Virus record (IMG/VR): IMGVR_UViG_3300046003_007892 | Span: 1-64,000 of that record | Length of the DNA stretch: 64,000 nt | Strand: one strand, 5' to 3' | Part shown: one piece after another, positions 1 to 64,000 of the stretch | Layout of the letters: the number at the start of each line of letters is the position of its first letter | Numbering within the stretch: the stretch's first letter is position 1 | Notes under the pieces: generated by a model | Seen by the model: the letters and a program-made list of their open reading frames with translations, nothing else | Told to the model about the DNA's origin: nothing | Databases searched by the model: none | Program-made: the position numbers and the translations under genes

Positions 1-850
1 CATTGAGGTCCCAGCCTACGGTATCCCAGCCCGGAACTCGGCGCAGTCCATCGTCGAGTTGGATGCGCATGCCAGAAGACAAGGCAGTCGGGGTGCTCTG
101 AAGCTCACGGATACCGTTCACGGATACGGTCGCCACGATGTTGAGGATGGGGGTCGGGTCGAACGTGACCTTTCCTTCAATGATCTTTTTCAGATTACCG
201 TAGCGATAGGTCTCGACGACGGCGTCTTCGACCGGAGGCGCATAGAGGTTGACGTGGTTCGCGCCAGAGCGAAGGAAGGCCTCATAGGGGATGCCGTCAA
301 CGAAAACGATGATCTCTTCATCGTCCACGCTGAACTCGTCCAGCGCGTCGGGCAGAGGAAACTGTGCGGTCGTGCCGTCAGCCGTAGTCGTCAGCGAATC
401 CGCTGACAGGACCAGGGCGGGAATCATGCGCGGGTTATCGCCGAACCAGTGATACTGCTGCGGGTTGGCAAGCTTGTCGATGTCAATGGGCGGGGCCCAA
501 GAGTAGAAATCACCAGCGAACAGTCTGTCATGGTTGTCCACGATGGCACCGTTGGAGCGAAGGTGCCCGACCAGATCAGAATAGAAGAGCACGCGGTCGA
601 TGGCGGTCTCGCCGCCCACCATGGTGGCTTCAAGCTGGTAGAAAGCACGCTCGGCTGTTTGCTCCGAGATGTAGAAATCCTTCTCCGCATCGAAGTACGA
701 TGGCACCTGCCCAACGTATCCGGTGAGGGACACTGCTTTGCCGGGCTGGAATGCGTGATCGACGGTTGCACCGAAGAACTTGGTCAAGTCCTCAGTGCGC
801 AGACGGGCGGGGAGGAGATCGATGAAACGACGCTTGTTTTGCTTAGCCAT
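1..850 (-). CDS. Virion structural (baseplate/tail) protein, runs off window start
   Basis: Missing from ORF track (no stop in window). ATG at 850, 5 nt after TAAATA; MAKQNKRRFIDLLPARL...; frame at window edge reads ...PGWDTVGWDLN; follows baseplate genes. Middle of frame not fully checked. Confidence 0.6.
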   Translation of the reverse strand, partial: MAKQNKRRFIDLLPARLRTEDLTKFFGATVDHAFQPGKAVSLTGYVGQVPSYFDAEKDFYISEQTAERAFYQLEATMVGGETAIDRVLFYSDLVGHLRSNGAIVDNHDRLFAGDFYSWAPPIDIDKLANPQQYHWFGDNPRMIPALVLSADSLTTTADGTTAQFPLPDALDEFSVDDEEIIVFVDGIPYEAFLRSGANHVNLYAPPVEDAVVETYRYGNLKKIIEGKVTFDPTPILNIVATVSVNGIRELQSTPTALSSGMRIQLDDGLRRVPGWDTVGWDLN

Positions 851-855
851 GTATG

Positions 856-861
856 TATTTA
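856..861 (-). promoter_or_regulatory. Late promoter TAAATA (second copy 881-886)
   Basis: T4-like late -10 element 5 nt before ATG. Confidence 0.6.
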
Positions 862-910
862 CCACCCCATTAAGGTCGGGTATTTAGCTAGGCTGAACAG
901 CGTCGTTTCT

Positions 911-3900
911 TTACTGCCACTTCCTGATCTTGAGGTTCGAAGCCGTATTGGAGTTGATGATCACGACGTCATTGACCTGGGCGGTCGAGAGGAAGATTTC
1001 ATCCGAACGACAGCGGACCTCGAAACCATCACCGAAGCTCGACGACGATTTGCGGGGAACGACGACAACCGAGCCGATCACGCCAGCGAGTTGCTGGTGG
1101 ATGTAGGCTGCGAGTTCCGTGTAGTAGAAAGTCTCACCGAAGTCCCACATCTGAACGTTGAAGTAATCATTTACGGCGCGGATGACGCGGGACTTGATTT
1201 CACCATCTGAAAGGGTGGTGTTTTCAAGCTTCACGACCTTGAACTGTGCGCTGAGGTCTTCTTCGGCTCCGAAGAGAAACTTGTATTGAACAGGGCGCCA
1301 AACAATCTCGTCGGAGAACATTTTGTAGTTGTTGAACTCGCTGAGCGCAATACGGAGATCGAGTTCGCTCGGGGGGAGAGGGAGATCAGCCTTTTTCGCG
1401 CCATTGGCCACCCACTGGCGCGTGACGTAGTCGTATTCCGACGTCAGGACAAATATGTCGATGATGTTGGTCTTGGACGGGTCGATGCGATGATCAGACG
1501 GGGCGTAATGCTTCCACTGGAAATTGATCGGGTATTGAGCAGGCGTCTTGGATTCGTCGGCCGTATACCAATCGATTGCTACGTTCGGTCCTCTGCCCAG
1601 TGCGAAACGATAAGCCTTGGACGTCATCAGGCCATCCACCGGGGACCAGCCCGAAGTTGTCATCTCGAAGAAGTTATTGGCCGTGCCGTCTGCTATCGAG
1701 GTCGAGTCTGGAAGCTGGAACGCGACGGTCCCAATAGGCGGCGTGGCGGCCAGCCGACGTGTGCTCGTTTCGTACACCGTCATGGTATAGTAGGGCAGGA
1801 ATCGGCCCTCGGCGTTTCGAGCCCAGAATAGGTATTTGGACTCCGGCGATACGGCATTAGAGTCAGCAACAACGCGGGCGAAAGTGTCGGGTTGGTCCGG
1901 CACGCCGTCCTCATCAGAGTCGATGAACGCTACTCCGACACGGAGGGGTTCAGCATAGCCGTCCGTGTAATGGATGAGGTTGGTGATCGAGAGATCGAAC
2001 GGGCGGTCGAGACTACGTCCCGTGCCGAGGTTGATGTCCTCGTTGACGGACATGACGCGCACTAGGTCTTGCTTCTGCAATCCGGTGTTGCCGTCTACGG
2101 CCTTGGCACCGTCGAAATACCATTGAACATTCCCCTGGCTCTCGAAGATATAGCGGAGACCAGCGGTGGTGATGCGCCACAGGTCACTGCTCACGTAATC
2201 GACGGTCATGATCTTGATTGTCGTTGACGTGATGGCCTCGTCTGTGGTGAGGGCGGGCGGGCCAATCATCCACGTTCCGGTTGCGAACTCGTACAGGATG
2301 GTGAAGGACGTGTTGTCCAGCAGCTTCTGCTCGATGTCAGCCAACGCCGAACTGGTCAAAGTTGAGTTGAAGCGCGGTATGATGCGCTCGACGCCCACTG
2401 TGGCCGGGACCGGCTTGGAGAAAGTCACGCCCTTACGGCCAGCACTCGGCTGAACTGTGATGTCACCATCGTCGATATCGACAATGCTCAACCACTCGCG
2501 GCCATCAGGCTTCAGGGCGACCAGTGCGCCGGGCTTCAGGGTCGGGCGAATAGCATGCGAGGAACCCACGTTGGCGAACCAACCCGTGCCGGAGATCGAA
2601 GAAGAGGTGGTGGGTCGGATTTCCATATCGGATGGAACTTCCGGGATGGCGGTCGTGGGGCGCATCATGGCCTCAATGGCGTAGTTTGAAGTCGATTGGC
2701 GGCGCAGCGCGGGCTGGATGTAGATCGCGACCATTTCGGCAGGCGTGCGGCTAAGCGACAGAGGAACCTCAACCGAGTAATCGTCGAACTCCTTGTAGAA
2801 CATTCCGTCGTCAGAGAATACGTTGGTGTCCTGGTAGTTGCCCGTGGGGTCGTTGAGGTCGATGAAGCGCGAATGGCCGGAGTAGATGCGATTCACCGCC
2901 TTCATCTTGACTGCCAGATTGGATTGCAGGGGGAAGGTGTTGTAGTCCTCACCCGAGACCATGCGGTTCTGGGTCGCGTAAACAGTCGGTGCGCGACGAC
3001 GGATTTGCTCGTCGGTCTCGCGCGGCGTCGAGTTCGTCACTGTTTCCTGGAGGGAGAAAGTTACCAGAAGGGTGCGCGGAATGCCACGGCGGTTCACATA
3101 AGGAACCGGGATGGTGACGCGGTCGATGTCCTGCGGCCGAATAGTGTAGCGTTGGCCATTCGAGACCCGATACCAGACGCGGATGTTGCCCACCGGGGCG
3201 GCACCGAAACGACCATCGGAGAAGCGGATGCTGATGCGGTCGTCATCTCGGGTCACGACCGAGAAAATGTTGCGGACAGTCGGCGGGAGGCTGTTGAAGG
3301 TCGTGTTTTCGCTAACGATGGCGGGGACCTTGGACCATTCGGTCGTGATCGCACCAGCGTCCGAGACGGTCTGAACCCAGACGTCGCTCTGGTTGATGTT
3401 GGAGACGTCGATGTCGATGAGTTTGTTCTCGACCGGAACCGGGACGTTGATGGTTTGGCGGCTCATCCGTCCCTGCTTGAAGTGAGCGAAGAAACCAGAA
3501 TTGGGAGACGCGTTTCCGGCGCCGTCCGTGCGGTGGAAGAGGTGGAAGGCAGCGTCGGGGTTGGGAGTCCGCTCAAAGAAACCTTGTGTCTCGTCGAAAT
3601 CACCGTTGCAGATTTCAAAATCCATGCGGTCGCCACCAGCCTGTGCGGTGAAGCCAGCGTTGATCTGCGAAGTCTTGCCGTTGATGCGATAGAGTTGAGT
3701 TCGGGCTCCGCCGATGGTAGCCGCCTTCAGGGGCTGACCGAACTGATTGTTCTGAACGAACGCGTTGTTCATGATCAGGGTGAAGCGTTCGTACCAATCC
3801 GGGTCGTCGCTGTTGTTCCACTGAACGGCGGTGTTGGACAGATTGACCCCGTAACCGTCAATGACGTCGTCGTCCGTCTGAATTTCGACGATCTTGAGCA

Positions 3901-4249
3901 GACCGCGAGCGGGCTGGTTACGGCGCGGGTTGTATGACAGGAAACGAGCAAGGCGAAGGATGGATTCGCGGCTCTCGGCGGTTTCGAGAAAGTTCTCCCG
4001 AGCGTTGATGTCAGTCTTGAACGCCAGGGTTCCAGCGAGCCAGGACAGGAGGTCGATGATGAAGATGAACTCCTGGGATTCAATCCAGTCGTTGAAATCT
4101 TCCGGGTAGTTGATCTGAATATACTCACGCAGGGCGCGGTTGATCGACGCCGGGTCTGAGGCGTTGAAGTTCACCTGCGTGAACGCACGGTAGATGACCT
4201 TCCAGTCGGCTCCGCTAAAAATTTCTGACTGTCGAAGGGCCTGGGACAT
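911..4249 (-). CDS. Baseplate wedge subunit (T4 gp6-like), 1112 aa
   Basis: N-term ...EDFNDWIESQEFIFIIDLLSWLAGTLAFKTDINARENFLETAESRESILRLARFLSY; FSDGRFG; RRAPTVYATQNRMVSGEDY typical of gp6/baseplate-J-like wedge proteins. Confidence 0.85.
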   Translation of the reverse strand: MSQALRQSEIFSGADWKVIYRAFTQVNFNASDPASINRALREYIQINYPEDFNDWIESQEFIFIIDLLSWLAGTLAFKTDINARENFLETAESRESILRLARFLSYNPRRNQPARGLLKIVEIQTDDDVIDGYGVNLSNTAVQWNNSDDPDWYERFTLIMNNAFVQNNQFGQPLKAATIGGARTQLYRINGKTSQINAGFTAQAGGDRMDFEICNGDFDETQGFFERTPNPDAAFHLFHRTDGAGNASPNSGFFAHFKQGRMSRQTINVPVPVENKLIDIDVSNINQSDVWVQTVSDAGAITTEWSKVPAIVSENTTFNSLPPTVRNIFSVVTRDDDRISIRFSDGRFGAAPVGNIRVWYRVSNGQRYTIRPQDIDRVTIPVPYVNRRGIPRTLLVTFSLQETVTNSTPRETDEQIRRRAPTVYATQNRMVSGEDYNTFPLQSNLAVKMKAVNRIYSGHSRFIDLNDPTGNYQDTNVFSDDGMFYKEFDDYSVEVPLSLSRTPAEMVAIYIQPALRRQSTSNYAIEAMMRPTTAIPEVPSDMEIRPTTSSSISGTGWFANVGSSHAIRPTLKPGALVALKPDGREWLSIVDIDDGDITVQPSAGRKGVTFSKPVPATVGVERIIPRFNSTLTSSALADIEQKLLDNTSFTILYEFATGTWMIGPPALTTDEAITSTTIKIMTVDYVSSDLWRITTAGLRYIFESQGNVQWYFDGAKAVDGNTGLQKQDLVRVMSVNEDINLGTGRSLDRPFDLSITNLIHYTDGYAEPLRVGVAFIDSDEDGVPDQPDTFARVVADSNAVSPESKYLFWARNAEGRFLPYYTMTVYETSTRRLAATPPIGTVAFQLPDSTSIADGTANNFFEMTTSGWSPVDGLMTSKAYRFALGRGPNVAIDWYTADESKTPAQYPINFQWKHYAPSDHRIDPSKTNIIDIFVLTSEYDYVTRQWVANGAKKADLPLPPSELDLRIALSEFNNYKMFSDEIVWRPVQYKFLFGAEEDLSAQFKVVKLENTTLSDGEIKSRVIRAVNDYFNVQMWDFGETFYYTELAAYIHQQLAGVIGSVVVVPRKSSSSFGDGFEVRCRSDEIFLSTAQVNDVVIINSNTASNLKIRKWQ

Positions 4250-4257
4250 ACTTTTCC

Positions 4258-4653
4258 TTAGAATTCTGGATTGTTGAGGCGGGCAGTTTCCCGACGCTCG
4301 AAGTCGATTGCGAAAGTTTCCACGACATCGAGCGGGATGAAGTCGAGTTCAATCGCTACCCGGATGCCCTGATCTTGGTCGGTGACGTTGACGTTGATGA
4401 CGCGGACGCGAGCGTCTTCCTGACAGACCCGGACAGCCTCAGAGATGATGCGGTCGCGGAGATCGTTGGTGTAGGGTTCGAACAACCAATCCCATATGCG
4501 GCAACCCCACGAAGCTCTCATCACCCGGTCACCCACACGAGTGTGGAAGTGATTGCCGAGGTCGCGCTTTATGAGTTCGACGTCATAGTGGACCCAGTTG
4601 CGAGTCTTTGCCTCACCAACCGTGCTGAATCCCTTGAACATCTTACGTGCCAT
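4258..4653 (-). CDS. Baseplate wedge protein, gp25/GPW-like
   Basis: DVELIKRDLGNHFHTRVGDRVMRASWGCRIWDWLFEP...EDARV pattern; adjacent to gp6-like gene. Confidence 0.85.
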   Translation of the reverse strand: MARKMFKGFSTVGEAKTRNWVHYDVELIKRDLGNHFHTRVGDRVMRASWGCRIWDWLFEPYTNDLRDRIISEAVRVCQEDARVRVINVNVTDQDQGIRVAIELDFIPLDVVETFAIDFERRETARLNNPEF

Positions 4654-4677
4654 CAATAATCCCCGAAGCTATGTCGG

Positions 4678-4721
4678 TATTTATTCCCGCATAAACTCCA
4701 GAGATTTGAACCCGCTAAATA
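4678..4721. promoter_or_regulatory. Divergent late promoters TAAATA (4678-4683 minus; 4716-4721 plus)
   Basis: Motif on each strand facing the baseplate operon and the hydrolase. Confidence 0.6.
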
Positions 4722-4726
4722 TGGGC

Positions 4727-5464
4727 ATGCGCGAACACATCGACCTCGTTGATCAAGACTTCGAAGACCTCGTAGAGGCAGACCTGAGACGATTCCTGGC
4801 TGCGGCCGGTGCGGCAGGCTTGATCGCTGGCGGAGCCATCGCGGCTCATAAGGTCGGTGGAGACAAAGCCGAAGTTTCTCGGGATTGGACCGAAGACGAT
4901 ATGCCGATTTTCGGCGATGGGGATTGGGGTGGGCCCGAAGAAGAACAGGTCCGTCTGGCTCCTAGTCGCGGGGGCGCCCTGCATAGCGAATACACCGCCC
5001 GTGACACCGCCTATCTCGCAGCCACGATCTGGGGCGAGGCCCGGTCGGAAAAAGCTCTGGGGATGCGAGCCGTGGCACACGTGATCATGAACCGCGCCCG
5101 ATCACAGCGGTGGGGAAGCTCCCTTGAAGAGGTGGTCCGCCGCCGCAAGCAATTCTCGTGCTGGAACTCGAACGATGACAACCGCGCCAAGATCAACCGC
5201 ATGGCCCAGATTGATCGCTATCTAAAATCCCAGCCAGAGGGTTACGAGCGGTGGCTGGCAAAGTTCCAACGCAGCGACGAATATCCCGAGTATCTGTTGT
5301 GGCTCCAGGCCAAGAAAATCGCCCGTGACGTCGTGGCCGGAAACACCTCCGACATCACCGATGGCGCGCTCTTCTACCACACGACAGCGATCAACCCATA
5401 CTGGGCTCCGACCATGACACCCATCAAGACCATCGGGAACCACACCTTCCTCACCGACCGTTAA
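4727..5464 (+). CDS. Cell wall hydrolase, SleB/Hydrolase_2 family
   Basis: LAATIWGEARSE, VIMNR, QFSCWN, GALFYHT, IGNHTF motifs; start reassigned to ATG 5 nt after TAAATA. Confidence 0.85.
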   Translation: MREHIDLVDQDFEDLVEADLRRFLAAAGAAGLIAGGAIAAHKVGGDKAEVSRDWTEDDMPIFGDGDWGGPEEEQVRLAPSRGGALHSEYTARDTAYLAATIWGEARSEKALGMRAVAHVIMNRARSQRWGSSLEEVVRRRKQFSCWNSNDDNRAKINRMAQIDRYLKSQPEGYERWLAKFQRSDEYPEYLLWLQAKKIARDVVAGNTSDITDGALFYHTTAINPYWAPTMTPIKTIGNHTFLTDR

Positions 5465-5470
5465 AATGGT

Positions 5471-5498
5471 TTGACCAAACTGCTCGTCGTGGTAGTAG
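5471..5498 (+). promoter_or_regulatory. Sigma70-like early promoter
   Basis: TTGACC-N16-TAGTAG, 7 nt before ATG 5506. Confidence 0.5.
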
Positions 5499-5505
5499 CG
5501 CGGCC

Positions 5506-6507
5506 ATGAGCAAACTTCGAACAGGTGACGAACTTCGCCGCTTCCTAGCGGATGAATCCATCAAGACCATGATGGTGTTCGCCGATAGCTGGAAGCTCCT
5601 GCGCTACATGCAGGACGAGCTTGCGCCGCGCGTGGGGGACTACCTCGTCCGAGGTGGTCTAATCGTGGACATCAACACGTGGACTGTCGGGGTCTCGGAC
5701 CCGAACTGGCCGGTTGTGCGTCGCCACCCCGTGGCCGATTTCGCCAGCAAGACGGCCCGCAACCATTACGTCGATTCCCATCGTCCCAAGATCGAACTCG
5801 ACTTCGAGCGGCGGCATCAGGGTCGCAAGCTCTTCCTCGATTCCTTGGTCGCCGCCATGGATGAGCGAGCGCGAATGTGGTTCCGCGAGAGCCCCTCCGA
5901 GATCGTGCAGGACTGGCTCGGCCTCGACATGCACCCCGGCAAGCTGTCCGATTTTCAGGACTTCACGGGGGTGCGCTTGGATGCGTGGTATTTCCTCGGC
6001 ATTCTGACCCGCTGCCCCCAGCACACCGACGAGTTCATGAACTTCGTGCTCGGGCCGTTCGCGAGCAAGCTCAAAGCCATGGGTCTGGGTTTCGACGAGC
6101 GCAATCGTGCGTTCAACATCCACGGCTTCATGATGCTCTTGGAGGCGTTCGACATCGACTGCATCCCGTCAGGGGTGAAGCGGGAGTTCTACGAGACCCT
6201 ACTGAACCGGTTCAACGATGAGTGGGCGCGCGAATCCATGGCTGGCGACTTGGACGGTGGCGAGTCCGCAGCCCGTGTGGTCTTCTTCTCCATCCTGGCC
6301 GACGTGATCGAACCGACGCTGTCGGGCCCCTCGACATCCGAGATCGCCACCATCGTGGACACCATCATGGCCGCCAACCCAGACAAGGTCGCGCTGGCGC
6401 GTGATGACCAGCGCATCGTTGGTTGGTTCATCGGTCAGGTCAACAAGGCCTCCGAGACCAAGCTCGACGCCCACACCGTCCGCAACCTCATTCTCGAACG
6501 GCTCTGA
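5506..6507 (+). CDS. Protein with C-terminal GatB/YqeY domain
   Basis: C-term IVDTIMAANPDKV...IVGWFIGQVNKASETKLDAHTVRNLILERL matches GatB tail. Confidence 0.7.
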   Translation: MSKLRTGDELRRFLADESIKTMMVFADSWKLLRYMQDELAPRVGDYLVRGGLIVDINTWTVGVSDPNWPVVRRHPVADFASKTARNHYVDSHRPKIELDFERRHQGRKLFLDSLVAAMDERARMWFRESPSEIVQDWLGLDMHPGKLSDFQDFTGVRLDAWYFLGILTRCPQHTDEFMNFVLGPFASKLKAMGLGFDERNRAFNIHGFMMLLEAFDIDCIPSGVKREFYETLLNRFNDEWARESMAGDLDGGESAARVVFFSILADVIEPTLSGPSTSEIATIVDTIMAANPDKVALARDDQRIVGWFIGQVNKASETKLDAHTVRNLILERL

Positions 6508-6525
6508 CGCCAGAAACGACCCACC

Positions 6526-7233
6526 ATGTCCACTCGTTCCTATATCGGAAAAGTCGAAAACGACGGCAGTGTGCGCTACATTTACTGCCACAGTGACGGC
6601 TACATGTCGCACAATGGTGTCTTGCTGTTCTTCTTCTACAGTGACCCGAAGAAATTGGATAAACTCCTCCACGAGGGAGATGTAAGCAGTCTCGGAGCGG
6701 AGATCGGCAAGAAACACGGATGGGACCAACACTCCTGGAATGAAGACAGCGGGATTCCCGTAACGTGGTCGAAGTTCTACGCTCGTGAACGCGGCGACGC
6801 CATGAGGAGATGGTCTCACCCGAGCGAGCAGGAGTTTTGGGCCAAAAGTGACGAAATCCCTTACCTGTTCAAGGACGGGGAATGGTACAGCGAGGATTCT
6901 GGTTGGCCCAAGACGCCCGAAAACACGGTCAAGTTCTCACTCCGAGACCATCTCGGCAAATGCATGGTCAAATGCAGCTATGACGGGGGAACTATCGGAC
7001 TGTCCGATATTGCCTTCTATGAGATCACCGACCCGGAAGACTACGAGGAGGGCGAGAAATCCGAATACGAGGTCGCCGTCGAAGAGGCCCCTCACGGCTC
7101 GATCTTCCTCAAAGACATATTCGATTTCTGCGAGAAAGAACGGGTCAAGCCCAGGTGGTCAGGAAACTACAACGACATCCACATGACGCTTTCCAAGAAA
7201 GCCATGACGAAGTTCGTCCTTCTGCACTGCTAG
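6526..7233 (+). CDS. Conserved phage hypothetical protein
   Basis: MSTRS...IYCHSDGY N-terminus common in phage hypotheticals. Confidence 0.7.
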   Translation: MSTRSYIGKVENDGSVRYIYCHSDGYMSHNGVLLFFFYSDPKKLDKLLHEGDVSSLGAEIGKKHGWDQHSWNEDSGIPVTWSKFYARERGDAMRRWSHPSEQEFWAKSDEIPYLFKDGEWYSEDSGWPKTPENTVKFSLRDHLGKCMVKCSYDGGTIGLSDIAFYEITDPEDYEEGEKSEYEVAVEEAPHGSIFLKDIFDFCEKERVKPRWSGNYNDIHMTLSKKAMTKFVLLHC

Positions 7234-7742
7234 GCGCCCATCTCCTCGAAATCCAGCAGGACCCACTTCGTGAGCGTCTTGGTATCGACCGGGAGCTTGA
7301 GGCAACGGTCGGCGTCGGTGATGCGCCGCAGTGCGTCACCGCGATAGTGGTTGACGACCTTCGAGCCGTTGCGGACTGCTCTTTTCACCGTCAAGCCGCC
7401 GATCTTAGAAATCTGGGTGATCTCCCCAACCTCCAACGCATGACTGGAGTTTCCGGCCGGGACCGAATAGGTCACCCAGTCGCCGATCTTGAGTTCTCTC
7501 TCTGACATGTCGGTGACGGGCTCAATCATGGCCGTCCCGTTGATGTCCACGTATTCGATATCCCGATATGGGAATGACTTCGCTTCAACTCCGAAGCCCC
7601 AAGCAACGAACACCACCGATGAAGAGTATGATCTCCCCATCAAATGACCGATCTTGCCTTTATGCTTACCAGATGTTGAAGTGACTTCGGGGTAGGGGAG
7701 TTCACTTTCGTGAGGAACTTCTTGGAATTGCCATTGACGCAT
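7230..7742 (-). CDS. Hypothetical protein
   Basis: 170-aa ORF convergent with upstream gene. Confidence 0.6.
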   Translation of the reverse strand: MRQWQFQEVPHESELPYPEVTSTSGKHKGKIGHLMGRSYSSSVVFVAWGFGVEAKSFPYRDIEYVDINGTAMIEPVTDMSERELKIGDWVTYSVPAGNSSHALEVGEITQISKIGGLTVKRAVRNGSKVVNHYRGDALRRITDADRCLKLPVDTKTLTKWVLLDFEEMGA

Positions 7743-7787
7743 GAGAGAAGTCTACTTGTCGATGGGAGTAACCTTCAATATTTTTGC

Positions 7788-7815
7788 TTGACCTCAGTCC
7801 AGAAACTTGTAAAGT
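7788..7815 (+). promoter_or_regulatory. Sigma70-like early promoter
   Basis: TTTTTGC-TTGACC-N16-TAAAGT; SD GAGGAG before ATG 7839. Confidence 0.55.
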
Positions 7816-7838
7816 AAAGGCGAACAGAGGAGAACGTC

Positions 7839-8519
7839 ATGGGTCGTCGCGCGCACAACAACCATTTCGACACCGGCAAGACCAAGACGACCTCGTGGGG
7901 CTCTCAGGAAGCCATCGCCCTGTGCGGCGAGGCCTGGACCTTCCGGGGTGGCGTCGTCACCGACGAAGCTCGCGTCTCCTGCTCGAAATGCGCCAAGCTC
8001 CTCGCCCAGCAGAAAATGGGGCCCGACTTCCCCGTGCGGGTCGAGAAGATCGAGCACAAGGGATATCGGTTCGCCTACGCGGCCTACCTCAACGACGAGC
8101 ACATCGGCTACATCGTCTACGACGGCGGCTACGCGAGCGGTCGCTGGTATATTGCCGCCATCCGCCTCAATGCCGGGGACGCCATCGACATCGGCCACCA
8201 GTTGGACGACCAGCACGCCCGCTACCCGAAGGCCGTGCCGTATCGGTCCAAGGAAAACGCCATGCTGGAGATTCCGGCCTTGGCCGCCGCCGAGCGTCTC
8301 AAGACCACGCCGACGCTCATCCGCGAGCAGGCCGAGTGGGAAATCGAACTCGAACGCCGGGGCAAAGAAAACGCCCGCAAGAAAGCGGAAGCCGCGCAGG
8401 CCCGCGAGGAGACCGCGATGGGCTTGCAGGAGATCATCGCCCTTCAGGAGGCCGGGGCCATCTCCCTGTCGAACTTCCAGATCACCGCGCTCCAGAACGC
8501 CCTTAAGGCCTGCCTCTGA
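7839..8519 (+). CDS. Hypothetical protein
   Basis: SD, GC3-rich codon usage. Confidence 0.7.
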   Translation: MGRRAHNNHFDTGKTKTTSWGSQEAIALCGEAWTFRGGVVTDEARVSCSKCAKLLAQQKMGPDFPVRVEKIEHKGYRFAYAAYLNDEHIGYIVYDGGYASGRWYIAAIRLNAGDAIDIGHQLDDQHARYPKAVPYRSKENAMLEIPALAAAERLKTTPTLIREQAEWEIELERRGKENARKKAEAAQAREETAMGLQEIIALQEAGAISLSNFQITALQNALKACL

Positions 8520-8917
8520 TGTTCTGCACCAAGAAAAATGCGGTCGCGCTCGTCCGCCTGATGCAGTTGACCAAGGATACCGGTCGAAACATCGGACGAG
8601 GGGAGGACCGGCGCCTGCTGGCCCCCATCTCGCGCATCTGGCTCGACTACGTCTGCCGCGACGAGATTGTTGTCCGATATGAAAAGCGAGGCGACCGCTA
8701 CAGCCTCGATTTCCTGGAAGCATATCTGGAGTTCAATCGGGAACATCAGACGAAGGACATCAGGACCGTGTCGTGTGGTCAGGTTGAGCGCATCATGGCC
8801 GAAGGCTGGTGCGCCGTCGTCCGCAATGGGAAACCGGTCCAGGTCAGTGGTGATCTCCAAAAGATGGAATGCGACCTCTCGAAGCTCATCCTGTGCGGGG
8901 ACCTGGAGGTCTCGTGA
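8519..8917 (+). CDS. Hypothetical protein
   Basis: TGATG coupling to upstream gene. Confidence 0.65.
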   Translation: MFCTKKNAVALVRLMQLTKDTGRNIGRGEDRRLLAPISRIWLDYVCRDEIVVRYEKRGDRYSLDFLEAYLEFNREHQTKDIRTVSCGQVERIMAEGWCAVVRNGKPVQVSGDLQKMECDLSKLILCGDLEVS

Positions 8918-9396
8918 GCGTCTACACGTGGATGAACGATTTGGGCCGGGATGCGAAGCGCGAGGAATACGGGGCGCACGCCTCGTTGTGCCGTGAACTC
9001 CGCCACGTCCCCGCCTATCGGATGAACGGCTGGCGGGGTATGCGGGGCGAGACGCTTGGGGAGGCCGTCGTCGATAGCCTGCACCGCCACCATTCCGTCT
9101 TCAAGTTCCTCGTCGTGGTCAAGTTCGAAGAATCCCTGCGGGTCCACAACGCGTGGGCTGGGGCACCGGGCGTCGATCTCATAAAGGCGTTCAGCGACGT
9201 CGGCTATCGACCGGCCGAATGGACCTCGCTGCACGACGACCAGTACGGCTACATGCTGTTCTCGATGAGCCGAGACGCCATGATGGCCAAGATGCTTTAT
9301 GAATACGGACCCGACGTTTCGATATATAAGCTGTCGGAGTGGAGCACAAATCGCTGGGCTGCGACCGTTATACTTGACGACGACCCCGACATCTAA
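8914..9396 (+). CDS. Hypothetical protein
   Basis: GTGA overlap start (MSVYTWMND). Confidence 0.65.
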   Translation: MSVYTWMNDLGRDAKREEYGAHASLCRELRHVPAYRMNGWRGMRGETLGEAVVDSLHRHHSVFKFLVVVKFEESLRVHNAWAGAPGVDLIKAFSDVGYRPAEWTSLHDDQYGYMLFSMSRDAMMAKMLYEYGPDVSIYKLSEWSTNRWAATVILDDDPDI

Positions 9397-9899
9397 GAAT
9401 AGATTCGACTCCTGTTCTCCAGACTCTGTATAGTCCGACTCATTGGTGCTCAGCACCCATAAATCGCATCCAGGGCCGGATAGATCGCGGTGGGGCCCGT
9501 CGCAAAGCGTTCAAGACAGTCGGCACACACCGGGTGGACACGCAGGCAGGATGGCCAACGAGACGGAGGGTCGTGGTTGACTCAACTGGCCGAGGAAGGC
9601 AGGCGCATAACCGAGAGGCGCGCGGACCACGATCAGACGGCTGCTCGGCGCGATCTCGCGCGAAAGGCACTATGCAAAGAGGAGGGCTCTGTCCACTGGT
9701 TGACATCCCTCCGCGCATCTCGGGTTCTCTGAACGCCTGGGATGCGTTGCTTGAAACTTCAATGTTTCATAACCGTTTGACCACTTAAGAAGCTCGCCGG
9801 GGCGCAACGACGGCAGATTAATTCACCCTGCGTGAAATCTGACCGATACTCGTGGAGGCCCCGATTACAGGAGGAAGCTTGGTCGGGAATGGGCTGTTC

Positions 9900-10190
9900 A
9901 TGCTGGTATCGGGAAACCGCCAGCCGTCTGTAAAAAGTCACCGCAGCTATCAGACTAATCGACTCAGGATTAGATATTCTCTCCCTGTTGATGACTTCCT
10001 ACGTGGAGTTCTCAACGGGGGGAGAATACGCTGACGATCTAGGATTAGTATAAGGGATTGATAGTCTATAGGATATCAGCTTGCTTGTTCTTGATGTCCT
10101 ATAAGACATAGCTGGTGTCTCAAGCGAACGAGCATAGCGAGTGAGACGAGCACCAGCAGGGGGTGTGAGTGAAACGAAACCCCCTCTGAT
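9900..10190. other. Non-coding AT-richer, hairpin-containing segment; candidate replication origin
   Basis: No credible ORF in 9397-10190; ~40% GC at 10021-10080; GCGAACGAGCATAGCGAGTGAG and GAGTGAAACGAA bulged hairpins. Confidence 0.3.
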
Positions 10191-10667
10191 CTAAAGGCCA
10201 AAATGTTTCGGAAACAACGCGACAAGGTCTCGGGCCCAGTCCATGAGTTCTTGGTCGGAACCCCCAGCTTGCTGGGGCTCTAGCTTGACGATCTCTCCTC
10301 GATGCCCAATCCTCGGGTTGAGATGCGGAGCGATCTTGTTCGGACCCCACTCCGGGTCATTGAACTTTGATTGTGCGAACGCCTCCGGGTGAACACCGTT
10401 GATGTCTACGGCGAGACCAGCATCGTTGACGCACCAGATATGATCTACGTCACCATCCGGGCTCATCTCGGCATGGATGGGCCAGCCTGTTTTTTCATTT
10501 ACGGCCACGGCGAGGTAGCCGCATCCTCCGGTGCTGAAGGTTGAACGGACGAAGTTGTCGATGCCGTGCTCGGGCTTCCATTCGTCGTAGGTGGCCTCGT
10601 CGTCGCCATGGTCCATCCACGGTCGGGCGGCCTCCATGATCGAGCGCATATCGGGGAAACGAGCCAT
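10191..10667 (-). CDS. Putative virion-packaged papain/transglutaminase-fold protein
   Basis: TAAATA 4 nt before ATG; MRSIMEA; GGCGYLA, HIW, DING = Cys-His-Asp triad pattern. Confidence 0.55.
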   Translation of the reverse strand: MARFPDMRSIMEAARPWMDHGDDEATYDEWKPEHGIDNFVRSTFSTGGCGYLAVAVNEKTGWPIHAEMSPDGDVDHIWCVNDAGLAVDINGVHPEAFAQSKFNDPEWGPNKIAPHLNPRIGHRGEIVKLEPQQAGGSDQELMDWARDLVALFPKHFGL

Positions 10668-10671
10668 TCGA

Positions 10672-10677
10672 TATTTA
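10672..10677 (-). promoter_or_regulatory. Late promoter TAAATA
   Basis: 4 nt before ATG 10667. Confidence 0.6.
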
Positions 10678-10762
10678 TTCGAATTCGGTGAACTAAAATA
10701 TTGCACGCCCGTTGGGAGTCCCCTTATGGTCTGAGGGTGAACTTATGGAGTTTTTCACACAA

Positions 10763-10957
10763 ATGACCGTTACCACCTACACCTCGGCCTCGCGCGGCGT
10801 CACCCTGACCATCGCGAACATGCCCACCCCGCACATCGAGAACGCCGTCGCCAAGATCAAGACGTCGGCCGCCACGCTGACGGAATCGCAGGTTGCCACC
10901 CTGGCCGCCCTGGAAACCGAACTGGGCACCCGCGACGACCGCACCGTCGCCGCTTAA
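10763..10957 (+). CDS. Small hypothetical protein
   Basis: GGAG SD, followed by terminator. Confidence 0.6.
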   Translation: MTVTTYTSASRGVTLTIANMPTPHIENAVAKIKTSAATLTESQVATLAALETELGTRDDRTVAA

Positions 10958-10989
10958 TCTACCCACCTCGCCTAATCGGGGTTCGACTA

Positions 10990-11020
10990 GGGCTCGCGGC
11001 TTCGGCTGCGGGCCCTTTTT
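10990..11020 (+). terminator. Intrinsic terminator
   Basis: GGGCTCGCGGC-TTCG-GCTGCGGGCCC-TTTTT. Confidence 0.85.
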
Positions 11021-11022
11021 AC

Positions 11023-11050
11023 TTGACAAGGTTCGAGACCCTCCTATCTT
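11023..11050 (+). promoter_or_regulatory. Sigma70-like early promoter
   Basis: TTGACA-N16-TATCTT, 6 nt before ATG 11057. Confidence 0.55.
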
Positions 11051-11056
11051 GCGGGG

Positions 11057-11212
11057 ATGACCGAGAACCTCACCTCCAAAGAACGTGTCGCCTTCCGGGC
11101 CGCCAAGGAAACCGTCGCGAGAACGCAGGCGATTCTGGCCCTGCGCACGGCCCGGAACAAGACCAACGTTTTCGCCGCGCGCGGAATGGCGTGGATGGAA
11201 CAAGCCCTGTGA
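11057..11212 (+). CDS. Small hypothetical protein (51 aa)
   Basis: MTENLTSKERVAF...; directly after promoter; below ORF-track cutoff. Confidence 0.55.
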   Translation: MTENLTSKERVAFRAAKETVARTQAILALRTARNKTNVFAARGMAWMEQAL

Positions 11213-11217
11213 GGGGA

Positions 11218-11223
11218 TAAATA
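11218..11223 (+). promoter_or_regulatory. Late promoter TAAATA
   Basis: 4 nt before ATG 11228. Confidence 0.6.
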
Positions 11224-11227
11224 CCGG

Positions 11228-11386
11228 ATGAAGAAAGACGAATTCGAAAAGATTCGTGCGGAGGCGCATCGAAAGATCGCTGCCCGCAATGGCAACCTCA
11301 ACGAGGGGGCTGAAGAACCTGCGCCCAAGATGGTGGTCTTCGAGACCGTGGACGACTTGATGAAATCGTCTCGAAAGGGTTCGTGA
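11228..11386 (+). CDS. 52-aa antitoxin-like peptide
   Basis: MKKDEFEKIR...KMVVFETVDDLMKSS; C-term resembles DinJ/RelB tail; GTGA overlap with toxin-like gene. Confidence 0.5.
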   Translation: MKKDEFEKIRAEAHRKIAARNGNLNEGAEEPAPKMVVFETVDDLMKSSRKGS

Positions 11387-11988
11387 GATTTTCTGAGTTC
11401 GGCACCACCCGCATCCTGGCGTCAACCCGCTATCTGAAGAACGTCGCGTTTTTCCTGCGCGGCTACCCGACGATGGACAAGACCCTGACGGCCTTCCTGA
11501 AGGCCAAGGTCGCCAACCCAACGCAGCCCATGGGAGCCAAGGACACACCGTTCACGGGCGGCGTCCTGAAGGGTTTCTGGCACGTCCACCTCATCCACGG
11601 CAAAGTCGTCCTCGTCTACGACTACCGGAACGGAGCCCTGTGCCTCTACGACGTCGTCGAGCACAACGATTTCGAATCAGAGGTCAGGCAGCACAATCTG
11701 GCCAACTATATCGCGGCGGCCGATCTAGAACCCCTCGTCGGCGACGAGGATGAAACCGAGACAGGTCTCGCGCCTCGGGATACCAAAGAGATCGAAGAAC
11801 TTTTCTACATGATGGCCGTCGAAGAGCGCGACATCATCAACGCGGCGATTGCCGGAGACCCCGCAGACCTCATGGAGTTCGTCAAGCTCACCATCACTGC
11901 CGACGAGGCCACGTTCATGGCCGCCATGGGTGGACAGCAGGGTCTGGCGCAAGCTCTCCAGAAAGTCGTCAAGAGCCTCGGCTACTAG
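11383..11988 (+). CDS. RelE/YafQ-family mRNA interferase-like protein with acidic C-terminal extension
   Basis: KDTPFTGGVLKGFWHVHL...VVLVY...LYDVVEHND matches YafQ signature. Confidence 0.65.
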   Translation: MRFSEFGTTRILASTRYLKNVAFFLRGYPTMDKTLTAFLKAKVANPTQPMGAKDTPFTGGVLKGFWHVHLIHGKVVLVYDYRNGALCLYDVVEHNDFESEVRQHNLANYIAAADLEPLVGDEDETETGLAPRDTKEIEELFYMMAVEERDIINAAIAGDPADLMEFVKLTITADEATFMAAMGGQQGLAQALQKVVKSLGY

Positions 11989-12126
11989 GCGTGCCGCCTA
12001 ACCTCCTGGAAGGCCGCAATGACGGCTTCCGCCACGTCTTCCGCACTGTCGGTGCACAGGGTGGTCATCGAAGCGATGACAAAGGCCACCGCCTCGATTT
12101 CCTCTGGCGTGGGGTCACTCGAACCT

Positions 12127-12399
12127 TCACTCATCTTTCGATGATATCAGCCCGTCTTCGCCTGCGTCAAAATATTCGCTAACGAAGCGGGCGCGCTGCT
12201 CCTGCATGGTCGGCTCACCGAACCATTTGCGCGGATTACCACAGCAGTAGGAGGAGCAGGATTGGGGATGAACGGCTCGCTGTCGTGCAGCGCGTTCTAT
12301 GTCGGACTCAGCCGTATACCAACGGTTCTGACGGAGCCAGTTGTCCACTCGCGCGATCTCGCGCTGGCGGGCGTGTCTTCTGTATTCTCGGTTTCGCAT
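12127..12399 (-). CDS. Conserved small basic hypothetical protein
   Basis: CSSYCCGNPRK...TMQEQR motif; start uncertain (12399-12429). Confidence 0.6.
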   Translation of the reverse strand: MRNREYRRHARQREIARVDNWLRQNRWYTAESDIERAARQRAVHPQSCSSYCCGNPRKWFGEPTMQEQRARFVSEYFDAGEDGLISSKDE

Positions 12400-12476
12400 G
12401 TTGACCATCCACATGCCAAGGCGCCCCAAACGGGCGGCAAGGCGGGATAGGAGGGTCAGTGTTGCGCATCACGTAT

Positions 12477-12728
12477 TTACGCTCGTTGTTCTTGGGAGAC
12501 GCCGGGTTCTCCCCAAACGATCAGTTTCTGATAGTCGGACCACTGATGCATCACCATCAAGGGTATGGTGGCGTCATGGCCGAGCATGCTCAGCAGTCCC
12601 TTCTCCTCAAGGTGTTTGAGAATCTCGGGATTGTAGTCGGAGGGCGGCGAGCCTCGGGCGATGCCGTCAAAGACGCGCACCTCTTCGGCGTTGCAGCCCA
12701 TATCAACGGCGGGATGAGTTCTGTCCAT
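12477..12728 (-). CDS. Hypothetical protein
   Basis: ORF from ATG 12728. Confidence 0.5.
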   Translation of the reverse strand: MDRTHPAVDMGCNAEEVRVFDGIARGSPPSDYNPEILKHLEEKGLLSMLGHDATIPLMVMHQWSDYQKLIVWGEPGVSQEQRA

Positions 12729-12731
12729 GGC

Positions 12732-12737
12732 TAAATA
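12732..12737 (+). promoter_or_regulatory. Late promoter TAAATA
   Basis: Upstream of the AAA+ ATPase gene. Confidence 0.5.
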
Positions 12738-12776
12738 TACCACTAACCCATTAAAGCGCAAGTGGAAAAAGCATTC

Positions 12777-14507
12777 ATGAAGATTTTTGAATTCGCACGC
12801 TCAGAAGACCGTGGCCTCGCAAACGTTCGGAAGCATTTTGTTGCAAAGATCGGCGAGCTTGACCGGATTGGCGGCCCCTCTCGCGTGTTTGAGATCGAAG
12901 GAACCGATCAACTCGGTGCTCTCTACTTGCACAAAGACGGTATCCTGGCCATCGGACTGGCTTGGGAAAAAGATCAACACCAGAACCTCGGCATTTCCAC
13001 CGTCTACGTCTGGCCCAAGTATGACCCCAATGACCCGGCTCCCTATGCTATCGATATTCCTCTTGACCTTTCCTTTGAACAGTATAAAGATGCGCTAGTC
13101 GATCTCGTTCGCCATCCACAACTTGGCGAAGTATTGATTTCCGGCAACAGCAAAAAGATCACCGAAATGGCCCGTCGCTCCACCGAGAGTGAATTCGTGC
13201 AGATGTGCGTCTCCATGTATGGCGACAAAGCCCGCGCACTTACGATGCCGGAGATGATGGCCTGCGCGGCTAAGAACGACGTCCAGATTCCCGGCAGCGT
13301 TCGCGGCAACGTCAACCTCAAGGTCGATGCTCACCACTGGAACCTCTCGGGTCGTGAAAACGCCGGGGACAGCGCGGACGCATCCTTCTCGAAGTCACAG
13401 GGCCCGCTGGAGCCCGCTCCCGAGATGGACCCGGATGTCGCCGCTCTGAAGACCGTGCAGGGCGTGGCCCGCATGACTTCGCAGGGCAAGGTCTACCTGT
13501 TCGGCCGCAAGCCCAACGGCGCCTTCTTCAAGATTCCCGGCATCGAGCACATCATTCCGCAGCTTGAACGCCTCCTGGCCCGCGCTCTGCCGGGCGGCAA
13601 CGAGCACTCCATGGACGAGCAATACGAAATGCTCGCCGACCGAGTGAACCTCGTCGCGGGTGGCGAAGCCTCCTTCATCAAATCCCTTCTGATCACCGGC
13701 GCCCCGTCGTCGGGCAAGACCTTCACGGTTCTGAAAACCATCAAGGCTCTCGGTCTCCAGGAAGGCCGCGACTTCATCATCAAGAAGGGTCGTATCACCA
13801 CCCTGGCCATGTATCGGACCCTGATCGAACAGGTGAACGGCATGGTGATCTTTGACGACTGCGACAGCGTCGTTGAGGACAAGAACGCGATCAACATGCT
13901 CAAGGGCGCGCTCGACACCGACCCGGTGCGCGAAATCTCCTACGACGTTCAGGGCACGGTCAACACCGCCGTCATGAGCGCGGAGGTCCGCAACGAATAC
14001 GTGAACGTCATGTCGCGCGTTCTGCGCGGTGAGCCCGAGGACGGCGATCTCGAACAGTTCGTCCGTAAGGTCATCAAGCCCAAGAAGGAGCCGAAGGATT
14101 TCGACGGACTCTGGGACCCCTACCAGCACGATTTGTCGGATGACGAACTCCTGGAGGAAGTCCAGAACTACATGGTCAACCACCTTCCGAACAAGATCGA
14201 CTTCAAGGGCCGCATCATCTTCATCTCCAACATGGCGGAAGAAGACTGGGACACCGCGATCATCTCGCGCGCCTTCTACATGAACATGGACTTCCGTTCG
14301 GATGAAATGATCGACTACATCGACAAGATCAAGCAGCACATCAAGACGCCGTCGCTGTCTGAGGAAGAGAAGCAAGAAGTCATGGACTACATCCGTGATC
14401 TCTACGTCACGGGCAAGCTGAAGCGCGACGTCAACTTCCGTCTCGTCCAGCAAGCCTTCGATCTTCGTCTGACTTCGAATTGGAAGAAGATGATCGCTAT
14501 GCTATAA
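12777..14507 (+). CDS. AAA+ ATPase with N-terminal extension
   Basis: Walker A GAPSSGKT, Walker B MVIFDDCD, FKGRIIFISN, ISR. Confidence 0.85.
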   Translation: MKIFEFARSEDRGLANVRKHFVAKIGELDRIGGPSRVFEIEGTDQLGALYLHKDGILAIGLAWEKDQHQNLGISTVYVWPKYDPNDPAPYAIDIPLDLSFEQYKDALVDLVRHPQLGEVLISGNSKKITEMARRSTESEFVQMCVSMYGDKARALTMPEMMACAAKNDVQIPGSVRGNVNLKVDAHHWNLSGRENAGDSADASFSKSQGPLEPAPEMDPDVAALKTVQGVARMTSQGKVYLFGRKPNGAFFKIPGIEHIIPQLERLLARALPGGNEHSMDEQYEMLADRVNLVAGGEASFIKSLLITGAPSSGKTFTVLKTIKALGLQEGRDFIIKKGRITTLAMYRTLIEQVNGMVIFDDCDSVVEDKNAINMLKGALDTDPVREISYDVQGTVNTAVMSAEVRNEYVNVMSRVLRGEPEDGDLEQFVRKVIKPKKEPKDFDGLWDPYQHDLSDDELLEEVQNYMVNHLPNKIDFKGRIIFISNMAEEDWDTAIISRAFYMNMDFRSDEMIDYIDKIKQHIKTPSLSEEEKQEVMDYIRDLYVTGKLKRDVNFRLVQQAFDLRLTSNWKKMIAML

Positions 14508-14514
14508 GGCATAG

Positions 14515-14883
14515 ATGACCAGAGACGACCTCAATCTGTGGAAACGCATCACCGACACGGTTCGCCGTCTCGGTGATCGTTCGCGTCCAGACCCCCATCC
14601 AACTGCGCCACTGCACGTCAAGCCACCTCATCCTCGCTCACACCCCGCCCATGCGAAAACCCTCGACCTTCACGGCATGACGCTCGACCAAGCCCACCGG
14701 GCAGTGAAGGTCTTTGTCAGGGACGCGAAGGGCGAGGGAACCAGGGCCGTCTTTGTGATCACGGGCCGCTCTGGTCAAATCCGCGAGGAATTCTTGGACT
14801 GGGTCGAGCACATGCCAGCGGTAGAGAGGAGCCAGATGCTTCCGAACCGTGGCTCCTTCCGTCTGCTCCTCAGCCCAAAATGA
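14515..14883 (+). CDS. Smr/MutS2-domain endonuclease
   Basis: TLDLHGMT...VFVITGRSG; N-term DLNLWKRITDTV like alphaproteobacterial Smr proteins. Confidence 0.85.
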   Translation: MTRDDLNLWKRITDTVRRLGDRSRPDPHPTAPLHVKPPHPRSHPAHAKTLDLHGMTLDQAHRAVKVFVRDAKGEGTRAVFVITGRSGQIREEFLDWVEHMPAVERSQMLPNRGSFRLLLSPK

Positions 14884-15397
14884 GGGCCTTGTAGCGGTTG
14901 GCGAAGGGAGCGAACTCCTTCATTTTCACCGCATTCCACGGCACCTTCTCCACAGAGAGCATCCGCTTCGCGACCGCGATGGCGACGACGGCGTCTTCGA
15001 CCGTGCGGAGCGCGTCTTCGTCCATGGTATCGACGACCAGCTTGCCGTCGAAGAGATCGCTGACCATCTGAAAGAGGGCCGGGTCTTCCAGGTTCGAGTT
15101 GTTGAAGTGTAGGCGGATGAAGGCCAGCATGCCGTCGCTGACCAGATAGAGTTCGGCGAGAAGGGGCTCGACCTCGATCTTGAAGGCGGCCTTGTAGTCG
15201 CTCTTCACCTGCGTTGCCTCTGCATGGGACATGCCAGCAACGTCGGGCTCGACCTTGGCGGCCTTGATCTGCTCGTTGACCTCGATCACGAGTTTCTGGC
15301 GAGCCACGAGTTCGGCGTAGCGGTCGGGAATTCCGTTCAGTGAATCGTAGTCGCCCCCGATCAGGGACCCGAGGAGTTTGCGGCGGTCGTAGGTCAT
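14870..15397 (-). CDS. Hypothetical protein, paralog of 15405-15845
   Basis: Shared VSDLFD...DA..AI....LS...F.NRY..LIL C-terminus. Confidence 0.7.
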   Translation of the reverse strand: MTYDRRKLLGSLIGGDYDSLNGIPDRYAELVARQKLVIEVNEQIKAAKVEPDVAGMSHAEATQVKSDYKAAFKIEVEPLLAELYLVSDGMLAFIRLHFNNSNLEDPALFQMVSDLFDGKLVVDTMDEDALRTVEDAVVAIAVAKRMLSVEKVPWNAVKMKEFAPFANRYKALILG

Positions 15398-15404
15398 GGG
15401 GTCC

Positions 15405-15845
15405 CTAAGCGGAGAGAATGAGGTCTTGGTAGCGTTCTGAGAACGTGTCCCAGTGCTTGAGTTTCGCGGGGTCGAAGGTGACCCTATACAGGCTCAGCAG
15501 AACCCTGGTGGCGTAAATCGCCATGGCGGCGTCGGAGTAGTTGGACATCGCGGACATCGCGTCCTCGATTGTGAGCCCTTCTTTCCATCGCAGCGGATGA
15601 TCGGGGTTGTTGAACAGGTCGCCGACTTCCTGCTTCGTGGTTTCGGTCGCCTCGCCATCGAACTCATTGATGATGATGTCGAAGAACGCGTTCAGGCTCT
15701 CGTAGAACGCGATCTCGGCAGTCTCGCACCCCGCGACGTCGTCAGCGTCGGTGGCTTTCCAGGCCTGGAAAACAGCGTGTGCCGTAATCGTAGCGTCATG
15801 GAGACGGCGGTATTTGTCGGCTTGAGCGGAGGCGTTCTGGGTCAT
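15405..15845 (-). CDS. Hypothetical protein, paralog of 14870-15397
   Basis: VGDLFN...DAAMAI...FSERYQDLIL. Confidence 0.7.
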   Translation of the reverse strand: MTQNASAQADKYRRLHDATITAHAVFQAWKATDADDVAGCETAEIAFYESLNAFFDIIINEFDGEATETTKQEVGDLFNNPDHPLRWKEGLTIEDAMSAMSNYSDAAMAIYATRVLLSLYRVTFDPAKLKHWDTFSERYQDLILSA

Positions 15846-16037
15846 GCTATTCCCTTACAATGGTGCACCGAAATCGTCAATGAAAAGGTTGACGGTTGAT
15901 TCTGACGTGATAAGACAGCCCGGCTATCTGCGATGCAATAGCGATATGAGACATACGCATCAGTATCGATCTCTGCACAATATCACTTGTGCGCAACCAA
16001 GGAACACCATGAACCCATAACGCCCGGAGTCTATCCG

Positions 16038-16379
16038 ATGCCCAAGCACGCCCTGCGCCGCAACATGATCGTCTACACCGTGGATTCCGGCAACGGTTTC
16101 TGGTCCCCCTATGGCCGCGTCATCCGATGCGTCGGAGACTACGAGGTCGAGATCGTGGACGTTACCCGCCACGTCCAAATCTATGACGTCGCCGATGTAA
16201 TGATCGTCCACAACTACAAGGGGATGTGGCAGAACCCTCACAGCGATCTCCGCCAAGCCTACCCGGTCTGGATTCCGATGCCGAGCCTTCGCAAGCTCAA
16301 GCAGATGGCCTCTGGATACAATCCCCAGGTCTTCAAGAAGAACCGCAAGAGGCTTGCAAAGCAAAAGTCTGAAGAGTAG
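16038..16379 (+). CDS. Hypothetical protein
   Basis: GGAG SD before ATG 16038. Confidence 0.6.
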   Translation: MPKHALRRNMIVYTVDSGNGFWSPYGRVIRCVGDYEVEIVDVTRHVQIYDVADVMIVHNYKGMWQNPHSDLRQAYPVWIPMPSLRKLKQMASGYNPQVFKKNRKRLAKQKSEE

Positions 16380-16388
16380 AGTGGCGGA

Positions 16389-16685
16389 ATGTCAAAGATC
16401 GAATACACTCCCAGCATCGGCCGCAAGGTGTCCGGGTTCGAGGTCCACTCCGGCATGCAGGACCCGAGCGAGATGGAGACCATCCGTTGGGTGGTGGCCG
16501 CCGAAGCCGACGACCGCGCCGGAGCCATCCGGGAGATGGAACGCATCATGATCGAACGAGTCGGCGTCACGCCGATGACGCCTCGTGAGCGCGCCGACGC
16601 CATCGCGGCCTACCAGGGTGGTCCCCTTCGGGTTGTCGAAAACACGGTGCGGCTCGTTCACGCCGCAGGGTTCGTCGAGGAATAA
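16389..16685 (+). CDS. Hypothetical protein
   Basis: Operonic ORF with SD. Confidence 0.6.
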   Translation: MSKIEYTPSIGRKVSGFEVHSGMQDPSEMETIRWVVAAEADDRAGAIREMERIMIERVGVTPMTPRERADAIAAYQGGPLRVVENTVRLVHAAGFVEE

Positions 16686-16740
16686 TTCGCAAACCAGAGA
16701 CGGCGTGGATATACTCGGGGCTCTACATTTTGGAGCCTAC

Positions 16741-17022
16741 ATGTTTCGTCCCCTACTCGACCGCGTCCTGGTCAAAACCGCTGACCCCGAATCCATCTCC
16801 AAGGGTGGCATCATCATCGCGGAGACCATTCAGGGCAAACCCCAAGAAGGCACCGTGGTCTCGACCGGCCCCGGCATCTACGAAGGCGGCGTCTTCAAAG
16901 AAATCTCCGTCAAGGCTGGCGACCGCGTGCTGTTCAACAAGCTCGCCGGTTCGGAAGTCAAGGTTGATGGCGACACCTTCCTGCTGATCGAAGACAAGCA
17001 AATTCTGGGCGTGCTGGCCTGA
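16741..17022 (+). CDS. groES: Co-chaperonin GroES
   Basis: RPLLDRVLV...SKGGIII...KPQEGTVVSTGPG...VKAGDRVLF..AGSEVKVDG...ILGVL. Confidence 0.95.
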   Translation: MFRPLLDRVLVKTADPESISKGGIIIAETIQGKPQEGTVVSTGPGIYEGGVFKEISVKAGDRVLFNKLAGSEVKVDGDTFLLIEDKQILGVLA

Positions 17023-17729
17023 TGCCCAACCTCACCATCCTGACCGGCGCAGGCATATCCGCCGAATCCGGCATCCAGACCTTCCGCGACGGTGGTGGGC
17101 TCTGGCATGAGCACGACGTCATGAAGGTCGCGAGCCTCAAGGGGTTCGAAGCCGAGCCCGATCTCGTGCATGCTTTCTACAACCAACGTCGTCAGGATGC
17201 GCAGACCGTTCATCCCAACGACGCCCATCATGCCCTTGCCGAACTCGAAGAGGCGTGGGCAGACAAGGGTGCCTTCCTGGTCATCACACAGAACGTCGAT
17301 GATCTTCATCGCCGCGCCGGAACCAAGAACATCGCCCACATCCACGGAGAGATCGACAAGGTGATCTGTCGTTCCTGCGAACACGCCGAGGTGACGACCA
17401 ACGATGTCGATGCCTCAACTGTGTGCGGGAAGTGCGGGGCCGCGACGATGCGGCCGGACGTCGTCTGGTTCGGGGAGATGCCCAAGTATCTCAACGAGAT
17501 CGAGACCGTTCTGGACAACACAGACATCTACGTCACCATCGGGACGTCAGGCTCCGTCATGCCCGCCAGCCTTTTCGCCGAGGTGGTCAAGCAGGCCAAC
17601 CCGGCTGCTGAGGTGATCGAGGTCAACATCCAGCCCACCAACGCCCCCGTCTATACCAAGGTCATTGATGGTACTGCCAGTCGAGGGGTTCGAGAACTGG
17701 TTGACTATCTGGTAGAAAAATACGCATAG
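17022..17729 (+). CDS. cobB: Sir2/CobB NAD-dependent deacylase
   Basis: LTGAGISAESGIQTFRD, ITQNVDDLH, HIHG, CxxC..CxxC, RPDVVWFGE, IGTSG. Confidence 0.92.
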   Translation: MPNLTILTGAGISAESGIQTFRDGGGLWHEHDVMKVASLKGFEAEPDLVHAFYNQRRQDAQTVHPNDAHHALAELEEAWADKGAFLVITQNVDDLHRRAGTKNIAHIHGEIDKVICRSCEHAEVTTNDVDASTVCGKCGAATMRPDVVWFGEMPKYLNEIETVLDNTDIYVTIGTSGSVMPASLFAEVVKQANPAAEVIEVNIQPTNAPVYTKVIDGTASRGVRELVDYLVEKYA

Positions 17730-17736
17730 GGCATCG

Positions 17737-18087
17737 ATGACCAATGTGCTTGACCTTCGCAAAGATTCTGTCGAAGTCTCTGTCGAGATAGTGAGGACGC
17801 CCGCGCCTTCACTACCGATCCCTCTGATACCCCCGGCCAAACGCAGGTCGTTTTTTCGAATGCGATATCGTATCGTCCGGGACAACTATCGGGGATACGA
17901 AGCCCAAGCCAGAGCTTGGTGGTCGCCGGTTTGGGCCCAACTAGGGAAGGACGGCGAATTTGGCGTGAACACCAGTTCCTCCGTCGAAGAGGCTGAAGGA
18001 CGTATCTTGGAATGGGTTCGCAAACGTGTCGAAATAGCTGAGCGTCGGCGTCAAGGTGGCGTCGTGAAATACGTGGAGTTCGATTGA
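17737..18087 (+). CDS. Hypothetical protein
   Basis: Operonic ORF. Confidence 0.6.
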   Translation: MTNVLDLRKDSVEVSVEIVRTPAPSLPIPLIPPAKRRSFFRMRYRIVRDNYRGYEAQARAWWSPVWAQLGKDGEFGVNTSSSVEEAEGRILEWVRKRVEIAERRRQGGVVKYVEFD

Positions 18088-18536
18088 TCTACTTCCTCGA
18101 CTGCGAGTTCGACTCCTTTGGTGGTCGTCTCCTCTCAATAGCGTTGGTGCGCCAGGACGGCCTACCCCTCTCTCTGGTTATCTGGAAAGAGGGCGAGACC
18201 CTGACGCCGTGGGTGACCACAAACGTTGCCCCGCATTTCTATGCTGACCCGCACAGCCGTGAAGTCGAGCGCGCCGACGTCCCCAACGAGCTTGCCAAGT
18301 TTCTGCGTGGTGATTTCCAGCCCGTCATCGTTTCCGACTGGCCGGACGACATCCGGTATTTCTGCGAGTGCACGATGGTGGCGCCGGGGCAGATGATCGC
18401 CCTGAGCGACATCACTTTCCGAATGCTGAAGGTGCAGAGCTACCCGACGACCGTGCCGGGCGCAGTTCAGCACAATGCCTACTGGGACGCCATGGCGTTG
18501 CGGGAAGCCCTCGCTCCTGAGGGCGGCTGGGCTTAA
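18084..18536 (+). CDS. DEDDh 3'-5' exo(ribo)nuclease, Rv2179c-like
   Basis: FLDCEF...LLSIALV...DW..D...HNAYWDA. Confidence 0.8.
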   Translation: MIYFLDCEFDSFGGRLLSIALVRQDGLPLSLVIWKEGETLTPWVTTNVAPHFYADPHSREVERADVPNELAKFLRGDFQPVIVSDWPDDIRYFCECTMVAPGQMIALSDITFRMLKVQSYPTTVPGAVQHNAYWDAMALREALAPEGGWA

Positions 18537-18895
18537 ACGTTCTTCAGTCCGGGCGTCGGGCCGTTAACGGAACGGAACTCCGCGTCATCGGCAGGAATCG
18601 AGCCATCGGCATCGGTGTGAACGAGCATCAGGCGACGCATGACCTTCATCGTATCCTGCTGACCCATACGGACCAGCGACACGAAGGCTTTGCCCATCTG
18701 TTCGAGTTCCCAACGGTTGAGTTGCTCTTCGTTGTTCTGGACGATCTTGCGCCAACCACGCAGGAAATATTCCTCGTTGTCGATAGTGGGGAAGAACCCC
18801 ATTACGATACGGGCGTTGGTGGAGCTACGACCTTCGAGGGGCTCCCCCAGGACGTTGCCTTCAGCTTCGTTGATGATGTCGCGCATGGTCTTCAT
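18533..18895 (-). CDS. Putative internal head protein
   Basis: MKTMRDIINEAE; TAAATA 5 nt upstream. Confidence 0.6.
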   Translation of the reverse strand: MKTMRDIINEAEGNVLGEPLEGRSSTNARIVMGFFPTIDNEEYFLRGWRKIVQNNEEQLNRWELEQMGKAFVSLVRMGQQDTMKVMRRLMLVHTDADGSIPADDAEFRSVNGPTPGLKNV

Positions 18896-18900
18896 GAACA

Positions 18901-18916
18901 TATTTAGCGATAAATA
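18901..18916. promoter_or_regulatory. Back-to-back late promoters TATTTA-GCGA-TAAATA
   Basis: Each element 5 nt before an ATG (18895 minus, 18922 plus). Confidence 0.75.
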
Positions 18917-18921
18917 CCGAA

Positions 18922-19698
18922 ATGAAAACCTATGCCGATATCCTGGTCGAAAGCATCATGGGCACCACGCCCGAATACACGCCTCGCTACCGTGAGGTGC
19001 CAGTCTACGACAAAAACGGTACGCTGATCGGGTTCAACAATGTGACGCCGTTCTCGTCTCACGCCGCAGAGGTTTTGCGTCACAACGACATCGATTTCAC
19101 GAAACAGTATATGAACCAGGGTGGCACCCTGACCTATTTCAATCTTGGCCCGAACAACATCGCGACGTTCTCCCCTGACCTGGAAACCATCTCGCTGCTG
19201 ACGCGCCCGGATTCCTACCAGCCCCTGAACGAGATGGAGGCACCGGCCGATTTTGATAGCTGGTTCGGTGGCAGCGCAGCCACCGAGCCGAACGGTGCGC
19301 CGATGGTTTTCTATCACGGTGTCCCCCACGTCTACGCTGGCTTCGACCGGTTCTCCGATCATCCCATGGGCCATTTCTTCACCTCCGACCCCGACTACGC
19401 TCAGCGGTATGCGGAGAAGCCGATCAACGATGACGAAGAAGATGACACGGGTGCCATCTATCCCGTCTACCTCTCGCTCAAGAACCCGCTCGTCATTAAC
19501 CCTGAGGACAAGGACGGCGTTGGTGACTATTCCCATCACAAGCACACCGCCGAAGACATCCGGGCGGGCGGCTATGACGGGACGATGATTCGTTATGCGG
19601 ATGGTGAGGTCGAGGCCATGGTGATCGACGCGGACCAGATAGTCTCGGCCGTGTCCGCGCGCAAGCCCACCAACCCGTCTCCGATGTCGCGTGGTTGA
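18922..19698 (+). CDS. Putative virion-packaged ADP-ribosyltransferase-like protein (ART-PolyVal-like)
   Basis: MKTYADILVES N-term; VFYHG, FFTSDPDYAQRYA, YPVYLSLKNP, GYDG. Confidence 0.7.
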   Translation: MKTYADILVESIMGTTPEYTPRYREVPVYDKNGTLIGFNNVTPFSSHAAEVLRHNDIDFTKQYMNQGGTLTYFNLGPNNIATFSPDLETISLLTRPDSYQPLNEMEAPADFDSWFGGSAATEPNGAPMVFYHGVPHVYAGFDRFSDHPMGHFFTSDPDYAQRYAEKPINDDEEDDTGAIYPVYLSLKNPLVINPEDKDGVGDYSHHKHTAEDIRAGGYDGTMIRYADGEVEAMVIDADQIVSAVSARKPTNPSPMSRG

Positions 19699-19871
19699 CA
19701 GCGGACGCGACCGGTCCTAGACATAAATTCAGTTCCCCAAAAGGGAGCACCGAGTTCCTTCGCGGGAACGTTCACCGACAGTCACTGCGGGTGTTTTTCA
19801 AGGGACCGCTCGTTCTGACTGTCGGTGAATCCCTTAGGCCGGGGGCCACCGTCTTCTTTCGTCCGTGGTGA

Positions 19872-20738
19872 CTATCCCGGACCTACGCCCAGCCGCCGTG
19901 CAAGTTCGACGGTGAACTTCTTGACCGCAACGCGGTATCTCTTGGGCGCGTGTTTCTTCAGGTCTCTGAAGAAATCAGGCGTAGTGAATGGTCCCAAATA
20001 GAACCCCTTTCGCTGCGATAGACCGCAATACTGCTTCACTGAACTAGACAGAGACGGTTTACGGCTGCCCTCACTGGCGAGGTCCCATAACTGCAAGAAC
20101 TCCTCAACGCAGGAACCGATAGTGGGGTCGAACTCAATGGGCGACGTGTGGTAGTCGGGGCCAAAATCGCTGTATTTCTTTTTTCTTTTTTCCTGATCAG
20201 CATGCTGGATGATCTCCGTCTGGACCATGTGCCGAAGCTCGTGGACGAGCGTCGAGGTGATTTCGTTCAGGGCATACTCAATGTCCTGAGCATGGGTGCG
20301 ATGCGTGGGATAGTCACGGAGGAACGGCGGAGCCAGCGGATAAAGGGACAGGACTTTCTTCTCGTCCTCCCATGAGCCCCTGAGACGTTCCTGGTCGGTC
20401 CAGTAAAGCAAAAGGGTGATACCCTTAACTTGTGGCGTGCGGCTGGTGTAGGACGCCCCCATGCCATCTGTGTCCATCGGGATGCGGTAGGCGGTCACGT
20501 TGCTGGACGGTTCGAACGGACTCTTGGTGACAACAACGCCGAACTCGTCACACAGGGCCTTCAGCGTAGCTTTTTGCTCAGCCACAACATCGGCCCGGTG
20601 GCTTCGTTTTCGGAGTTGGTCGCTCGCCCACCAGAGCATATCTCGGCGGAGAAGATGGGTGATTCGCGCGAGCATTTTGGGCGGAACCTCGACCAGCCCC
20701 TCCGTCAGCCGCATGGCGTTCATCTCGTCTATCCGCAT
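19872..20738 (-). CDS. Putative packaged zincin-like metalloprotein
   Basis: TLVHELRHMVQ (HExxH); TAAATA at 20743-20748, 4 nt before ATG. Confidence 0.6.
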   Translation of the reverse strand: MRIDEMNAMRLTEGLVEVPPKMLARITHLLRRDMLWWASDQLRKRSHRADVVAEQKATLKALCDEFGVVVTKSPFEPSSNVTAYRIPMDTDGMGASYTSRTPQVKGITLLLYWTDQERLRGSWEDEKKVLSLYPLAPPFLRDYPTHRTHAQDIEYALNEITSTLVHELRHMVQTEIIQHADQEKRKKKYSDFGPDYHTSPIEFDPTIGSCVEEFLQLWDLASEGSRKPSLSSSVKQYCGLSQRKGFYLGPFTTPDFFRDLKKHAPKRYRVAVKKFTVELARRLGVGPG

Positions 20739-20965
20739 CCCATATTTAGCTGTTGCTCGGGCCCTCGCTGCCTGATATCAGGGCCGGGCAACTAGGCGAG
20801 ATTTGTCGGTTGTGCCGCGCGTCGTGCCTCATGACGCGCAGGCCGTCGCCCGCTGACACATCTCGTCTGGGTGTCTCTTGAGCAGAGGGGAGGGTAGGCG
20901 TGCCCGTCGCGCCTGCCCTCCTACTCAAATATTGAGACGCCGTGCTGACTTCAGTATTATGACTG

Positions 20966-21334
20966 ATGTCTTGGCGAACCCTCTCCCCACGTTCCTATCC
21001 CGGCTACAAGAGACCTGAGGATATTTTCGATCTCGATATGCTCATCGCGGCCAACTGCTACGAGGGCATCTGCAAGGTTCTCGCAGACCGTCTCCCCCAC
21101 GCCATCGTGACCAAAGGCACGGGCACGCTGGAGGACGTCGAGCGCATCCTTGCCGAACTCTCCTCTAACCAGGAGATGTTCAAGGGCGAGTGGAGCGCGT
21201 TCTCGTATTCGCTCGGGACCCACTACAACTACCAGACCCGCACCGTCACGGAGCGGGGGCGGTGTGTCTGGCTCGGATTTGCCGATGAGCGGGACGCCAT
21301 GCAGTATCGGCTCATGATCGCGGTGGACCAATGA
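20966..21334 (+). CDS. Small protein, FxDxxDAxxF/YxL C-terminal family
   Basis: ends GFADERDAMQYRL. Confidence 0.65.
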   Translation: MSWRTLSPRSYPGYKRPEDIFDLDMLIAANCYEGICKVLADRLPHAIVTKGTGTLEDVERILAELSSNQEMFKGEWSAFSYSLGTHYNYQTRTVTERGRCVWLGFADERDAMQYRLMIAVDQ

Positions 21335-21492
21335 TCAAGATCGGAGACATGGTGCACGTAGAGATCAACGGTTCTCTGATCTTCCCAGAACCTGTCCCGG
21401 TGCGGGAAATCTTCGAGACCGAGGTTGACATCTGGGTGTTTGTCGGCGACAGCAAGTCAGGCGTTCTGTTGGAGAACATCATAAAGGTCTGA
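21331..21492 (+). CDS. Small hypothetical protein (53 aa)
   Basis: ATGA overlap; MIKIGDMVHVEING... Confidence 0.55.
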   Translation: MIKIGDMVHVEINGSLIFPEPVPVREIFETEVDIWVFVGDSKSGVLLENIIKV

Positions 21493-21493
21493 G

Positions 21494-21736
21494 ATGCGCC
21501 GAACCGGACGCTATGTGGGAGTGGACAAGGGCGTTGTTTCGTGTCCCCACAAGGTCAACGTAGAGGACCGGCGCGACTACGACGTCTACACGAAGTTTAT
21601 CCGCGATAACTGTCGGCGGGGAAACTGGTCCAAGGTTTGCTACCGAAAGGTAGACAGAGTGGCGTTCTTTGACTGTGTCACATACCTGTTCGCCGACGAA
21701 CAAGACGCGATGACCTTCAAGCTAGCCTTTGGCTAG
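21494..21736 (+). CDS. Small protein, FxDxxDAxxFxL family
   Basis: ends FADEQDAMTFKLAFG. Confidence 0.65.
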   Translation: MRRTGRYVGVDKGVVSCPHKVNVEDRRDYDVYTKFIRDNCRRGNWSKVCYRKVDRVAFFDCVTYLFADEQDAMTFKLAFG

Positions 21737-22480
21737 TAGCTCGGCCGCCGTATCGCGAATGGATTGCGCCACCGGGTCGTTCGCCATGGCGAAGTGCTCG
21801 ACCATGTGTTCGAGTTCGAACTTGTTGAAGCCGCCGCGCTTGCTCAGACCGGCTTCCCAGTCTGCCGTCGCCTTGGCCTTCATGCGGGCCTCGCGGGCGT
21901 CGCTGATCTCGCGGTAGGTGGGCTGACGGGCACCCCAGGCCTCCATGGCGCGCGGCAGACGGTTGAGCATCTCCCACTCGTCCACGCCTTCGGCCTTCAG
22001 CCATGCGCGGGCCCGGCGTTGAACGACGAGGTGTTCGTAGCCGAACTTACCGCGAAGCATCGGGTGATCGACGGGCTCTTCCCACACCATGGTGCCGTCT
22101 TCGAGCGTCTTGTAGCCAGTCTCGAAGCGGGGATAGAAATCGATGGCGTTGCCGCCGCCGTTGAACAGAACCGTACCGAGGGCTTCCTTGCCCCGAGCCC
22201 GGAACGCCTTGATGGCAAGCTCGTCGCTGCCTTCACCGAAGAGCTTGACGATCTCTGCGCGGATTTCCTCGCTCTGCATGTCGGCCAGGAGGACGCGTCC
22301 GTGCTTGAAGGTCTTGATCGCCGACATGCTCGACGACCGCGAACCCGTCCACGCATTCAGGCCCTGGCCCAGATACAGGATGTTCTCGGGCGAGCGCATG
22401 AGGACGCGCACCTTATGGGCATAGCCGATGCCGGAGACGATCTTGTCGCCGTGCTCAGTCCTGACGAATTCAACGGTCAT
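21722..22480 (-). CDS. Hypothetical protein
   Basis: Coupled operon 23315-21722. Confidence 0.7.
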   Translation of the reverse strand: MTVEFVRTEHGDKIVSGIGYAHKVRVLMRSPENILYLGQGLNAWTGSRSSSMSAIKTFKHGRVLLADMQSEEIRAEIVKLFGEGSDELAIKAFRARGKEALGTVLFNGGGNAIDFYPRFETGYKTLEDGTMVWEEPVDHPMLRGKFGYEHLVVQRRARAWLKAEGVDEWEMLNRLPRAMEAWGARQPTYREISDAREARMKAKATADWEAGLSKRGGFNKFELEHMVEHFAMANDPVAQSIRDTAAELLAKG

Positions 22481-23055
22481 AGCGACATCGACCCCGATTG
22501 ATCGATCATCGGCATCGTGGGCACCAGACCGGGCCCGCGACGCGCGAGGTCGGCGGCGGCCCGATGGCGAGCCGTGCTGCGCTCCCGCACACCCATCCAG
22601 AAATCGAACATGAGACGGTTGCGATATTCTTCGATGGCCATGATGGCGGGGTTGGTCTTGCGCTCGTTACCCCTCACCTTGAGGGCCGTGGCGGTCGATT
22701 CGAGTTTGGCCGTCTCGACGCCGATCAGGATGGAGATCGCCTGAAGGTTCTCCAGCGTGGCGCGCGGCAGCCCGGCGCCGAACGGCGAGGCCTCGACATC
22801 CGCCAGTCGTTTACCCTGACGGGCGAACTCGTGGTAGAGCGAGGAGAAGTAGTCGCCCGCCCACGCGGCGTGACGGTTGATGGTTTCGATACGGAGGACG
22901 AACTCGCGGTTGGCGCGCTTCCACGCCTCGAAGGTATCCGTGGGCCAGCCGACATTGATCGACCGATCATCGCTGATGCCCTCCATGAGGGCCATCAGTT
23001 GTGCGGTGCGGTTGTCCTCTTCGGACAGCCAGTCAGCGTAATCGATGTCGGTCAT
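22477..23055 (-). CDS. Hypothetical protein
   Basis: ATGA coupling. Confidence 0.7.
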   Translation of the reverse strand: MTDIDYADWLSEEDNRTAQLMALMEGISDDRSINVGWPTDTFEAWKRANREFVLRIETINRHAAWAGDYFSSLYHEFARQGKRLADVEASPFGAGLPRATLENLQAISILIGVETAKLESTATALKVRGNERKTNPAIMAIEEYRNRLMFDFWMGVRERSTARHRAAADLARRGPGLVPTMPMIDQSGSMSL

Positions 23056-23315
23056 CCGATCAGTCCCGTGTTGTAAGCGCGGCGAGCGTGGAAGTAGACG
23101 GTCTCGCGCTCGGCGTGGTTGTCGATTTCAGTGAAGGTCGGGTTCGAGCCGACCGACATCCGCTTGGCTTCGCCGAGGTCTTCCTTGGCGTCCACGCGAA
23201 CGAACCATTGGTTCTTCGTCTGCCCGCGTTCGAGTTCACGAATGACCAGACCGGACTTCGTCCGTTTGGCGATGAAGCGGTTGCCCGCGATCTCACTGAA
23301 GCTGCGCTCGGTCAT
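23052..23315 (-). CDS. Hypothetical protein
   Basis: ATGA coupling. Confidence 0.65.
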   Translation of the reverse strand: MTERSFSEIAGNRFIAKRTKSGLVIRELERGQTKNQWFVRVDAKEDLGEAKRMSVGSNPTFTEIDNHAERETVYFHARRAYNTGLIG

Positions 23316-23497
23316 TTTTCTTGCCCATCATCGGAAGCGATATCCCAACCCTGTTGGGACGGGCGACCCGACTGCGGCACGTCAGACGAGCGGGCAAGAC
23401 GGCCCATCATCTTACCACGAGGCGCGTCCTCATAACGCTCCACGCGGCGAGCCTTTCGGCGTTGTTCGGTACGGGTTTTCGACTTGGACATTCGTAT

Positions 23498-23569
23498 AGC
23501 ATAAACGACAGGATTGACTTGTCAAGTAAATAATCGAGTTTGACAAAACCATAATCGTCGGGATAGGTT
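23498..23569. promoter_or_regulatory. Divergent sigma70-like promoters
   Basis: Minus TTGACA(23520-25)-N16-TATGCT; plus TTGACA(23540-45)..TAGGTT 5 nt before ATG 23575. Confidence 0.55.
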
Positions 23570-23574
23570 GCGGC

Positions 23575-24255
23575 ATGTCCGATGCCAAAGCCCGCACACG
23601 TCTCCGCAAGCTCCGTGATGAGGTTGCCGCCCTGGTTGGGTCAGGGGGCCAGACCGACCCCGCGCCGCTGTACGCGGACCTCCGGGCCATCATGGGCGGC
23701 GGGCGCGCGCATCGCGACGACACCACTGGCTTCGACGAACCCTTGATTCGGGTTCTGGGCTGGAACATCAAGCGGCATATGTTCGACAATTTCCGCATCC
23801 TTCACGACTGCAAGAAACCTGATCGGGCACAGTTCCTCGAACTCGATGACGGCGGCAATAGCGGCGTCATGACTGTGCTCTGGATGGAGGAGACCCTTTT
23901 CCCGGACTGGCTCAATGAGAGTGCCACGTCATGGAAGACCGAGTGTTCGATTGATGCGAGGTTGCTGTCGGGCGAGGAAGTCTACCTCCTTCGCCTCATG
24001 GCTGAGAAGATTTGGTCCCGGAACATGGCGAGCGATGGCTGGGCGTCTTGTCATCTGCGGACCAACATCGATCAGTGCCGCCACGTCAGTGTCCAGCCCC
24101 GCATCTACGTCGAGGACCGACCCAACTACGCTGCGCTGGCGGCGAAGCAAAACGCCTATGCGCTCACCATCGCAGACGTATTCCGCAAGGAAGTCCCGCA
24201 TCTGGTCGCCTCGGCACCGCGCATCATGGCGATCTTCGACAAACTCAAATACTGA
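23575..24255 (+). CDS. Hypothetical protein
   Basis: 226-aa ORF after promoter. Confidence 0.7.
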   Translation: MSDAKARTRLRKLRDEVAALVGSGGQTDPAPLYADLRAIMGGGRAHRDDTTGFDEPLIRVLGWNIKRHMFDNFRILHDCKKPDRAQFLELDDGGNSGVMTVLWMEETLFPDWLNESATSWKTECSIDARLLSGEEVYLLRLMAEKIWSRNMASDGWASCHLRTNIDQCRHVSVQPRIYVEDRPNYAALAAKQNAYALTIADVFRKEVPHLVASAPRIMAIFDKLKY

Positions 24256-24396
24256 CACGGGCTCGCGGGCCTGTTAGGTTCGATGAGGTTGCCGCGAACC
24301 TGAATCGCGGCGTAGAGGAGGTAGCTGGGCGAGGCCTTGCTATGTCCAATGAGCGGGGCGGCTCGGCCGGGCTGCCCCACTCGACCTAAATATGAG

Positions 24397-24825
24397 ATGC
24401 GAAATCTCATCCTCCTGGTTGAATACTACGAGGCGTCCATGACGCCAGAACAACTTGAGGCCCAAGCGCGAGGCTACGAGGGCGCCATTCAGAACGAACG
24501 CGCTTCCGATTTCGACTGGAAATTTGTTCCAGACTTCCCGCTTGAGAAAGTGCAGTTCCAACCCGGCGACGGTGGGACGACCCCGGAAGGATGGGCGGAC
24601 TTTCTCCGCGACGAAATCAAGATGTGGGACGAAGAAGAAGGTCAACCAGATCGCTTCAACGATCTCCTTGAAGAGCCCATCCGGGAAGCAATCATCGTCC
24701 ATCTCGGTGAGGACGGCATGGGCTATTTGTGGGACGGCTGCCACCGCACAGGGGCAACCGCGACGAAGGGGCTGCCGACCATTGCTGCCATCGTCGGCAC
24801 CCGCAAATCCGATTTCTGGACCTAG
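24397..24825 (+). CDS. ParB/sulfiredoxin-like domain protein, putatively packaged
   Basis: MRNLILLVE; AIIV...YLWDGCHR...TIAAIV; TAAATA 24387-24392. Confidence 0.6.
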   Translation: MRNLILLVEYYEASMTPEQLEAQARGYEGAIQNERASDFDWKFVPDFPLEKVQFQPGDGGTTPEGWADFLRDEIKMWDEEEGQPDRFNDLLEEPIREAIIVHLGEDGMGYLWDGCHRTGATATKGLPTIAAIVGTRKSDFWT

Positions 24826-25175
24826 AAACCCTCGCCCTCTATGGCGAAGATGAACTCACCGTGGCGGAGCCAGAAAGCGAACGCGGCGGCCCGGTCTGCA
24901 AAACCAGAGCACCGATAGACGTTACTTCCAATGGCCTCCAGGAGACCGTAGCTTTCGAAGATTTTCGGGTGCGCGACCATTCGGTAGTAGCACGTCGGGT
25001 GTGCCTCTTGGAAACCGTTCTCCGAACCAATGCGGCTGTCTCCGCCCCGCAGACACCAAACGTCAAACTCGCCCACCTTGCGAGCGGCCACGAAGGCGTC
25101 ATACCGTTCATAGAGGGCATCGCGGTCCCGACCGTCCGAATTGACGCCGAAGAGATCGTCACTAAAGCGGCTCAT
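24822..25175 (-). CDS. Small protein, FxDxxAxxF family
   Basis: GFADRAAAFAFWL. Confidence 0.6.
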   Translation of the reverse strand: MSRFSDDLFGVNSDGRDRDALYERYDAFVAARKVGEFDVWCLRGGDSRIGSENGFQEAHPTCYYRMVAHPKIFESYGLLEAIGSNVYRCSGFADRAAAFAFWLRHGEFIFAIEGEGF

Positions 25176-25177
25176 GG

Positions 25178-25372
25178 TCAGAGTTCGGGATAGTCGTCGC
25201 TGGCCCGCAGCCCCTTGGCGACTAACGGGACCAGGGAACGTTTCAACCCGCTGGCTCGCCGCGTGCTGGCCAGTTCCTCGCCAACCGCACGAATGAGGGC
25301 CTCGTGGATGATGCGCTGGGCCTCCGCCAAACTAGCGTTGACGCGAGCCATGTCCGTCTTGGGCTGGCTCAC
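25178..25372 (-). CDS. Small hypothetical protein
   Basis: GGAGG SD, GTGA overlap. Confidence 0.55.
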   Translation of the reverse strand: MSQPKTDMARVNASLAEAQRIIHEALIRAVGEELASTRRASGLKRSLVPLVAKGLRASDDYPEL

Positions 25373-25872
25373 AGTCCAGCCTCCTCGGGCGTGGTGTGGT
25401 TGTAGATCACGACGCCGACCGGGGTCAGGGTATAGAGCTTGCGGTTCGGTTTGCCGGACGACCAGCGCAGCAGCCCCTTGTCGATCAGGGCTTTGATGGT
25501 GCGGGCATCGGTGCGGGATTCCCTCGACGATTGGGCACTGCCGTGGAACCGGATGATCGCGCGCAGCATAGGCTTGGTGCACTCCGCCTTCACGATGGGG
25601 ACCAGCTTGGCTTCGGCTTCCGCGACGATGGCGTCTCGGTCGCGGGCACCCCAGGCCGCGTCCCGGAAGAGGGTGTATTCTTCGATGGCGTTGAACATCC
25701 GCTGCTGAGCAGAGACGAGGGCTTCCATGGATACCGGCGCGAACCTGCTTTCGTCGGCGAACAGGGCTTGGGCTTGGGCCATCCCGGCGTTCATGACGTC
25801 CTGGGGAATGCGCGCCAGACGGGCCGCGTTGTCGGCTTCGATGCGGTCGAAAATTTTCTTGGTATCGGTCAT
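25369..25872 (-). CDS. Hypothetical protein with C-terminal winged-helix-like segment
   Basis: TIKALIDKGLLRW...YTLTPVG. Confidence 0.6.
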   Translation of the reverse strand: MTDTKKIFDRIEADNAARLARIPQDVMNAGMAQAQALFADESRFAPVSMEALVSAQQRMFNAIEEYTLFRDAAWGARDRDAIVAEAEAKLVPIVKAECTKPMLRAIIRFHGSAQSSRESRTDARTIKALIDKGLLRWSSGKPNRKLYTLTPVGVVIYNHTTPEEAGL

Positions 25873-25931
25873 GTGTTTCTCCTCTGGAGCCAACATATAA
25901 GTCGCTCTTAAATTATGTCAAGTAAATTCTA

Positions 25932-26357
25932 CTATCGGAGGCCGAGAGCCTTCATGAGGGTCAGGACGGCTTCCCCCCGCACGGTGTCGGGGTCATCCTT
26001 GGGGTCCGCGTAGGGGGACAGGACCAACAGGGCTTGCTCGATGTCCATCGACCGCTTGGGGTTGGACAGAACCGAGTTGCAGACGGCGGCCAGGACGGCA
26101 CTGCGGGCGGAATCGACGAGGTTCGAAGCGATCATGGCCGTGCCGATTTCTCGACTGAACTTCGGGTCCTTCATGGAATCGTAAGCCTCGCCCGCCATGC
26201 GCTGCAAGGCACCCAGCGAAGGAACGTCCGGGACGTCTTCGAAGTATCCGTCCTCGTCGGAGGCCTTACAAATCCTGGCCAGATCGGGCAGGATTTCGAT
26301 CAGCGAGACCGAAAGGGAAACCGAAACAGGGATGCGATTCTTGGACATGTCGGACAT
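25932..26357 (-). CDS. Hypothetical protein
   Basis: AGGAG SD before ATG 26357. Confidence 0.65.
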   Translation of the reverse strand: MSDMSKNRIPVSVSLSVSLIEILPDLARICKASDEDGYFEDVPDVPSLGALQRMAGEAYDSMKDPKFSREIGTAMIASNLVDSARSAVLAAVCNSVLSNPKRSMDIEQALLVLSPYADPKDDPDTVRGEAVLTLMKALGLR

Positions 26358-26411
26358 TGAGTTCTCCTTCAAACCCAAAATAGGGCAAAGGGGGAACTTG
26401 TCAAGCAAATA

Positions 26412-26606
26412 TCACCAGAGCAGCATGAGCTTGAGTGCCTGTGCTGCCGTCACATCTTTGACTGTCCAGTAATCTGCGACTCCGGGCCATATGATCAGGG
26501 TGTCGTCAAACGGTATGTCGAGATGGTGAAACAGTTTACGGATGACGGAAAGCTCTCCGTATAGGTCCATGACCGTTATGCCGTCCGAGTCAAGCTTGAT
26601 ATCCAT
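26412..26606 (-). CDS. Small hypothetical protein
   Basis: TTGAAA-N17-TATACT promoter (26613-26641) 6 nt before ATG. Confidence 0.55.
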   Translation of the reverse strand: MDIKLDSDGITVMDLYGELSVIRKLFHHLDIPFDDTLIIWPGVADYWTVKDVTAAQALKLMLLW

Positions 26607-26643
26607 CTTGACAGTATAGACTATCGAGAGATGAATTTCAAAA

Positions 26644-26719
26644 TGGCGTCCCGAGCAGGGCTCGAACCTGCGACCTCATCCTTCGGAGGGATGTGCTCTT
26701 CCAACTGAGCTACCGGGAC
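26644..26719 (-). tRNA. tRNA-Arg(CCG)
   Basis: Cloverleaf, loop CTCCGAA, CCA encoded. Confidence 0.92.
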
Positions 26720-26743
26720 TTGAGGCGTCACCCTCGAAAAGAA

Positions 26744-26819
26744 TGGATGGGGCGGTAGGGGTCGAACCCACAACCGACGCATTCAAAGTGCGTTGCTCTA
26801 CCAGTTAAGCTACGCCCCA
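26744..26819 (-). tRNA. tRNA-Gln(TTG)
   Basis: loop CTTTGAA, U1-A72, CCA encoded. Confidence 0.92.
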
Positions 26820-26843
26820 CCAGGGGTGGTCCTGAGCACTTTG

Positions 26844-26916
26844 CTGGGGAGATAGGTCTCGAACCTATAACCGCCCGATTCAGAGTCGGGTGCTCCACCA
26901 GTTAAGCTACTCCCCA
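26844..26916 (-). tRNA. tRNA-Gln(CTG), no encoded CCA
   Basis: loop CTCTGAA, U1-A72; 17-bp flanking inverted repeat. Confidence 0.9.
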
Positions 26917-26937
26917 GCAAAATGCTCAGGACCGAAA

Positions 26938-27012
26938 TGGCGATCACGACGGGTTTCGAACCCGTGGCCTGCGCATCGACAGTGCGCTGCTCTACCCCTG
27001 AGCTACGTGACC
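26938..27012 (-). tRNA. tRNA-Asp(GTC)
   Basis: loop CTGTCGA, CCA encoded. Confidence 0.9.
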
Positions 27013-27013
27013 G

Positions 27014-27089
27014 TGGCGACCTTGACGAGGTTCGAACTCGCGACATTCGGATAGACAATCCGACGCTCTACCAGTTGAGCTACAAGGCC
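27014..27089 (-). tRNA. tRNA-Asp(GTC)
   Basis: loop TTGTCTA (U37), CCA encoded. Confidence 0.88.
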
Positions 27090-27116
27090 GTCGTAGATGA
27101 AGAACAATGTCCTTTG

Positions 27117-27190
27117 CTGGGATGGAGGGATTCGAACCCCCGACCCTCGGTTTCGTAGACCGATGCTCTAATCCGCTGAGCTACACCCCA
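27117..27190 (-). tRNA. tRNA-Arg(ACG), no encoded CCA
   Basis: loop CTACGAA; 12-bp flanking inverted repeat. Confidence 0.9.
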
Positions 27191-27215
27191 GCAAAGGACA
27201 TTCCTCTTTTAGTAA

Positions 27216-27291
27216 TGGCGTAGCTAGGAGGGCTCGAACCTCCAACCTTCAGATTCGTAATCTGATGCTCTTCCAGTTGAGCTATAGCTAC
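27216..27291 (-). tRNA. tRNA-Arg(ACG)
   Basis: loop TTACGAA, CCA encoded. Confidence 0.92.
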
Positions 27292-27406
27292 ATTGTTCCT
27301 TTCGTGAACAAAACTTGTGATGGTTGCCGGGAGGTCGGTGCCCAGATTGGCACTACACCGACTTCCCGACTGTTCTGCCCGGTGCCGCTGCGCAGCGACT
27401 TTGGGC

Positions 27407-27442
27407 AAAGAAAAACCCGCCCCGGCCTGAGCCGAAGCGGGT
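27407..27442 (-). terminator. Intrinsic terminator (attenuator) upstream of tRNA array 1
   Basis: ACCCGC-TTCGGC-TCAG-GCCGGG-GCGGGT followed by TTTTCTTT. Confidence 0.8.
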
Positions 27443-27479
27443 GTTTCTAATCCTGTAGACCTAGACCGAGGATTTGGCC

Positions 27480-27587
27480 TTAGCAGCCGCCTCCTTGATC
27501 ACCATTGTCCACACGACGAGAAACCCCGCAACCGCGTTGGCGGTCCCGTTGCTGTCGATCTCGGCGTTGGTTGATGGTGTAGGTCAT
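27480..27587 (-). CDS. Leader peptide of tRNA array 1 (35 aa, MTYTINQRRDRQQRDRQRGCGVSRRVDNGDQGGGC)
   Basis: 8 nt after TATAAATA; 12 consecutive Gln/Arg/Asp codons matching array tRNAs; antiterminator pairing. Confidence 0.8.
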   Translation of the reverse strand: MTYTINQRRDRQQRDRQRGCGVSRRVDNGDQGGGC

Positions 27588-27595
27588 GATGTAAC

Positions 27596-27603
27596 TATTT
27601 ATA
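27596..27603 (-). promoter_or_regulatory. Late promoter TATAAATA (full T4 consensus)
   Basis: Exact match, drives leader 1. Confidence 0.7.
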
Positions 27604-27622
27604 CAGATGGTTCGAAAAGACG

Positions 27623-27940
27623 TCAATAAGAAAATTTCTGCCGGGCGATTTTTCTGCGGCGAAGTATGGCGTGGGCCTCGACGGGGTGCGGAAACGCTGG
27701 CATCCCTTCCCTTCTCACAAATCGAATCTTTCCTTCGGGGGTCAGGTAGAAAAAGTTCGCGCCGCCACGCCTGACAAGTGCAGCCTCGGTCAACTTTTTC
27801 AATGCAGCAAGGATAGTCTCGGCAGTCAGACGATGTTTCCCCAACGCGTCGATTACCTTCTTCAACTCTCCTACGGACGTGGCTCTCGAATCATGAAGTG
27901 CGTGCCCGACAATACGCTGATTTTTTGATAGCTTAATCAT
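27623..27940 (-). CDS. Small basic winged-helix-like protein
   Basis: ILAALKKLTEAALV...FYLTPEG. Confidence 0.5.
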   Translation of the reverse strand: MIKLSKNQRIVGHALHDSRATSVGELKKVIDALGKHRLTAETILAALKKLTEAALVRRGGANFFYLTPEGKIRFVRREGMPAFPHPVEAHAILRRRKIARQKFSY

Positions 27941-27978
27941 GACTACATAGTAGATGACGGAACGGTCGTAGTCGAAAT

Positions 27979-28461
27979 TTAGATTGGACGAATCGCCCCC
28001 TCGGGGTTCACGATCATGATCTCGCCTCGGGGACCATCGGACATCCAGCCCTCGGCGCCAGTCTCGGCCAAATGTGCTGCCACGTCCATGTGCCCGTGCT
28101 CGGGGTCTCCAGTCAGTGCGAAGGCGAGTTCGTAATAGGTCCGGGCGTCGGTGATGTCATAGAGGGTCAGGTCGCGGGTGGTCTCGTAGGAGAGAACCCG
28201 TTTACGGCCCTTATAGTAGGAATCGCCCTGGTTCGCCCATCCGGCCCATTCCTTGGCCGCGCCGTCGTCAATGGTGAACCACGCGCATGGCCCGTTTGGG
28301 ATTTCGAAGTCGGTTGGGTTGTCGGTGCCGTGATGAAGGACGGTCCCAGCAGGCAAGACTTTCTTGGGGAAGCGGCTCAGTGGCCAGCGGTCATCAGGCG
28401 CGCGCTTCTCTTCGTCGAAGGCATCCAAGGGGTCTTTGAAGGCGATCTCGCTGTATCTCAT
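27979..28461 (-). CDS. Putative packaged ART-like protein
   Basis: MRYSEI; LPAGTVLHHGT...AWFT...A..WA...GEIMI. Confidence 0.5.
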   Translation of the reverse strand: MRYSEIAFKDPLDAFDEEKRAPDDRWPLSRFPKKVLPAGTVLHHGTDNPTDFEIPNGPCAWFTIDDGAAKEWAGWANQGDSYYKGRKRVLSYETTRDLTLYDITDARTYYELAFALTGDPEHGHMDVAAHLAETGAEGWMSDGPRGEIMIVNPEGAIRPI

Positions 28462-28673
28462 TGGCCGACTCTGGTTCGACCCTTGTTGCCGGGCTCAACG
28501 GCCGGAAGCTGATACGTGCTGTCGTTCATTAGCGCACAGACATGGAAGGCCACGCTCTCTGAGGCGAACTCCGCGATGGGAATGCGGGACAGGCTCGGGT
28601 TGTCGATGATACCCGCCGCCACGCCGGGGCGAAGGTCGTTGTTCTTGGCCAGGATGACGGAGTATCTTTTCAT
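28458..28673 (-). CDS. Small hypothetical protein
   Basis: ATGA coupling. Confidence 0.55.
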   Translation of the reverse strand: MKRYSVILAKNNDLRPGVAAGIIDNPSLSRIPIAEFASESVAFHVCALMNDSTYQLPAVEPGNKGRTRVGQ

Positions 28674-28680
28674 CAGATAT

Positions 28681-29016
28681 TTAGGTTGGGCGGAAGGTCT
28701 CGTCCATCCATGCCAAGGTAATATCCCGCGAAGCCTTGTCGGCGTCTCCGGTCACCGTGATCTCTTCGACCACGAGCTTGGATTCTGGTCCCCATATTTC
28801 CCAGACGGTATCGTCGGCGGTGGCTTCCCGGAAGACTGCTGCGATTTTCCAGTCCGATGCCTCGATCTCCACGTCGTGCGCCCCACGAGGGTCCCTCCTG
28901 GAATCGATTTTAAGAGTGAACTCGACGCCGTTCGAGCGAAAGCCGAACCCTCGTCCGTTGGCTACTCCCATCGCCAAGGCGAAAGCGGTTCGCACAATAA
29001 TCCTGGCGTCGATCAT
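28681..29016 (-). CDS. Hypothetical protein
   Basis: Coupled ORF; ends RDITLAW like neighbour. Confidence 0.6.
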   Translation of the reverse strand: MIDARIIVRTAFALAMGVANGRGFGFRSNGVEFTLKIDSRRDPRGAHDVEIEASDWKIAAVFREATADDTVWEIWGPESKLVVEEITVTGDADKASRDITLAWMDETFRPT

Positions 29017-29426
29017 TCGGCTTCCATCTCGGCGATCATCGGGAAGAGGGTGATGTCGCGCTCAAATCGGTCCCGGTCCCCGTCGAACTTCAAGATCATC
29101 AGGGGACCGTGGAAGGTCGTGGTTCCGTCCGACTGCGCCCGCATTCCATACAGGGTTCTGCGCCCCATTCTCGGGACGGTAAGGAGGGCGTCGTGCGGCC
29201 CAGCCGTCCAGCCGTCGAATGGGATGCCAAGACCGAGCGTCGCTTGCCAGTAGAACTGCCCCTGGTCGGTGTCGATGCTTCGCGACAACCGAACCCGCAG
29301 GCCAGATCGGGAATTGTTTTTCAGAACCTCAGCATGGTAGTCGCCCCCGCTGGCCTCGAACCACGCACTGGGCTGATTCCAGACATGCTGCCACACGCGG
29401 GCAATGAGGCGCCCCATCGGGCTCAC
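29013..29426 (-). CDS. Hypothetical protein
   Basis: Coupled ORF; ends FERDITLF. Confidence 0.6.
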   Translation of the reverse strand: MSPMGRLIARVWQHVWNQPSAWFEASGGDYHAEVLKNNSRSGLRVRLSRSIDTDQGQFYWQATLGLGIPFDGWTAGPHDALLTVPRMGRRTLYGMRAQSDGTTTFHGPLMILKFDGDRDRFERDITLFPMIAEMEAE

Positions 29427-30274
29427 AGGAGTCGCATACCGCCCATCGACGCCGCCATGGCTTCGGCGAGAAGGCTGTCGAACTCCGACTTGGCGCCGGG
29501 GTCGGTGTCGAGACGGGACATGATCTCGAACGCCTTGTTGACCTTGCGGGTCTCATCGTTCTCTTCGAGGTTGGGCCCGTTGAAGTAGAAGGTCGAGCCC
29601 TCGTCGTCGATGTCATAGGCGGACGCGAAACCGAGGTCTTCGCGTTTGCACGAGAACAGATCGGACGGGCGGAACCCCTGCGCGTTGACCTTGTTCAGCG
29701 GGTTCTCGGGGTCGTCGTTCCACGCCAGCTTGACCTCGACAGCTTCGCGGGCAGTCGGGGTGCAGACGATTCCGTGGTAGTCCGACGAACTCACGCCGCC
29801 CTTGTAGGACATCGAAACCCGCCAGCGACGTTCGCCGGGCCCGGCCTTGGGATACGGCTTGCCCTCGGGGTCGCACTCGGACATCAGAACTCCGTCTTCG
29901 TTGACGTGTTCGCCATCGGCGTCCTGAAGAACCGTGCCGCTGAGATAGACGCTGCCGCTATCGTATTCGTGCAGCTTGAGGACGATGTCGTCCAAGCGGA
30001 TGAGGCGATTGATTTCCTCGCGGGCGTCGGGGAGGACGGGCGTGAGGCGAACGGCCTTGGGCCAGTGACGACCCAGAACAGTTTCCAGCTTGGCGGCGGT
30101 GCGGGCGCGGAAGCGGTTCCAGTCCTTGGCGATACGCTGCTGACGCTCTTCCTGATCGCGATTGCGGCGACCATCGGCGGCCAATGACAGGGTCTCGCCC
30201 AGATCGTAGAAGAGGACACTGCCCTCGACTGCGGCGGCGAGGATGAGGCGGGTGGCGGCTGTGTAGTTGCGCAT
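29423..30274 (-). CDS. Hypothetical protein
   Basis: TTGACA-N16-TAATGG promoter (30281-30308) 6 nt before ATG. Confidence 0.7.
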   Translation of the reverse strand: MRNYTAATRLILAAAVEGSVLFYDLGETLSLAADGRRNRDQEERQQRIAKDWNRFRARTAAKLETVLGRHWPKAVRLTPVLPDAREEINRLIRLDDIVLKLHEYDSGSVYLSGTVLQDADGEHVNEDGVLMSECDPEGKPYPKAGPGERRWRVSMSYKGGVSSSDYHGIVCTPTAREAVEVKLAWNDDPENPLNKVNAQGFRPSDLFSCKREDLGFASAYDIDDEGSTFYFNGPNLEENDETRKVNKAFEIMSRLDTDPGAKSEFDSLLAEAMAASMGGMRLL

Positions 30275-30313
30275 ACGAGACCATTATCTCGTATCCCGAA
30301 CATGTCAACTATT

Positions 30314-30835
30314 TTAGCGCGCCCAACAGGCGTCCACGAAGGCAACGTCATCAGCCATCAAGGGTTTCTGGTCCTCGCCGAGCGGGATAGCTCGAACTTG
30401 AACGGGACCCATGAACCTCTGGACGGCAGCCGCGATCTTGGCGGTCATGGCTTCCAGGGGTTCGCCATACTGCTCCTGAACGGCCAGCCGAATGTCGTCA
30501 TCCGACATCCCCTCGTAGTCACCGTCCGTCATCCAAATCTCGCCGTAGCAATGCGTGCGGGACATCTGGAGCCGGTAGGCTTCGTTGTGGATGTCGAGAC
30601 CGGCGTGATCGCAAATGACGTCATGGGCAAGACAGCACCCGTCGCCGATGACGATCTGACCGTCTTTCATCAGAACGCCAGCGGCGCCCTGTGGATATCG
30701 GGCATTCCATTCCGCCTTGGTCGGCGCGAGGCAGATGACGGTCTTGCGATTATCACCGGGATTCAGGATTCGGTCCTGGTACACGATAGCCTCGCCAAGG
30801 ATACTCTCGACGATGATGTCAGCGTAGGTTTTCAT
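30314..30835 (-). CDS. Putative internal head protein
   Basis: MKTYADIIVES N-terminus, near-identical to that of 18922. Confidence 0.65.
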   Translation of the reverse strand: MKTYADIIVESILGEAIVYQDRILNPGDNRKTVICLAPTKAEWNARYPQGAAGVLMKDGQIVIGDGCCLAHDVICDHAGLDIHNEAYRLQMSRTHCYGEIWMTDGDYEGMSDDDIRLAVQEQYGEPLEAMTAKIAAAVQRFMGPVQVRAIPLGEDQKPLMADDVAFVDACWAR

Positions 30836-31692
30836 TTATTGGCCACGATGTGCTCGACGAAAGAAGTTATATGGGGCTTGAGCGGAGTCCCCAGTACCCA
30901 AGAAGCGAAGCAGTCGGCCCAGAACTCACCAAAGTTGTTTCTCGAATAGTCTCTCGGGAATGCGCCGGGGTCATTTTGAAGACACCAGTTGTATCGGTCG
31001 TTCAGGTGCACTCGGCAACCAGGGAAGCGGTACTCAAAACGATGGCCGAATTCGTGAATGATAGCGTGGATAAGGAACGGGTCGTTGGTGCTCGGCACAA
31101 GCCAAACATTATCTCCGGCGTAGTCGTAGTAACCGCCAACGCCGTGCCGGGTATGCTTGACACTAACGTCAACCGACATGAGCCAGCCCACCCCCTTGGC
31201 CTCCATGTAGCGACGCGCCGCATTGAAGCATCGCACCATCGCGTTTTTGTACGACTCGGAAATGCCATCACCATAGAAGATTATCTTAGTCTGACCAACG
31301 TCCACGGTCTCGACTTCTACGTTTGGGTCATTCGGGTCCAGGTCATTGAAGTAATCTGTGCCCTTAACGTATGGGAAGTTTACGGCCGGACGGTTCTTGC
31401 CTCCACGGCTCGTGATCTCGCGTCCCGCGCTATTCTGACCAGTGTTCTGACCAGTGTTCTGACCAACGTTGGAATAGTTTGAACCGCCATATTCTACGCC
31501 GTTGACAGTGACTGACCCCAACGCGCCGATAGATATGTTTACTCCGCCAACCTGGAACGATTGAACACTGCTTTCGCCACCAGTATGAGCGTATTCATTG
31601 AGGTGCTCGTCTGTGCAACAGCTACAACGAATTTCCGGTGCCTGGGACGTTTCGACGATGGCTAGGGATTTTCGTATATCGGAGTTGTCCAT
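30832..31692 (-). CDS. Putative packaged zinc metallopeptidase (lethal-factor-like fold)
   Basis: IIHEFGHRFE...YSRNNFGEFWADCF; TAAATA 31697-31702, 4 nt before ATG. Confidence 0.7.
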   Translation of the reverse strand: MDNSDIRKSLAIVETSQAPEIRCSCCTDEHLNEYAHTGGESSVQSFQVGGVNISIGALGSVTVNGVEYGGSNYSNVGQNTGQNTGQNSAGREITSRGGKNRPAVNFPYVKGTDYFNDLDPNDPNVEVETVDVGQTKIIFYGDGISESYKNAMVRCFNAARRYMEAKGVGWLMSVDVSVKHTRHGVGGYYDYAGDNVWLVPSTNDPFLIHAIIHEFGHRFEYRFPGCRVHLNDRYNWCLQNDPGAFPRDYSRNNFGEFWADCFASWVLGTPLKPHITSFVEHIVANK

Positions 31693-31696
31693 CCGA

Positions 31697-31723
31697 TATT
31701 TATCACGGCTTGGTGGCTAAATA
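31697..31723. promoter_or_regulatory. Divergent late promoters TAAATA
   Basis: Each 4 nt before ATG (31692 minus, 31728 plus). Confidence 0.7.
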
Positions 31724-31727
31724 TTCG

Positions 31728-32324
31728 ATGCGAGAGTTCCTCAACATCCTGGCCGAAAACAGAGCCCAACCCTTTCCTGGTCTCACCCCGGAGTTCCTCG
31801 CCAAGCTGCGCGAGATTCGACACCAGTGCCGCATCGACAACGGCGGGGGCGGGTCATGCCACCTCGTCTCGGAATGGCTCGATGACGAATACGGATGGGA
31901 CCGTGTCAGCGGCACCTACACGTCCGCCGACTATCAGGACGTCGCTATCACGGGCCACCTCTGGAACCTCTTGCCCGATAACAGCATACTCGATGCAACG
32001 GCCGATCAGACCGGCGAGGGGCACGACATCCGAGTCATCCACCCCTCTGACCCCGAGTACCATCGCTATCGCCCCGAGTGGTATCCAGATTTCCATCCCG
32101 ATCACGAGGATTTCGAGAAATTTTGGGCTGAATATCAGCCGCTCAGTTTCCCCCACTACGACGGGAGCAAATATCCGAAGTTTTCTGGCGAGGACGACTA
32201 CACGGGTCAGAACCGTCTGCGGGACGAGCGCGGTGACTATTGGTGGTCAACCGACAAGGAACAACTGGCTCGCTATCACGACGAGCAGCAGCGCGAATAC
32301 GATTGGAAGCGCGGACAGTTCTAG
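31728..32324 (+). CDS. Putative packaged papain/transglutaminase-fold protein
   Basis: MREFLNILAE; GGSCHLVSEWL, GHLWN, ILDATADQ triad pattern. Confidence 0.6.
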   Translation: MREFLNILAENRAQPFPGLTPEFLAKLREIRHQCRIDNGGGGSCHLVSEWLDDEYGWDRVSGTYTSADYQDVAITGHLWNLLPDNSILDATADQTGEGHDIRVIHPSDPEYHRYRPEWYPDFHPDHEDFEKFWAEYQPLSFPHYDGSKYPKFSGEDDYTGQNRLRDERGDYWWSTDKEQLARYHDEQQREYDWKRGQF

Positions 32325-32782
32325 TAGTAGTCGTACCCGCTGCCACCGCTGCTGTTGTTCGATTCCCTCATCGAGCCCCTGACCAGCGCGATGAGCCACA
32401 TGACAATCCAACCCGCGACGTAGGCGACAAAGGTCGCGACGAGCCCCGCGAAAAACCATCCCCAGAATTTCGGATAGATGGTCACGAGTCGAATGAACCC
32501 GACGATTGCGCCGATCACCACGGCTCCGACGACGGGAGCCATGAGGTTTAGTCGCCCCCATTTACCCTCGTCACCGGAATCGACAATGAAGTCGGCGAAG
32601 CGGGCGACCGGATTGACGAACGGTTGTTTGGGCTCTGGTTCCTCGACCACGGCGGGCGGCTGGAAGTTATCGTCCATCGAAACCATCGACGTGGGGGCAG
32701 GCTCAGCGACAATGACGTCCCGACCACGTTCATCCTTGGAGAAGACGAACCCTTCTTGCTTGCGCGATGCTTTTCCCATCAC
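32321..32782 (-). CDS. Membrane protein
   Basis: Two hydrophobic C-terminal helices. Confidence 0.7.
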   Translation of the reverse strand: MMGKASRKQEGFVFSKDERGRDVIVAEPAPTSMVSMDDNFQPPAVVEEPEPKQPFVNPVARFADFIVDSGDEGKWGRLNLMAPVVGAVVIGAIVGFIRLVTIYPKFWGWFFAGLVATFVAYVAGWIVMWLIALVRGSMRESNNSSGGSGYDYY

Positions 32783-33169
32783 CTGCCACTATACCGTGCA
32801 GTTTTTTCGGTCAACCGATATCTTCGCGAAACGAAGAACGGCCCCCGAAGGTGCGCACCAACGGAGGCCGTCACAACCGACGCGGACGTGCTGCGGTCAC
32901 CAAGCGGCAGAGATCAGAAGCCTATCCGATCAAGCCCATGACGTGTCTGCAAGAGCGCGCCGCCCCCAACAGAATCCGCCTGATTGTGCATGGAGCCCAC
33001 CAGCCTAAGCGGGCCTCCCTTACGCGGGCAAACAATCCCGTTCCACCTAAGCCCGTTAAAGGCTGACCCTTGAGGATGACCGTAGTCTCCTGTCGGACTG
33101 ACATCTCGCCAGGGCGGTGCTGCAAAACACTTTCGCCGGTCTGGGTGGCCACCCTCGCCGACGAAATAA

Positions 33170-33703
33170 TCAGAGTCCGAGTTCTACTATGGCGGCGTGG
33201 AACTCCGCAATACGTTTCTTGTATGGCTCAAGGGCAATCGTCGGGTAACCGGCCAGTGCCGCCTTGGCGACCTGTTTCTCGGTGAAGAGGCCGACCCAGC
33301 CAAGGAAGTTGAGGTGATCGTATTGTTCTTCCAAGATGCCAAGCTCATAGCCGATATCGAAGAAAGCTTGATCGCCATCGAATGGAAATACCGGATGGCG
33401 GTCTGGAACCTCAACGATATATCGGCAGTCCGACACGTAGATGCCGTCGTTGAAGATCATGCGGAAGACGTCGCGGTCGATTTCGTTGTTGAAAAAGAAC
33501 CGAGCCCCCACCCAGGTGTAGTCTTTACCAAAGACCCATCCGCATAGTTCGTGGGTTTTCGTCCATTCATGGACGGGCTCACGTGTATAGTCGAAATACG
33601 GGTAGCCCATATTTGACAGGAATTGCGCCGCCGTCGAGCCCATGTTTGGGCGGTGGGCTTCCTGAATAGCGGACTTCATTTGCGACAAGGGTGGCAGGCT
33701 CAC
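33170..33703 (-). CDS. Hypothetical protein
   Basis: GTGA overlap start; FFFNNEIDRDVFRM. Confidence 0.6.
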   Translation of the reverse strand: MSLPPLSQMKSAIQEAHRPNMGSTAAQFLSNMGYPYFDYTREPVHEWTKTHELCGWVFGKDYTWVGARFFFNNEIDRDVFRMIFNDGIYVSDCRYIVEVPDRHPVFPFDGDQAFFDIGYELGILEEQYDHLNFLGWVGLFTEKQVAKAALAGYPTIALEPYKKRIAEFHAAIVELGL

Positions 33704-34209
33704 AGCCGACGCCCCCGAAGGTCCATGACCTGATAGCCGAGCAGACTGGCTTTCGCGGCGCATTCTTCCGAACGAATGCCCGCCCAACCGAAATCGTAGT
33801 CGATGACGCTGACCTCGGAACCCAACGCCTTCATGTCATCGTAGAAATCGTCTAGCTCCTGGCCGGTGGGCTCGAACACCCAGCCAGATTTTCGCAGCGG
33901 CGCCGCGAACGGAATATTTTTCCTGATAAGGGGCCCCAGCATAAGGGCCCAACGGTTCTCGAATCGCTCGGCGACCTCCTGGGACTGGAAAAAGAACTCC
34001 GAATTGAACTGGTAGTATCCGGGTTCGAGTTCCTCGGCCGCGCTCATCGCTTGCTGCATTGCCGGGCTCCGCAGCGTGACGACATACCAACCAGCCGCAT
34101 TGAGGGCATGGACCCCCAACTGCCCGCGAAGCCTCGGGGCTATACCGCCCCGCTGCTCCAGGTAGGCATTGATGGCGTCGTTGCCGAATGGAACGGTCGA
34201 GCGGCTCAT
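33700..34209 (-). CDS. Hypothetical protein
   Basis: Coupled ORF. Confidence 0.65.
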   Translation of the reverse strand: MSRSTVPFGNDAINAYLEQRGGIAPRLRGQLGVHALNAAGWYVVTLRSPAMQQAMSAAEELEPGYYQFNSEFFFQSQEVAERFENRWALMLGPLIRKNIPFAAPLRKSGWVFEPTGQELDDFYDDMKALGSEVSVIDYDFGWAGIRSEECAAKASLLGYQVMDLRGRRL

Positions 34210-34502
34210 TTGCCAGCTATGTCGAAGATGGAAATCATTTCGCCTTGGGGGAGATCACGGGTCACGGTGCGATTCAAGACCTCCTCAATGGCCCGTTCCA
34301 TGGCGAAGTTGGTCTCGTAGACGGACGTGCTCCGGTTGGGCTGACCGTCCAGCCATTTCTTGGCTTCGATCAAGACGGCGGTGACGTCGCTCGCGTAGGT
34401 GATGAGGTCATGGATATCCCCGGCCTCTTCGGGCGTCGTGTCCGGGCTCGCGGCGAACCCGGACAGGCGCGCGACCACGGCAGAGATGTCGTTCTTGGCC
34501 AT
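34206..34502 (-). CDS. Hypothetical protein
   Basis: TGATG coupling (MAKNDIS). Confidence 0.6.
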   Translation of the reverse strand: MAKNDISAVVARLSGFAASPDTTPEEAGDIHDLITYASDVTAVLIEAKKWLDGQPNRSTSVYETNFAMERAIEEVLNRTVTRDLPQGEMISIFDIAGK

Positions 34503-34687
34503 CAGGATTTCATCCTCTGTTCGAACGCGTTCAGGTCGGCTTCCAGTTTCGCCATCCGCTCTTCGGACGTCAGCATAGGCGGAACCACAAGATTGGGCTC
34601 GTAGGTTTGTCGCACCCATGGGGACCGGACAGGAGGGCGGTTCTGCGAACGCTTCACCGCGAGGTTCATCATCGCGAGACTGGTCAT
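34502..34687 (-). CDS. Small hypothetical protein
   Basis: Fills operon gap, coupled. Confidence 0.5.
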   Translation of the reverse strand: MTSLAMMNLAVKRSQNRPPVRSPWVRQTYEPNLVVPPMLTSEERMAKLEADLNAFEQRMKS

Positions 34688-34688
34688 G

Positions 34689-35036
34689 TCAGGTATCCAC
34701 GTTGTAGCGGAGTTTGAACTCGACGGCGTCCTTGGCGTCCTCGAAGGCGATCACGTAACGGTCTTCGATCTCGTTACCCAGGTTGTCCTCGGGTTCCAGA
34801 GTCTGATATTCCGCCATGACGAAATCACCCTTGAGGATTTCTTTCGCGTGGAGTTCGCCGATCATCGCCGAGTATCCGCCATGGTAGACGATCACGCCGT
34901 GCACTAGCGTCCAACCGAGGGCCGCCATGTGCAAAACCGCTTGAAGATCGCCGCGCGCCTCGGATAGTTCCCGCACGGCGGTGCGAGTTCTGGCGAGTTC
35001 GTGCTCGCAGTCCGAAAGGGCGGCGGTACGTCTCAT
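34689..35036 (-). CDS. Small protein, FxDxxDAxxFKL family
   Basis: ends AFEDAKDAVEFKLRY; ATGA start. Confidence 0.65.
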   Translation of the reverse strand: MRRTAALSDCEHELARTRTAVRELSEARGDLQAVLHMAALGWTLVHGVIVYHGGYSAMIGELHAKEILKGDFVMAEYQTLEPEDNLGNEIEDRYVIAFEDAKDAVEFKLRYNVDT

Positions 35037-35260
35037 CGCTGACGAATCACAAAGACTTCGGAGGCCGAGTCCTGCCAGACGTAGTAGTGCTCGCCGGGCG
35101 TGTCGCGCATCTTCTCGCGGCCGAACCACTGATAGAGGTCCGTGCCGTCGAAGCGATAGAGCTTCAGTTCCGTCCAGGAGTTCTTCGGCATCTGATTGTA
35201 GGCCGCCTGTTCGAGTTCAGGAACATGAGTGCGGGCGGCGTCTTCGACTTCAGTAAACAT
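35033..35260 (-). CDS. Small hypothetical protein
   Basis: GGAG SD; TTGACG-N16-TATCTC promoter 35282-35309. Confidence 0.6.
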   Translation of the reverse strand: MFTEVEDAARTHVPELEQAAYNQMPKNSWTELKLYRFDGTDLYQWFGREKMRDTPGEHYYVWQDSASEVFVIRQR

Positions 35261-35320
35261 GGGAGTCTCCATTTCACGACAGAGATACCACAAGTTGGTT
35301 TACCGTCAAGTAAATAGGGT

Positions 35321-35884
35321 ATGCGCTACTTCAACATCTTTGAATCAAAATCGGCTCCGCTCTACCACGGAACCGATCTCCTGTTGTTGGCTGCCATCGT
35401 GCAGGGGAACTTTCTCCACAAAGGCATCAACTGGGGGAGGCCTGGGGAACCCAACGGGCCTCGCCTGACCCGCAACTACGGCACGGCATACTCCTTTGCC
35501 AACGACAACGAGTTTGGCATGGGCGGGGTCCTAGTGCTCGACCAGATGAAGATCGCGCAGCGGTATCGCATTCAACCCTACGCCGACGTGGATGCCTCTG
35601 GAGAGCGTTGGGTTAACGAATTTGAAGAGGTGCCGATCACGAGTGAGATCGGCCCGCTGAATCGATATCTGATTTCGATCAATGCTGACCCGGCCCACAT
35701 CCAGACGGTGATGGCGGACGAAGACCTCATGGGGCACCGCTGCGCGGAAGCCAGCCATTGCATTTCGGAAACGTTCGCGACCTACGAGGAGTGCCACGAC
35801 GCCCTCGATCATCTCCTGAAACACCCGATGCTCAACCGGATGGTCCCGCGAGGCCGAGATACGCCGCTGGGTTGGCGGGTCTAA
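35321..35884 (+). CDS. Putative packaged ADP-ribosyltransferase-like protein
   Basis: MRYFNIFES; LYHGT, RLTR, EFEE; TAAATA 35311-35316, 4 nt before ATG. Confidence 0.6.
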   Translation: MRYFNIFESKSAPLYHGTDLLLLAAIVQGNFLHKGINWGRPGEPNGPRLTRNYGTAYSFANDNEFGMGGVLVLDQMKIAQRYRIQPYADVDASGERWVNEFEEVPITSEIGPLNRYLISINADPAHIQTVMADEDLMGHRCAEASHCISETFATYEECHDALDHLLKHPMLNRMVPRGRDTPLGWRV

Positions 35885-35886
35885 TG

Positions 35887-35920
35887 CAAAACGCCCTCCC
35901 GGCCTGACCGGAAGGGCGTC
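35887..35920 (-). terminator. Intrinsic terminator after large ncRNA
   Basis: GACGCCCTTCCGG-TCAGG-CCGGGAGGGCGT-TTTG. Confidence 0.75.
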
Positions 35921-35924
35921 ACCA

Positions 35925-36868
35925 ATGGACACGGCGGGGAGAATCGAACTCCCTGACGGATATGCGTCAGCGTCATTTCGCTCACCAGCCAGGATGCTTA
36001 TCCAGACTGACTTCCACATCCTCGCCGAACGTGAAGAGGGAGGATTCTCACCTCGGCCCCCGGTTTCCAAAACCGGTGCTCTCCGACCGCTCAGGTTTGT
36101 CCTGTGGGGAGTTTCGAACCTCCGTCACCAGCCTCGCCGTTGCGTCCCGTCCCCTTTCTCACGACCCGCGACGTCGCTACACTTCAGTTCCGACTCTGAG
36201 CTACCTCAACCTAGTATGACCGGGGGATTCGAACCCAACCCCGAAAGGCCTTACGACCCCGGTGTCCACCGTGGCGGGCTCGCCATATCCCTTCGCCGCC
36301 CCGCAGCCTAGGGGAGCGACGACCGCAGCCGGTCAATTCCTTATGCCCATTCGGGCAAATTCGCGTGGAAGGCTCGCCCCTTGGTGCCAAGGAACATTCG
36401 AACGCCCACAAACAGACCGCCCTCCGGGAGCCGTTCCCCGCGCGCGGCGGGTCAGATGTCCTACACTGCTGGCGGAACCCTCCTAGCACCGGAGAGAACG
36501 TTCAGCGAATTATCGGAACGGAGCAGTTTAGGCTTACGCGCGCTATCTTGATAGGGAGGCCTGGGGACTCGTATGTTCACCCGAGGTTCTTTAAGGTCCC
36601 CCGCATAGGGGCCCATCCATCCTGTTATCCGTCCTCAACTGAAAGACGGGTGTTCGACGCCCGACTCCCAATACTGTTGCCCGTTCGGGCGAAATGATGC
36701 TGCTCGGGGGACTTGCACCCTTCTCTGGCTTTCTCGGCGGCAGCTTTCCCGCTTCGTCTACCAGAACCTTACACTGACCCCCAGGTTCCCTGAGGCGAGG
36801 CGTCCTATGCCTCCTTACGCTGCTCTCCACCGCATGCGGTTCGGAGCGGCGCGTGCAGCCGACCAACG
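35925..36868 (-). ncRNA. Large (~950 nt) structured ncRNA candidate with several tRNA-like modules (GOLLD/ROOL-like?)
   Basis: Own promoter and terminator, no credible ORF, many hairpins, 5 T-loop-like motifs, 3' T-arm plus CCA. Confidence 0.7.
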
Positions 36869-36873
36869 CCTTC

Positions 36874-36902
36874 TACCTACTCGGGACTGCGTTGCCTGTC
36901 AA
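36874..36902 (-). promoter_or_regulatory. Sigma70-like promoter of the large ncRNA
   Basis: TTTTTGC-TTGACA-N17-TAGGTA. Confidence 0.6.
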
Positions 36903-36919
36903 GCAAAAACTTTCGACCA

Positions 36920-37195
36920 TCAGCAGAACCGCAGGCGATATTTGGCGAGATCGAGATCGCAGTCGAAGCACATGATGAACTGCGACCAGGGCACGACCGG
37001 AGCCATGCTGGGCTTCCACACCGGTCCCGTTTGCACGCCGGGGAGCGCGATGCTGTTCTCGATGCACCAAAGCTGAGCCTCTTTGGTCAAATCAGCAACA
37101 AGGCTGATGACGTCGATGCGCAACCCGTCGTTTTTCTCCAAGAGGACGATACGGCCAGCAACAACCTCGAAGTTGGTGATCATCGAAGCCGTCAT
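36920..37195 (-). CDS. Small protein, FxxxxDxxxY/FxL family
   Basis: ends CFDCDLDLAKYRLRF. Confidence 0.6.
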   Translation of the reverse strand: MTASMITNFEVVAGRIVLLEKNDGLRIDVISLVADLTKEAQLWCIENSIALPGVQTGPVWKPSMAPVVPWSQFIMCFDCDLDLAKYRLRFC

Positions 37196-37521
37196 AGGAA
37201 GAGCATCTGGAACAGGACGGCCTCCGCCGCCGTATTGAAAGAAATCAGGCCAACCTGCGCCGTTTTATACAGATCGGAACCACGATCATTATAACGTTCG
37301 TGCATATTCCGGTCGTTGTAAAGTTTCACGACACAGACATAGGCGGAAAACTGCTCGTTGGCCACGATGAGTTCGTGGACCTCCTTCGCGACGGTGAAGT
37401 CGCGAGAATGCGGAAACCGGCGCAGCTTTGGCGCCAGCGTCACCTCGAAAGGCAGAGGGTAGATGACGTCGCGCAGGAACCCCTTATCCCGCCGCCAGTT
37501 CGCTGACCAGTTGGGGTTCAC
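37192..37521 (-). CDS. Small protein, same C-terminal family
   Basis: ends SFNTAAEAVLFQMLF. Confidence 0.6.
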   Translation of the reverse strand: MNPNWSANWRRDKGFLRDVIYPLPFEVTLAPKLRRFPHSRDFTVAKEVHELIVANEQFSAYVCVVKLYNDRNMHERYNDRGSDLYKTAQVGLISFNTAAEAVLFQMLFL

Positions 37522-37525
37522 GGGT

Positions 37526-37789
37526 TCAGAAACCCCTGCGGATGTCGCGCCGACCGCCCATCACCCGAACGAAGGTCGAGCCCACGAAGGTCAGGATGCA
37601 GAGGAAGAAAACGGCGAAGAAAATGCCGAAGACGATCTCAGGACCCGAATACGGCACCAGGGTTTTCTGACCCGTGCAGACGTTGACGAACTCTCGCCCT
37701 TCCAACAGGGGTCGTTCGATCATGCACGAAGCCTGATTGAGGTTCAGGGTCGAGGACTGGCCATCGACGATGATAGGTGCGGTTTGCAT
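37526..37789 (-). CDS. Small membrane protein
   Basis: IVFGIFFAVFFLCILTFVG helix. Confidence 0.65.
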   Translation of the reverse strand: MQTAPIIVDGQSSTLNLNQASCMIERPLLEGREFVNVCTGQKTLVPYSGPEIVFGIFFAVFFLCILTFVGSTFVRVMGGRRDIRRGF

Positions 37790-37792
37790 GGT

Positions 37793-38140
37793 TCAGGTCT
37801 CCGACGTGTAGGTGATCGTAAGGTAGGACTGGCCGTCGTCGTCATAGACGAGGGCGTGATGGCTCACACACGCGAACCGGAACGTCCGACCCTTGTAGGT
37901 GATTTCGGCCGCCATGAAACCCCGGAGGGCCTCGGCGTTGATGTAGTTCTCGTCCAACGAGACGTAGATGTTCTGATCGTTCGCGATGACGGTGTTGTTC
38001 CGCACCGAAATCGACAGTGCGTCGCCGATCACCTCGGCGTAGGCACCCAAGAGCGACCGGTCGCGAAAACGAGCGAGCGGCATCCGGGCGACCAGGGCGT
38101 CGTAAACGTCATCCACGATGACAGCGTCGAGATTGATCAC
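37793..38140 (-). CDS. Hypothetical protein
   Basis: GTG start just after upstream stop. Confidence 0.6.
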   Translation of the reverse strand: MINLDAVIVDDVYDALVARMPLARFRDRSLLGAYAEVIGDALSISVRNNTVIANDQNIYVSLDENYINAEALRGFMAAEITYKGRTFRFACVSHHALVYDDDGQSYLTITYTSET

Positions 38141-38142
38141 GA

Positions 38143-38529
38143 TCAGGACTCCGGCAGATTGATGAGCTTGTTCAGGATGGGAATCGGCAACGTCCACTGT
38201 CCAATCCAGTGTTCGACCGTGGCCTCCGCCCGGCAGAACGGGATGATGACCAGATGGTTGGAGAAATCATCGGTGTCGAGCAGGCGTTGCAGAATGCGGG
38301 CACGTGTCGCCGGGGTCATCGCGAAATAATCGACGACAATCACGAACTCGCTCGGCGTTTCCTGCGGGTCCCGAAGGCACGCGACGGGCCCGATGGCCCC
38401 CAGGTCAGCGATCATCTCCGGCACGTTCGCGGGCTCGACATTGATAGCCACCGGCCGCCGCATGATCGGCAGGGTGGTGAACTGGGCACCCAGAGCAGAG
38501 AGAAGCGTCAGTTGGGTTTGGGTAAGCAC
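38143..38529 (-). CDS. Hypothetical protein
   Basis: AGGAG SD; TTGACA promoter at 38576-38581. Confidence 0.65.
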   Translation of the reverse strand: MLTQTQLTLLSALGAQFTTLPIMRRPVAINVEPANVPEMIADLGAIGPVACLRDPQETPSEFVIVVDYFAMTPATRARILQRLLDTDDFSNHLVIIPFCRAEATVEHWIGQWTLPIPILNKLINLPES

Positions 38530-38583
38530 GGGTCTCTCCTGTTGAGTTGACCCCTTGTAACCTAATCGCCGAACTTGTCAAGT

Positions 38584-38620
38584 AAAAGAAAACGCCCCCG
38601 GTGAGAACCGAGGGCGTCTT
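38584..38620 (-). terminator. Intrinsic terminator
   Basis: ACGCCCTCGGT-TCTC-ACCGGGGGCGT-TTTCTTTT. Confidence 0.8.
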
Positions 38621-38642
38621 GATGTTCATCCGCTGGGATGCT

Positions 38643-39119
38643 TTAGGGTTTGCGACGGTCGTTGGGGTTACGGTCGAAGTACGGGCTCAAAGCCCCGTCA
38701 GTCGGCGAATACTTGTCGAAATCGAGATGGCCGTCACGACGATACCAAGGACCCATGGAGCAATAGTCCCAAATTTGGGCGGTGGTGTGATTTAGGTCCC
38801 TCGCCATGCCTTTGCACATGTCGAATTCTTGTCGTTGACTGTAACGGCTATTTCCGTCTTCGTCCGTTTCAAAGGCCCGCACCAGCCTGACGAAGTCCGG
38901 GTGGTTCTCGATGTCGGGCATGTAACGGCTGAAGTTGTAACGTTGACCCCAATCGTTGCTGTTGTCTTCGAAATCGTTTCTGAGCGTATCAGCCGAATTC
39001 GGAAACTGATCAGACTGCTTCTTCGTAGTCCGAATGCCAAAGACTTGGTCAGTGCCGAAACCCAAGAATTCGTTCAGCTTGGTTTCCGTGATGATGTTCA
39101 TATATTTGCGAATCGACAT
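38643..39119 (-). CDS. Putative internal head protein
   Basis: MSIRKYMNIITETKLNE; TAAATA 39145-39150. Confidence 0.65.
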   Translation of the reverse strand: MSIRKYMNIITETKLNEFLGFGTDQVFGIRTTKKQSDQFPNSADTLRNDFEDNSNDWGQRYNFSRYMPDIENHPDFVRLVRAFETDEDGNSRYSQRQEFDMCKGMARDLNHTTAQIWDYCSMGPWYRRDGHLDFDKYSPTDGALSPYFDRNPNDRRKP

Positions 39120-39213
39120 AGTCGTGGGCCCTCAAGTTTGATGTTATTTATCAAACTGCGTTCGCTGGCGTGCAAAGGGCGTGGGGACTAGATTTCCTGA
39201 CGCGGCCCCGAAC

Positions 39214-39414
39214 TTACGGAAGGCTGCGTTCATGAAGAGAACGGTCATTGCAACGACGCCGCTTCCCCAACCAGGACCCATCGCCGCAAACACGCCACCT
39301 TTTCCCCTTCTTGCGCTCGTAAAGGAACCGCCCCCGCGCGTTGATCGCGGATGGAACCACCATGACGCCGTCCTTCCAAGAGGAGGCGAATGGGACCCAG
39401 ACCAAATCAATCAT
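39214..39414 (-). CDS. Small hypothetical protein
   Basis: MIDLVWVPF resembles neighbour MMAELVWLPY. Confidence 0.5.
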   Translation of the reverse strand: MIDLVWVPFASSWKDGVMVVPSAINARGRFLYERKKGKRWRVCGDGSWLGKRRRCNDRSLHERSLP

Positions 39415-39628
39415 TGGGGCCGAACTTGAGCATGTATTCAGTATAGCGGGCCACGGTCAGAGACATCTCGACGATATAGGTGGTCGGCTGTCCATGAAGA
39501 CGCGTGATGCGATGATCATGGTAATTGTCGCTGATGAAGGCGGCCCGCTCGTCGGACCTGGGCGGGCACTGCCACCCAAAGGGTACGTGGGAAATGACAT
39601 AGGGGAGCCAGACGAGTTCAGCCATCAC
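39407..39628 (-). CDS. Small hypothetical protein
   Basis: Coupled ORF. Confidence 0.55.
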   Translation of the reverse strand: MMAELVWLPYVISHVPFGWQCPPRSDERAAFISDNYHDHRITRLHGQPTTYIVEMSLTVARYTEYMLKFGPND

Positions 39629-40125
39629 CCAACGGCCAAATAGGTTGCTAGGCCTTTTTCGCGTGCTTGGTCAAAAATAGGTCCTGCTTCGAACGTGATC
39701 TTCAAACAATGCAAACGTGTCGTTTCAATGATTACGTCATGAAACTCCGTCTTGAACATGCCGAATATTTCACCATCAATAGAGACAATAATGTCAACCT
39801 TGTTGAGACGCTCTGAAGAGTATCCCCAATGACTCCCTATACTGAAGGACAAGTGAAATTCTGATATTTCTTCATTATCGAACTTCTCTATGGCTTCCGA
39901 TATCATCAGGTCATTTGGATACCCATTTTCGTCGGACAGATAAAGTCCTGGGAATATCAACGTGATTTCTTTGGATGTCACGCCTAGATAGCGGTCTACT
40001 TCCTGAGTAGGCTTGGTAGTGTTATCCAAACCAATGGCGGCTCCTGGCCTGTATACAGTGGGAGCGGGTAGCTTCGGGTCGAGCTTGGAAATAAGTCTCG
40101 TAAGAAAAGCATCTTCGAGCGTCAA
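39625..40125 (-). CDS. AT-rich hypothetical protein
   Basis: TTGA overlap with HNH stop; 22/60 GC at 39841-39900. Confidence 0.55.
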   Translation of the reverse strand: MTLEDAFLTRLISKLDPKLPAPTVYRPGAAIGLDNTTKPTQEVDRYLGVTSKEITLIFPGLYLSDENGYPNDLMISEAIEKFDNEEISEFHLSFSIGSHWGYSSERLNKVDIIVSIDGEIFGMFKTEFHDVIIETTRLHCLKITFEAGPIFDQAREKGLATYLAVG

Positions 40126-40667
40126 TGAGAAATCTTCTTCCATCTTTTTTTCACGGCCACGTCAGAGCAGCCGAGCATCTCAGCTATCTTAACCATGGAG
40201 AGACGAGACATCAAATTAGGAAGATCGACCGAGTCCCAGTCCACCTTGCCTTTTCGCTGCCCGGCACACGCGACGGAACATGTGATCTGGTGGGCGGGTT
40301 TGGGCCCGGAGCAAATCGGGCACGGCACCGGCTCTTCGGCGTAGAGGGATTTGTAGTCGGCGAACCTCTCGTCGAATGACGGAGGATTCTCCGGTACGTC
40401 CAATATGCCGTCGTGAACTTCCCGGTGGCAGTTCGCGCAGAGGAGAACGCATTTCTTCAACTCGGCCACGATCTTCGGCCAGGACGCTGGATTCCTCCGC
40501 ACCGTTCCCAACGCGAAATCCTTGGCGGTTGGGTCCAGGTGGTGCAGTTCCAATGCAGATACTGTTCGATCATATGAGCAGATCGCACAGCATCCACCCA
40601 TGGCCTCGACGATGCGTTCTTTGGTGCGGCGTCGCCAACTCTTTACCGCTTCTGAGCCTTTGGACAA
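40122..40667 (-). CDS. HNH endonuclease (free-standing) with C-terminal Zn-finger/HTH
   Basis: GGCCAIC...LELHHLDP...KCVLLCANCHREVH; GGAGGT SD before TTG; TAAATA 40701-40706. Confidence 0.85.
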   Translation of the reverse strand: MSKGSEAVKSWRRRTKERIVEAMGGCCAICSYDRTVSALELHHLDPTAKDFALGTVRRNPASWPKIVAELKKCVLLCANCHREVHDGILDVPENPPSFDERFADYKSLYAEEPVPCPICSGPKPAHQITCSVACAGQRKGKVDWDSVDLPNLMSRLSMVKIAEMLGCSDVAVKKRWKKISH

Positions 40668-40740
40668 GAAAAATACCTCCGAGCCGAAGTGGCCCAAAGG
40701 TATTTATCTTCGTGTAATCAAACCTATGACGGTTCGAGAA

Positions 40741-40829
40741 TGGCTCCTAGTTGAGGAATCGAACCTCACTCGTTAGCCTCGCGGCCTACAGGGTAACAAC
40801 CTGCCCGCACACCTTGTGCGTTACTAGGA
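40741..40829 (-). tRNA. tRNA-Asn(GTT) with atypical long variable arm
   Basis: loop TTGTTAC, U1-A72, GGCC-GCGA-GGCT variable hairpin, CCA encoded. Confidence 0.75.
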
Positions 40830-40861
40830 ATAGCGATGCCCCGAAAGGCATCAGAGATAAG

Positions 40862-41173
40862 CTGGGCAGGCAGGGCTCGAACCTGCGACATTTCGATTCG
40901 CTTGTTCCCATGTTCCCATGGGCGCGGACTATATCTTCACCCTCAGCATTACCTGTTAGGGGCTGGGTGCTGTTTGGTCGTTATCGGGTTTGGCTCCCTC
41001 AGACCTAGTCTCTACACCTTCCGAAATACTCAAGGCCTTCTTTCGGCTCGGCTCGGGATTGCCACCGCCATTACGCGAGAGGTTTCCCCGAATTCTCCCA
41101 GATTTTCAACCTCAGTTTCCCGAGGAAGTGTCCATTGAACAGTCGAACGCTCTACCAACTGAGCTACAACCCA
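40862..41173 (-). tRNA. tRNA-Asn(GTT) split by group I intron (exons 41138-41173, 40862-40898), no CCA
   Basis: Exons join to a canonical 73-nt cloverleaf with loop CT-GTT-AA. Confidence 0.9.
40899..41137 (-). mobile_element. Group I intron, 239 nt, no ORF
   Basis: P GAATTCGGGGAAAC, Q AATCCCGAGC, R GTAGAGACTA, S AAGATATAGTCC; P1 with U.G at 5' splice site; terminal G. Confidence 0.92.
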
Positions 41174-41326
41174 GCTTATCTCTGACTTGGCGTCCCCCCT
41201 CCCGCCATCACCTGTTGGTGTCTGCGCGGTCGGAGGAACATGGTTGCCCCCGACCATGAGAAACCTTGCTCTCATGGTCGGGAGGGTTTTCTTGCCCTCC
41301 CCCGTAAAGGGGGTCCGGCACGAAGA

Positions 41327-41557
41327 TTAAACGTCGGTCGCCTTCCTGTGATTCTTGAAATCGCGTCCGCGTTCCTGAATGACGGTTGCGTCGAGTTCGG
41401 TTCCGAAGGCCTCAAGGACCGTCCAACCTCGGCTCCACTTGCCGTCTTCCTTGAGATCAACGAGGCCGTCCTGGATGGCCCGTTCAGACGGAATCCAGGA
41501 GACTTGACGTGCGCCGTTGCGCTCCAGTGTGCATTGTTTTACAGTCTCCCTTCTCAT
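41327..41557 (-). CDS. Small hypothetical protein within tRNA array
   Basis: AAGGA SD, 76 aa. Confidence 0.55.
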   Translation of the reverse strand: MRRETVKQCTLERNGARQVSWIPSERAIQDGLVDLKEDGKWSRGWTVLEAFGTELDATVIQERGRDFKNHRKATDV

Positions 41558-41601
41558 CTGATAGTCCTTTCGTAAGACTTCACCACCATGGTGAAGAATA
41601 G

Positions 41602-41676
41602 TGGAGGCGCAGGGTGGTCTCGAACCACCGACATGCAGAATATGAATCTGCCGCTCTACCCCTGAGCTACTGCGCC
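41602..41676 (-). tRNA. tRNA-Met(CAT), probably elongator (Ile2 not excluded)
   Basis: loop TTCATAT, G1-C72, CCA encoded. Confidence 0.85.
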
Positions 41677-41729
41677 GTATTCCTTTTGCTGCCGCCCCAG
41701 CATCGAAACACTGGGACGGCGGCGAAACT

Positions 41730-41893
41730 TGGTGGACGTGCCAGGAATCGAACCCGGACAGTTGAGTTTCACCCCAACCGCATTACCCGGACGGACCCCG
41801 CCTCTGACTGTCTCCGGGTTCGCGACCCCTCGGACATCCTCGGACGAGGCACTCCGCCTCTATCAAACTCAACGGGTATCCCCGTCTACGCCC
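41730..41893 (-). ncRNA. 164-nt tRNA/tmRNA-like RNA with Ala identity (G3.U70, A73, CCA)
   Basis: GGGCGT/ACGTCC-A-CCA acceptor, T-arm CCGGG-TTCGATT-CCTGG, 8-bp stem enclosing ~95-nt insert. Confidence 0.6.
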
Positions 41894-41898
41894 GTAAA

Positions 41899-41974
41899 TG
41901 GTAGGCCCGGACGGGTTCGAACCGCCGACATTCGGTGTGTAAAACCGACGCTCTCCCAACTGAGCTACAGGCCC
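41899..41974 (-). tRNA. tRNA-Val(TAC)
   Basis: loop TTTACAC, CCA encoded. Confidence 0.92.
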
Positions 41975-42087
41975 TCAGGTCACCCTGAAAATCTCCCAGT
42001 GATTACCCCACCGCTTGGTCGGCAACCTCCGCCGCTGGGAGCGGCCTCTCTGACTGTCGCCATCCTGGCGCCGGTCGTATTCTTGTG

Positions 42088-42164
42088 TGGTCGGCGAAGG
42101 TGGGTTCGAACCACCGACCTTTCGATTATCGGTCGAATGCTCTAACCAACTGAGCTACTCGCCG
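42088..42164 (-). tRNA. tRNA-Ile(GAT)
   Basis: loop CCGATAA (C33), CCA encoded. Confidence 0.88.
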
Positions 42165-42205
42165 TCACACAAACTGAGCTTTGATGCTCCTGACCTCGCC
42201 ACGTC

Positions 42206-42270
42206 TGGCTGTCCGGCGAGGGTTTCGAACCCTCCGCGCCTTGCCTGTCGGCCACCTAGGGACCAGACAG
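42206..42270 (-). ncRNA. 65-nt tRNA mimic lacking an anticodon arm
   Basis: 9-bp CTGTCTGGT/GCCGGACAG stem, T-arm GAGGG-TTCGAAA-CCCTC, CCA. Confidence 0.5.
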
Positions 42271-42345
42271 TCAGGAACATCTCTGCTAAGAACCCTTCCG
42301 CTTCTTCCCTCGCAGCTTACGAGGGCGTCCCCTTGGGATTCGAAA

Positions 42346-42410
42346 TGGCGGGGCGCCCGGATTTGACCCGGAGATCGTTCGCTTCAAGCGGGGCATCGCA
42401 ACCTAGCCCC
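42346..42410 (-). pseudogene. Degenerate tRNA-like element
   Basis: CCA end, T-arm with GTCAAAT loop, truncated D-arm, weak stem around TGA. Confidence 0.4.
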
Positions 42411-42452
42411 TAAGCTTGTGACCTTCCCCCTACGGGGCACACACCGATGAAA

Positions 42453-42527
42453 TGGTAGTCGAGGGTGGGATTGAACCACCGACCTTCGCCTTATCAAGAC
42501 GCTGCTCTCCCGCTGAGCTACTCGACC
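42453..42527 (-). tRNA. tRNA-Ile(GAT)
   Basis: loop TTGATAA, CCA encoded. Confidence 0.88.
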
Positions 42528-42532
42528 GCACG

Positions 42533-42607
42533 TGGTAGGTCTGGAGGGTTTCGCACCCCCGACCTTTGCAATGTCAATGCAACGCTCTCCTCCTGAGCTA
42601 CAGACCC
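42533..42607 (-). tRNA. tRNA-Val(GAC)
   Basis: loop TTGACAT, T-loop TGCGAAA, CCA encoded. Confidence 0.88.
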
Positions 42608-42702
42608 ATACCACATGGAAACTATCCCCCGACGACCCACAGTGCAGGCCGTCTATTCAAGACCCCGAGGGATGGGGTCCCGGAAGCGCGAGGCTTCCGA
42701 AA

Positions 42703-42777
42703 TGGTGGCCACAGGTGGTCTCGAACCACCGACACCCGCATTTTCAGTGCGGTGCTCTACCCCTGAGCTACATGGCC
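42703..42777 (-). tRNA. tRNA-Phe(GAA)
   Basis: loop CTGAAAA, CCA encoded. Confidence 0.92.
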
Positions 42778-42779
42778 GT

Positions 42780-43070
42780 AGACATAATCCTGGTCACCCT
42801 TACCGCTCACCATTGGGCCTCCACCTGGGGGCTTCAACGCCAAGCCGGGGGATTGAACCCCGACAGATCATGTCCGTATCGGAACACGCCAACAGACCAC
42901 CAGCGAAGAAGGGATTCGAACCCTTCTGCCTCCCCCTTCGCCACCGTTACTGCCGAAACAGCCAAGGCATCGAACCTTGTCGGGTTTGGGTGCGCCGTGC
43001 AACGCTCTTGGTCAGTTCAAGGCCTTTGGACCGCCTGTAGGCGATCTGTTGGCGAGTTCCGATAGTCTTC
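42780..43070 (-). ncRNA. Structured RNA candidate between tRNA-Tyr and tRNA-Phe
   Basis: 22-bp stem (43043-43064 with 42877-42898) enclosing two T-loop hairpins; third T-loop hairpin 42846-42862. Confidence 0.55.
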
Positions 43071-43082
43071 ATATGTATTCAC

Positions 43083-43166
43083 TGGTCGGCAGAGTAGGAT
43101 TCGAACCTACGCGCCTTTCAGAGCGGGGTTACAGTCCGCCGGTTTCAACCACTCACCCATCTGCCG
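43083..43166 (-). tRNA. tRNA-Tyr(GTA)
   Basis: loop CTGTAAC, long variable arm, CCA encoded. Confidence 0.9.
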
Positions 43167-43187
43167 ATAAGTGAATACATACTGCGT

Positions 43188-43262
43188 TGGCAGGAGAGGA
43201 GGGATTTGAACCCCCGACCTTCGGTTTTGGAGACCGCTGCTCTACCACTGAGCTACACTCCT
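43188..43262 (-). tRNA. tRNA-Trp(CCA)
   Basis: loop CTCCAAA, CCA encoded. Confidence 0.92.
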
Positions 43263-43320
43263 ATGTCAACGCATCGTCTTCGTCTTGTTCTTTCGTTCTG
43301 TTCTCCGTTTCGATGACTGC

Positions 43321-43349
43321 AACCTAGTCGAGGTGTTTGGGGCAGTCAA
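43321..43349 (-). promoter_or_regulatory. Sigma70-like promoter directly ahead of tRNA array 2
   Basis: TTGACT-N17-TAGGTT. Confidence 0.55.
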
Positions 43350-43512
43350 CAACTTTTTTCGATTTTGTTGAATATTTTCGAGGACTTACTCAACTGTACT
43401 CAACGTATACTTCGTGCGTTCTTCGCCTTTACTTGGCGGATACTTGCTGGTTCTTTGTGACTTCAAACTGCCAAGGCATTTGTTGTCGGGGTCCCTGTTG
43501 GGTTTCGGCCAT

Positions 43513-43548
43513 AGAAAAAGGCCGCTCCGGTTTTCCGGGGCGGCCTTT
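43513..43548 (-). terminator. Intrinsic terminator (attenuator) upstream of tRNA array 2
   Basis: AAAGGCCGCCCCGG-AAAA-CCGGAGCGGCC-TTTTTCT. Confidence 0.85.
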
Positions 43549-43572
43549 GTATCTCTGGAGCGGGGTGGGTGT

Positions 43573-43668
43573 TTAGATCGACACCCCATCACGTCCATGC
43601 ACAAAAGCCGCGCCCGGAATATTCCAGACGACGTTGTTGTTCACAAACATGATATAGTTCTTGCTCAT
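43573..43668 (-). CDS. Leader peptide of tRNA array 2 (31 aa, MSKNYIMFVNNNVVWNIPGAAFVHGRDGVSI)
   Basis: 6 nt after TAAATA; 14 consecutive codons for N/Y/I/M/F/V/W matching array tRNAs; 17-bp antiterminator. Confidence 0.85.
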   Translation of the reverse strand: MSKNYIMFVNNNVVWNIPGAAFVHGRDGVSI

Positions 43669-43674
43669 CACTCT

Positions 43675-43680
43675 TATTTA
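43675..43680 (-). promoter_or_regulatory. Late promoter TAAATA
   Basis: GCTAAATA, drives leader 2. Confidence 0.65.
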
Positions 43681-43703
43681 GCAAACTGGCTCGCGGCAGT
43701 CAA

Positions 43704-44216
43704 TTAAAAACGTCCAAAATCGTAATTTTCTTGCGATTTCATATATCTGGCTGCGCTGATGGCCTCTCTGGTGCCGGAATAGGTGTAGGTCCCCCGTCTG
43801 GTCACGAAGCTGAGTTGGCGTTCGAACGACGAGGGGTCGATGGTGTATTGCGGAATGATCATGACGTAGGGACAGACCTGGAAACCCACGCCAAGCATCA
43901 GGTTGTAGTCTCGCTTAAGTTCGGCCCCGAGTTCGTAGACCATGTTGCGAAGGATGTCGTAGTCGTATTCGGGCCGGTTCCGTCGCGGTCCAAGGAGATC
44001 GTAGTCGATGCTAAACCGGCAAGCGAGAGGTCTTGTGCACGCCTCGATGACTGAGCGGCGCACGTTCTTGACGGGCGCGGTCATGATGAAGTCGGCATGC
44101 GGGACGAGTTCGGGATAAACGTCGAGGACGCCGAGGGTGAGTTCGCGAGCCAGTTTGACCAGATAGGGGTCGTGGTTAGCGATTTGATCACAGTTCTGAA
44201 CTAGCTGGTGCTGCAT
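43704..44216 (-). CDS. Miniature T4 gp23/gp24-like capsid protein paralog (170 aa)
   Basis: IANHDPYLVKLAR; ELGAELKRD; CPY...IDPSSFERQLSFVTRRG recall gp23 N-arm, spine helix and C-terminus. Confidence 0.5.
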   Translation of the reverse strand: MQHQLVQNCDQIANHDPYLVKLARELTLGVLDVYPELVPHADFIMTAPVKNVRRSVIEACTRPLACRFSIDYDLLGPRRNRPEYDYDILRNMVYELGAELKRDYNLMLGVGFQVCPYVMIIPQYTIDPSSFERQLSFVTRRGTYTYSGTREAISAARYMKSQENYDFGRF

Positions 44217-44253
44217 CTGATAAGAATACCAGAGCGGCCATCGCGAACCCTAA

Positions 44254-45474
44254 TTATAGAGCAATGGCTCCATTGCGGTCGAACGCCTGAACGATGGTGA
44301 CCTCCATGGGCCCGCCTTTGAGAATGAACTCGTGCTCGTGGTTGAACGCGTTGTCGAGTTCCAGATAGTCGAGCCCGCAGATAATCTGATCGGGCTGAGC
44401 GGTGATCTGGAGGACGACGCCGAACTCACCATCGATCTCGGAATCCTTCCAACGGTTCTGGCTCATGATCTGGCCCATGAAGTTGTCGTCTCCGACGTTG
44501 GCGTTCCTGGCGAAACCATCGGCGACGTATTGCTCGGTCGTCCAGCTTGACGGCCGACCCCACGATATCGACAGCGTGTGGTTGCCCGTCTCGACAGCCT
44601 GCGCGAAATTGTTGTGCGCATCCGAGAAGAGCAGACCCCGATACAGGGTGATGGGCTGGGTCGGCCGAACCGGGAGGGCGAGGAGTTCGTCGATGTAGGA
44701 CTGATGGAGCGGCCACACCTTATTGTTCTTCGCCCATTTCACCACGGCGGTCTTGAGGATTTTCGTCAGTCGGGGCTGCCGGGCTTCCGTAAGGCTCTCG
44801 TCCAGATTTTCGTCGGGGTCATAGGAGATTTTCTCCGCCGTCCATGAGGCGAGCTTGGATTGGAAGATCACACCACGGGGTGCCGACAACCGGCTCGGGT
44901 CATGGAGGTCGTTGAACCAGACACCATCCACGCCCATGACGTCTTCGGCGTAGACGGTCAGGATGAGATCGAGGGGCGAGGTGTCGATGCGGGTCTGCAT
45001 GCAGCGATCTGCGAGTTTCTGGGTCCCGGTCATCCCCGTGGGGATTTCCTTGATGATGATGTCCTCGTTGTATTCGGGGTCCGACTCGGCCTCGGCCTCT
45101 TCGCGGGTATCGAAGACGAAGGCGACTCGGCCATCCATCTCCTCGTCATACCAGGAGACCTGATACTGGGCCTTGGCCTCCGCGTATCCGTTCTCGATTG
45201 CCCATTGCCGAATCTGCGCCTCTTGCCTCTTGCCCACCTTGTGGGCGTCGAGGAAGACGTTGCCGGGCTTGGTCATCTCATAGGTGTCGCCGCCCACGAA
45301 GCCCCGCGCGATTCTCCGCCATGCGTTGGGATGAAGGGAAACAGAGAGGCCCGCACCCTCGTAGGAATCCGCGCGCTTGTCAGTGGCCGTCATGGAGCCG
45401 ACGTGCCAGAGTTTACGGAACGTGCGGGTCTTCAGCGGGGCAGCGGTCTCGAAGAGGAAGGCGGCATAATCCAT
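44254..45474 (-). CDS. Putative packaged two-domain ADP-ribosyltransferase-like protein
   Basis: C-domain LYRG, SSWT, EHE (R-S-E clade); N-domain LWHVG..GLSVS; TAAATA 45479-45484, 4 nt before ATG. Confidence 0.7.
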   Translation of the reverse strand: MDYAAFLFETAAPLKTRTFRKLWHVGSMTATDKRADSYEGAGLSVSLHPNAWRRIARGFVGGDTYEMTKPGNVFLDAHKVGKRQEAQIRQWAIENGYAEAKAQYQVSWYDEEMDGRVAFVFDTREEAEAESDPEYNEDIIIKEIPTGMTGTQKLADRCMQTRIDTSPLDLILTVYAEDVMGVDGVWFNDLHDPSRLSAPRGVIFQSKLASWTAEKISYDPDENLDESLTEARQPRLTKILKTAVVKWAKNNKVWPLHQSYIDELLALPVRPTQPITLYRGLLFSDAHNNFAQAVETGNHTLSISWGRPSSWTTEQYVADGFARNANVGDDNFMGQIMSQNRWKDSEIDGEFGVVLQITAQPDQIICGLDYLELDNAFNHEHEFILKGGPMEVTIVQAFDRNGAIAL

Positions 45475-45481
45475 GCCGTAT

Positions 45482-45781
45482 TTAGGCGGCCCGGCGACGG
45501 CCCTGCATCAGATTGTGCTTGGGCGCGAAGGCGGTGTGGTCTCGGCGCGGGAGACCGAGGCGGTCGGCCTTCCCCAAGACGGCGTTCTTGGTGCAGCCCA
45601 ATTTCTTGCCGATATCGATGGCCAGGAGGTCGGCAGCCCAGAGATCGCGAAGACGTTGGACCCGCTCGGGGTTCCAGAACTTCGCCGCCTCCCTCGCCGC
45701 CAGCTTGACCGCCCGCTCGGCGAGAATGACATCCCAGTCAACGATCTTTTCAACGAAGCGACCGTTCTCACGCTGCTGCAA
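45482..45781 (-). CDS. gcrA: GcrA-like cell-cycle regulator (N-terminal DNA-binding domain)
   Basis: WNPERVQRLRDLW...IGKKLGCTKNAVLGKADRLGL. Confidence 0.85.
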   Translation of the reverse strand: MQQRENGRFVEKIVDWDVILAERAVKLAAREAAKFWNPERVQRLRDLWAADLLAIDIGKKLGCTKNAVLGKADRLGLPRRDHTAFAPKHNLMQGRRRAA

Positions 45782-46238
45782 AGCCGAAGTCCCCTGCCAC
45801 CATGCGGAACGCCACCGCGTCCTTCACTGATCTGAAGTTGAGGATGACGCTGCCGTCTCCCATCCAAAAATTCTTGATCACCTTGGGTGAATATCCGACA
45901 ACCTCCAAGCACCAATCGAGGCCATCACCCAGTCTGGCCTCGGGCGGCATGCACACCATAGCGTTGGTCAGGGCAGGAACCCTGACCAGAACCCTCGACA
46001 TGGTGATCTTGCATCGGTCGGGGTCGTCGGGGATGGCCTCGTAGGCGCCGATCAGCCAGATGGGTTTGTCGCACGACGGGTCGTAGGCTCCGTCATGGCG
46101 TCTCCATTTTTTACCGGGCTCGACACCAGTTGGGTAGGTGGCACTATACTCGGGCAGATAGCCGAAAGCGGAATTGAGATTCGCCATGCATCCTAGACGG
46201 ATTTTGGGCAACCGGCTCAGATAGGGGTCATTCTCCAT
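45768..46238 (-). CDS. Hypothetical protein, FxSxxDAxxFxM family
   Basis: YSATYPTGVEPGKKWRR; ends NFRSVKDAVAFRM. Confidence 0.65.
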   Translation of the reverse strand: MENDPYLSRLPKIRLGCMANLNSAFGYLPEYSATYPTGVEPGKKWRRHDGAYDPSCDKPIWLIGAYEAIPDDPDRCKITMSRVLVRVPALTNAMVCMPPEARLGDGLDWCLEVVGYSPKVIKNFWMGDGSVILNFRSVKDAVAFRMVAGDFGFAAA

Positions 46239-46277
46239 AGCGGTCCCTATACCAGAGGGATTATTTTTGGAAAGTGG

Positions 46278-46306
46278 TTGACCGAATATTTCTCATTCGC
46301 TAGATC
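46278..46306 (+). promoter_or_regulatory. Sigma70/73-like promoter
   Basis: TTGACC-N17-TAGATC, with GCTAGATC matching the Caulobacter-type -10. Confidence 0.6.
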
Positions 46307-46330
46307 GGTCTGGCATTCTGGAGAGAAGCG

Positions 46331-46702
46331 TTGAGCTATACCGGTTGGGAACTGCCGCCCGAAGAACGAGCGCGCCTGCTGGGCGTGTTCGCCCCCACAT
46401 ACCCAGACGTCGTCGCCCACCACATCACGCTCCGGCTGGGTGGCAAGCCAGATGTTCTTCCCGAAGCCACGACCGCCACCGTGATCGGCGTGACCGACGA
46501 TGGCGTCGGACTGGAAGCCCTGATCGTCGAGATCGCTGGCACGACTGAACGCCCGGATGGGAAGACCTACCACATCACATGGTCGGTGGACCGCGCGGCC
46601 GGGTTCGCACCCAAGATGGCCGCAGGCCTGATCAACACTCACGGCTGGCGAGCCGTGGAGCCGACCGATATCAACATCTCACCGAGGTTCTTTGCTCAAT
46701 GA
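46331..46702 (+). CDS. 2H phosphoesterase
   Basis: Two HxT motifs (HHITL, YHITW). Confidence 0.75.
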   Translation: MSYTGWELPPEERARLLGVFAPTYPDVVAHHITLRLGGKPDVLPEATTATVIGVTDDGVGLEALIVEIAGTTERPDGKTYHITWSVDRAAGFAPKMAAGLINTHGWRAVEPTDINISPRFFAQ

Positions 46703-46878
46703 CTCGATACGTCCTCAAGACCAACAACACCCGCACGGCCATGATCAAACTTGGCGGCATCGAAGGCGTTCGTATCGTCGGAGGGGTTGGCGCCCTGGTC
46801 GTTGAGGTCCATGCTCTGTCCATCCGCAGCGTGAATCGCACGCTCGACGGCTACGGTGAATTGGTCGCCCAACAATGA
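46699..46878 (+). CDS. Small hypothetical protein
   Basis: ATGA coupling on both sides. Confidence 0.55.
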   Translation: MTRYVLKTNNTRTAMIKLGGIEGVRIVGGVGALVVEVHALSIRSVNRTLDGYGELVAQQ

Positions 46879-47342
46879 AGATTGAATACCTTCACGGAGA
46901 CGCCCTAGAGGGACCCGAAACGGTCATCATACAGGGCTGCAACGCGCAAGGTGCCATGGGGTCAGGTTTTGCTAAAGCGATCAGGGACCGTCATCCCGAA
47001 GTCTACGACGGGTATCGGGCAATTTACGAACGTCAGGGTAATCGACTCCGACTCGGACAGGTCATCACCGTGGATGTGGGTTCGCGCATCTTCGCCAACG
47101 CCATCACCCAAGAGTTCTATGGACGCGACCCTGACGTCGTCTACGTCTCGTATGACGCCATGGCAGCAGCGTATGAGGAGATGGACCGCATCGCAATCAG
47201 TGCTCGGGTGGGGGAAGAGCCGCCTCGTTTCGCAATGCCTCTCATTGGGGCTGGGCTTGCAAACGGAGACTGGTCCATCATCGCCGCCATTATTGAAGCC
47301 AAGGCGAAGAACTTTGTCCCTGTCGTCTATCGTTTCCCATAA
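46875..47342 (+). CDS. Macrodomain (ADP-ribose-1''-phosphate processing type)
   Basis: GD.L...IIQGCNAQGAMGSGFAKAI...MPLIGAGLANGDW. Confidence 0.9.
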   Translation: MKIEYLHGDALEGPETVIIQGCNAQGAMGSGFAKAIRDRHPEVYDGYRAIYERQGNRLRLGQVITVDVGSRIFANAITQEFYGRDPDVVYVSYDAMAAAYEEMDRIAISARVGEEPPRFAMPLIGAGLANGDWSIIAAIIEAKAKNFVPVVYRFP

Positions 47343-47670
47343 CGCAAACCCGGCCCTCAAGGGTTATCGAGACCTCACGGGCGACGGGCGCATCCTCCTG
47401 GTCTTCAATGACCATCTGTGCCCGATCACGCCCAAATACCGGGCTGAGATCGTGCTGGAATACAACGCCGCCGACGCCGAGCCATGGTTGCGGATAACGA
47501 AGAACCGGTACGGCAAGGACGACATCTTCGCGTATCTGCGCGACCTCGGCTTTGAGGTATCGAAGAGCATCCTCCATCTTGACGATTTCGGCATCGGTCA
47601 CATCAAATATTCCGAGGCCATGTTGATGGCCCTCGTCATGTATTCACCATCTGAAGAAGAAATAAGTTGA
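47314..47670 (+). CDS. Hypothetical protein
   Basis: 3' part of track ORF 46951-47670; start uncertain. Confidence 0.5.
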   Translation: MSLSSIVSHNANPALKGYRDLTGDGRILLVFNDHLCPITPKYRAEIVLEYNAADAEPWLRITKNRYGKDDIFAYLRDLGFEVSKSILHLDDFGIGHIKYSEAMLMALVMYSPSEEEIS

Positions 47671-47696
47671 CGGAAGCCTTGCCGTCCTGCTAAATA
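47667..47696 (+). promoter_or_regulatory. Hybrid promoter of NAD operon (TTGACG..GCTAAATA)
   Basis: -35 hexamer plus a -10 that is also the late TAAATA box. Confidence 0.55.
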
Positions 47697-47752
47697 GGCT
47701 CATCAGCATCGGGATAGACCCAACGCTGACCAGAGCTTAGTGGGATTCACTT

Positions 47753-48904
47753 ATGGCACCGAACACCAGCGCATCGCCCGCGCACGACCTCGCCGTTTTC
47801 ATTGGCAGGTTCCAGCCGTTTCATAACGGCCACCTTCACGTCATTCTTCAGGCCCTCCTGTTCGCCCGTTACGTGCTGATCGTCATCGGCTCGCACGACA
47901 TGGCGCGTCGGCCTGATCACCTTCCCTTCACCAGCGACGAACGTCGTGACATGATTCTCGCGGGCATCCCCGCCGAGTTCCACGACCGCATCCGCTTCGC
48001 CTACGCGGAAGACTTCGGCAACATGACGATGTGGACCAGCAACGTCCGCCGCATGGCCGAGGTAGTCCTGGCCGAGACCGCCTTCCCCAAAGACGTCAAC
48101 GACTGCTCGGTCACCCTGATCGGGCACAAGAAGGACAACTCGTCCTTCTATCTGTCGGCCTTCCAAGACTGGGAGACCATCGACGTCGCCAACCACGAGA
48201 ACCTGTCCGCGACGCCGATGCGTGAGAAATATCTCAACGCCGACGAGGGCGAAGTCGCCGAGTTCTTCCGAGACGCCGCCATGATGATGCCCAAGGGCAC
48301 CGTGGACTGGCTCAAGGCCTTCATGGTCTCGCGCTACTATCGCGAGATGGTCGCCGAATGGCAGTTCATGAAGGACTACCTGCGCCCCTACCTCGCGCTG
48401 CCGTATCCGCCCAAGTTCGTCACCGTGGACAACGTCGTCATCTTTGGCGACAAGGTTCTGCTGGTCCTCCGCAAGGGCTACCCGTGCAAGGGCCTGTGGG
48501 CTCTGCCGGGCGGCCACCTCAACGACGACGAGAACGTCATCACGGGCTGCCTGCGGGAACTCAAGGAAGAGACCAAGCTGAAGGTCCCCGAGGCCATCCT
48601 GCGCGGCAGCATCATCGGCGAGCCCAAGGTCTACGACAATCCCTACCGGTCGATGCGGAAGCGGACCATCACGCACGCCGTCCTGGTCCACATCGTTCCG
48701 AAGATTCCGACGCGCCAGGATGGCACGCTGGAAACCGACCCGGACAAGATCAGGGCCGCTCTGGCGCCGCCGAAGATCAAGGCGTCGGACGACGCCAAGA
48801 AGGCCCAGTGGGTTCCCCTGCACGAGATCAAGCGCAGTGAACTCATGGAAGACCACTGGCAAATCATCCAAGAGATGCGCCAGCGCATCCCGGCAGACAA
48901 GTAA
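47753..48904 (+). CDS. nadM: Bifunctional NMN/NaMN adenylyltransferase - Nudix ADP-ribose pyrophosphatase
   Basis: IGRFQPFHNGH; WALPGG..DENVITGCLRELKEET Nudix box. Confidence 0.93.
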   Translation: MAPNTSASPAHDLAVFIGRFQPFHNGHLHVILQALLFARYVLIVIGSHDMARRPDHLPFTSDERRDMILAGIPAEFHDRIRFAYAEDFGNMTMWTSNVRRMAEVVLAETAFPKDVNDCSVTLIGHKKDNSSFYLSAFQDWETIDVANHENLSATPMREKYLNADEGEVAEFFRDAAMMMPKGTVDWLKAFMVSRYYREMVAEWQFMKDYLRPYLALPYPPKFVTVDNVVIFGDKVLLVLRKGYPCKGLWALPGGHLNDDENVITGCLRELKEETKLKVPEAILRGSIIGEPKVYDNPYRSMRKRTITHAVLVHIVPKIPTRQDGTLETDPDKIRAALAPPKIKASDDAKKAQWVPLHEIKRSELMEDHWQIIQEMRQRIPADK

Positions 48905-48915
48905 GGGCCCCGACC

Positions 48916-50280
48916 ATGATCAACTTCGATTTCGCCAAGCGGGCCTACGATCACAGCTTCAAGATCGACCCCATCATCCGGTTCCTGTCGGACACGGATT
49001 TCTACAAGCTGTTGATGCACCAGTTCATCTACCGGAACTTCTACAACACGACGGTGTCCTTCCAGGTCTTCAACCGGTCGGACTCCGTGCTGCTCGCGAC
49101 CGAGATCGACGAGGCCGAACTCCGCGCCCAACTCGACCACGTTCGCACCCTGAAATGGGAGCAAAACGAACTCAACTACCTGAAGGCCCAGGAGTTCTAC
49201 GGCAAGCGGGACCTGTTCTGCAACGCCTACCTGGACTACCTCCAACACAGCTTCAAGCTCAGCGACTACGATCTGGAGATGACCGCCAACGGTCAAATTC
49301 TGCTGACCTTCAAGGGCACGTGGGTCGAGGTCACCCTGTGGGAAATCTACGCGCTGGCGATCATCAACGAGATGCGCTACCGCCGCAAGATGGCCCTGAT
49401 GACCAAGATGGGTCTCGACGTCATGTATTCGCAGGCCAAGACCAAGGCCTACCGGAAGGCCAAGAAGCTCGCCCGTCTGGCCAACCTGAAGATCACCGAC
49501 TTCGGCACCCGTCGCCGTCACAGCCATCTCTGGCAGGAATACATCATCCTCCTCTACCGGGACATCCTCGGCGACCGCTTCATCGGCACGTCGAACGTCT
49601 ACTTCGCCATGAAGCACGGCCTGAACGCCATCGGGACCAACGCGCACGAGATGCCGATGGCCTACGCCGCCATGGCCGCCGCCCACGGTGGTTCGGACGA
49701 AGAAATCCGGGAGGCTCAATACAAGTTCCTCCGGGATTGGGCGGCCGATTATCGCGGCGGTCTTCAGGTCTTCCTTCCCGACACCTTCGGCACCACCCAG
49801 TTCCTCAAGGGCGCCCCGCTCTGGCTGAAGGAATGGCGCGGTGGTCGCCCGGATTCCAAGAAACCCATTCCGGGCGGCGAGGAACTGATCGCCTACTGGA
49901 AGGAACACGACGAGGCCATCGAAGAGAAGCTGATCGTTTTCGCTGACGGCCTCGACGTCCGCATCGACGGCTTCGAGCCCAACGGCGAAGACATCACGGC
50001 CATCTATGAACACTTCGAGCCCACGGGCGTCGGCCACACCTACGGTCTGGGCACGATGGGGACCTGTGACTTCCTCGGCTGTCACCCCGACGATACCGAC
50101 GACGTCCAGATCATGAAGCCGATCTCGCTCGTCTGCAAACTCAGCGAAGTTGAAGATGTCCCGGCTGTCAAGCTGTCGGACAACTACAAGAAAGCGACGA
50201 GCGCGAGCCCCGAAGAGGTCGCCCGCTATCGTGCGATCTTTGGTCACGAGGGGATGGAGAACATCCCCGTCCAGGTCTAG
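48916..50280 (+). CDS. pncB: Nicotinate phosphoribosyltransferase
   Basis: DTDFYKLLMHQ, DFGTRRRHS, GTNAHE, PDTFGT, RPDS, AVKLSDN..KATS. Confidence 0.93.
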   Translation: MINFDFAKRAYDHSFKIDPIIRFLSDTDFYKLLMHQFIYRNFYNTTVSFQVFNRSDSVLLATEIDEAELRAQLDHVRTLKWEQNELNYLKAQEFYGKRDLFCNAYLDYLQHSFKLSDYDLEMTANGQILLTFKGTWVEVTLWEIYALAIINEMRYRRKMALMTKMGLDVMYSQAKTKAYRKAKKLARLANLKITDFGTRRRHSHLWQEYIILLYRDILGDRFIGTSNVYFAMKHGLNAIGTNAHEMPMAYAAMAAAHGGSDEEIREAQYKFLRDWAADYRGGLQVFLPDTFGTTQFLKGAPLWLKEWRGGRPDSKKPIPGGEELIAYWKEHDEAIEEKLIVFADGLDVRIDGFEPNGEDITAIYEHFEPTGVGHTYGLGTMGTCDFLGCHPDDTDDVQIMKPISLVCKLSEVEDVPAVKLSDNYKKATSASPEEVARYRAIFGHEGMENIPVQV

Positions 50281-50330
50281 TTGTAAAGAAAAACATTGCC
50301 AGATGTGAAATCTGGAGTAAGGACAATATC

Positions 50331-50948
50331 ATGAGAACCCATCCGAAAAAGTTCGTCGTCTTCGTTGATACCCAAGGCGACTTCGTCTTCCGCAACGGCA
50401 AGCTGCCGGTCGCCGATGCCGAGAGCATCCTGGCCGACCTTCTTCGCTATGCTTCTGAACTCAGCCCCGACGAGGTCGATGGCGTGCTGTTCACCTTCGA
50501 CACCCACGAGCGGGAGACCTACATGGGTTCGCCCGAGAACCTCGGCAATCCCGACGCGGGAGAGCCCGGTTTCGACATCCACTGCGAGCGCGGCACGCCG
50601 GGCTGGGAGAATGTCGTCAACCCCCGGCTGATCGATTCCCGCATCCCCGTCTACACGCTGGAGAAGGGCGTGTTCGACATGTGGGCCGAAGACAATATCG
50701 AAGTTCACGGCGAGCAGATGTATGCGCCCAAGAACCGCGACGCCTTCATCGCCCGCTTCCTCACCGAGGGACAGACCGTCGAGGTTGTCGGCGTCGCCGC
50801 CGACTTCTGTGTGAAGTGGGCCGTGGACGGCTTCGTCAAGCGGGGCTTCCATGTCGTGGTCCCCTCGGAACTCACGCGAGGCATCATTCGCCAAATCGAT
50901 CAGGTGGTCGAGGAAGACTACGCGGAAGGTTCGGTCACCGTCATCTAA
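50331..50948 (+). CDS. pncA: Nicotinamidase (isochorismatase family)
   Basis: VDTQGDF, DTH, HCERGT.GW, KG, VGVAADFCV. Confidence 0.9.
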   Translation: MRTHPKKFVVFVDTQGDFVFRNGKLPVADAESILADLLRYASELSPDEVDGVLFTFDTHERETYMGSPENLGNPDAGEPGFDIHCERGTPGWENVVNPRLIDSRIPVYTLEKGVFDMWAEDNIEVHGEQMYAPKNRDAFIARFLTEGQTVEVVGVAADFCVKWAVDGFVKRGFHVVVPSELTRGIIRQIDQVVEEDYAEGSVTVI

Positions 50949-51038
50949 TACTTGACGAGAATAGAACCTGTGTTAGTTGGTGTTCAACAGGTGGGTTCCA
51001 AGGGGGTGCCCACCGCAACCAGAAGAGATTTTTCTTTC

Positions 51039-51587
51039 ATGTTTGACATCAACGAAGGCGACCGCACCCTTCTCATCATCGACGGTTCGAACCTGTATTC
51101 GGCAGCCAAGTCCCTCGGTCTGGAACTGGACTTCAAGAGGCTCCTGTCCGCCGTCAAGGAAGAGGGCCGCCTTGTTCAGGCCAAATACTATACCGCGATC
51201 TCGGCCGACCCCGAAGAGTTCTCCCCCATCCGGGGTCTGGTCGATTTCCTCGACTACAACGGCTACTCGCTGGTCACCAAGCCCATGAAACGTTTCACGG
51301 ACTCGCAAGGCGTCTTGCGCACCAAGGGCAACATGGACATCGAGATGGCGGTGGACATGGTTCGGATGGCCGACCACGTCGATCACATCATTCTGTTCTC
51401 CGGCGATGGCGACTTCCGCCGCGTTGTTGAGGCCGTCCAGGAGAAAGGCGTCCGCGTCACGGTCGTCTCGACCATGAAGAGCCAGCCGCCCCAGATCGCC
51501 GACGAGCTTCGTCGTCAGGCCGACTGCTTCCTCGATCTCACCACCCTGGCCGCCGTCATTGGCCGGACACCGCCCGCCCCGAAATAA
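51039..51587 (+). CDS. NYN domain LabA/DUF88 protein
   Basis: IDGSNLY, KGNMDIEMAVD, LFSGDGDF, ELRRQAD.F.DL. Confidence 0.9.
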   Translation: MFDINEGDRTLLIIDGSNLYSAAKSLGLELDFKRLLSAVKEEGRLVQAKYYTAISADPEEFSPIRGLVDFLDYNGYSLVTKPMKRFTDSQGVLRTKGNMDIEMAVDMVRMADHVDHIILFSGDGDFRRVVEAVQEKGVRVTVVSTMKSQPPQIADELRRQADCFLDLTTLAAVIGRTPPAPK

Positions 51588-51644
51588 TTTTGTCTCCGTC
51601 ATAGATTTTTGGTAAACGAAAATCTCAACAGCAAAGGTTAACGA

Positions 51645-52346
51645 ATGATTCGTTCCACTCTCTTCGCGGTTCTCGCCGCATCCGCTTCCCTTCTGGCTTC
51701 GGCCGCTTCGGCTCAGGACAACCTGTCCTTCAACGTCGGCGTCACCTCCGACTATGTGACGCGCGGTTCCAGTCAGACCGGCCATGACGCCGCCATTCAG
51801 GGCGGCGCCGACTATGTGTTCGGCGACAGCGGCTTCTACGTCGGCGCATGGGGCTCCACCGTCGATTTCGGCGATGGCACCGATGCCGAACTCGACTACT
51901 ACGGTGGCTACCGCACGGTGGCGGCGGGTTGGGGTCTCGACTTCGGTCTGGCCTCCTACAACTACACCAACGCCCCGGCCGACATCGACATGGTCGAGGC
52001 CCTCGTGACTGCCACCCGCACCTTCGGGACGGTCGGCACCACCTTCCAGGTCGCCTACTCGCCCGACTACTTCAACATCGGCTCCGAAGGCGTCTGGCTC
52101 GAAGCCGGGGCCACCGTGCCGGTCGCCGACCGTCTGACCCTGTCGGGCTCCGTGGGCGCCCAGATCGTCGAAGAGCAGGGCTTCGGCAATGCCTCCTATG
52201 AGACCTGGAATGTCGGGCTGGGCTACAAGCTGACCGACAATCTGTCCGCCGATCTCCGCTACACGGGCAACAACCTCCGCGACACCGATTTCGGCGCCGA
52301 TTTCGCCGACGACACGGTCGCGTTCACCATCAACGCGGCCTTCTAA
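51645..52346 (+). CDS. TIGR02001/TorF-family outer-membrane beta-barrel
   Basis: Signal peptide; TSDYVTRGSSQT...AIQGGADY...YVGAWGSTVDF...ELDYYGG; C-terminal Phe. Confidence 0.85.
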   Translation: MIRSTLFAVLAASASLLASAASAQDNLSFNVGVTSDYVTRGSSQTGHDAAIQGGADYVFGDSGFYVGAWGSTVDFGDGTDAELDYYGGYRTVAAGWGLDFGLASYNYTNAPADIDMVEALVTATRTFGTVGTTFQVAYSPDYFNIGSEGVWLEAGATVPVADRLTLSGSVGAQIVEEQGFGNASYETWNVGLGYKLTDNLSADLRYTGNNLRDTDFGADFADDTVAFTINAAF

Positions 52347-52358
52347 GGAAAAGCGCAG

Positions 52359-53021
52359 ATGACCGATTTCTTCCAAGCAATCTCGACGGCGGCGGCAGCA
52401 ATGACCCCGCTGGAAATCTTCGCGACGGTGACGTCGGCCCTCTGCGTGTTTCTCGCAGGGAAGCGGAAGGTGATCAACTACCCCATCGGTATCGTGGGGA
52501 CGATTGCCTTTTTCTTCTTCTTCTGGAACGTCGGCCTCTACAGTTCCGCCATCCTCCAGGTGTTCTTCACCGCCGTTCAGTTCTACGGCTGGTGGTACTG
52601 GCTCAAGGGCAACAAGGGCACTCCTCCCCCGATCACGCGGGCAAACCGCAACTGGTTGATCGGGGGCGGGGTGGCCGCCATCGTCGGAGCCTACGCGCTG
52701 TCGCTGATCACCGGGGCCTTCAACGCCAACATGGCGTTCGCTGACGCGGTCATCTTCGGCCTCAGCGTGGTCGCCCAGTTCTTCATGGACCGCAAGAAGC
52801 TGGAAAGCTGGCTGGTCTGGGGCGTCGTCAACGTCCTGTCCATCTATGTGTACGGCAGCCAGGGTCTGGTCCTGACGACCGTCCTCTACGTCGCCTTCCT
52901 CGTCCATGCCGGTTACGGCTGGTGGCAGTGGTATCGGGAGTGGGAGGTACGCACCCGTAGCGAAGCCGAGACCAAGCGGGTCTGGCAGAACGCCGACGCC
53001 AGCAAGGGAACTGTGGTCTGA
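52359..53021 (+). CDS. pnuC: Nicotinamide riboside transporter
   Basis: NYPIGI, QFYGWWYW, SVVAQFFM.RKKLESWLVW..VN. Confidence 0.92.
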   Translation: MTDFFQAISTAAAAMTPLEIFATVTSALCVFLAGKRKVINYPIGIVGTIAFFFFFWNVGLYSSAILQVFFTAVQFYGWWYWLKGNKGTPPPITRANRNWLIGGGVAAIVGAYALSLITGAFNANMAFADAVIFGLSVVAQFFMDRKKLESWLVWGVVNVLSIYVYGSQGLVLTTVLYVAFLVHAGYGWWQWYREWEVRTRSEAETKRVWQNADASKGTVV

Positions 53022-53022
53022 T

Positions 53023-53259
53023 ATGAGTGCAGTCGAGATTGCTCGGAACCACAAGACCCTCCAGGTCGTGGACAACCTTGGCAACGAGTTTACCCTCTAC
53101 TGCAACGGCGGGGAAGTCATGGTAAGTCTCGTGGAGGTTCCGAAGGCCAAGGGGGAGGAGGCGGAGATCGGCCGCACCTTCCTCGATCTCGACACCCTTG
53201 AAGTCGTCCTCATGGAAGCCTTGGATTTCGTCCGGTCCAAGAATCCAAAGCTTCCATGA
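53023..53259 (+). CDS. Small hypothetical protein
   Basis: ATG 1 nt after pnuC stop. Confidence 0.55.
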   Translation: MSAVEIARNHKTLQVVDNLGNEFTLYCNGGEVMVSLVEVPKAKGEEAEIGRTFLDLDTLEVVLMEALDFVRSKNPKLP

Positions 53260-53314
53260 TTTGCTTGACAAGTATTCCGGCCGGGTTCATATAGAGCCAA
53301 CACGGAGGGCCACC

Positions 53315-53596
53315 ATGACTGACCGCAACGAACTCGGAATCTTCGACGCATCTTCTGCGCCGGAGGACAACTCGGTCTTCTATGCGCTCGTCGATGACGG
53401 CAAAGTCTGGGGGCCGCTGACCTACTGGTCGGAAGGAACCTGGAACGCGCGCGCCTTCCCCGACCACCCGACCATGTTCGCCGACGATGAGGGCCACGGT
53501 ATCGACGCCGGGTCGTTCGTCGGCTGGGCTCCCACGCTGGTGGAAGTCGAACAGGCAAAAATCCTCTACGACCGTGCCACCGGAGAAGTCCAATGA
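53315..53596 (+). CDS. Small hypothetical protein
   Basis: GGAGGG SD; TTGACA promoter at 53265. Confidence 0.6.
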   Translation: MTDRNELGIFDASSAPEDNSVFYALVDDGKVWGPLTYWSEGTWNARAFPDHPTMFADDEGHGIDAGSFVGWAPTLVEVEQAKILYDRATGEVQ

Positions 53597-53802
53597 CCCC
53601 GTTCGTGTCCCAGTATGGCGAGCCCCATCCCCGCGCCTCGACGTGGCACTGGCAGGAGATCGAAGGCGGACAGGCGACCGGCAACGGCGGGACCGTTCGG
53701 GGCTCGACCGAGATGGAAGCCCTCGACCGCTTGCGCGAAGAATATCCCGGCATCGGTGCCATCAAGTGGGTGAAGCGGGTCGCTGCTCCCCCGGAGAACT
53801 AG
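53593..53802 (+). CDS. Small hypothetical protein
   Basis: ATGA coupling. Confidence 0.55.
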   Translation: MTPFVSQYGEPHPRASTWHWQEIEGGQATGNGGTVRGSTEMEALDRLREEYPGIGAIKWVKRVAAPPEN

Positions 53803-54852
53803 ATGTTCGTTAAGCCCAAGATCGGTTTCCTGCTCGGCAAGTTCTTGCCGCCCCACAACGGGCACAAGTTCCTGTGCGAGTTCGCCCGCCAGTATTGTGA
53901 CCATCTCGTCATCCTCGTCGCCACCCTTCCGAGCGAGCCCATTCCTGGCCGCCTCCGCTACGAGTGGATGAAGGAGATGTTCCCCGACTGCACGGTCGTG
54001 TGGACCAACGAAGTCCTCCCGCAGGAACCGAAGAACGACCGCGATGGTCAGTTTTGGGAAACGTGGAAGCAGGAAATCGCCAAGGCCATGCGGGCGCACG
54101 CCCGCACGTTCAACGACGGCATGGGCATCGGCGGCTTGCCGTGGAAATGGCCCGACGTCGTGTTCGCCTCCGAAGACTACGGCCACAAGCTCGCGGCATC
54201 GGTCGGTGCCCGGTTCGTCCCCTGCGACATCGTCCGTCAGGCTGTCCCGATCTCGGGCACGCGTGTGCGGGCCAACCCGGAACTGGAATGGGAGTTCCTC
54301 CCGGACGTCGTCCGCCCCTACTTCGTCAAGCGCGCGGTGGTGTTCGGGCCGGAGAGCACGGGCAAGTCAACCCTGGCCGCAGAACTCGCCGCGCACTTCA
54401 AGACTACCCTGGTTCCCGAATACGGCCGGACCTACACCGAGGCGTTCGGCTCCGACGTTGGACCCGAAGACCTCAAGAACATCGTAGCCGGACACGTCGC
54501 CAGTGTGGCGGCTGCCAAGCGGCAGTGCAAAACCCGCGTCCTGATTGAAGACACCGACCCCGTCATGACCGCCGTGTGGTCCGACATGCTGGTCGGCGAA
54601 CGGGACCCGTGGTTCTCCGAGTATCGCGACCACGCCGACATCTATCTGTTGTGTGACGTCGATATCCCGTGGGTCAATGACGGCACTCGCTATTTCGAGA
54701 ACGATGAAGATCGCCGAAGATTTTTCGCCATCTGTGAAAAAGAACTTCAAGATCGTCGCGTTCCCTATGTTGTCATTCGGGGCGATAGAAAAGAACGACT
54801 GCGTCTTGCCATCGACGCCGTGCAGGGGTTATATGGTGCACCGATAATCTGA
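53803..54852 (+). CDS. nadR: NadR-type NMN adenylyltransferase / ribosylnicotinamide kinase (no HTH)
   Basis: GKFLPPHNGH; GPESTGKSTLA; VPEYGR; DTD; DIPWVNDG.R. Confidence 0.92.
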   Translation: MFVKPKIGFLLGKFLPPHNGHKFLCEFARQYCDHLVILVATLPSEPIPGRLRYEWMKEMFPDCTVVWTNEVLPQEPKNDRDGQFWETWKQEIAKAMRAHARTFNDGMGIGGLPWKWPDVVFASEDYGHKLAASVGARFVPCDIVRQAVPISGTRVRANPELEWEFLPDVVRPYFVKRAVVFGPESTGKSTLAAELAAHFKTTLVPEYGRTYTEAFGSDVGPEDLKNIVAGHVASVAAAKRQCKTRVLIEDTDPVMTAVWSDMLVGERDPWFSEYRDHADIYLLCDVDIPWVNDGTRYFENDEDRRRFFAICEKELQDRRVPYVVIRGDRKERLRLAIDAVQGLYGAPII

Positions 54853-54862
54853 CGGGCACCCG

Positions 54863-55177
54863 ATGTCGATCTCTGCGCCTCCTATCCGGTTCTGGAAACC
54901 AATCTCGACGGCCCCCCGTCTACCGCGTTCGCCCGGCCACGGCTTCGGGCCCCTGATTGGACTGTTCGTCCCCTACAACCCAGCCCGTTTCTCCCAGGAG
55001 AAATGCTGGGACGTCGGGTACTGGTGCGAACACCACAAATGCTTCCGCTTCACTGGTGACGATGGCCCCAATGACATGCAGCCCACGCACTGGTGCGAAA
55101 TCGATTTTCCTGCAATTGCCCCAGAGGACTATGCCGGGCAGGGTGTATTGGCCACCGGGGGCCAAGATGGGTTGTGA
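54863..55177 (+). CDS. DUF551-like small protein
   Basis: WKPISTAP...PTHW. Confidence 0.6.
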   Translation: MSISAPPIRFWKPISTAPRLPRSPGHGFGPLIGLFVPYNPARFSQEKCWDVGYWCEHHKCFRFTGDDGPNDMQPTHWCEIDFPAIAPEDYAGQGVLATGGQDGL

Positions 55178-55715
55178 TATCCACGCCTTCATCGAGAGGC
55201 AGATGCCTGACGGGTCATGGACGACCCAGTTCAAGATCGACGGCATCACGTTCGATGATTACATCGAGCGCAAGATCGCAGACGGGACCGCCCAGACCGT
55301 GACCGGGACGTCAGACGATGATGAGGCCCGCGCCCGCTTCCGCGCCATGCTAGAGGCGATGGACCCAGATGAGGCGGTGGCCAAACTGGGTGATCAAATC
55401 AAGCCAAACTTCGTGATGCCTGAACCTTTTGAATGGCGCCACTATGCGTTCTTCTACGCCATTGCGGGCGTGCGGGGTCGCGGGGGTCCGCAGTTCTGGG
55501 AGCCCCGAGGCGTGCCCCCCGACGTGTCCGTCGAGACCGCCGACTATATCGAAAGCTGGAACGCAGATGGTCACACCCATAGCTGGCAGATGCTGTCCGA
55601 ACTCCTGGCCGAGCCCGGCATGAAAGAGTTCGAAGCCTATTATGCCGCCTTCGAGGAGATCGCCTCCAAGGTGGACCCGACCTGCACCCGCCTCGTTTAT
55701 TTCTTCGACAACTAA
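55167..55715 (+). CDS. Conserved phage protein (MGCDIH...FFDN)
   Basis: MGCDIH start, AGVR, HTHSW, LVYFFDN end. Confidence 0.75.
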   Translation: MGCDIHAFIERQMPDGSWTTQFKIDGITFDDYIERKIADGTAQTVTGTSDDDEARARFRAMLEAMDPDEAVAKLGDQIKPNFVMPEPFEWRHYAFFYAIAGVRGRGGPQFWEPRGVPPDVSVETADYIESWNADGHTHSWQMLSELLAEPGMKEFEAYYAAFEEIASKVDPTCTRLVYFFDN

Positions 55716-55724
55716 GAGGGCCCC

Positions 55725-56285
55725 ATGGGCTGCGACATCCATATTGCTTTCGAGATCAAGCGCGAGAAGGGGTGGGAACCCCTGCTGCCCGTCATCATTG
55801 AAGACATGTGGGATTTCATCGACGAAAAAATCGCCGATGGAACCGCCCATACCCTGACCGGCACATCGGACGATGACGAGGCCCTTGAGCGATTCAAGGC
55901 CTATCTGAAATCCATGCCTCCCGAAGAAAAGCTGGAGAAGTTCGCCTACCACGAAAAAGTCCGCCTCAGTTTCGGATGTGGGTACGACCTTCGTGGACGC
56001 GACTACGAGTTCTTCACCAGTATCGCGGGGGTGCGGTCCTATAACGAAGACCACAAAATCATTTGGCAGCCTCGTGGCGTCCCGGATGACGTCTCGCCTC
56101 TTGTGAAAAAAGAAATCGATTACTACGACTGTGATGGACACTCGCACAGTTGGCAGATGCTGTCCGAACTCCTCAATGAGCCCAGGATAGCTGCGCGACA
56201 TCCTCACAAAATGAAACCCTTGCTGGAAATCGCCAAGATGGGAGACCCGGAGAAAATCCGCATGGTCTACTATTTCGACAACTAA
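55725..56285 (+). CDS. Tandem paralog of previous gene
   Basis: MGCDIH...AGVR...HSHSW...MVYYFDN. Confidence 0.75.
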   Translation: MGCDIHIAFEIKREKGWEPLLPVIIEDMWDFIDEKIADGTAHTLTGTSDDDEALERFKAYLKSMPPEEKLEKFAYHEKVRLSFGCGYDLRGRDYEFFTSIAGVRSYNEDHKIIWQPRGVPDDVSPLVKKEIDYYDCDGHSHSWQMLSELLNEPRIAARHPHKMKPLLEIAKMGDPEKIRMVYYFDN

Positions 56286-56354
56286 ACGGGGGCGGGAAAT
56301 TAATTGCTTGACAACACACTTCTCTGTGTTCTAATGCCCAAGAAGGAGAAGTAA

Positions 56355-56894
56355 ATGTTTGTCAAGGCCAATGAACTAGCCGCCGTCCTCAACGAGTCCG
56401 AAACCGGCAAGATGAGCGTGGGGGTCTACACCGACACCATGTCCGCCGCCGCGCTGGGCAAGCTGCTCGACGCCGAGGTCGTGGATACGGATTCGTTCCA
56501 GCCCCGCGACGGAAGGCTGGTCATCGACTGCACCGATGCCGTCACCGACGACATGGACCGCAAGCGGGAAATCTATGCCGCCATCGACCGAGCCGCGCTC
56601 TACAGCGGGGTCTGCACGGCGGTGTTCGCCTTCAGGCAAAGCTACGATCTCGGTGCCGCCTCGAACCGCATCATCAACTTCACGATGCGGCGCAGGGGAC
56701 GGCCGAGCCGGGTTGACCCCGAGAAAGTCATCAACGCCCTTCGGGGGACCACTCCTGGCCCGCTCGTGCTCGCCAACATCGAACGTGGCGCCATGACCGT
56801 GGTGGGCAAGGAGTTCGGCCTGACCCGCGCCCGCGTCTCCCAGATCGTTCAGGACTACGTCGCGTCCCAGCCGAAGCCCCGGAAGGCCAAGTGA
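56355..56894 (+). CDS. Protein with C-terminal sigma-r4-like HTH
   Basis: MTVVGKEFGLTRARVSQIV. Confidence 0.65.
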   Translation: MFVKANELAAVLNESETGKMSVGVYTDTMSAAALGKLLDAEVVDTDSFQPRDGRLVIDCTDAVTDDMDRKREIYAAIDRAALYSGVCTAVFAFRQSYDLGAASNRIINFTMRRRGRPSRVDPEKVINALRGTTPGPLVLANIERGAMTVVGKEFGLTRARVSQIVQDYVASQPKPRKAK

Positions 56895-57058
56895 TGCGGC
56901 GCCTGAATCCCACCCATATACGAAACGAAACGCTCCGAAGGGCCGGGACCATCAACACCGTCATGACTGGCGTCTACCTTAGCGGCGCCGGTCATGGCTT
57001 CGTTTGCGGCGTGATCGCCACCCTGGCGGTCGTCGGCATCGTTGCGCTCATTTTCTGA
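56894..57058 (+). CDS. Small membrane protein (54 aa)
   Basis: TGATG coupling at both ends; hydrophobic C-terminus. Confidence 0.5.
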   Translation: MRRLNPTHIRNETLRRAGTINTVMTGVYLSGAGHGFVCGVIATLAVVGIVALIF

Positions 57059-57702
57059 TGGGCGGCGCAGTAAAGGTCGCCTTTCGGCTCCACGACGGCA
57101 CGGTCACGGCTGACACCCGGTGGACGAACGCGGTCCCCCACAAGCTCACGGACCCAATGTTAGTGGCCGACGACGCAGAATACTTGCGCGAATACGCGTA
57201 TGCGGAATCCGACTATCGGAGCAACGGTGAGGACGTTACGGTCTCACCGACCGGATACGGTCTGATCGTCGTCGATGCCATCACGCACACCATTTACAGC
57301 GGCAACGGCTACTGCACGCCGGGTGAGCACAACGCCTCGACGATCATGAGAAATACCCGGCAGGACCCAGAAGCGTTCAAGCTCTGGGACCAGATGATGC
57401 GCGAAGGCCGCCTGTCGGTCTATCGTTTCTTGAGCGGCGGCGTGCGCGAACCCTATCCGGGCTTCGCGGCCGATTCGCCCCTCACCGTCACAGAAGAGGC
57501 CCGTTCCATCTACCATTTCGAGGAGCGGGCGAACGAGTACACCACGGTCGTCATCAGCCTCGCGCCATGGACGGTGCGGCGGTTTAGCATGACGCCCGAT
57601 CTCGAAATGCTCAATGCCCTCGTCGAGGGGGGCTTCCCCCTGACAGACCTGGACCGGCTGGCGTGGAATCACTGGTTCCGCGACCAAGAAAACGAAAACT
57701 AA
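57058..57702 (+). CDS. Hypothetical protein
   Basis: TGATG start MGGAVKVAFR. Confidence 0.65.
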   Translation: MGGAVKVAFRLHDGTVTADTRWTNAVPHKLTDPMLVADDAEYLREYAYAESDYRSNGEDVTVSPTGYGLIVVDAITHTIYSGNGYCTPGEHNASTIMRNTRQDPEAFKLWDQMMREGRLSVYRFLSGGVREPYPGFAADSPLTVTEEARSIYHFEERANEYTTVVISLAPWTVRRFSMTPDLEMLNALVEGGFPLTDLDRLAWNHWFRDQENEN

Positions 57703-57713
57703 AGGGACCACCC

Positions 57714-58868
57714 ATGGCGACCAAGACACCGTCGAAAAAATCTTTGATGATTCCGAACTCGCAGTGGCGGGTGATGGAGGACGTCGAAATCCGGCACTGG
57801 GCTGAGCCGGGCGGGAGCAATGGGATGGGTTCGGCGAAATCGCGTGCCGTGAAAGTCCTGACAGCGACCATTCCGGCAGGCACGGTCCTGACCGTGATCG
57901 GCAAGTTCACGGCCTTCAGCATTCTCGGCGAGGGCATCACCTTCCCGGCCCAGACCACCGACGCGCTCATCAAGCACGACTTCGGAGCCCTCCGGGATGA
58001 GTTCAACTACAGCGTCGGTGCCCCCGGCTACCGCTTTCATCCCCGCTACCAGGGCATCCAGCTATGGCCGGAGACCGACGACAAGGGCGTCACCTACATC
58101 GAACTCCCCTACGCGGAACTCGCCCCCTATCTGGAACAGGTCGGCGAGCCCGAGCGTCAAACCTTCTGGGTCATTCGCGACGCGGCCACGGGCGAATACT
58201 ATCGCACGACGCGCTGGCTCGGCTACATGACCGACGCCAAGACGAACTGCACCATCAACGTCACGCCGGGCTGGAAGCCCCGTCAGGGCTATCCCTACGA
58301 GATGGAGAAGACGACCGGCAAGGCCAAGAAGCACACCGATCTCGGCAAGATCAAGACGACGATCATGAACTTCACCGGCTATTTCGCCGGGCTGGACCGC
58401 GTCGAGACCAAGGACTGGTTGGAGCGCGACCGTACATCGTCCGGCGACGACACGTGGCCGTTCATCGATACCCTCGAAGCCGTCCAGATCGACAAGATGA
58501 CCAAGGAAGAAATCCAGGTCATCCCGTTGGCTCCGTGGCGCGAACGCAGCCTACGCCTCCGTCGCCTGACGGCCGAGTTCGGCTCCAGTGTCCGCAAGGT
58601 CTTCGACGATCTGGACAAGAAAGGCGTGCTGGCCGACTTCCCCTACATGATCGCCTTCAGGAACCCGAAGGGCTTCACTGACGTCCAGGTCGCCGACATC
58701 GAGGCAGCGGTGAAGACGAGCGGTATCAAGGGCAAGAAAGCCAAGGACGTGAACAGCTACGCCATCGCGGCCAAGTCGTTCTCGCCCGTGCTCGCCACCG
58801 CGCTGTCCAGTCAGGGAATCGAGGGAAAGATCATCTCGACCTCGACCCTCGAAGAAGCCACCGCGTAA
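57714..58868 (+). CDS. Hypothetical protein
   Basis: Strong GC3 codon bias, SD. Confidence 0.75.
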   Translation: MATKTPSKKSLMIPNSQWRVMEDVEIRHWAEPGGSNGMGSAKSRAVKVLTATIPAGTVLTVIGKFTAFSILGEGITFPAQTTDALIKHDFGALRDEFNYSVGAPGYRFHPRYQGIQLWPETDDKGVTYIELPYAELAPYLEQVGEPERQTFWVIRDAATGEYYRTTRWLGYMTDAKTNCTINVTPGWKPRQGYPYEMEKTTGKAKKHTDLGKIKTTIMNFTGYFAGLDRVETKDWLERDRTSSGDDTWPFIDTLEAVQIDKMTKEEIQVIPLAPWRERSLRLRRLTAEFGSSVRKVFDDLDKKGVLADFPYMIAFRNPKGFTDVQVADIEAAVKTSGIKGKKAKDVNSYAIAAKSFSPVLATALSSQGIEGKIISTSTLEEATA

Positions 58869-58904
58869 TTTGACAGCAGCCCAGACTGGAAGCCACAATA
58901 GCGA

Positions 58905-59315
58905 ATGGTCTACGTGATCTTCTTCGCCCTTGTGGTCGCCGGTCTGGGCTCGCTCATCTGCGCAGTCATGGCCGCTTACTATCTTGTGAAGATCGCAGCG
59001 ATGTCGGGCGAAGAGGTCCAGGTCGCCTATGATAACGGTGCCCGCTGGCCGCATCAGTGGATTCGCTACGTGGGCACTCCCCTCTATCAGGAGGGGCGGA
59101 AGAAAAAGATTTCGCGAATGATGGCCCGCAAGCGCATCGCCCGCATCGGCATCGACCGCTACGGGAAGAAGATCATCCTCATGGAGACCTTGAAGGCGAT
59201 GGAGGGGCGGCTGGAAGCCTCAGGGAAGCCCGCTGAGCCCATTCGCGTGGATTTGCCTCCCGTGGGCCCACCCGAGCACTATTACGGCGTCTGGCGGCTC
59301 GACAAGGGCCTCTAG
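58905..59315 (+). CDS. Membrane-anchored protein
   Basis: N-terminal hydrophobic helix; TTGACA promoter near 58870. Confidence 0.65.
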   Translation: MVYVIFFALVVAGLGSLICAVMAAYYLVKIAAMSGEEVQVAYDNGARWPHQWIRYVGTPLYQEGRKKKISRMMARKRIARIGIDRYGKKIILMETLKAMEGRLEASGKPAEPIRVDLPPVGPPEHYYGVWRLDKGL

Positions 59316-60292
59316 GAGGACTTCTGGGGCCCCGGCCAGTTGTCGTGGCGGATGATGTCCTGGAACTCTCCGTAGATGGGAACCACCGAGTCCGCGATCA
59401 GAGGCGAGTCCATGCTCTCCGGGATGGTCAGCATCGCGGTGAAGTGTTTGATATCTTCGGGATGGCGGCGGGTCAGGGCCTCGATCTCGTTCCGGGCCCA
59501 ACGCTGCTTCCAGCCCAACCGTTCGGCATTGACCCAGGTCGTCAACCGAATGGACACCGCTTCGCCCTTGATCGCGAACGGATTATCGACCGGGATGTCG
59601 ATCACGTTCGTCCCGGAGCGGTCGCTGATGACCCGAACCCGCATGCCGGATTCCCAGGTGTCGTGGGTGGACATGTAGTTGCCCAGGAGGAGGCCGTCGC
59701 GGAACGGCATCATGCAGCCGAAGTCCCCGCGCTTCTGGCTCACGAACGCGAACAGGGGGACGAGCATGAGGAGTTCAGGCAGACCTCCCATCAGGCACTG
59801 AACTGGCTTGCTCTCGCAGGCGCCGCGCTCAATCAGGCGTTCCAGCACATGCTTGGCGAAGGTGAGGTTGCACGAGATGTCGTCGATGACGACGCGGTGG
59901 CGGTCGCAGATGAGCCGCATGTATCGGACCTCAACGATGTCCTCGTCGAACTCCCGTTCATCCTCCATCGACTTCAGCTTGTGGGTGGTGGCCGACAGAT
60001 AGAAGAAGCCGTCAACGTCCGACAGCACGCCTTCGAAGCCCGCGACACGAACCCGTGTGTGATGCGTCGAGACCACGTTGAGGGTTTCGGCGACGCGGGC
60101 GATCAACTGCCGCCGAACCTTTTCGACTGTGGTCTTCGAGAGCTTGGGATGCTTGTCGAACAGGGGCCACGTCAGTTCCTGCATGAGCTTGGCGACTGCG
60201 AAGCGACCATCCTTCCGCGCCGTCGCGTTGTCCTTGCGACGGAGGTTCCGAAGTTCGTCCCTCACGTATCCAATTGTCAGGCGATCAGGCAT
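59312..60292 (-). CDS. Hypothetical protein
   Basis: TTGACA-N17-TAACCA (60299-60327) 6 nt before ATG. Confidence 0.75.
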   Translation of the reverse strand: MPDRLTIGYVRDELRNLRRKDNATARKDGRFAVAKLMQELTWPLFDKHPKLSKTTVEKVRRQLIARVAETLNVVSTHHTRVRVAGFEGVLSDVDGFFYLSATTHKLKSMEDEREFDEDIVEVRYMRLICDRHRVVIDDISCNLTFAKHVLERLIERGACESKPVQCLMGGLPELLMLVPLFAFVSQKRGDFGCMMPFRDGLLLGNYMSTHDTWESGMRVRVISDRSGTNVIDIPVDNPFAIKGEAVSIRLTTWVNAERLGWKQRWARNEIEALTRRHPEDIKHFTAMLTIPESMDSPLIADSVVPIYGEFQDIIRHDNWPGPQKSS

Positions 60293-60323
60293 CCATACTG
60301 GTTAAGGATGCCCGATCTCCTTG

Positions 60324-61022
60324 TCAAGCAATTTGAGCCCTGGGTTTATTTTTTGAACCCTTCTTGGGACCGGTAGTGCTGAACGGCGTGGTGGTGATTT
60401 TCTCCATCGACCAACCTTTCTTAAGCCGAACAGAGAATGCGGCCGGGCTGCATCCTAGCTCGCGCGCCCACGCGGCTTGCGTCAGGTTCTTCCCGTCATA
60501 TTCGATGCTTTTCGATGGACCGAGGGGCCGCCCCTGCTTGCTCTTGGGTTTGTTCAAGGCTTCCTCAATCGACCAGCCGCGCAGGAGACGATTCGGTATG
60601 GTGCCGCGATTGAAGCCCTTGGTCTTGCCCCACTGGGTCCTGTTCAGGGTCTCGTCATCGACCGTGATCATGTTCGCGCTCTTGCGAAGTCTCTGAACGC
60701 GTTCTGGGCTCTCACCGAGTGGCGTGGTGATTGCCTCCTCGGTCGTCCATCCGCGCCCCAACCGGGAACGAATAACCTCGCCGCCGATGCCGTAGCGGTC
60801 GCCCCAGTTGGGCGTTGACATCGTCTCGCCGTTGAATGTCAGAAGGCTTGTGGCGTGCCAGGGGTCATGGATGAGGGAGTCGGGACGGAACAGGCGATCT
60901 CCCCGCATGCCGCGCCGCCAACGGATATACAGGGTGTGGCGGTGGATGCCGGTTTCGCGAGCCCACTCGGAGAGGCCTTGCGTTTTGCCCTCGTGGGCAA
61001 CGAGGATTTTCAATGCGGGCAC
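60324..61022 (-). CDS. Protein of four tandem HNH-associated DNA-binding repeats, no nuclease domain
   Basis: Repeats of (Y/F/H)xGxTxxLxxWAxxxG...RLxxGWSxExA. Confidence 0.7.
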   Translation of the reverse strand: MPALKILVAHEGKTQGLSEWARETGIHRHTLYIRWRRGMRGDRLFRPDSLIHDPWHATSLLTFNGETMSTPNWGDRYGIGGEVIRSRLGRGWTTEEAITTPLGESPERVQRLRKSANMITVDDETLNRTQWGKTKGFNRGTIPNRLLRGWSIEEALNKPKSKQGRPLGPSKSIEYDGKNLTQAAWARELGCSPAAFSVRLKKGWSMEKITTTPFSTTGPKKGSKNKPRAQIA

Positions 61023-61043
61023 TCAATATCTCCAAAAAATAAC

Positions 61044-61066
61044 ACCCTCCGGGCATAGCCCGGAAG
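61044..61066 (-). terminator. Hairpin/terminator after nadE
   Basis: CCTTCCGGGC-TAT-GCCCGGAGG followed by GTGTTATTTTT. Confidence 0.5.
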
Positions 61067-61097
61067 GTATCATTTCGTCTACCAAAAAATGGATGAC

Positions 61098-62126
61098 TTA
61101 TCGAGCCGAAGGCGGCACGAACAGACGGAGGTCGAGATCGTCGATAGCCTGAAGGCGCGGCATCATGGGGTGGTCGAAGTTGAGCGGGTTCTTGCGCTTG
61201 AACCAGCTTCCGCCGATGCGGCCGGTGACGTTATTGAAGATCGTCAAATCCTTCGAGTTGCCGAGCTTCAGGGCGGCGCGCAGACGAGCATCGTCCATCG
61301 GGCCGGTCGTGCTTTCGAGGACATCCTGAATGGCCAGGACCATCAGGTCCCATTCCAGATAGGTGGCGCCGAGTTGGGCTTCATCGCCACCCGCAAGAAC
61401 GGCCAGACCATCGGTCGGCGTCGCGCGCCACGTCGCTTCCGGCACGCCGAGACGACGAGCCAGCGCGGGGACTTCCCACGATTTCAGCAGCGACTGGATG
61501 GGGGCCACGTCGCCGACGTCGCCGTGCACGGTCCAGAACCCGGCAACGAGTTCCGACCAGTTGTCGGTCGAGGCCACGAAACCACGGAGCTTGCGGGCCC
61601 AGTTGTAGAGGGTGATCATCCGCAGACGGGCCCGGACGTTGCCGCGACGAACGCGGACTTCCTGGTCGGGGTCTTCCTCGTGGGCGAGATCGAAATCGCC
61701 GAGGCTCTTCAGCGTCGCGTCATAGAGTTCGGTGAGATCGACGTTCATGTGTTCGAGGCCGAGGGCCCGGCAGGTTTCGATGCCGCGTTCGGTTTCCTCG
61801 GGGTTCTGGTGGATGGGCAGCGTGAAGCCGATCACCCGGTATCCGGCACGTTTGAACAGCGCAGCGACAACGGCCGAATCGACGCCGCCCGACATGCCGA
61901 GCACGACGGTTTCGGTGCCGGTTTGGATGCGGTAGCCGGTCAGACGATGGACCAGCGAGTCCATGATGAAGGTGAGGCTGTGCTCTGGGAGGTAGCGACC
62001 CTTGACGATCTGCGCGTCCAGTTGGGCGGCGAACCAGGGGCTGAGGGTGTGGAGGTTATTTTGGCGGCTGAGATCGAGGATGTCAGCGCGGAGGGCGGCG
62101 TCAGCCACCGGTATTCTGAAGGTCAT
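61098..62126 (-). CDS. nadE: NH3-dependent NAD+ synthetase
   Basis: VLGMSGGVDSAVV, GNVRARLRM, STDNWSELVAGFWTVHGD; start 62126 or 62141. Confidence 0.9.
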   Translation of the reverse strand: MTFRIPVADAALRADILDLSRQNNLHTLSPWFAAQLDAQIVKGRYLPEHSLTFIMDSLVHRLTGYRIQTGTETVVLGMSGGVDSAVVAALFKRAGYRVIGFTLPIHQNPEETERGIETCRALGLEHMNVDLTELYDATLKSLGDFDLAHEEDPDQEVRVRRGNVRARLRMITLYNWARKLRGFVASTDNWSELVAGFWTVHGDVGDVAPIQSLLKSWEVPALARRLGVPEATWRATPTDGLAVLAGGDEAQLGATYLEWDLMVLAIQDVLESTTGPMDDARLRAALKLGNSKDLTIFNNVTGRIGGSWFKRKNPLNFDHPMMPRLQAIDDLDLRLFVPPSAR

Positions 62127-62196
62127 AACAAATCCTGCCATGTATGGCGGCGGTCGGGTCTATCCCAGTTGCCGTGCAAGCACTCTACGCCCGCCG

Positions 62197-62454
62197 TCAC
62201 GGCTTGACAATATCTTTGTTCAGTTTCAGCCGAAGTTTTGCTTCCTCGACCTCGCTGTCCAGCGTGAGGATGAGGAGGTGCTCGCAATCCGATTGGTACT
62301 CCTTTGCCCGCCTATAGGGTTTATTCATCCCCGAGGATGGTTTTGCTTCAATGGTGTAGTCGAACAGCACGCCGTCCAGCATGGTGAAGACCTCGGTGAC
62401 CTCTTTTAGGTCGTCGCACCAGAACCGATGAATGAAACGCTGTGAGTGCTGCAT
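62197..62454 (-). CDS. Small hypothetical protein
   Basis: ends LDSEVEEAKLRLKL. Confidence 0.55.
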   Translation of the reverse strand: MQHSQRFIHRFWCDDLKEVTEVFTMLDGVLFDYTIEAKPSSGMNKPYRRAKEYQSDCEHLLILTLDSEVEEAKLRLKLNKDIVKP

Positions 62455-62455
62455 C

Positions 62456-62791
62456 TCAGATACCCAGCAAGGCGTTGACCTCGACGAGAATGTCTTCGCG
62501 AGGACGGCCCAGTATGGTGCGAGCCAGGGCGGCTACTTTGCCGCCCATGTAGATCGAGCCCAGCATCTGAGCCGAAATGTCATGACAGATGATAGGAGAC
62601 CATTGCCCCGAGGTTCCAATCCAGAACACACTGGAGTTCTCTCCGGGGACGTTGTGCTCGACCCAGAGACCGTCTTCGCGCTCAACCCGGTGGAGGCTCG
62701 TCCGCTTCCACAGGTTTGGAGTTTCGCGGAACGATTTCTCCAGAGCCGCACAGATTGGCAGGCTCTGTTGGTTGAGTTCTTGGTTGGTCAT
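62456..62791 (-). CDS. Hypothetical protein
   Basis: Operonic ORF. Confidence 0.6.
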   Translation of the reverse strand: MTNQELNQQSLPICAALEKSFRETPNLWKRTSLHRVEREDGLWVEHNVPGENSSVFWIGTSGQWSPIICHDISAQMLGSIYMGGKVAALARTILGRPREDILVEVNALLGI

Positions 62792-62888
62792 TTGGTGCCC
62801 CGAAAGAGAACCCCTTTTAGAGGAACCATCCGGGTACTGTCAAAATGCTTTTATAGCAGTCGCCAACCAAATCCTTTATAGTTTCCCC

Positions 62889-63179
62889 ATGTTTCAAACC
62901 CAACGCATGGCCACACCGGCTGAACTTGAAATCGCCACCCTCCTGTTCGAGCGGGCCCTTGAGGAGCATCGCATCGAACATAAACTGGCGCAGAAACGGC
63001 GCACGCCGTTCTGGGAATATCGAATGATCGTGTCTGGTATCGACCTCACCATCTCGCAGATGGGGCGGCGTGGAAACATCACCTGCGAGGACTGGAGATT
63101 CGTTGGCAACATGGTCGAGTTCGACACCGAGAGCCAGTTCTCCAAAGACCTCACGAAGGTGATGTTCCTCCTCACCTAG
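62889..63179 (+). CDS. Small hypothetical protein
   Basis: TATAGT 6 nt before ATG; ends FSKDLTKVMFLLT. Confidence 0.6.
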   Translation: MFQTQRMATPAELEIATLLFERALEEHRIEHKLAQKRRTPFWEYRMIVSGIDLTISQMGRRGNITCEDWRFVGNMVEFDTESQFSKDLTKVMFLLT

Positions 63180-63604
63180 GCATTTTTCACCAGATATTCG
63201 ATGCGGTGCTGGACAGCGATCTGGGCCTTGCGGATGCCAAGCACGGCGGCCTGCTGATAGGCCTCGTCCTGTGCATACAGCCACGGGTCAAACAGGCAGC
63301 CCCGGACAAACGGAAGAGCGGTGAACCCATCGGTGCGCTTCAGCGGAGCGTTCGAAACGCCGCCGATGAGAGTGCCGAACCCAGTGATGCTCTGAAGGAA
63401 GTTGTGGATGTCGATCAGGGTGTTGATCATCTGGTCGTTGATGGCCACGAGGCGGCCGGTGCCGTCGAGACCCCGGAACATGACGCGCTGGGCCCGCTCG
63501 ATGATCTCGTAGTCATCCAGCAGGGCGACCAGCGTGGCCCCCATGCCGTTCACGGTGTAGAACTCGATGCGGCCATTGGCGGGGTCGATGTTGATCGGGG
63601 TCAT
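63176..63604 (-). CDS. Hypothetical protein
   Basis: ATGA coupling. Confidence 0.65.
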   Translation of the reverse strand: MTPINIDPANGRIEFYTVNGMGATLVALLDDYEIIERAQRVMFRGLDGTGRLVAINDQMINTLIDIHNFLQSITGFGTLIGGVSNAPLKRTDGFTALPFVRGCLFDPWLYAQDEAYQQAAVLGIRKAQIAVQHRIEYLVKNA

Positions 63605-63795
63605 GCGGCTTCCTCCCGGATGTCGAGCCAGTGGTCTGCGTCGAGAGCACCGTCCGAATAGATGATGAGTTCACGCCCGTTCGACAGGGTGATGCGAATG
63701 CCGTGCGAGACCATCGGGTTTCCCTCGACCTCCACGGCGGTGATGGTCTGGCCGACGATGGACTGGCCAGCGGCGGTGTCTGCTGCGTTGGCCAT
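63601..63795 (-). CDS. Small hypothetical protein
   Basis: Operonic ORF. Confidence 0.6.
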   Translation of the reverse strand: MANAADTAAGQSIVGQTITAVEVEGNPMVSHGIRITLSNGRELIIYSDGALDADHWLDIREEAA

Positions 63796-63798
63796 TCC

Positions 63799-63999
63799 TT
63801 AGCCCTCCCAAATGGTGCGGCCGATCACGGCGCCTTCGGGGGCGACGCGGACGCCCTGTTCGTCCAGATAGACGCACTTCCCGTCGATCTTGACGACGAT
63901 GTCCTGAATCATTTCTCCAGGCTCGTCGGTGCGGAAGGCGAAGGGACCGGTGACGATCTCGGTCTGACCCTTGTCGTTGTAGCGTTCACCTTCGACGAG
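63799..63999 (-). CDS. Partial ORF entering from window end
   Basis: Open frame ...LVEGERYNDKG...RTIWEG* with GC3 bias. Confidence 0.55.
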   Translation of the reverse strand, partial: LVEGERYNDKGQTEIVTGPFAFRTDEPGEMIQDIVVKIDGKCVYLDEQGVRVAPEGAVIGRTIWEG

Positions 64000-64000
64000 T

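What the first reader, a model, noticed from the sequence alone, without database searches (positions are those of the whole stretch)
4727..45474. Dispersed arsenal of ~15 late genes with T4 internal-protein-like N-termini
Seen: MKTYADILVES (18922), MKTYADIIVES (30835), MKTMRDIINE (18895), MRYFNIFES (35321), MREFLNILAE (31728), MRNLILLVE (24397), MSIRKYMNIITETKLNE (39119), MDYAAFLFE (45474), MRIDEMNAMRLTE (20738), MRYSEI (28461), MRFSEF (11383), MKIFEF (12777), MRSIME (in 10667), MDNSDIRKSLAIVE (31692), MREHIDLV..LVE (4727). Nearly all lie under TAAATA promoters. Known: T4 IPII/IPIII use MKTYQEFIAE as a capsid-targeting sequence cleaved after Glu by gp21. Inference: these are packaged and injected effectors (ART-like, HExxH, Cys-His-Asp, ParB-like, RelE-like, wall hydrolase) scattered as single-gene late islands among early genes.
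Basis: partly seen in the sequence, partly recalled or inferred. Interest (0 to 1): 0.72.

Follow-up and report, generated by a model that had tools for sequence, protein, structure and literature searches.

The report
Capsid-targeting leaders on megaphage cargo genes
A fragment of a giant lake-water phage holds dozens of unrelated small genes that all begin with a ~10-residue tag like phage T4's "pack me into the head" signal and sit directly on late promoters with no ribosome-binding leader, so its probable injected protein arsenal can be read from sequence.

Summary
All 15 N-terminal peptides are at the stated places. All 15 genes lie under a TAAATA box, directly or through an overlapping upstream gene. 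The window is the first 64 kb of a 240-kb, about 45% complete metagenomic contig of an Atu_ph07/Rak2-like megaphage. Contig-wide, about 45 mostly non-homologous genes start with M-[RK]-x-Phi-x-[DN]-Phi-Phi-x-E, with Glu at residues 8-10. This has the register of the T4 capsid targeting sequence MKTYQEFIAE and of the gp21 cleavage motif L/I-x-E. It occurs at 9.9% of N-termini against about 1% at internal Met. Selection acts on the peptide, not the DNA. In the cultured relative Atu_ph07, the same leader marks 19 of 140 proteins in the published virion proteome against 8 of 667 other genes (p = 8e-10). Those proteins include two encoded beside the gp21-like protease. This implies leaderless late mRNAs. 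Packaging, cleavage, injection and the transcription start are inferred for this phage, because its protease, capsid and late-sigma genes lie off the contig. I file it as a new variant of a known kind.

The parts
4716..5464 (+). TAAATA box (4716-4721), 5-nt spacer, and a gene starting at 4727 with MREHIDLVDQDFEDLVE. The product is a cell-wall hydrolase with a hydrophobic segment after the leader. Moderate member: Asp sits where Glu is expected, and the first hydrophobic-x-E ends at residue 17.
   Evidence: Pfam Hydrolase_2 at 4e-23
4258..4683 (-). Reference conventional late gene: a gp25-like baseplate wedge gene with a TAAATA box (4678-4683) 24 nt upstream. The baseplate wedge gene 911-4249 follows it.
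   Evidence: Pfam GPW_gp25 at 2e-7
10191..10677 (-). TAAATA box (10672-10677), 4-nt spacer, and a gene starting MARFPDMRSIME|A. Moderate member.
11218..11988 (+). Two-gene unit. TAAATA-N4-ATG at 11228 opens a 52-aa ORF (MKKDEFEK). The overlapping gene at 11383 has a GTG start and reads (M)RFSEF. Its G002 homologue starts MRFFEV. Weak to moderate member; the RelE-like call was not tested.
12732..14507 (+). TAAATA box 39 nt upstream of the gene at 12777 (MKIFEF, 576 aa). Weak member. It has an Atu_ph07 homologue that is not in the virion proteome.
18533..19698 (.). Back-to-back divergent pair sharing a 26-bp intergenic region that holds two opposed TAAATA boxes (18901-18906 on the minus strand, 18911-18916 on the plus strand), each 5 nt from its ATG. 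18895(-) starts MKTMRDIINE|A (120 aa). 18922(+) starts MKTYADILVE|S (258 aa) and is an ADP-ribosyltransferase.
   Evidence: Pfam ART-PolyVal at 3e-16; homologues keep the leader, as MKDYADFLVES and MRDLIDIISEA
19872..20748 (-). TAAATA-N4-ATG gene starting MRIDEMNAMRLTE|G (288 aa), with HExxH at residue 166.
   Evidence: weak PHROG 'virion structural protein' hit at 1e-6
24387..24825 (+). TAAATA-N4-ATG gene starting MRNLILLVE|Y (142 aa), with a ParB/sulfiredoxin-like cargo domain (DGCHR motif).
   Evidence: In alignment A1 six metagenomic homologues keep an MRxxIxLxE leader and the one bacterial (Vibrio) homologue lacks it. The public gene call of this protein starts 14 residues late.
27979..28683 (-). 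Two-gene unit. TAAATA-N4-ATG at 28673 (MKRYSVILAK, 71 aa) overlaps the gene at 28461 (MRYSEIAFKD, 160 aa, with LHHGT as in ART-like relatives).
   Evidence: The MRYSEI type recurs in G002 and Atu_ph07.
30314..31702 (-). Two-gene unit. TAAATA-N4-ATG at 31692 opens MDNSDIRKSLAIVE|T (286 aa, HExxH at residue 213). It overlaps the gene at 30835, MKTYADIIVE|S (173 aa, Cys-rich).
   Evidence: Compare Atu_ph07 gp205, MDFRQIRALLE|G, a virion protein.
31718..32324 (+). TAAATA-N4-ATG gene starting MREFLNILAE|N (198 aa). It is divergent from 31692, with a 35-bp intergenic region holding both boxes.
35307..35884 (+). CAAGTAAATA-N4-ATG gene starting MRYFNIFE|S (187 aa), with an ART-fold cargo whose LYHGT begins right after the leader.
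   Evidence: Atlas score 0.92 with all ten best hits in the ART clan, and structural matches that start at residues 7-10
38589..39150 (-). Single-gene unit. TAAATA box (39145-39150), 25-nt leader, a gene starting MSIRKYMNIITE|T (158 aa), and a strong terminator-like hairpin at 38620-38589.
   Evidence: The leader subtype matches Atu_ph07 virion proteins gp206 (MSIRKFLNIINES), gp33 and gp594.
44254..45484 (-). TAAATA-N4-ATG gene starting MDYAAFLFE|T (406 aa), with an ART-like C-terminal half (LYRG ... E). This is a lead only.

Best explanation
These genes encode head-packaged cargo proteins of an Atu_ph07/Rak2-like, T4-related megaphage. Each carries an N-terminal propeptide of 8-13 residues that works like the T4 capsid targeting sequence. 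The propeptide docks the protein into the scaffolding core of the prohead. It is then removed by the gp21-type prohead protease after a [L/I]-x-Glu site. The mature enzyme stays inside the DNA-filled head and is probably ejected into the next host cell. The cargo includes ADP-ribosyltransferases, putative zinc peptidases, a ParB-like protein, a wall hydrolase and many orphan proteins. Expression is late and comes from T4-type late promoters, [C/A]TAAATA. In this lineage the box lies only 4-5 nt from the ATG, so the mRNAs should start at or next to the start codon (leaderless) and be translated without a Shine-Dalgarno site. What is shown: the motif, its enrichment, peptide-level selection, its modular presence on unrelated cargo, the fixed promoter-to-ATG spacing and absence of SD, and virion association of the same leader in a cultured relative. 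What is inferred: packaging and cleavage in this phage, ejection, the effector roles, and the transcription start.
For: (1) Register. The T4 CTS is MKTYQEFIAE (PMC8442874). In it residues 4 and 7 direct targeting and residues 8 and 10 direct processing, and gp21 cleaves after L/I-x-E (PMC9026906). In 41 leaders here the Glu falls at residues 8-10 in 27, P3 is L or I in 36, and P1' is A, S or T in 25. Examples are MKTYADILVE|S and, outside the window, MKTYFEIVAE|S, which is 7/10 identical to T4.
(2) Enrichment. The strict pattern occurs at 9.9% of N-termini against about 1% at internal Met.
(3) Modularity. Among 42 leader proteins only 5 small paralogue groups exist beyond the leader. Homologues of the ParB-like and ART cargo in other metagenomic phages keep a leader, sometimes of the other subtype, and the one bacterial homologue lacks it.
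(4) Peptide-level selection. Arg2 uses 5 different codons, Glu uses GAA and GAG, and near-identical leaders differ at 2-5 synonymous sites.
(5) Virion association. In Atu_ph07 the strict pattern marks 19/140 proteins of the published virion proteome against 8/667 other genes, odds ratio 13, p = 7.6e-10. Further virion proteins with the second leader subtype are gp33, gp594 and gp206, plus gp205, and gp205 and gp206 are encoded directly after the gp21 homologue gp204.
(6) Protease and late sigma in the clade. Atu_ph07 gp204 matches T4 gp21 at 33% identity, E = 8e-15, and gp694 matches gp55. Both are also present in relative G002.
(7) Late promoter. The T4 late box TATAAATA spans -13 to -6 (PMC2988020). 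TAAATA here precedes gp25-like and gp15-like structural genes, and in Atu_ph07 it lies 20-32 nt before leader genes.
(8) Leaderless class. A fixed 4-5 nt spacing is seen in 39 genes, with SD sites in 0/39 against 86/204 other genes. The same class is present in G002.
(9) Predicted folds of the cargo begin right after the leader, at residues 5-11.
Against: There are no proteomic, N-terminal or RNA data for this phage, and no RNA run was listed. Its protease, scaffold, capsid, portal and gp55 genes are not on the 45%-complete contig, so their presence is inferred from relatives. The Atu_ph07 virions were only PEG-purified, and that list also contains RecA-like, SSB and RNR proteins, so abundant late proteins could contaminate it. 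Ten of the 19 hits there are paralogues (gp53-62). None of this contig's leader proteins has a BLAST homologue among the Atu_ph07 virion proteins, so the link rests on the signal alone. Cleavage after Glu has not been shown anywhere in this clade. Several listed members are weak (12777, 11383, 4727, 10667). With T4 geometry a 4-nt spacer puts +1 on the T of the ATG rather than the A, and the spacer is G+C-rich whereas the equivalent stretch in T4 is A+T-rich.
Confidence: 0.7

Rival explanations
1. The leader directs proteins to the virion, but to an external or tail structure such as the whiskers or hairs of Atu_ph07-like phages. It would be an N-terminal attachment motif rather than an internal-capsid targeting and cleavage signal.
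For: Atu_ph07 is a 'hairy' phage, and its ten roughly 30-kDa paralogues gp53-62, all starting M[RK]WxQL[TN]E, could be fibre proteins. Shared N-terminal anchor motifs are known for the Rak2 tail spikes (PMC3622015). The mass spectrometry cannot tell where in the virion a protein sits.
Against: The cargo includes ADP-ribosyltransferases and a ParB-like domain, which make little sense on the outside of a virion. The leader is only about 10 residues long and ends in the gp21-type [L/I]-x-E motif at a fixed position. Two leader proteins are encoded directly beside the prohead protease. 121Q/phAPEC6-type relatives show internal protein embedded in the DNA by bubblegram imaging (PMC7247149).
Confidence: 0.12
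2. The leader is an N-terminal tag for some other late-infection process, such as chaperonin delivery, a degradation signal, or membrane or compartment localisation. On this view its detection in Atu_ph07 virion preparations reflects abundance of late proteins rather than packaging.
For: The virions were only PEG-purified and contained obvious non-structural proteins. The phage encodes its own Cpn10. In T4 the gp23 N-terminus targets fusion proteins to GroEL (PMC3012670).
Against: About 70% of the strict-pattern genes in Atu_ph07 (19 of 27) are in the virion list, against an overall 17% (140 of 807), and many have 10-21 unique peptides and 40-65% coverage. The register match to the experimentally dissected T4 CTS is close.
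Confidence: 0.1
3. The shared N-termini are a by-product of nucleotide-level constraints on leaderless mRNAs or on the initially transcribed sequence of the late promoter. They would not be a protein signal.
For: The leader is strongly associated with TAAATA-N4/5-ATG, and codon 2 is usually CGN, AGA or AAR.
Against: Arg2 is encoded by five different codons, and similar leaders differ at synonymous sites. The conserved features reach to residue 10. The same peptides occur on genes with ordinary 20-32 nt leaders and SD sites in Atu_ph07 and in L249, and on contig genes with leaders (204821, 234755, 39119). Many tight-box genes, such as the gp15-like gene and the GIY-YIG endonucleases, lack the peptide.
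Confidence: 0.03
4. TAAATA-N4/5-ATG is not a promoter that gives leaderless mRNA. It would instead be an SD-independent translation-initiation or RNA-processing signal on transcripts that start further upstream.
For: There are no RNA data. The 4-nt spacing is 1 nt short of T4 geometry. The spacer is G+C-rich.
Against: Back-to-back divergent pairs have 26-35 bp intergenic regions that hold only the two boxes, which leaves no room for other promoters. The box equals the conserved core of the T4-family late promoter, and the clade encodes gp55 homologues. In Atu_ph07 the same box sits at promoter distance with a normal SD.
Confidence: 0.15

Closest known systems
T4 internal proteins IPI/IPII/IPIII and Alt with the capsid targeting sequence (CTS)
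   Same: Both have a propeptide of about 10 residues in the same register, with a hydrophobic or aromatic residue at 4, a hydrophobic residue at 7, and [ILV]-x-E at 8-10. Some leaders begin MKTY exactly as in T4. The cargo is diverse and non-homologous and includes ADP-ribosyltransferases, as Alt is. Both have a late TA(T)AAATA promoter, and a gp21-family protease is present in the clade.
   Different: T4 has a handful of such proteins, whereas this contig has about 45 in half a genome, roughly 10% of its genes. The dominant leader here is MR-x-Phi-x-D/N-Phi-Phi-x-E rather than MKTYQEFIAE, and there is a second subtype, MS-x-x-RK-Phi-x-N-I-Phi-x-E-S. The genes are dispersed rather than gathered in IP loci. 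The promoter abuts the ATG, so there is no 5' UTR and no SD. Cleavage and packaging are untested here.
Atu_ph07 (Polybotosvirus) virion proteins gp33, gp43, gp53-63, gp205, gp206, gp381, gp408, gp482, gp548, gp561, gp594, gp672
   Same: The same two leader subtypes occur on many unrelated proteins. These proteins were experimentally found in virions. A T4-like head module with a gp21 homologue is present. The baseplate wedge protein is about 40% identical to that of this contig.
   Different: The leader was not noted in the papers I could search. The Atu_ph07 genes have ordinary 20-32 nt leaders with SD sites. The cargo proteins show no detectable homology to those of this contig.
phiKZ / 201phi2-1 / SPN3US inner-body and ejection proteins processed by a gp21-like protease
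   Same: Many head-internal proteins are matured by cleavage after Glu at a short motif, and they are thought to be ejected into the host.
   Different: The cleavage motif there is S/A-x-E. Their propeptides are long and often cut at several sites, with no short universal leader. They belong to a different phage lineage with a phage nucleus and virion RNA polymerase.
Polyvalent proteins of phages and conjugative elements (ART-PolyVal and related domains)
   Same: They share the domain repertoire (ART-PolyVal in 18922 and in the outside-window gene starting at contig 86195) and the presumed delivery together with the DNA.
   Different: In polyvalent proteins the domains are fused into one giant protein. 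Here each domain is a separate small protein with its own targeting leader and its own promoter.
Leaderless mRNAs (lambda cI from PRM; common in Caulobacter, actinobacteria and archaea)
   Same: The promoter -10 element sits immediately before the start codon and there is no SD.
   Different: Here a T4-type gp55-class late promoter appears to drive a whole late regulon of leaderless genes. I found no report of this for T4-related phages.

Membership tests
T4-type CTS-bearing internal head proteins | N-terminal propeptide of about 10 residues with hydrophobic residues at positions 4 and 7 and L/I-x-E ending at about position 10 | tested here: met
   In 41 leaders the Glu falls at residues 8-10 in 27, P3 is L or I in 36, and P1' is A, S or T in 25. 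T4 reference.
T4-type CTS-bearing internal head proteins | The same leader occurs on otherwise unrelated cargo proteins (a portable signal) | tested here: met
   All-against-all BLAST without the leader finds only 5 small paralogue groups among 42 proteins. Homologous cargo carries different leader subtypes, and the bacterial homologue has no leader.
T4-type CTS-bearing internal head proteins | A gp21-family prohead protease is encoded by the phage | tested here: inconclusive
   None was found on this 45%-complete contig. It is present in relatives G002 (55% identity to Atu_ph07 gp204) and Atu_ph07 (33% identity to T4 gp21).
T4-type CTS-bearing internal head proteins | The protein is present in purified virions | not testable with these tools
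   There are no data for this phage. In Atu_ph07, 19/140 virion proteins against 8/667 other genes carry the strict leader.
T4-type CTS-bearing internal head proteins | The propeptide is removed after Glu during head maturation | not testable with these tools
   No N-terminal or semi-tryptic peptide data are available for any member of this clade.
T4-type CTS-bearing internal head proteins | The protein is ejected into the host with the DNA | not testable with these tools
   This is inference only.
T4-family late genes (gp55-dependent promoter) | A TATAAATA-like box at -13 to -6 with no -35 element | tested here: met
   [C/A/G]TAAATA precedes all 15 genes directly or through an operon. The same box precedes the gp25-like and gp15-like structural genes. 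T4 geometry.
T4-family late genes (gp55-dependent promoter) | A gp55-type late sigma factor is encoded | tested here: inconclusive
   It is not on the contig. A homologue is present in G002 (39% identity) and in Atu_ph07 as gp694.
Leaderless mRNA genes | The transcription start coincides with the start codon, and there is no SD | tested here: inconclusive
   The spacing of 4-5 nt and SD sites in 0/39 genes fit this. The transcription start could not be measured because no RNA run was listed.
Polyvalent proteins | A very large multidomain polypeptide that combines several effector domains | tested here: not met
   The leader proteins are 101-576 aa long and at most one or two domains each.

The most novel reading that the evidence does not exclude
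A short capsid-targeting code that can be recognised from sequence is conserved from T4 to half-megabase megaphages. In this lineage it has expanded so that about one gene in ten encodes head-packaged cargo. Each cargo gene is a compact cassette of late promoter, start codon and leader, transcribed as a leaderless mRNA. That would make late gene expression in a T4-related phage largely independent of Shine-Dalgarno sites. It would also allow the injected proteome of uncultured megaphages to be predicted from DNA alone.
Probability: 0.45. Interest if true: 0.8.

Novelty: new variant of a known kind. Interest (0 to 1): 0.62.

Why it matters
If this is right, the T4 capsid targeting sequence is not a T-even curiosity. 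It would be an ancient rule shared by the whole gp21/gp23 lineage, including 0.25-0.6 Mb megaphages. The probable injected proteins of uncultured giant phages could then be listed from sequence alone, about 45 here, and most are orphans that are good candidates for host-takeover or anti-defence functions. It would also explain, after the fact, about 30 unannotated proteins in the published Atu_ph07 virion proteome. It would offer natural targeting tags for loading cargo into phages that infect non-E. coli hosts. The promoter-on-the-ATG architecture would be the first leaderless late regulon in a T4-related phage that I could find. It has a practical consequence too: standard gene callers truncate these genes. 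The public call of the 24397 product starts 14 residues late and so hides the leader.

Tried and rejected
- Megablast of two window segments against 50,697 phage records gave no match.
- Pfam Peptidase_S77 and Gp23 searches of the contig gave nothing usable.
- tblastn with the Atu_ph07 portal, protease, scaffold, capsid and gp55-like proteins against the contig gave no hits, so the head and late-sigma genes lie on the missing half.
- I looked for the missing half among 80 IMG/VR head-module loci. None has about 58% G+C or comes from the same samples.
- RNA-seq: 19 DNA runs from lake water hold the sequence, but no RNA run was listed. Read laying was therefore not used and the transcription start is unmeasured.
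- PHROGs and Pfam left 13 of the 15 window proteins without a family-level assignment; there were a few sub-threshold hits.
- BLAST of the contig's leader proteins against the Atu_ph07 virion proteins found no homologues.
- In phAPEC6, a Rak2-like coliphage, only about 3 virion proteins (gp162, gp182, gp228) have a convincing leader, so the expansion is specific to the Atu_ph07-like branch.
- The nucleotide-constraint explanation was rejected.
- No structure prediction or complex prediction was run. A short peptide against a protease would not have given a usable verdict.
- Sigma-70-like promoter and terminator scans were not significantly above shuffles overall and were used only as hints.

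Full report
WHAT THE WINDOW IS. The window is the first 64 kb of a single 240,363-bp contig with 58% G+C. The contig is an IMG/VR viral record with no terminal repeats, and CheckV estimates it as 45% complete. Near-identical sequence is held by several lake-water metagenomes. Its 1,112-aa baseplate wedge protein (911-4249, minus strand) is 40-43% identical to those of the Agrobacterium megaphage Atu_ph07 and of Sinorhizobium phage Phosso, and 36% identical to those of the Rak2-like jumbo phages. The phage therefore belongs to the T4-related gp20/gp21/gp23 lineage of giant myoviruses. No close relative is in the phage collection at the DNA level.

THE OBSERVATION. Two small corrections apply. 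MRSIME is residues 7-12 of the ORF that starts at 10667, and MRFSEF begins with GTG. All 15 genes are under a TAAATA box. Ten have it 4-5 nt from the ATG. Two have it 25 nt (39119) and 39 nt (12777) upstream. Three (30835, 28461, 11383) overlap the stop codon of a co-oriented upstream gene that has a tight box.

THE PROMOTER-TO-START SPACING. TAAATA-N4-ATG occurs 10 times in the window against 0.04 expected from shuffles. Contig-wide, 32 of the 90 TAAATA boxes lie exactly 4 nt, and 7 exactly 5 nt, before the start of an ORF. None of the 39 tight-box genes has a Shine-Dalgarno core at a usable distance. By comparison 86 of 204 other confident genes do, and so do 8.8% of random positions.

THE PEPTIDE MOTIF IS REAL. 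I defined the gene set by the DNA box alone and then compared N-termini. Residue 2 is Arg or Lys in 28 of 39. [IL]-x-E within residues 3-16 occurs in 30/39 against 54/326 other genes and 11% of interior windows (p = 3e-14). A strict pattern occurs in 19/39 against 15/326 (p = 2e-12), and most of those 15 are plainly further members, such as MKTYFEIVAES, MREIIDIVEQS and MRHLITLAESV. At internal Met the strict pattern occurs at 1.1%. Over the whole contig 36 of 365 called genes (9.9%) match, and with looser members I count about 45. Across 41 leaders the Glu sits at residues 8-10 in 27, the P3 residue is Leu or Ile in 36, and the residue after Glu is Ala, Ser or Thr in 25.

THE LEADER IS A PROTEIN SIGNAL, NOT A DNA ARTEFACT OR A GENE FAMILY. 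With the first 18 residues removed, only five small paralogue groups remain among 42 leader proteins. Arg2 is encoded by CGC, AGA, CGA, CGT and CGG, and Glu by GAA and GAG. Leaders that share 7-9 of 10 residues differ at 2-5 synonymous positions. Six metagenomic homologues of the ParB-like protein (24397) all begin MR-x-x-I-x-L-x-E, followed by a linker of variable length, while the one bacterial homologue (Vibrio) has no leader. The closest homologue of the ART protein 18922 begins MKDYADFLVES. A more distant homologue with the same ART domain begins MRDLIDIISEA, so the two leader flavours are interchangeable on homologous cargo. Another 58% G+C metagenomic contig has two tandem leader genes behind a TAAATA box with an ordinary 26-nt leader.

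COMPARISON WITH T4. The T4 CTS is MKTYQEFIAE, and it is cleaved once from the internal proteins (PMC8442874). Mutational work placed targeting at residues 4 and 7 and processing at residues 8 and 10, and gp21 cleaves after L/I-x-E (PMC9026906). T-even internal proteins are diverse defence-related proteins that share only the CTS (PMC3012670). The leaders here have the same register. MKTYADILVE|S, MRTYIDILME|S and MREFLNILAE|N are examples. MKTYFEIVAE|S, which starts at contig position 154803, is 7/10 identical to the T4 sequence.

THE TEST IN A CULTURED RELATIVE. I fetched the whole Atu_ph07 genome. I then matched the published virion proteome (Attai et al. 2018, Supplementary Table S5) to ORFs by molecular weight. 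The list is full of the same leaders. gp53-62 begin M[RK]WxQL[TN]E. Others are gp43 (MRLIDLLESS), gp63, gp381, gp408, gp482, gp548, gp561 and gp672. A second subtype appears on gp33 (MSSDLRKYKNILSES), gp594 and gp206 (MSIRKFLNIINES; compare window 39119, MSIRKYMNIITET), and gp205 begins MDFRQIRALLEG (compare window 31692). gp205 and gp206 are encoded directly after gp204, the gp21 homologue, which is 33% identical to T4 gp21 at E = 8e-15. The strict pattern marks 19 of 140 listed virion proteins against 8 of 667 other called genes (odds ratio 13, p = 7.6e-10). There are caveats. Ten of the 19 are paralogues. The virions were only PEG-purified. The list also contains a few clearly non-structural proteins. 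The cargo proteins of Atu_ph07 and of this contig share no detectable homology, which is what one would expect from a fast-turning-over arsenal, but it means the link rests on the signal alone. In the Rak2-like coliphage phAPEC6 only about three virion proteins carry a convincing leader. N-terminal strict-pattern frequencies are 9.9% (this contig), 5.2% (G002), 3.9% (Atu_ph07) and 2.9% (phAPEC6), over a background of about 1% in all four.

THE PROMOTER. The T4 late promoter is an 8-bp box, TATAAATA, at -13 to -6 with no -35 element, and variants at -13/-12 are known in relatives (PMC2988020). On this contig [C/A/G]TAAATA precedes the gp25-like baseplate gene with a 24-nt leader, and the gp15-like tail sheath stabiliser with a 4-nt spacer. 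In Atu_ph07 the box lies 20-32 nt before leader genes, with normal SD sites, and there is no N4 class. Atu_ph07 and G002 both encode a gp55 homologue.

THE LEADERLESS CLASS IN RELATIVES. G002 is a CheckV-complete 608-kb relative whose baseplate protein is 54% identical to that of this contig. It has the same tight class, with 28 boxes at N4 and 36 at N5 out of 210. It also has a full T4-like head module: portal, protease, scaffold, and a capsid protein 69% identical to that of Atu_ph07. A still closer relative by baseplate identity, G001, lacks the ATG-Arg form of the pattern that I searched for. With T4 geometry a 5-nt spacer puts the A of the ATG at +1, and a 4-nt spacer puts it at -1. This is the arrangement expected for leaderless mRNAs. 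Divergent pairs such as 18895/18922 (26-bp intergenic region) and 31692/31728 (35 bp) contain nothing but the two opposed boxes. I could not measure the transcription start, because no RNA run was listed.

THE CARGO.
- Pfam confirms ART-PolyVal in 18922 and, outside the window, in the gene starting at contig 86195. The gene at 86729 has a weak hit.
- Pfam confirms a cell-wall hydrolase (Hydrolase_2) in 4727.
- HExxH is present in 20738 and 31692.
- Language-model and structure look-ups give an ART fold for 35321 (score 0.92), an ART-like lead for 45474 (below 0.9, so a lead only) and a ParB/sulfiredoxin-like fold for 24397 (score 0.96, TM 0.5-0.6).
- In all three of those look-ups the structural matches begin at residues 5-11, directly after the leader.
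- The RelE-like and Cys-His-Asp proposals were not tested.
- The remaining proteins are orphans.

NEIGHBOURHOOD. Genes between the leader genes include SIR2, Cpn10 and an NAD salvage set. Some of them are preceded by sigma-70-like TTGACA-type matches. This fits a mosaic of early and late transcription units but does not prove it.

VERDICT. The best explanation, which I hold at about 0.7, is a T4-type capsid-targeting and cleavage leader on a greatly expanded set of head-packaged cargo proteins, expressed from late promoters that in this lineage abut the start codon. The rivals are:
- an external virion attachment motif (0.12);
- another late-stage tag combined with contamination of the proteome (0.10);
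- a nucleotide-level artefact (0.03, effectively refuted);
- for the leaderless part, a translation or RNA-processing signal rather than a promoter (0.15).
I found no paper that links a capsid targeting sequence to Rak2-like or Atu_ph07-like phages, and none that describes leaderless T4-type late promoters. The library does not cover everything. I classify the finding as a new variant of a known kind.

Noticed in passing
window 26644-27291 and 40741-43262 (minus strand): There are two tRNA arrays with 16 genes in all. The first holds Arg-CCG, Gln x2, Asp x2 and Arg-ACG x2. The second holds Asn, Met, Val x2, Ile x2, Phe, Tyr and Trp. The three Arg tRNAs are notable because Arg is the dominant second residue of the leaders.
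   Followed up: partly
window 23523-23532 and 35307-35316; eight more sites on the contig (e.g. 64070, 69397, 70142, 84431): A longer conserved motif, (A)CTTGTCAAGTAAATA, occurs 10 times, 9 of them on the plus strand, often with ATAGAC about 20 nt upstream. It contains the palindrome CTTG-T-CAAG fused to the TAAATA box. It may mark a second, regulated promoter class.
   Followed up: partly
window 16741-17729 and 47753-54852: The phage encodes Cpn10 (GroES), a SIR2-family protein and an NAD salvage set: a NUDIX plus cytidylyltransferase-like protein, an NAPRTase, and a NadR-like AAA_28 protein. This is striking next to several NAD-consuming ADP-ribosyltransferase cargo genes.
   Followed up: partly
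window 24397-24825: The public gene call for this protein (P0001, 128 aa) starts 14 residues downstream of the conserved leader. Standard gene callers that rely on SD sites therefore appear to truncate the tight-box genes and hide the leader in databases.
   Followed up: partly
window 18896-18921 and 31693-31727: These are divergent gene pairs whose whole intergenic region (26 and 35 bp) consists of two opposed TAAATA boxes, each 4-5 nt from its ATG. A third such pair lies at contig 86706/86729.
   Followed up: yes
contig 64185 (+) and 112223 (-), outside the window: GIY-YIG / T5orf172 homing-endonuclease-like genes also sit on TAAATA-N4 starts, one of them with a GTG start. The gp15-like tail gene at 168649 does too. 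The tight promoter class is therefore not restricted to leader-bearing cargo.
   Followed up: partly
L039 (IMGVR_UViG_3300042892_004737, 79 kb): A second assembly of the same phage has a baseplate gene 100% identical to that of the window. It overlaps the window and should extend about 13 kb beyond the window's left end. It could help to complete the genome.
   Followed up: no
window 12467-12479 (minus strand): A further TAAATA-N4-ATG opens a 53-aa ORF (MRNTDPPIPP...) that my gene caller did not call. It may be a small late gene or an antisense start.
   Followed up: no
Atu_ph07 record, gp213 (170454+) and gp200 (162443+): Two more Atu_ph07 virion proteins in the head-gene cluster have longer N-terminal stretches that end in hydrophobic-x-E: MKSELHKALTLLINE and MTKKIEKIINHIINEE. 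This suggests that longer propeptide variants exist.
   Followed up: no

Follow-up and report, generated by a model that had tools for sequence, protein, structure and literature searches.

A small coding stretch made up only of Gln, Arg and Asp codons was found just upstream of the Gln/Arg/Asp tRNA genes of a phage, where it is followed by a predicted intrinsic terminator with a competing alternative fold. The analysis was carried out on a stretch of 64,000 nucleotides (positions 1 to 64,000 of IMG/VR record IMGVR_UViG_3300046003_007892), hereafter called the window. The arrangement looks like a classic ribosome-stalling attenuator that has been re-used so that the phage makes these tRNAs only when they run short. 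With the sequence evidence in hand, and without any experimental support as yet, we put the probability of this reading at about 0.8. Such a control of tRNA genes was not found in the full-text literature searched, and to our knowledge this would be the first leader-peptide attenuator known to regulate tRNA genes.

Anatomy of the leaders and their codon match

All the elements of the first leader are on the minus strand. The promoter contains a -35 element TTGACG (27626-27621) and a -10 element TATAAATA (27603-27596), and the pattern TTGAC-N-TAAATA occurs only three times in the window, two of which are at the two leaders described here. The ATG (27587-27585) lies 8 nt after the -10 element, and the mRNA is therefore inferred to be leaderless or nearly so. 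No Shine-Dalgarno sequence precedes the ATG, and translation depends on this inferred leaderless start. The leader ORF (27587..27480) has 35 codons plus stop and reads MTYTIN-QRRDRQQRDRQR-GCGVSRRVDNGDQGGGC. It is followed by an intrinsic terminator with a 12-bp core (27442-27415) containing 9 G-C pairs and a T-run, which extends to a 17-bp stem (27448-27431 pairing with 27426-27409) with the T-run reaching 27407. The regulated genes are seven tRNAs at 27291-26644, Arg-ACG (two copies), Asp-GTC (two copies), Gln-CTG, Gln-TTG and Arg-CCG, which were found by ARAGORN and scored 63-69 bits with the Rfam tRNA model. Every item listed in the preliminary description, which was made from the sequence alone and proposed a tRNA-sensing attenuator, was confirmed. 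No sigma-70-like promoter was found between the terminator and the first tRNA, although only sigma-70-type promoters could be scanned and phage-specific promoters could not.

The regulatory run of 12 codons (27569-27534) holds only CAA, CAG, CGC, CGA, CGG, GAT and GAC, each of which is read by a tRNA of the array, and its first 8 codons already include one codon for each of the five anticodon species. This is the longest run of array-1-cognate codons in all six frames of the window, the next best being 7 codons and the expected number 6e-5, and chance is excluded. When the leaders were scored with the codon or amino acid sets of about 100-165 other arrays, the own set of each leader ranked first with z of 6.1-8.9, and for leader 1 the z was 6.1 at codon level and 7.2 at amino acid level.

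The second instance, upstream of array 2, was also confirmed and is an independent match. Attenuator 2 (43512..43703, minus strand) contains a promoter (43703-43675), a leader ORF (43668-43573) reading MSK NYIMFVNNNVVWNI PGAAFVHGRDGVSI, and a 14-codon run NYIMFVNNNVVWNI (43659-43618) that matches the Trp/Tyr/Phe/Val/Ile/Met/Asn tRNAs and is the longest such run in the window (next best 8, expected 6e-6). Array 2 (40741..43262, minus strand) contains Trp, Tyr, Phe, Val-GAC, two Ile-GAT, Val-TAC, Met, an intron-containing Asn-GTT and an 89-nt Asn-GTT-like tRNA. A weak promoter-like site (43349-43321) is present downstream of its terminator. Neither run contains a codon from the set of the other array.

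Predicted alternative folds of the leader RNAs

The leader RNAs are unusually structured, with z=-5.5 for leader 1 (-86.8 kcal/mol for the whole leader, against shuffles) and z=-5.4 for leader 2, and the folds give the four-region layout of protector, antiterminator and terminator in the order known from classical attenuators. In leader 1, the protector (regions 1:2) is formed by pairing of the run (27570-27540) with 27535-27509 in two helices of 11 bp each. The antiterminator (regions 2:3) is formed by pairing of 27529-27507 with 27460-27437, and it encloses a hairpin (27500-27464) that holds the stop codon, and it sequesters ACCCGC of the 5' arm of the terminator. The preliminary description had given this pairing as 11 bp with one bulge, and it was found to be longer, at 21 bp. 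In leader 2, the protector (43654-43623 with 43618-43587), the antiterminator (43619-43581 with 43572-43533) and the terminator (43548-43535 with 43530-43517) are arranged similarly.

When a ribosome was masked at run codon 4 of leader 1, only 4 of 12 terminator pairs remained in the MFE structure, and 0 of 14 remained in leader 2 with the ribosome at run codons 1-10. With the ribosome at the stop codon, or with no ribosome, the terminator formed with 12/12 pairs in leader 1 and 13/14 in leader 2. Shuffled spacers mimicked the stalled-state result in only 3.3% and 1.25% of cases. However, in equilibrium folding, stalls at the last third of the run restored the terminator, and for several phiCbK-like leaders the terminator won whatever the stall position. 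The loss of the terminator across the phiCbK-like leaders was inconsistent and is not counted as support, and a kinetic, co-transcriptional argument is therefore needed.

Recurrence in other phages and the phiCbK-like family

The same design, a short ORF with a run matching the array, then a terminator and then the array, recurs in unrelated phages. A blastn search of array 1 against isolated phages matched tRNA genes only, but it led to Tunturiibacter phage Tunturi_5, which has one leader (MKT-LCLSSYCLSSSLSLS...) before Leu/Cys/Tyr/Ser tRNAs and a second before Gln/Gly/Thr/Pro/His/Ala/Phe tRNAs. The design was also seen in IMG/VR contigs (labelled here L099, L076/L115, L098, L186, L203 and L172), at two arrays of Caulobacter phage RB23, and in all the phiCbK-like Caulobacter and Brevundimonas phages examined. 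Weaker survey candidates were rejected on inspection, as they lay inside an HNH gene (L094) or at the end of an HU-like gene (L075), had no start within the locus (L074) or no terminator (L110), or were long ORFs (L194 and L051). Among bacterial tRNA clusters from GTDB genomes, 0 of 71 met the criteria, against 5 of 165 IMG/VR clusters, a difference in the expected direction but not significant on its own.

In a search for related loci, the neighbouring 105-aa and 406-aa proteins returned only the window's own contig and one near-identical contig, and a homology search with the 406-aa protein found a widespread half-length domain whose best contig has no tRNAs. In Sinorhizobium phage Phosso, the closest isolate by baseplate protein, the 50 kb next to the baseplate gene hold no tRNAs. 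Leader 1 has no diverged homologue, and the only other copy differs by 1 base in 12 kb. Its helices therefore rest on folding and shuffles alone, without covariation support.

Leader 2, on the other hand, is homologous to the phiCbK leader. The RB23 leader is conserved in 12 phiCbK-like phages, and window leader 2 aligns with them from ATGAGCAAG through region 2 to the terminator. Across window leader 2 and 7 family members, 6 of the 13 terminator pairs showed compensatory changes with 1/104 non-canonical cells, and 7 of 20 antiterminator pairs and 4 of 12 protector pairs were compensatory. CcrBL9 and CcrSC show a coordinated three-site change (region 2 G>A, region 3 C>U and region 4 G>A) that keeps both 2:3 and 3:4 paired. 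Indels inside the run are multiples of 3 and substitutions stay within the set of the array, which gives only indirect support for translation of the leader. A pattern spanning the leader start and run found only the window's two contigs and three phiCbK-like isolates in IMG/VR, and a single metagenome scan with a region-2 pattern gave 100 mostly chance hits and one further family member (L379).

The family also offers a natural swap. The run of phiCbK, YRQFVRQIQVVRNIR, precedes an array of Phe, Val, Ile, Ile, Val, Gln, Gln and, in its close relatives, Arg. The homologous window leader 2 keeps the F, V, I, N and Y codons and replaces exactly the Arg and Gln codons with Ile, Met, Asn and Trp codons (for example CGG>TGG). 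Correspondingly, array 2 lacks Arg and Gln tRNAs and has Met, Asn and Trp tRNAs, and the Arg and Gln tRNAs sit in array 1 behind leader 1. The match is not perfect in every family member, as the phiCbK leader has an Asn codon without an Asn tRNA called in that array, and Brevundimonas leaders have F and R codons without annotated Phe or Arg tRNAs.

Proposed mechanism, alternatives and related systems

These findings together support a ribosome-mediated transcription attenuator placed in front of a phage tRNA array. In the proposed mechanism, a host-type promoter starts an almost leaderless mRNA and a ribosome begins at once to translate its 35-codon ORF, in which codons 7-18 are exclusively those read by the seven downstream tRNAs. 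If charged tRNA-Gln, -Arg and -Asp are plentiful, the ribosome would run through, the run would re-pair with region 2, and the terminator would stop transcription before the tRNAs. If any of them is scarce, the ribosome would stall in the run, leaving region 2 free to pair with the 5' arm of the terminator as it emerges, and RNA polymerase would read on into the array. The new tRNAs would relieve the stall and close a negative-feedback loop, and the two arrays, each with its own ‘bar-coded’ leader, would be separate regulons. Translation of the leader, the leaderless start, stalling and regulated read-through are inferred, and the trigger could be host tRNA depletion by defence nucleases, host shut-off or codon demand late in infection.

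A wider possibility, which we consider as likely as not, is that phage tRNA arrays are built as self-regulating modules switched on by stalling when any of their tRNAs is depleted, as an inducible counter-measure to tRNA-cleaving host immunity and to host tRNA decay. On this reading the modules move between unrelated phages and the bar code is re-written whenever tRNA genes are gained, lost or moved between arrays. Why phages carry tRNA genes has been debated for about 50 years, with codon compensation, host tRNA decay and escape from anticodon nucleases as the explanations on offer, and such a leader would show that at least some phages measure decoding capacity codon by codon. It could also give synthetic biology a compact, programmable sensor of individual tRNA pools.

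Among the alternatives, the one that survives best, although unlikely, is that the same attenuator responds to general translation stress or amino acid starvation, or sets a temporal programme during infection. A stalled ribosome cannot tell a missing tRNA from an uncharged one, classical attenuators of the same layout sense amino acid supply, the structural results fit either signal, and stalling would also follow amino acid starvation, which extra tRNA would not cure. Against this, the regulated products are the tRNAs themselves, the run lists each anticodon species and not just amino acids (CAA and CAG, and CGC/CGA and CGG here; ACA/ACC/ACG and GCA/GCC/GCG in Tunturi_5), and run codons track tRNA gene content across homologous leaders, as tRNA-level sensing predicts.

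It is less likely still that the ORF is an ordinary small gene for an Arg/Gln/Asp-rich protein, followed by an ordinary terminator, with the tRNAs driven by an unrecognised phage-specific promoter and the codon match incidental. Homologous leaders are indeed annotated as hypothetical protein and terminator in GenBank records, and only sigma-70-type promoters could be scanned. However, each run lies directly upstream of its own array with the low expectations given above, the swap control ranks the own set first, the design recurs in unrelated phages, the 2:3 pairing shows compensatory changes, and in the family the RNA after the run is conserved while the reading frame is not, window leader 2 being shifted by 1 nt relative to phiCbK. 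Equally improbable is that leader translation acts by another route or with opposite logic, for example by preventing Rho-dependent termination or RNase attack so that tRNA sufficiency turns the array on, or by stalling that triggers mRNA cleavage. Translation-transcription coupling and Rho polarity are general in bacteria, and the stop codon lies about 30 nt before the terminator stem, so the ribosome does not reach the terminator itself. However, a strong intrinsic terminator and a conserved, covarying antiterminator competing for its 5' arm are exactly what the classical logic needs and are unnecessary for a Rho model, and masking the run frees region 2 and abolishes the terminator. A T-box-like riboswitch binding tRNA anticodons directly is the least likely, since, although codons matching the tRNAs lie in a structured leader before a terminator/antiterminator pair, cmscan of 26000-44500 at E<=1 listed only tRNAs, a group I intron and chance-level hits, no conserved T-box sequence was seen, and the region holds 12-15 consecutive in-frame codons after an ATG with indels in multiples of 3 and not a single specifier codon in a loop.

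The closest known systems are the leader-peptide attenuators of amino acid operons (trp, his, leu, thr, pheA and the multi-amino-acid ilvGMEDA leader) and of pheST (Phe-tRNA synthetase), which share the short ORF with regulatory codons, the four RNA regions, the stalled ribosome covering region 1, termination as the default state and, as in ilv and thr, the sensing of several amino acids by one leader. Here the regulated genes are tRNAs, not biosynthetic enzymes or synthetases, a departure of scope and not of mechanism by which the output would directly remove the stall. In addition, the run enumerates every anticodon species of the array (up to 7-10 amino acids), the mRNA appears leaderless, the element is phage-borne, and no similarity to the Rfam leader families was found. 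T-box riboswitches also sense tRNA status and switch between terminator and antiterminator, but they bind one uncharged tRNA directly without translation and control synthetase or amino acid genes. The likely selective context is the counter-defence by phage tRNAs against tRNA-cleaving immunity (PARIS/AriB, retron effectors and PrrC-type anticodon nucleases), in which phage tRNAs rescue infection when host tRNAs are cleaved (PMC10264068, PMC11464382, PMC11555353). Those studies concern the tRNAs themselves, and the eLife paper searched does not mention attenuators, leaders or terminators.

The leader family of phiCbK-like phages (Dolichocephalovirinae) is unannotated, being recorded in GenBank as hypothetical protein (for example RB23 gp135 and Karma gp083) plus predicted rho-independent terminator, and the phiCbK genome paper reports no RNA elements other than tRNAs (PMC3556154). 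Small hypothetical proteins in front of phage tRNA arrays could be re-labelled on this basis. Leader 1 has the same architecture as this family but aligns only poorly, sharing only the MTY start and a GAT..GGAGGC..GC tail with CcrColossus, so its homology is uncertain. By its baseplate protein the window phage is a Rak2/Atu_ph07-like jumbo myovirus and not a phiCbK-like siphovirus, and the module was probably exchanged horizontally. Window leader 2 shares with the family the ATGAGCAAG..TAT start, region 2, GCATGG and the terminator, and the downstream arrays share the core Phe, Val-GAC, Ile-GAT, Ile-GAT, Val.

Two leader regions and their match to the downstream tRNA arrays

All the features of the first leader were located on the minus strand. 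A host-type promoter is present with TTGACG at 27626-27621 and TATAAATA at 27603-27596, and an ATG at 27587, which lies 8 nt after the -10, opens a 35-codon ORF (27587-27480) that reads MTYTIN-QRRDRQQRDRQR-GCGVSRRVDNGDQGGGC. This is followed by a strong intrinsic terminator having a core stem at 27442-27415 with 12 pairs, of which 9 are G-C, an extended stem formed by 27448-27431 and 27426-27409, and then a T-run. A perfect Shine-Dalgarno-like AAGGAGG was noticed at 27490-27496 (minus strand), inside the 3' part of leader ORF 1 and in the hairpin that holds the stop codon, but no start codon follows it at a suitable distance. At 115 nt after the terminator, seven tRNA genes are found at 27291-26644 (Arg-ACG x2, Asp-GTC x2, Gln-CTG, Gln-TTG and Arg-CCG), which scored 63-69 bits with Rfam. 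The 12-codon run (27569-27534) uses CAA, CAG, CGC, CGA, CGG, GAT and GAC and nothing else, so every anticodon species of the array is represented. The preliminary description, which had claimed a Gln/Arg/Asp leader peptide and a terminator ahead of a Gln/Arg/Asp tRNA array, was correct in both its coordinates and its description.

The possibility that this match arose by chance was checked and is excluded. In all six frames of the 64-kb window, the longest run of array-1-cognate codons is this one, with 12 codons as compared with seven in the next best and an expectation of 6e-5. Similarly, the longest run of array-2-cognate codons (14 codons; next best 8; 6e-6 expected) lies 356 nt upstream of array 2 in a second small ORF, MSK-NYIMFVNNNVVWNI-PGAAFVHGRDGVSI (43668-43573). 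Array 2 encodes Trp, Tyr, Phe, Val, Ile, Met and Asn tRNAs, and all seven amino acids, and only these, make up that run. When each upstream region was scored with the codon or amino-acid sets of about 100-165 other tRNA arrays, the window's own sets ranked first, with z of 6.1 and 7.7 at the codon level and 7.2 and 8.9 at the amino-acid level. In addition, the motif TTGAC-N-TAAATA occurs three times in the window, and two of these are the two leaders; the only other such promoter-like site is at 47667-47696 on the plus strand.

Some further features of array 2 were noticed on the minus strand. A tRNA-Asn(GTT) gene (40860-41200), which is not called by ARAGORN, is interrupted in its anticodon loop by a group I intron at 40906-41155 (Rfam RF00028, 50.1 bits, exactly at the gathering score). 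An 89-nt tRNA at 40741-40829 has a long variable arm (type II shape) but the anticodon GTT (Asn); its best alternative in Rfam is tRNA-Sec at 25.5 bits, and its charging identity is unclear. Similarly long Asn-GTT tRNAs (84-89 nt) occur in CcrColossus and Brevundimonas phages. The long spacers inside the array (42778-43082, 42165-42452 and 41677-41898) contain several T-arm/acceptor-like pieces (GGTTCGAATCC..., ...CCA) called by neither ARAGORN nor Rfam, which could be degenerate tRNAs, split tRNAs or processing signals. Furthermore, an HNH endonuclease gene at 40122-40697 (phrog_35854, E=3e-38) abuts array 2 and a small ORF sits inside the array at about 41330-41565, which together with the group I intron suggests that the array is a hotspot for mobile elements.

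Alternative folds of the leader RNAs

Both leader RNAs were predicted to fold far better than shuffled sequences (z=-5.5 and -5.4 for leaders 1 and 2, respectively). In leader 1, the run (27570-27540) pairs with 27535-27509 to form the protector (regions 1:2), whereas 27529-27507 can instead pair with 27460-27437. This 21-bp antiterminator (2:3) encloses a hairpin that carries the stop codon and takes the ACCCGC of the 5' arm of the terminator (3:4). Leader 2 has the same layout, with the protector formed by 43654-43623 and 43618-43587, the antiterminator by 43619-43581 and 43572-43533, and the terminator by 43548-43535 and 43530-43517.

The effect of a parked ribosome on these folds was monitored by masking the RNA to 12 nt past the A-site codon. 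With the ribosome early in the run, only 4 of 12 terminator pairs remained in leader 1 and 0 of 14 in leader 2 (run codons 1-10). When the ribosome was at the stop codon or absent, 12 of 12 and 13 of 14 pairs were formed, respectively. Dinucleotide shuffles of the spacer reproduced the loss of the terminator in 3.3% (leader 1) and 1.25% (leader 2) of cases, and in 0.25% and 6% for two leaders of Tunturiibacter phage Tunturi_5. The first eight codons of run 1, which leave region 2 uncovered, already contain one codon for each of the five anticodon species. However, stalls at the last codons of the runs restored the terminator at equilibrium, and the argument is partly kinetic, as it is in classical attenuators.

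Recurrence in other phages and the family of leader 2

Because the collections contain no close relative of the window phage other than a near-identical contig, we looked at other phage tRNA arrays. In Tunturi_5, the unannotated ORF MKT-LCLSSYCLSSSLSLS-DGWDLRTGRDADMI is followed by a terminator and then by Leu, Cys, Leu, Leu, Tyr, Leu, Ser, Ser and Ser tRNAs. A second ORF, rich in F, A, P, T, G and Q, precedes a terminator and Gln, Gln, Gly, Thr x3, Pro, His, Ala x3 and Phe tRNAs, and it uses ACA/ACC/ACG, GCA/GCC/GCG, CAA/CAG and CCA/CCG, one codon per anticodon. In samples of IMG/VR contigs fetched with a generic three-T-arm pattern, further clear cases were found in the contigs L099, L076/L115, L098, L186, L203 and L172, with GC content ranging from 33% to 42%. 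About 3% of the arrays (5 of 165) met strict criteria, and roughly 5-7% when the sub-threshold cases were included, whereas none of 71 bacterial tRNA clusters fetched with the same pattern met them; the direction is as expected, but the difference is not significant on its own.

Caulobacter phage RB23 was found to have two such leaders. The first, gp135 (MTRIHTTLTTAKPASTGALTLASWPASSKPLLRHSAVLA), lies before Pro, Thr, Lys, Leu x3, His, Ala, Ser x3 and Trp tRNAs. The second, MSKSY-RQFVRQIQFVRVNR-AGRSRMDDGGTRV, lies before Val, Ile, Val, Gln, Asn, Arg and Phe tRNAs and has a TTGACA-17-TATAAG promoter with the ATG 7 nt after the -10. This second leader is conserved at 69-78% DNA identity in phiCbK, Karma, Magneto, Swift, Rogue, CcrBL10, BL57, CcrBL9, CcrSC, CcrColossus and Brevundimonas phages. 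Window leader 2 aligns with this family from ATGAGCAAG..TAT through GTCGTC, region 2 (CCGGGCG.GGC) and GCATGG to the terminator, and the arrays share the core Phe, Val-GAC, Ile-GAT, Ile-GAT, Val. Leader 1 lacks diverged homologues. The baseplate wedge protein of the window (911-4249, minus strand) is 43% identical to that of Sinorhizobium phage Phosso and 40% to that of Agrobacterium phage Atu_ph07. The window therefore comes from a Rak2/Atu_ph07-like jumbo myovirus, probably of an alphaproteobacterium, yet it shares a tRNA-leader module with phiCbK-like siphoviruses.

When the pairs were counted over leader 2 plus seven family members, the terminator had 13 pairs, of which 6 showed compensatory changes, with 1 of 104 cells non-canonical. 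The antiterminator had 20 pairs, 7 with compensatory changes and 47 of 160 cells non-canonical, and the protector had 12 pairs, 4 with compensatory changes and 25 of 96 cells non-canonical; some of the non-canonical cells come from a 1-nt register shift. Equilibrium folding of several phiCbK-like leaders does not by itself favour the antiterminator. In CcrBL9 and CcrSC, three mutually pairing positions changed together (region 2 G>A, region 3 C>U and region 4 G>A), and both alternative helices stay intact. Furthermore, indels within the run are multiples of three, and downstream of the run window leader 2 is shifted by one nucleotide relative to phiCbK while the RNA stays similar. The run is therefore constrained as codons, and the rest as RNA.

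The comparison of the phiCbK leader and window leader 2 codon by codon amounted to a natural swap experiment. The phiCbK leader reads M S K T Y R Q F V R Q I Q V V R N I, and window leader 2 reads M S K N Y I M F V N N N V V W N I. The F, V, I, N and Y codons are kept, and precisely the Arg and Gln codons are replaced, for example CGG>TGG. Array 2 has no Arg or Gln tRNAs but has Met, Asn and Trp, and the Arg and Gln tRNAs sit in array 1, behind leader 1, whose run is made of Q, R and D. The tracking is not perfect, as phiCbK keeps one Asn codon without a called Asn tRNA, and Brevundimonas leaders have F and R codons without annotated Phe or Arg tRNAs. In leader A of the Caulobacter phages, a Trp codon is present where the array has tRNA-Trp (RB23) and absent where it has not (phiCbK and Karma). 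In addition, the phiCbK-like array B (L225:13395-13480 and L379:1295-1381, L379 being a further family member from a metagenome) starts with a tRNA-Tyr(GTA) that is unannotated in RB23 and was reported absent from this phage group in the 2012 genome paper, and which matches the conserved Tyr codon at leader position 5.

Proposed mechanism and relation to known attenuators

We propose that this element is a leader-peptide transcription attenuator re-used for tRNA genes. Fast translation of the run would lead to protector plus terminator, and the array would be off. A stall on any cognate codon would lead to the antiterminator and read-through, the tRNAs would be made, the stall relieved and the array turned off again. 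In the absence of experimental data, translation from a leaderless start, stalling, regulated read-through and the trigger are inferred, whereas the proposal as a whole rests on the anatomy, statistics, alternative folds, recurrence, homology, and covariation in the family of leader 2. The likely context is depletion of host tRNAs by immunity nucleases or during infection, against which phage tRNAs are known to help (PMC10264068, PMC11464382, PMC11555353).

In this proposal, the element works like the trp, his, leu, thr and ilv attenuators and it satisfies their structural criteria, but it matches no Rfam leader or T-box model and its targets are tRNAs. No report of leader peptides or attenuators before phage tRNA arrays was found in full-text literature searches. 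The phiCbK genome paper states that Rfam found no RNA elements other than tRNAs and does not use the words "attenuator" or "leader" (PMC3556154), and the eLife paper on phage tRNAs does not mention them either. GenBank records label the family members as "hypothetical protein" and "terminator".

Phage-specific promoters cannot be excluded. A weak promoter-like site, TTGACT-17-TAGGTT, is present at 43321-43349 (minus strand) between terminator 2 and tRNA-Trp. It shares TTGACTGCC with the leader-2 promoter and could give array 2 a basal, attenuator-independent expression. In phiCbK-like phages, a conserved mini-ORF with a strong Shine-Dalgarno sequence (GGAGATC..ATG AAC AAC GGN GGN stop, peptide MNNGG or MSNGG) lies just after the leader terminator and before the first tRNA (L231:3230-3275, L232:3185-3215, L379:1350-1385 and homologues), and it may be a second translational checkpoint.
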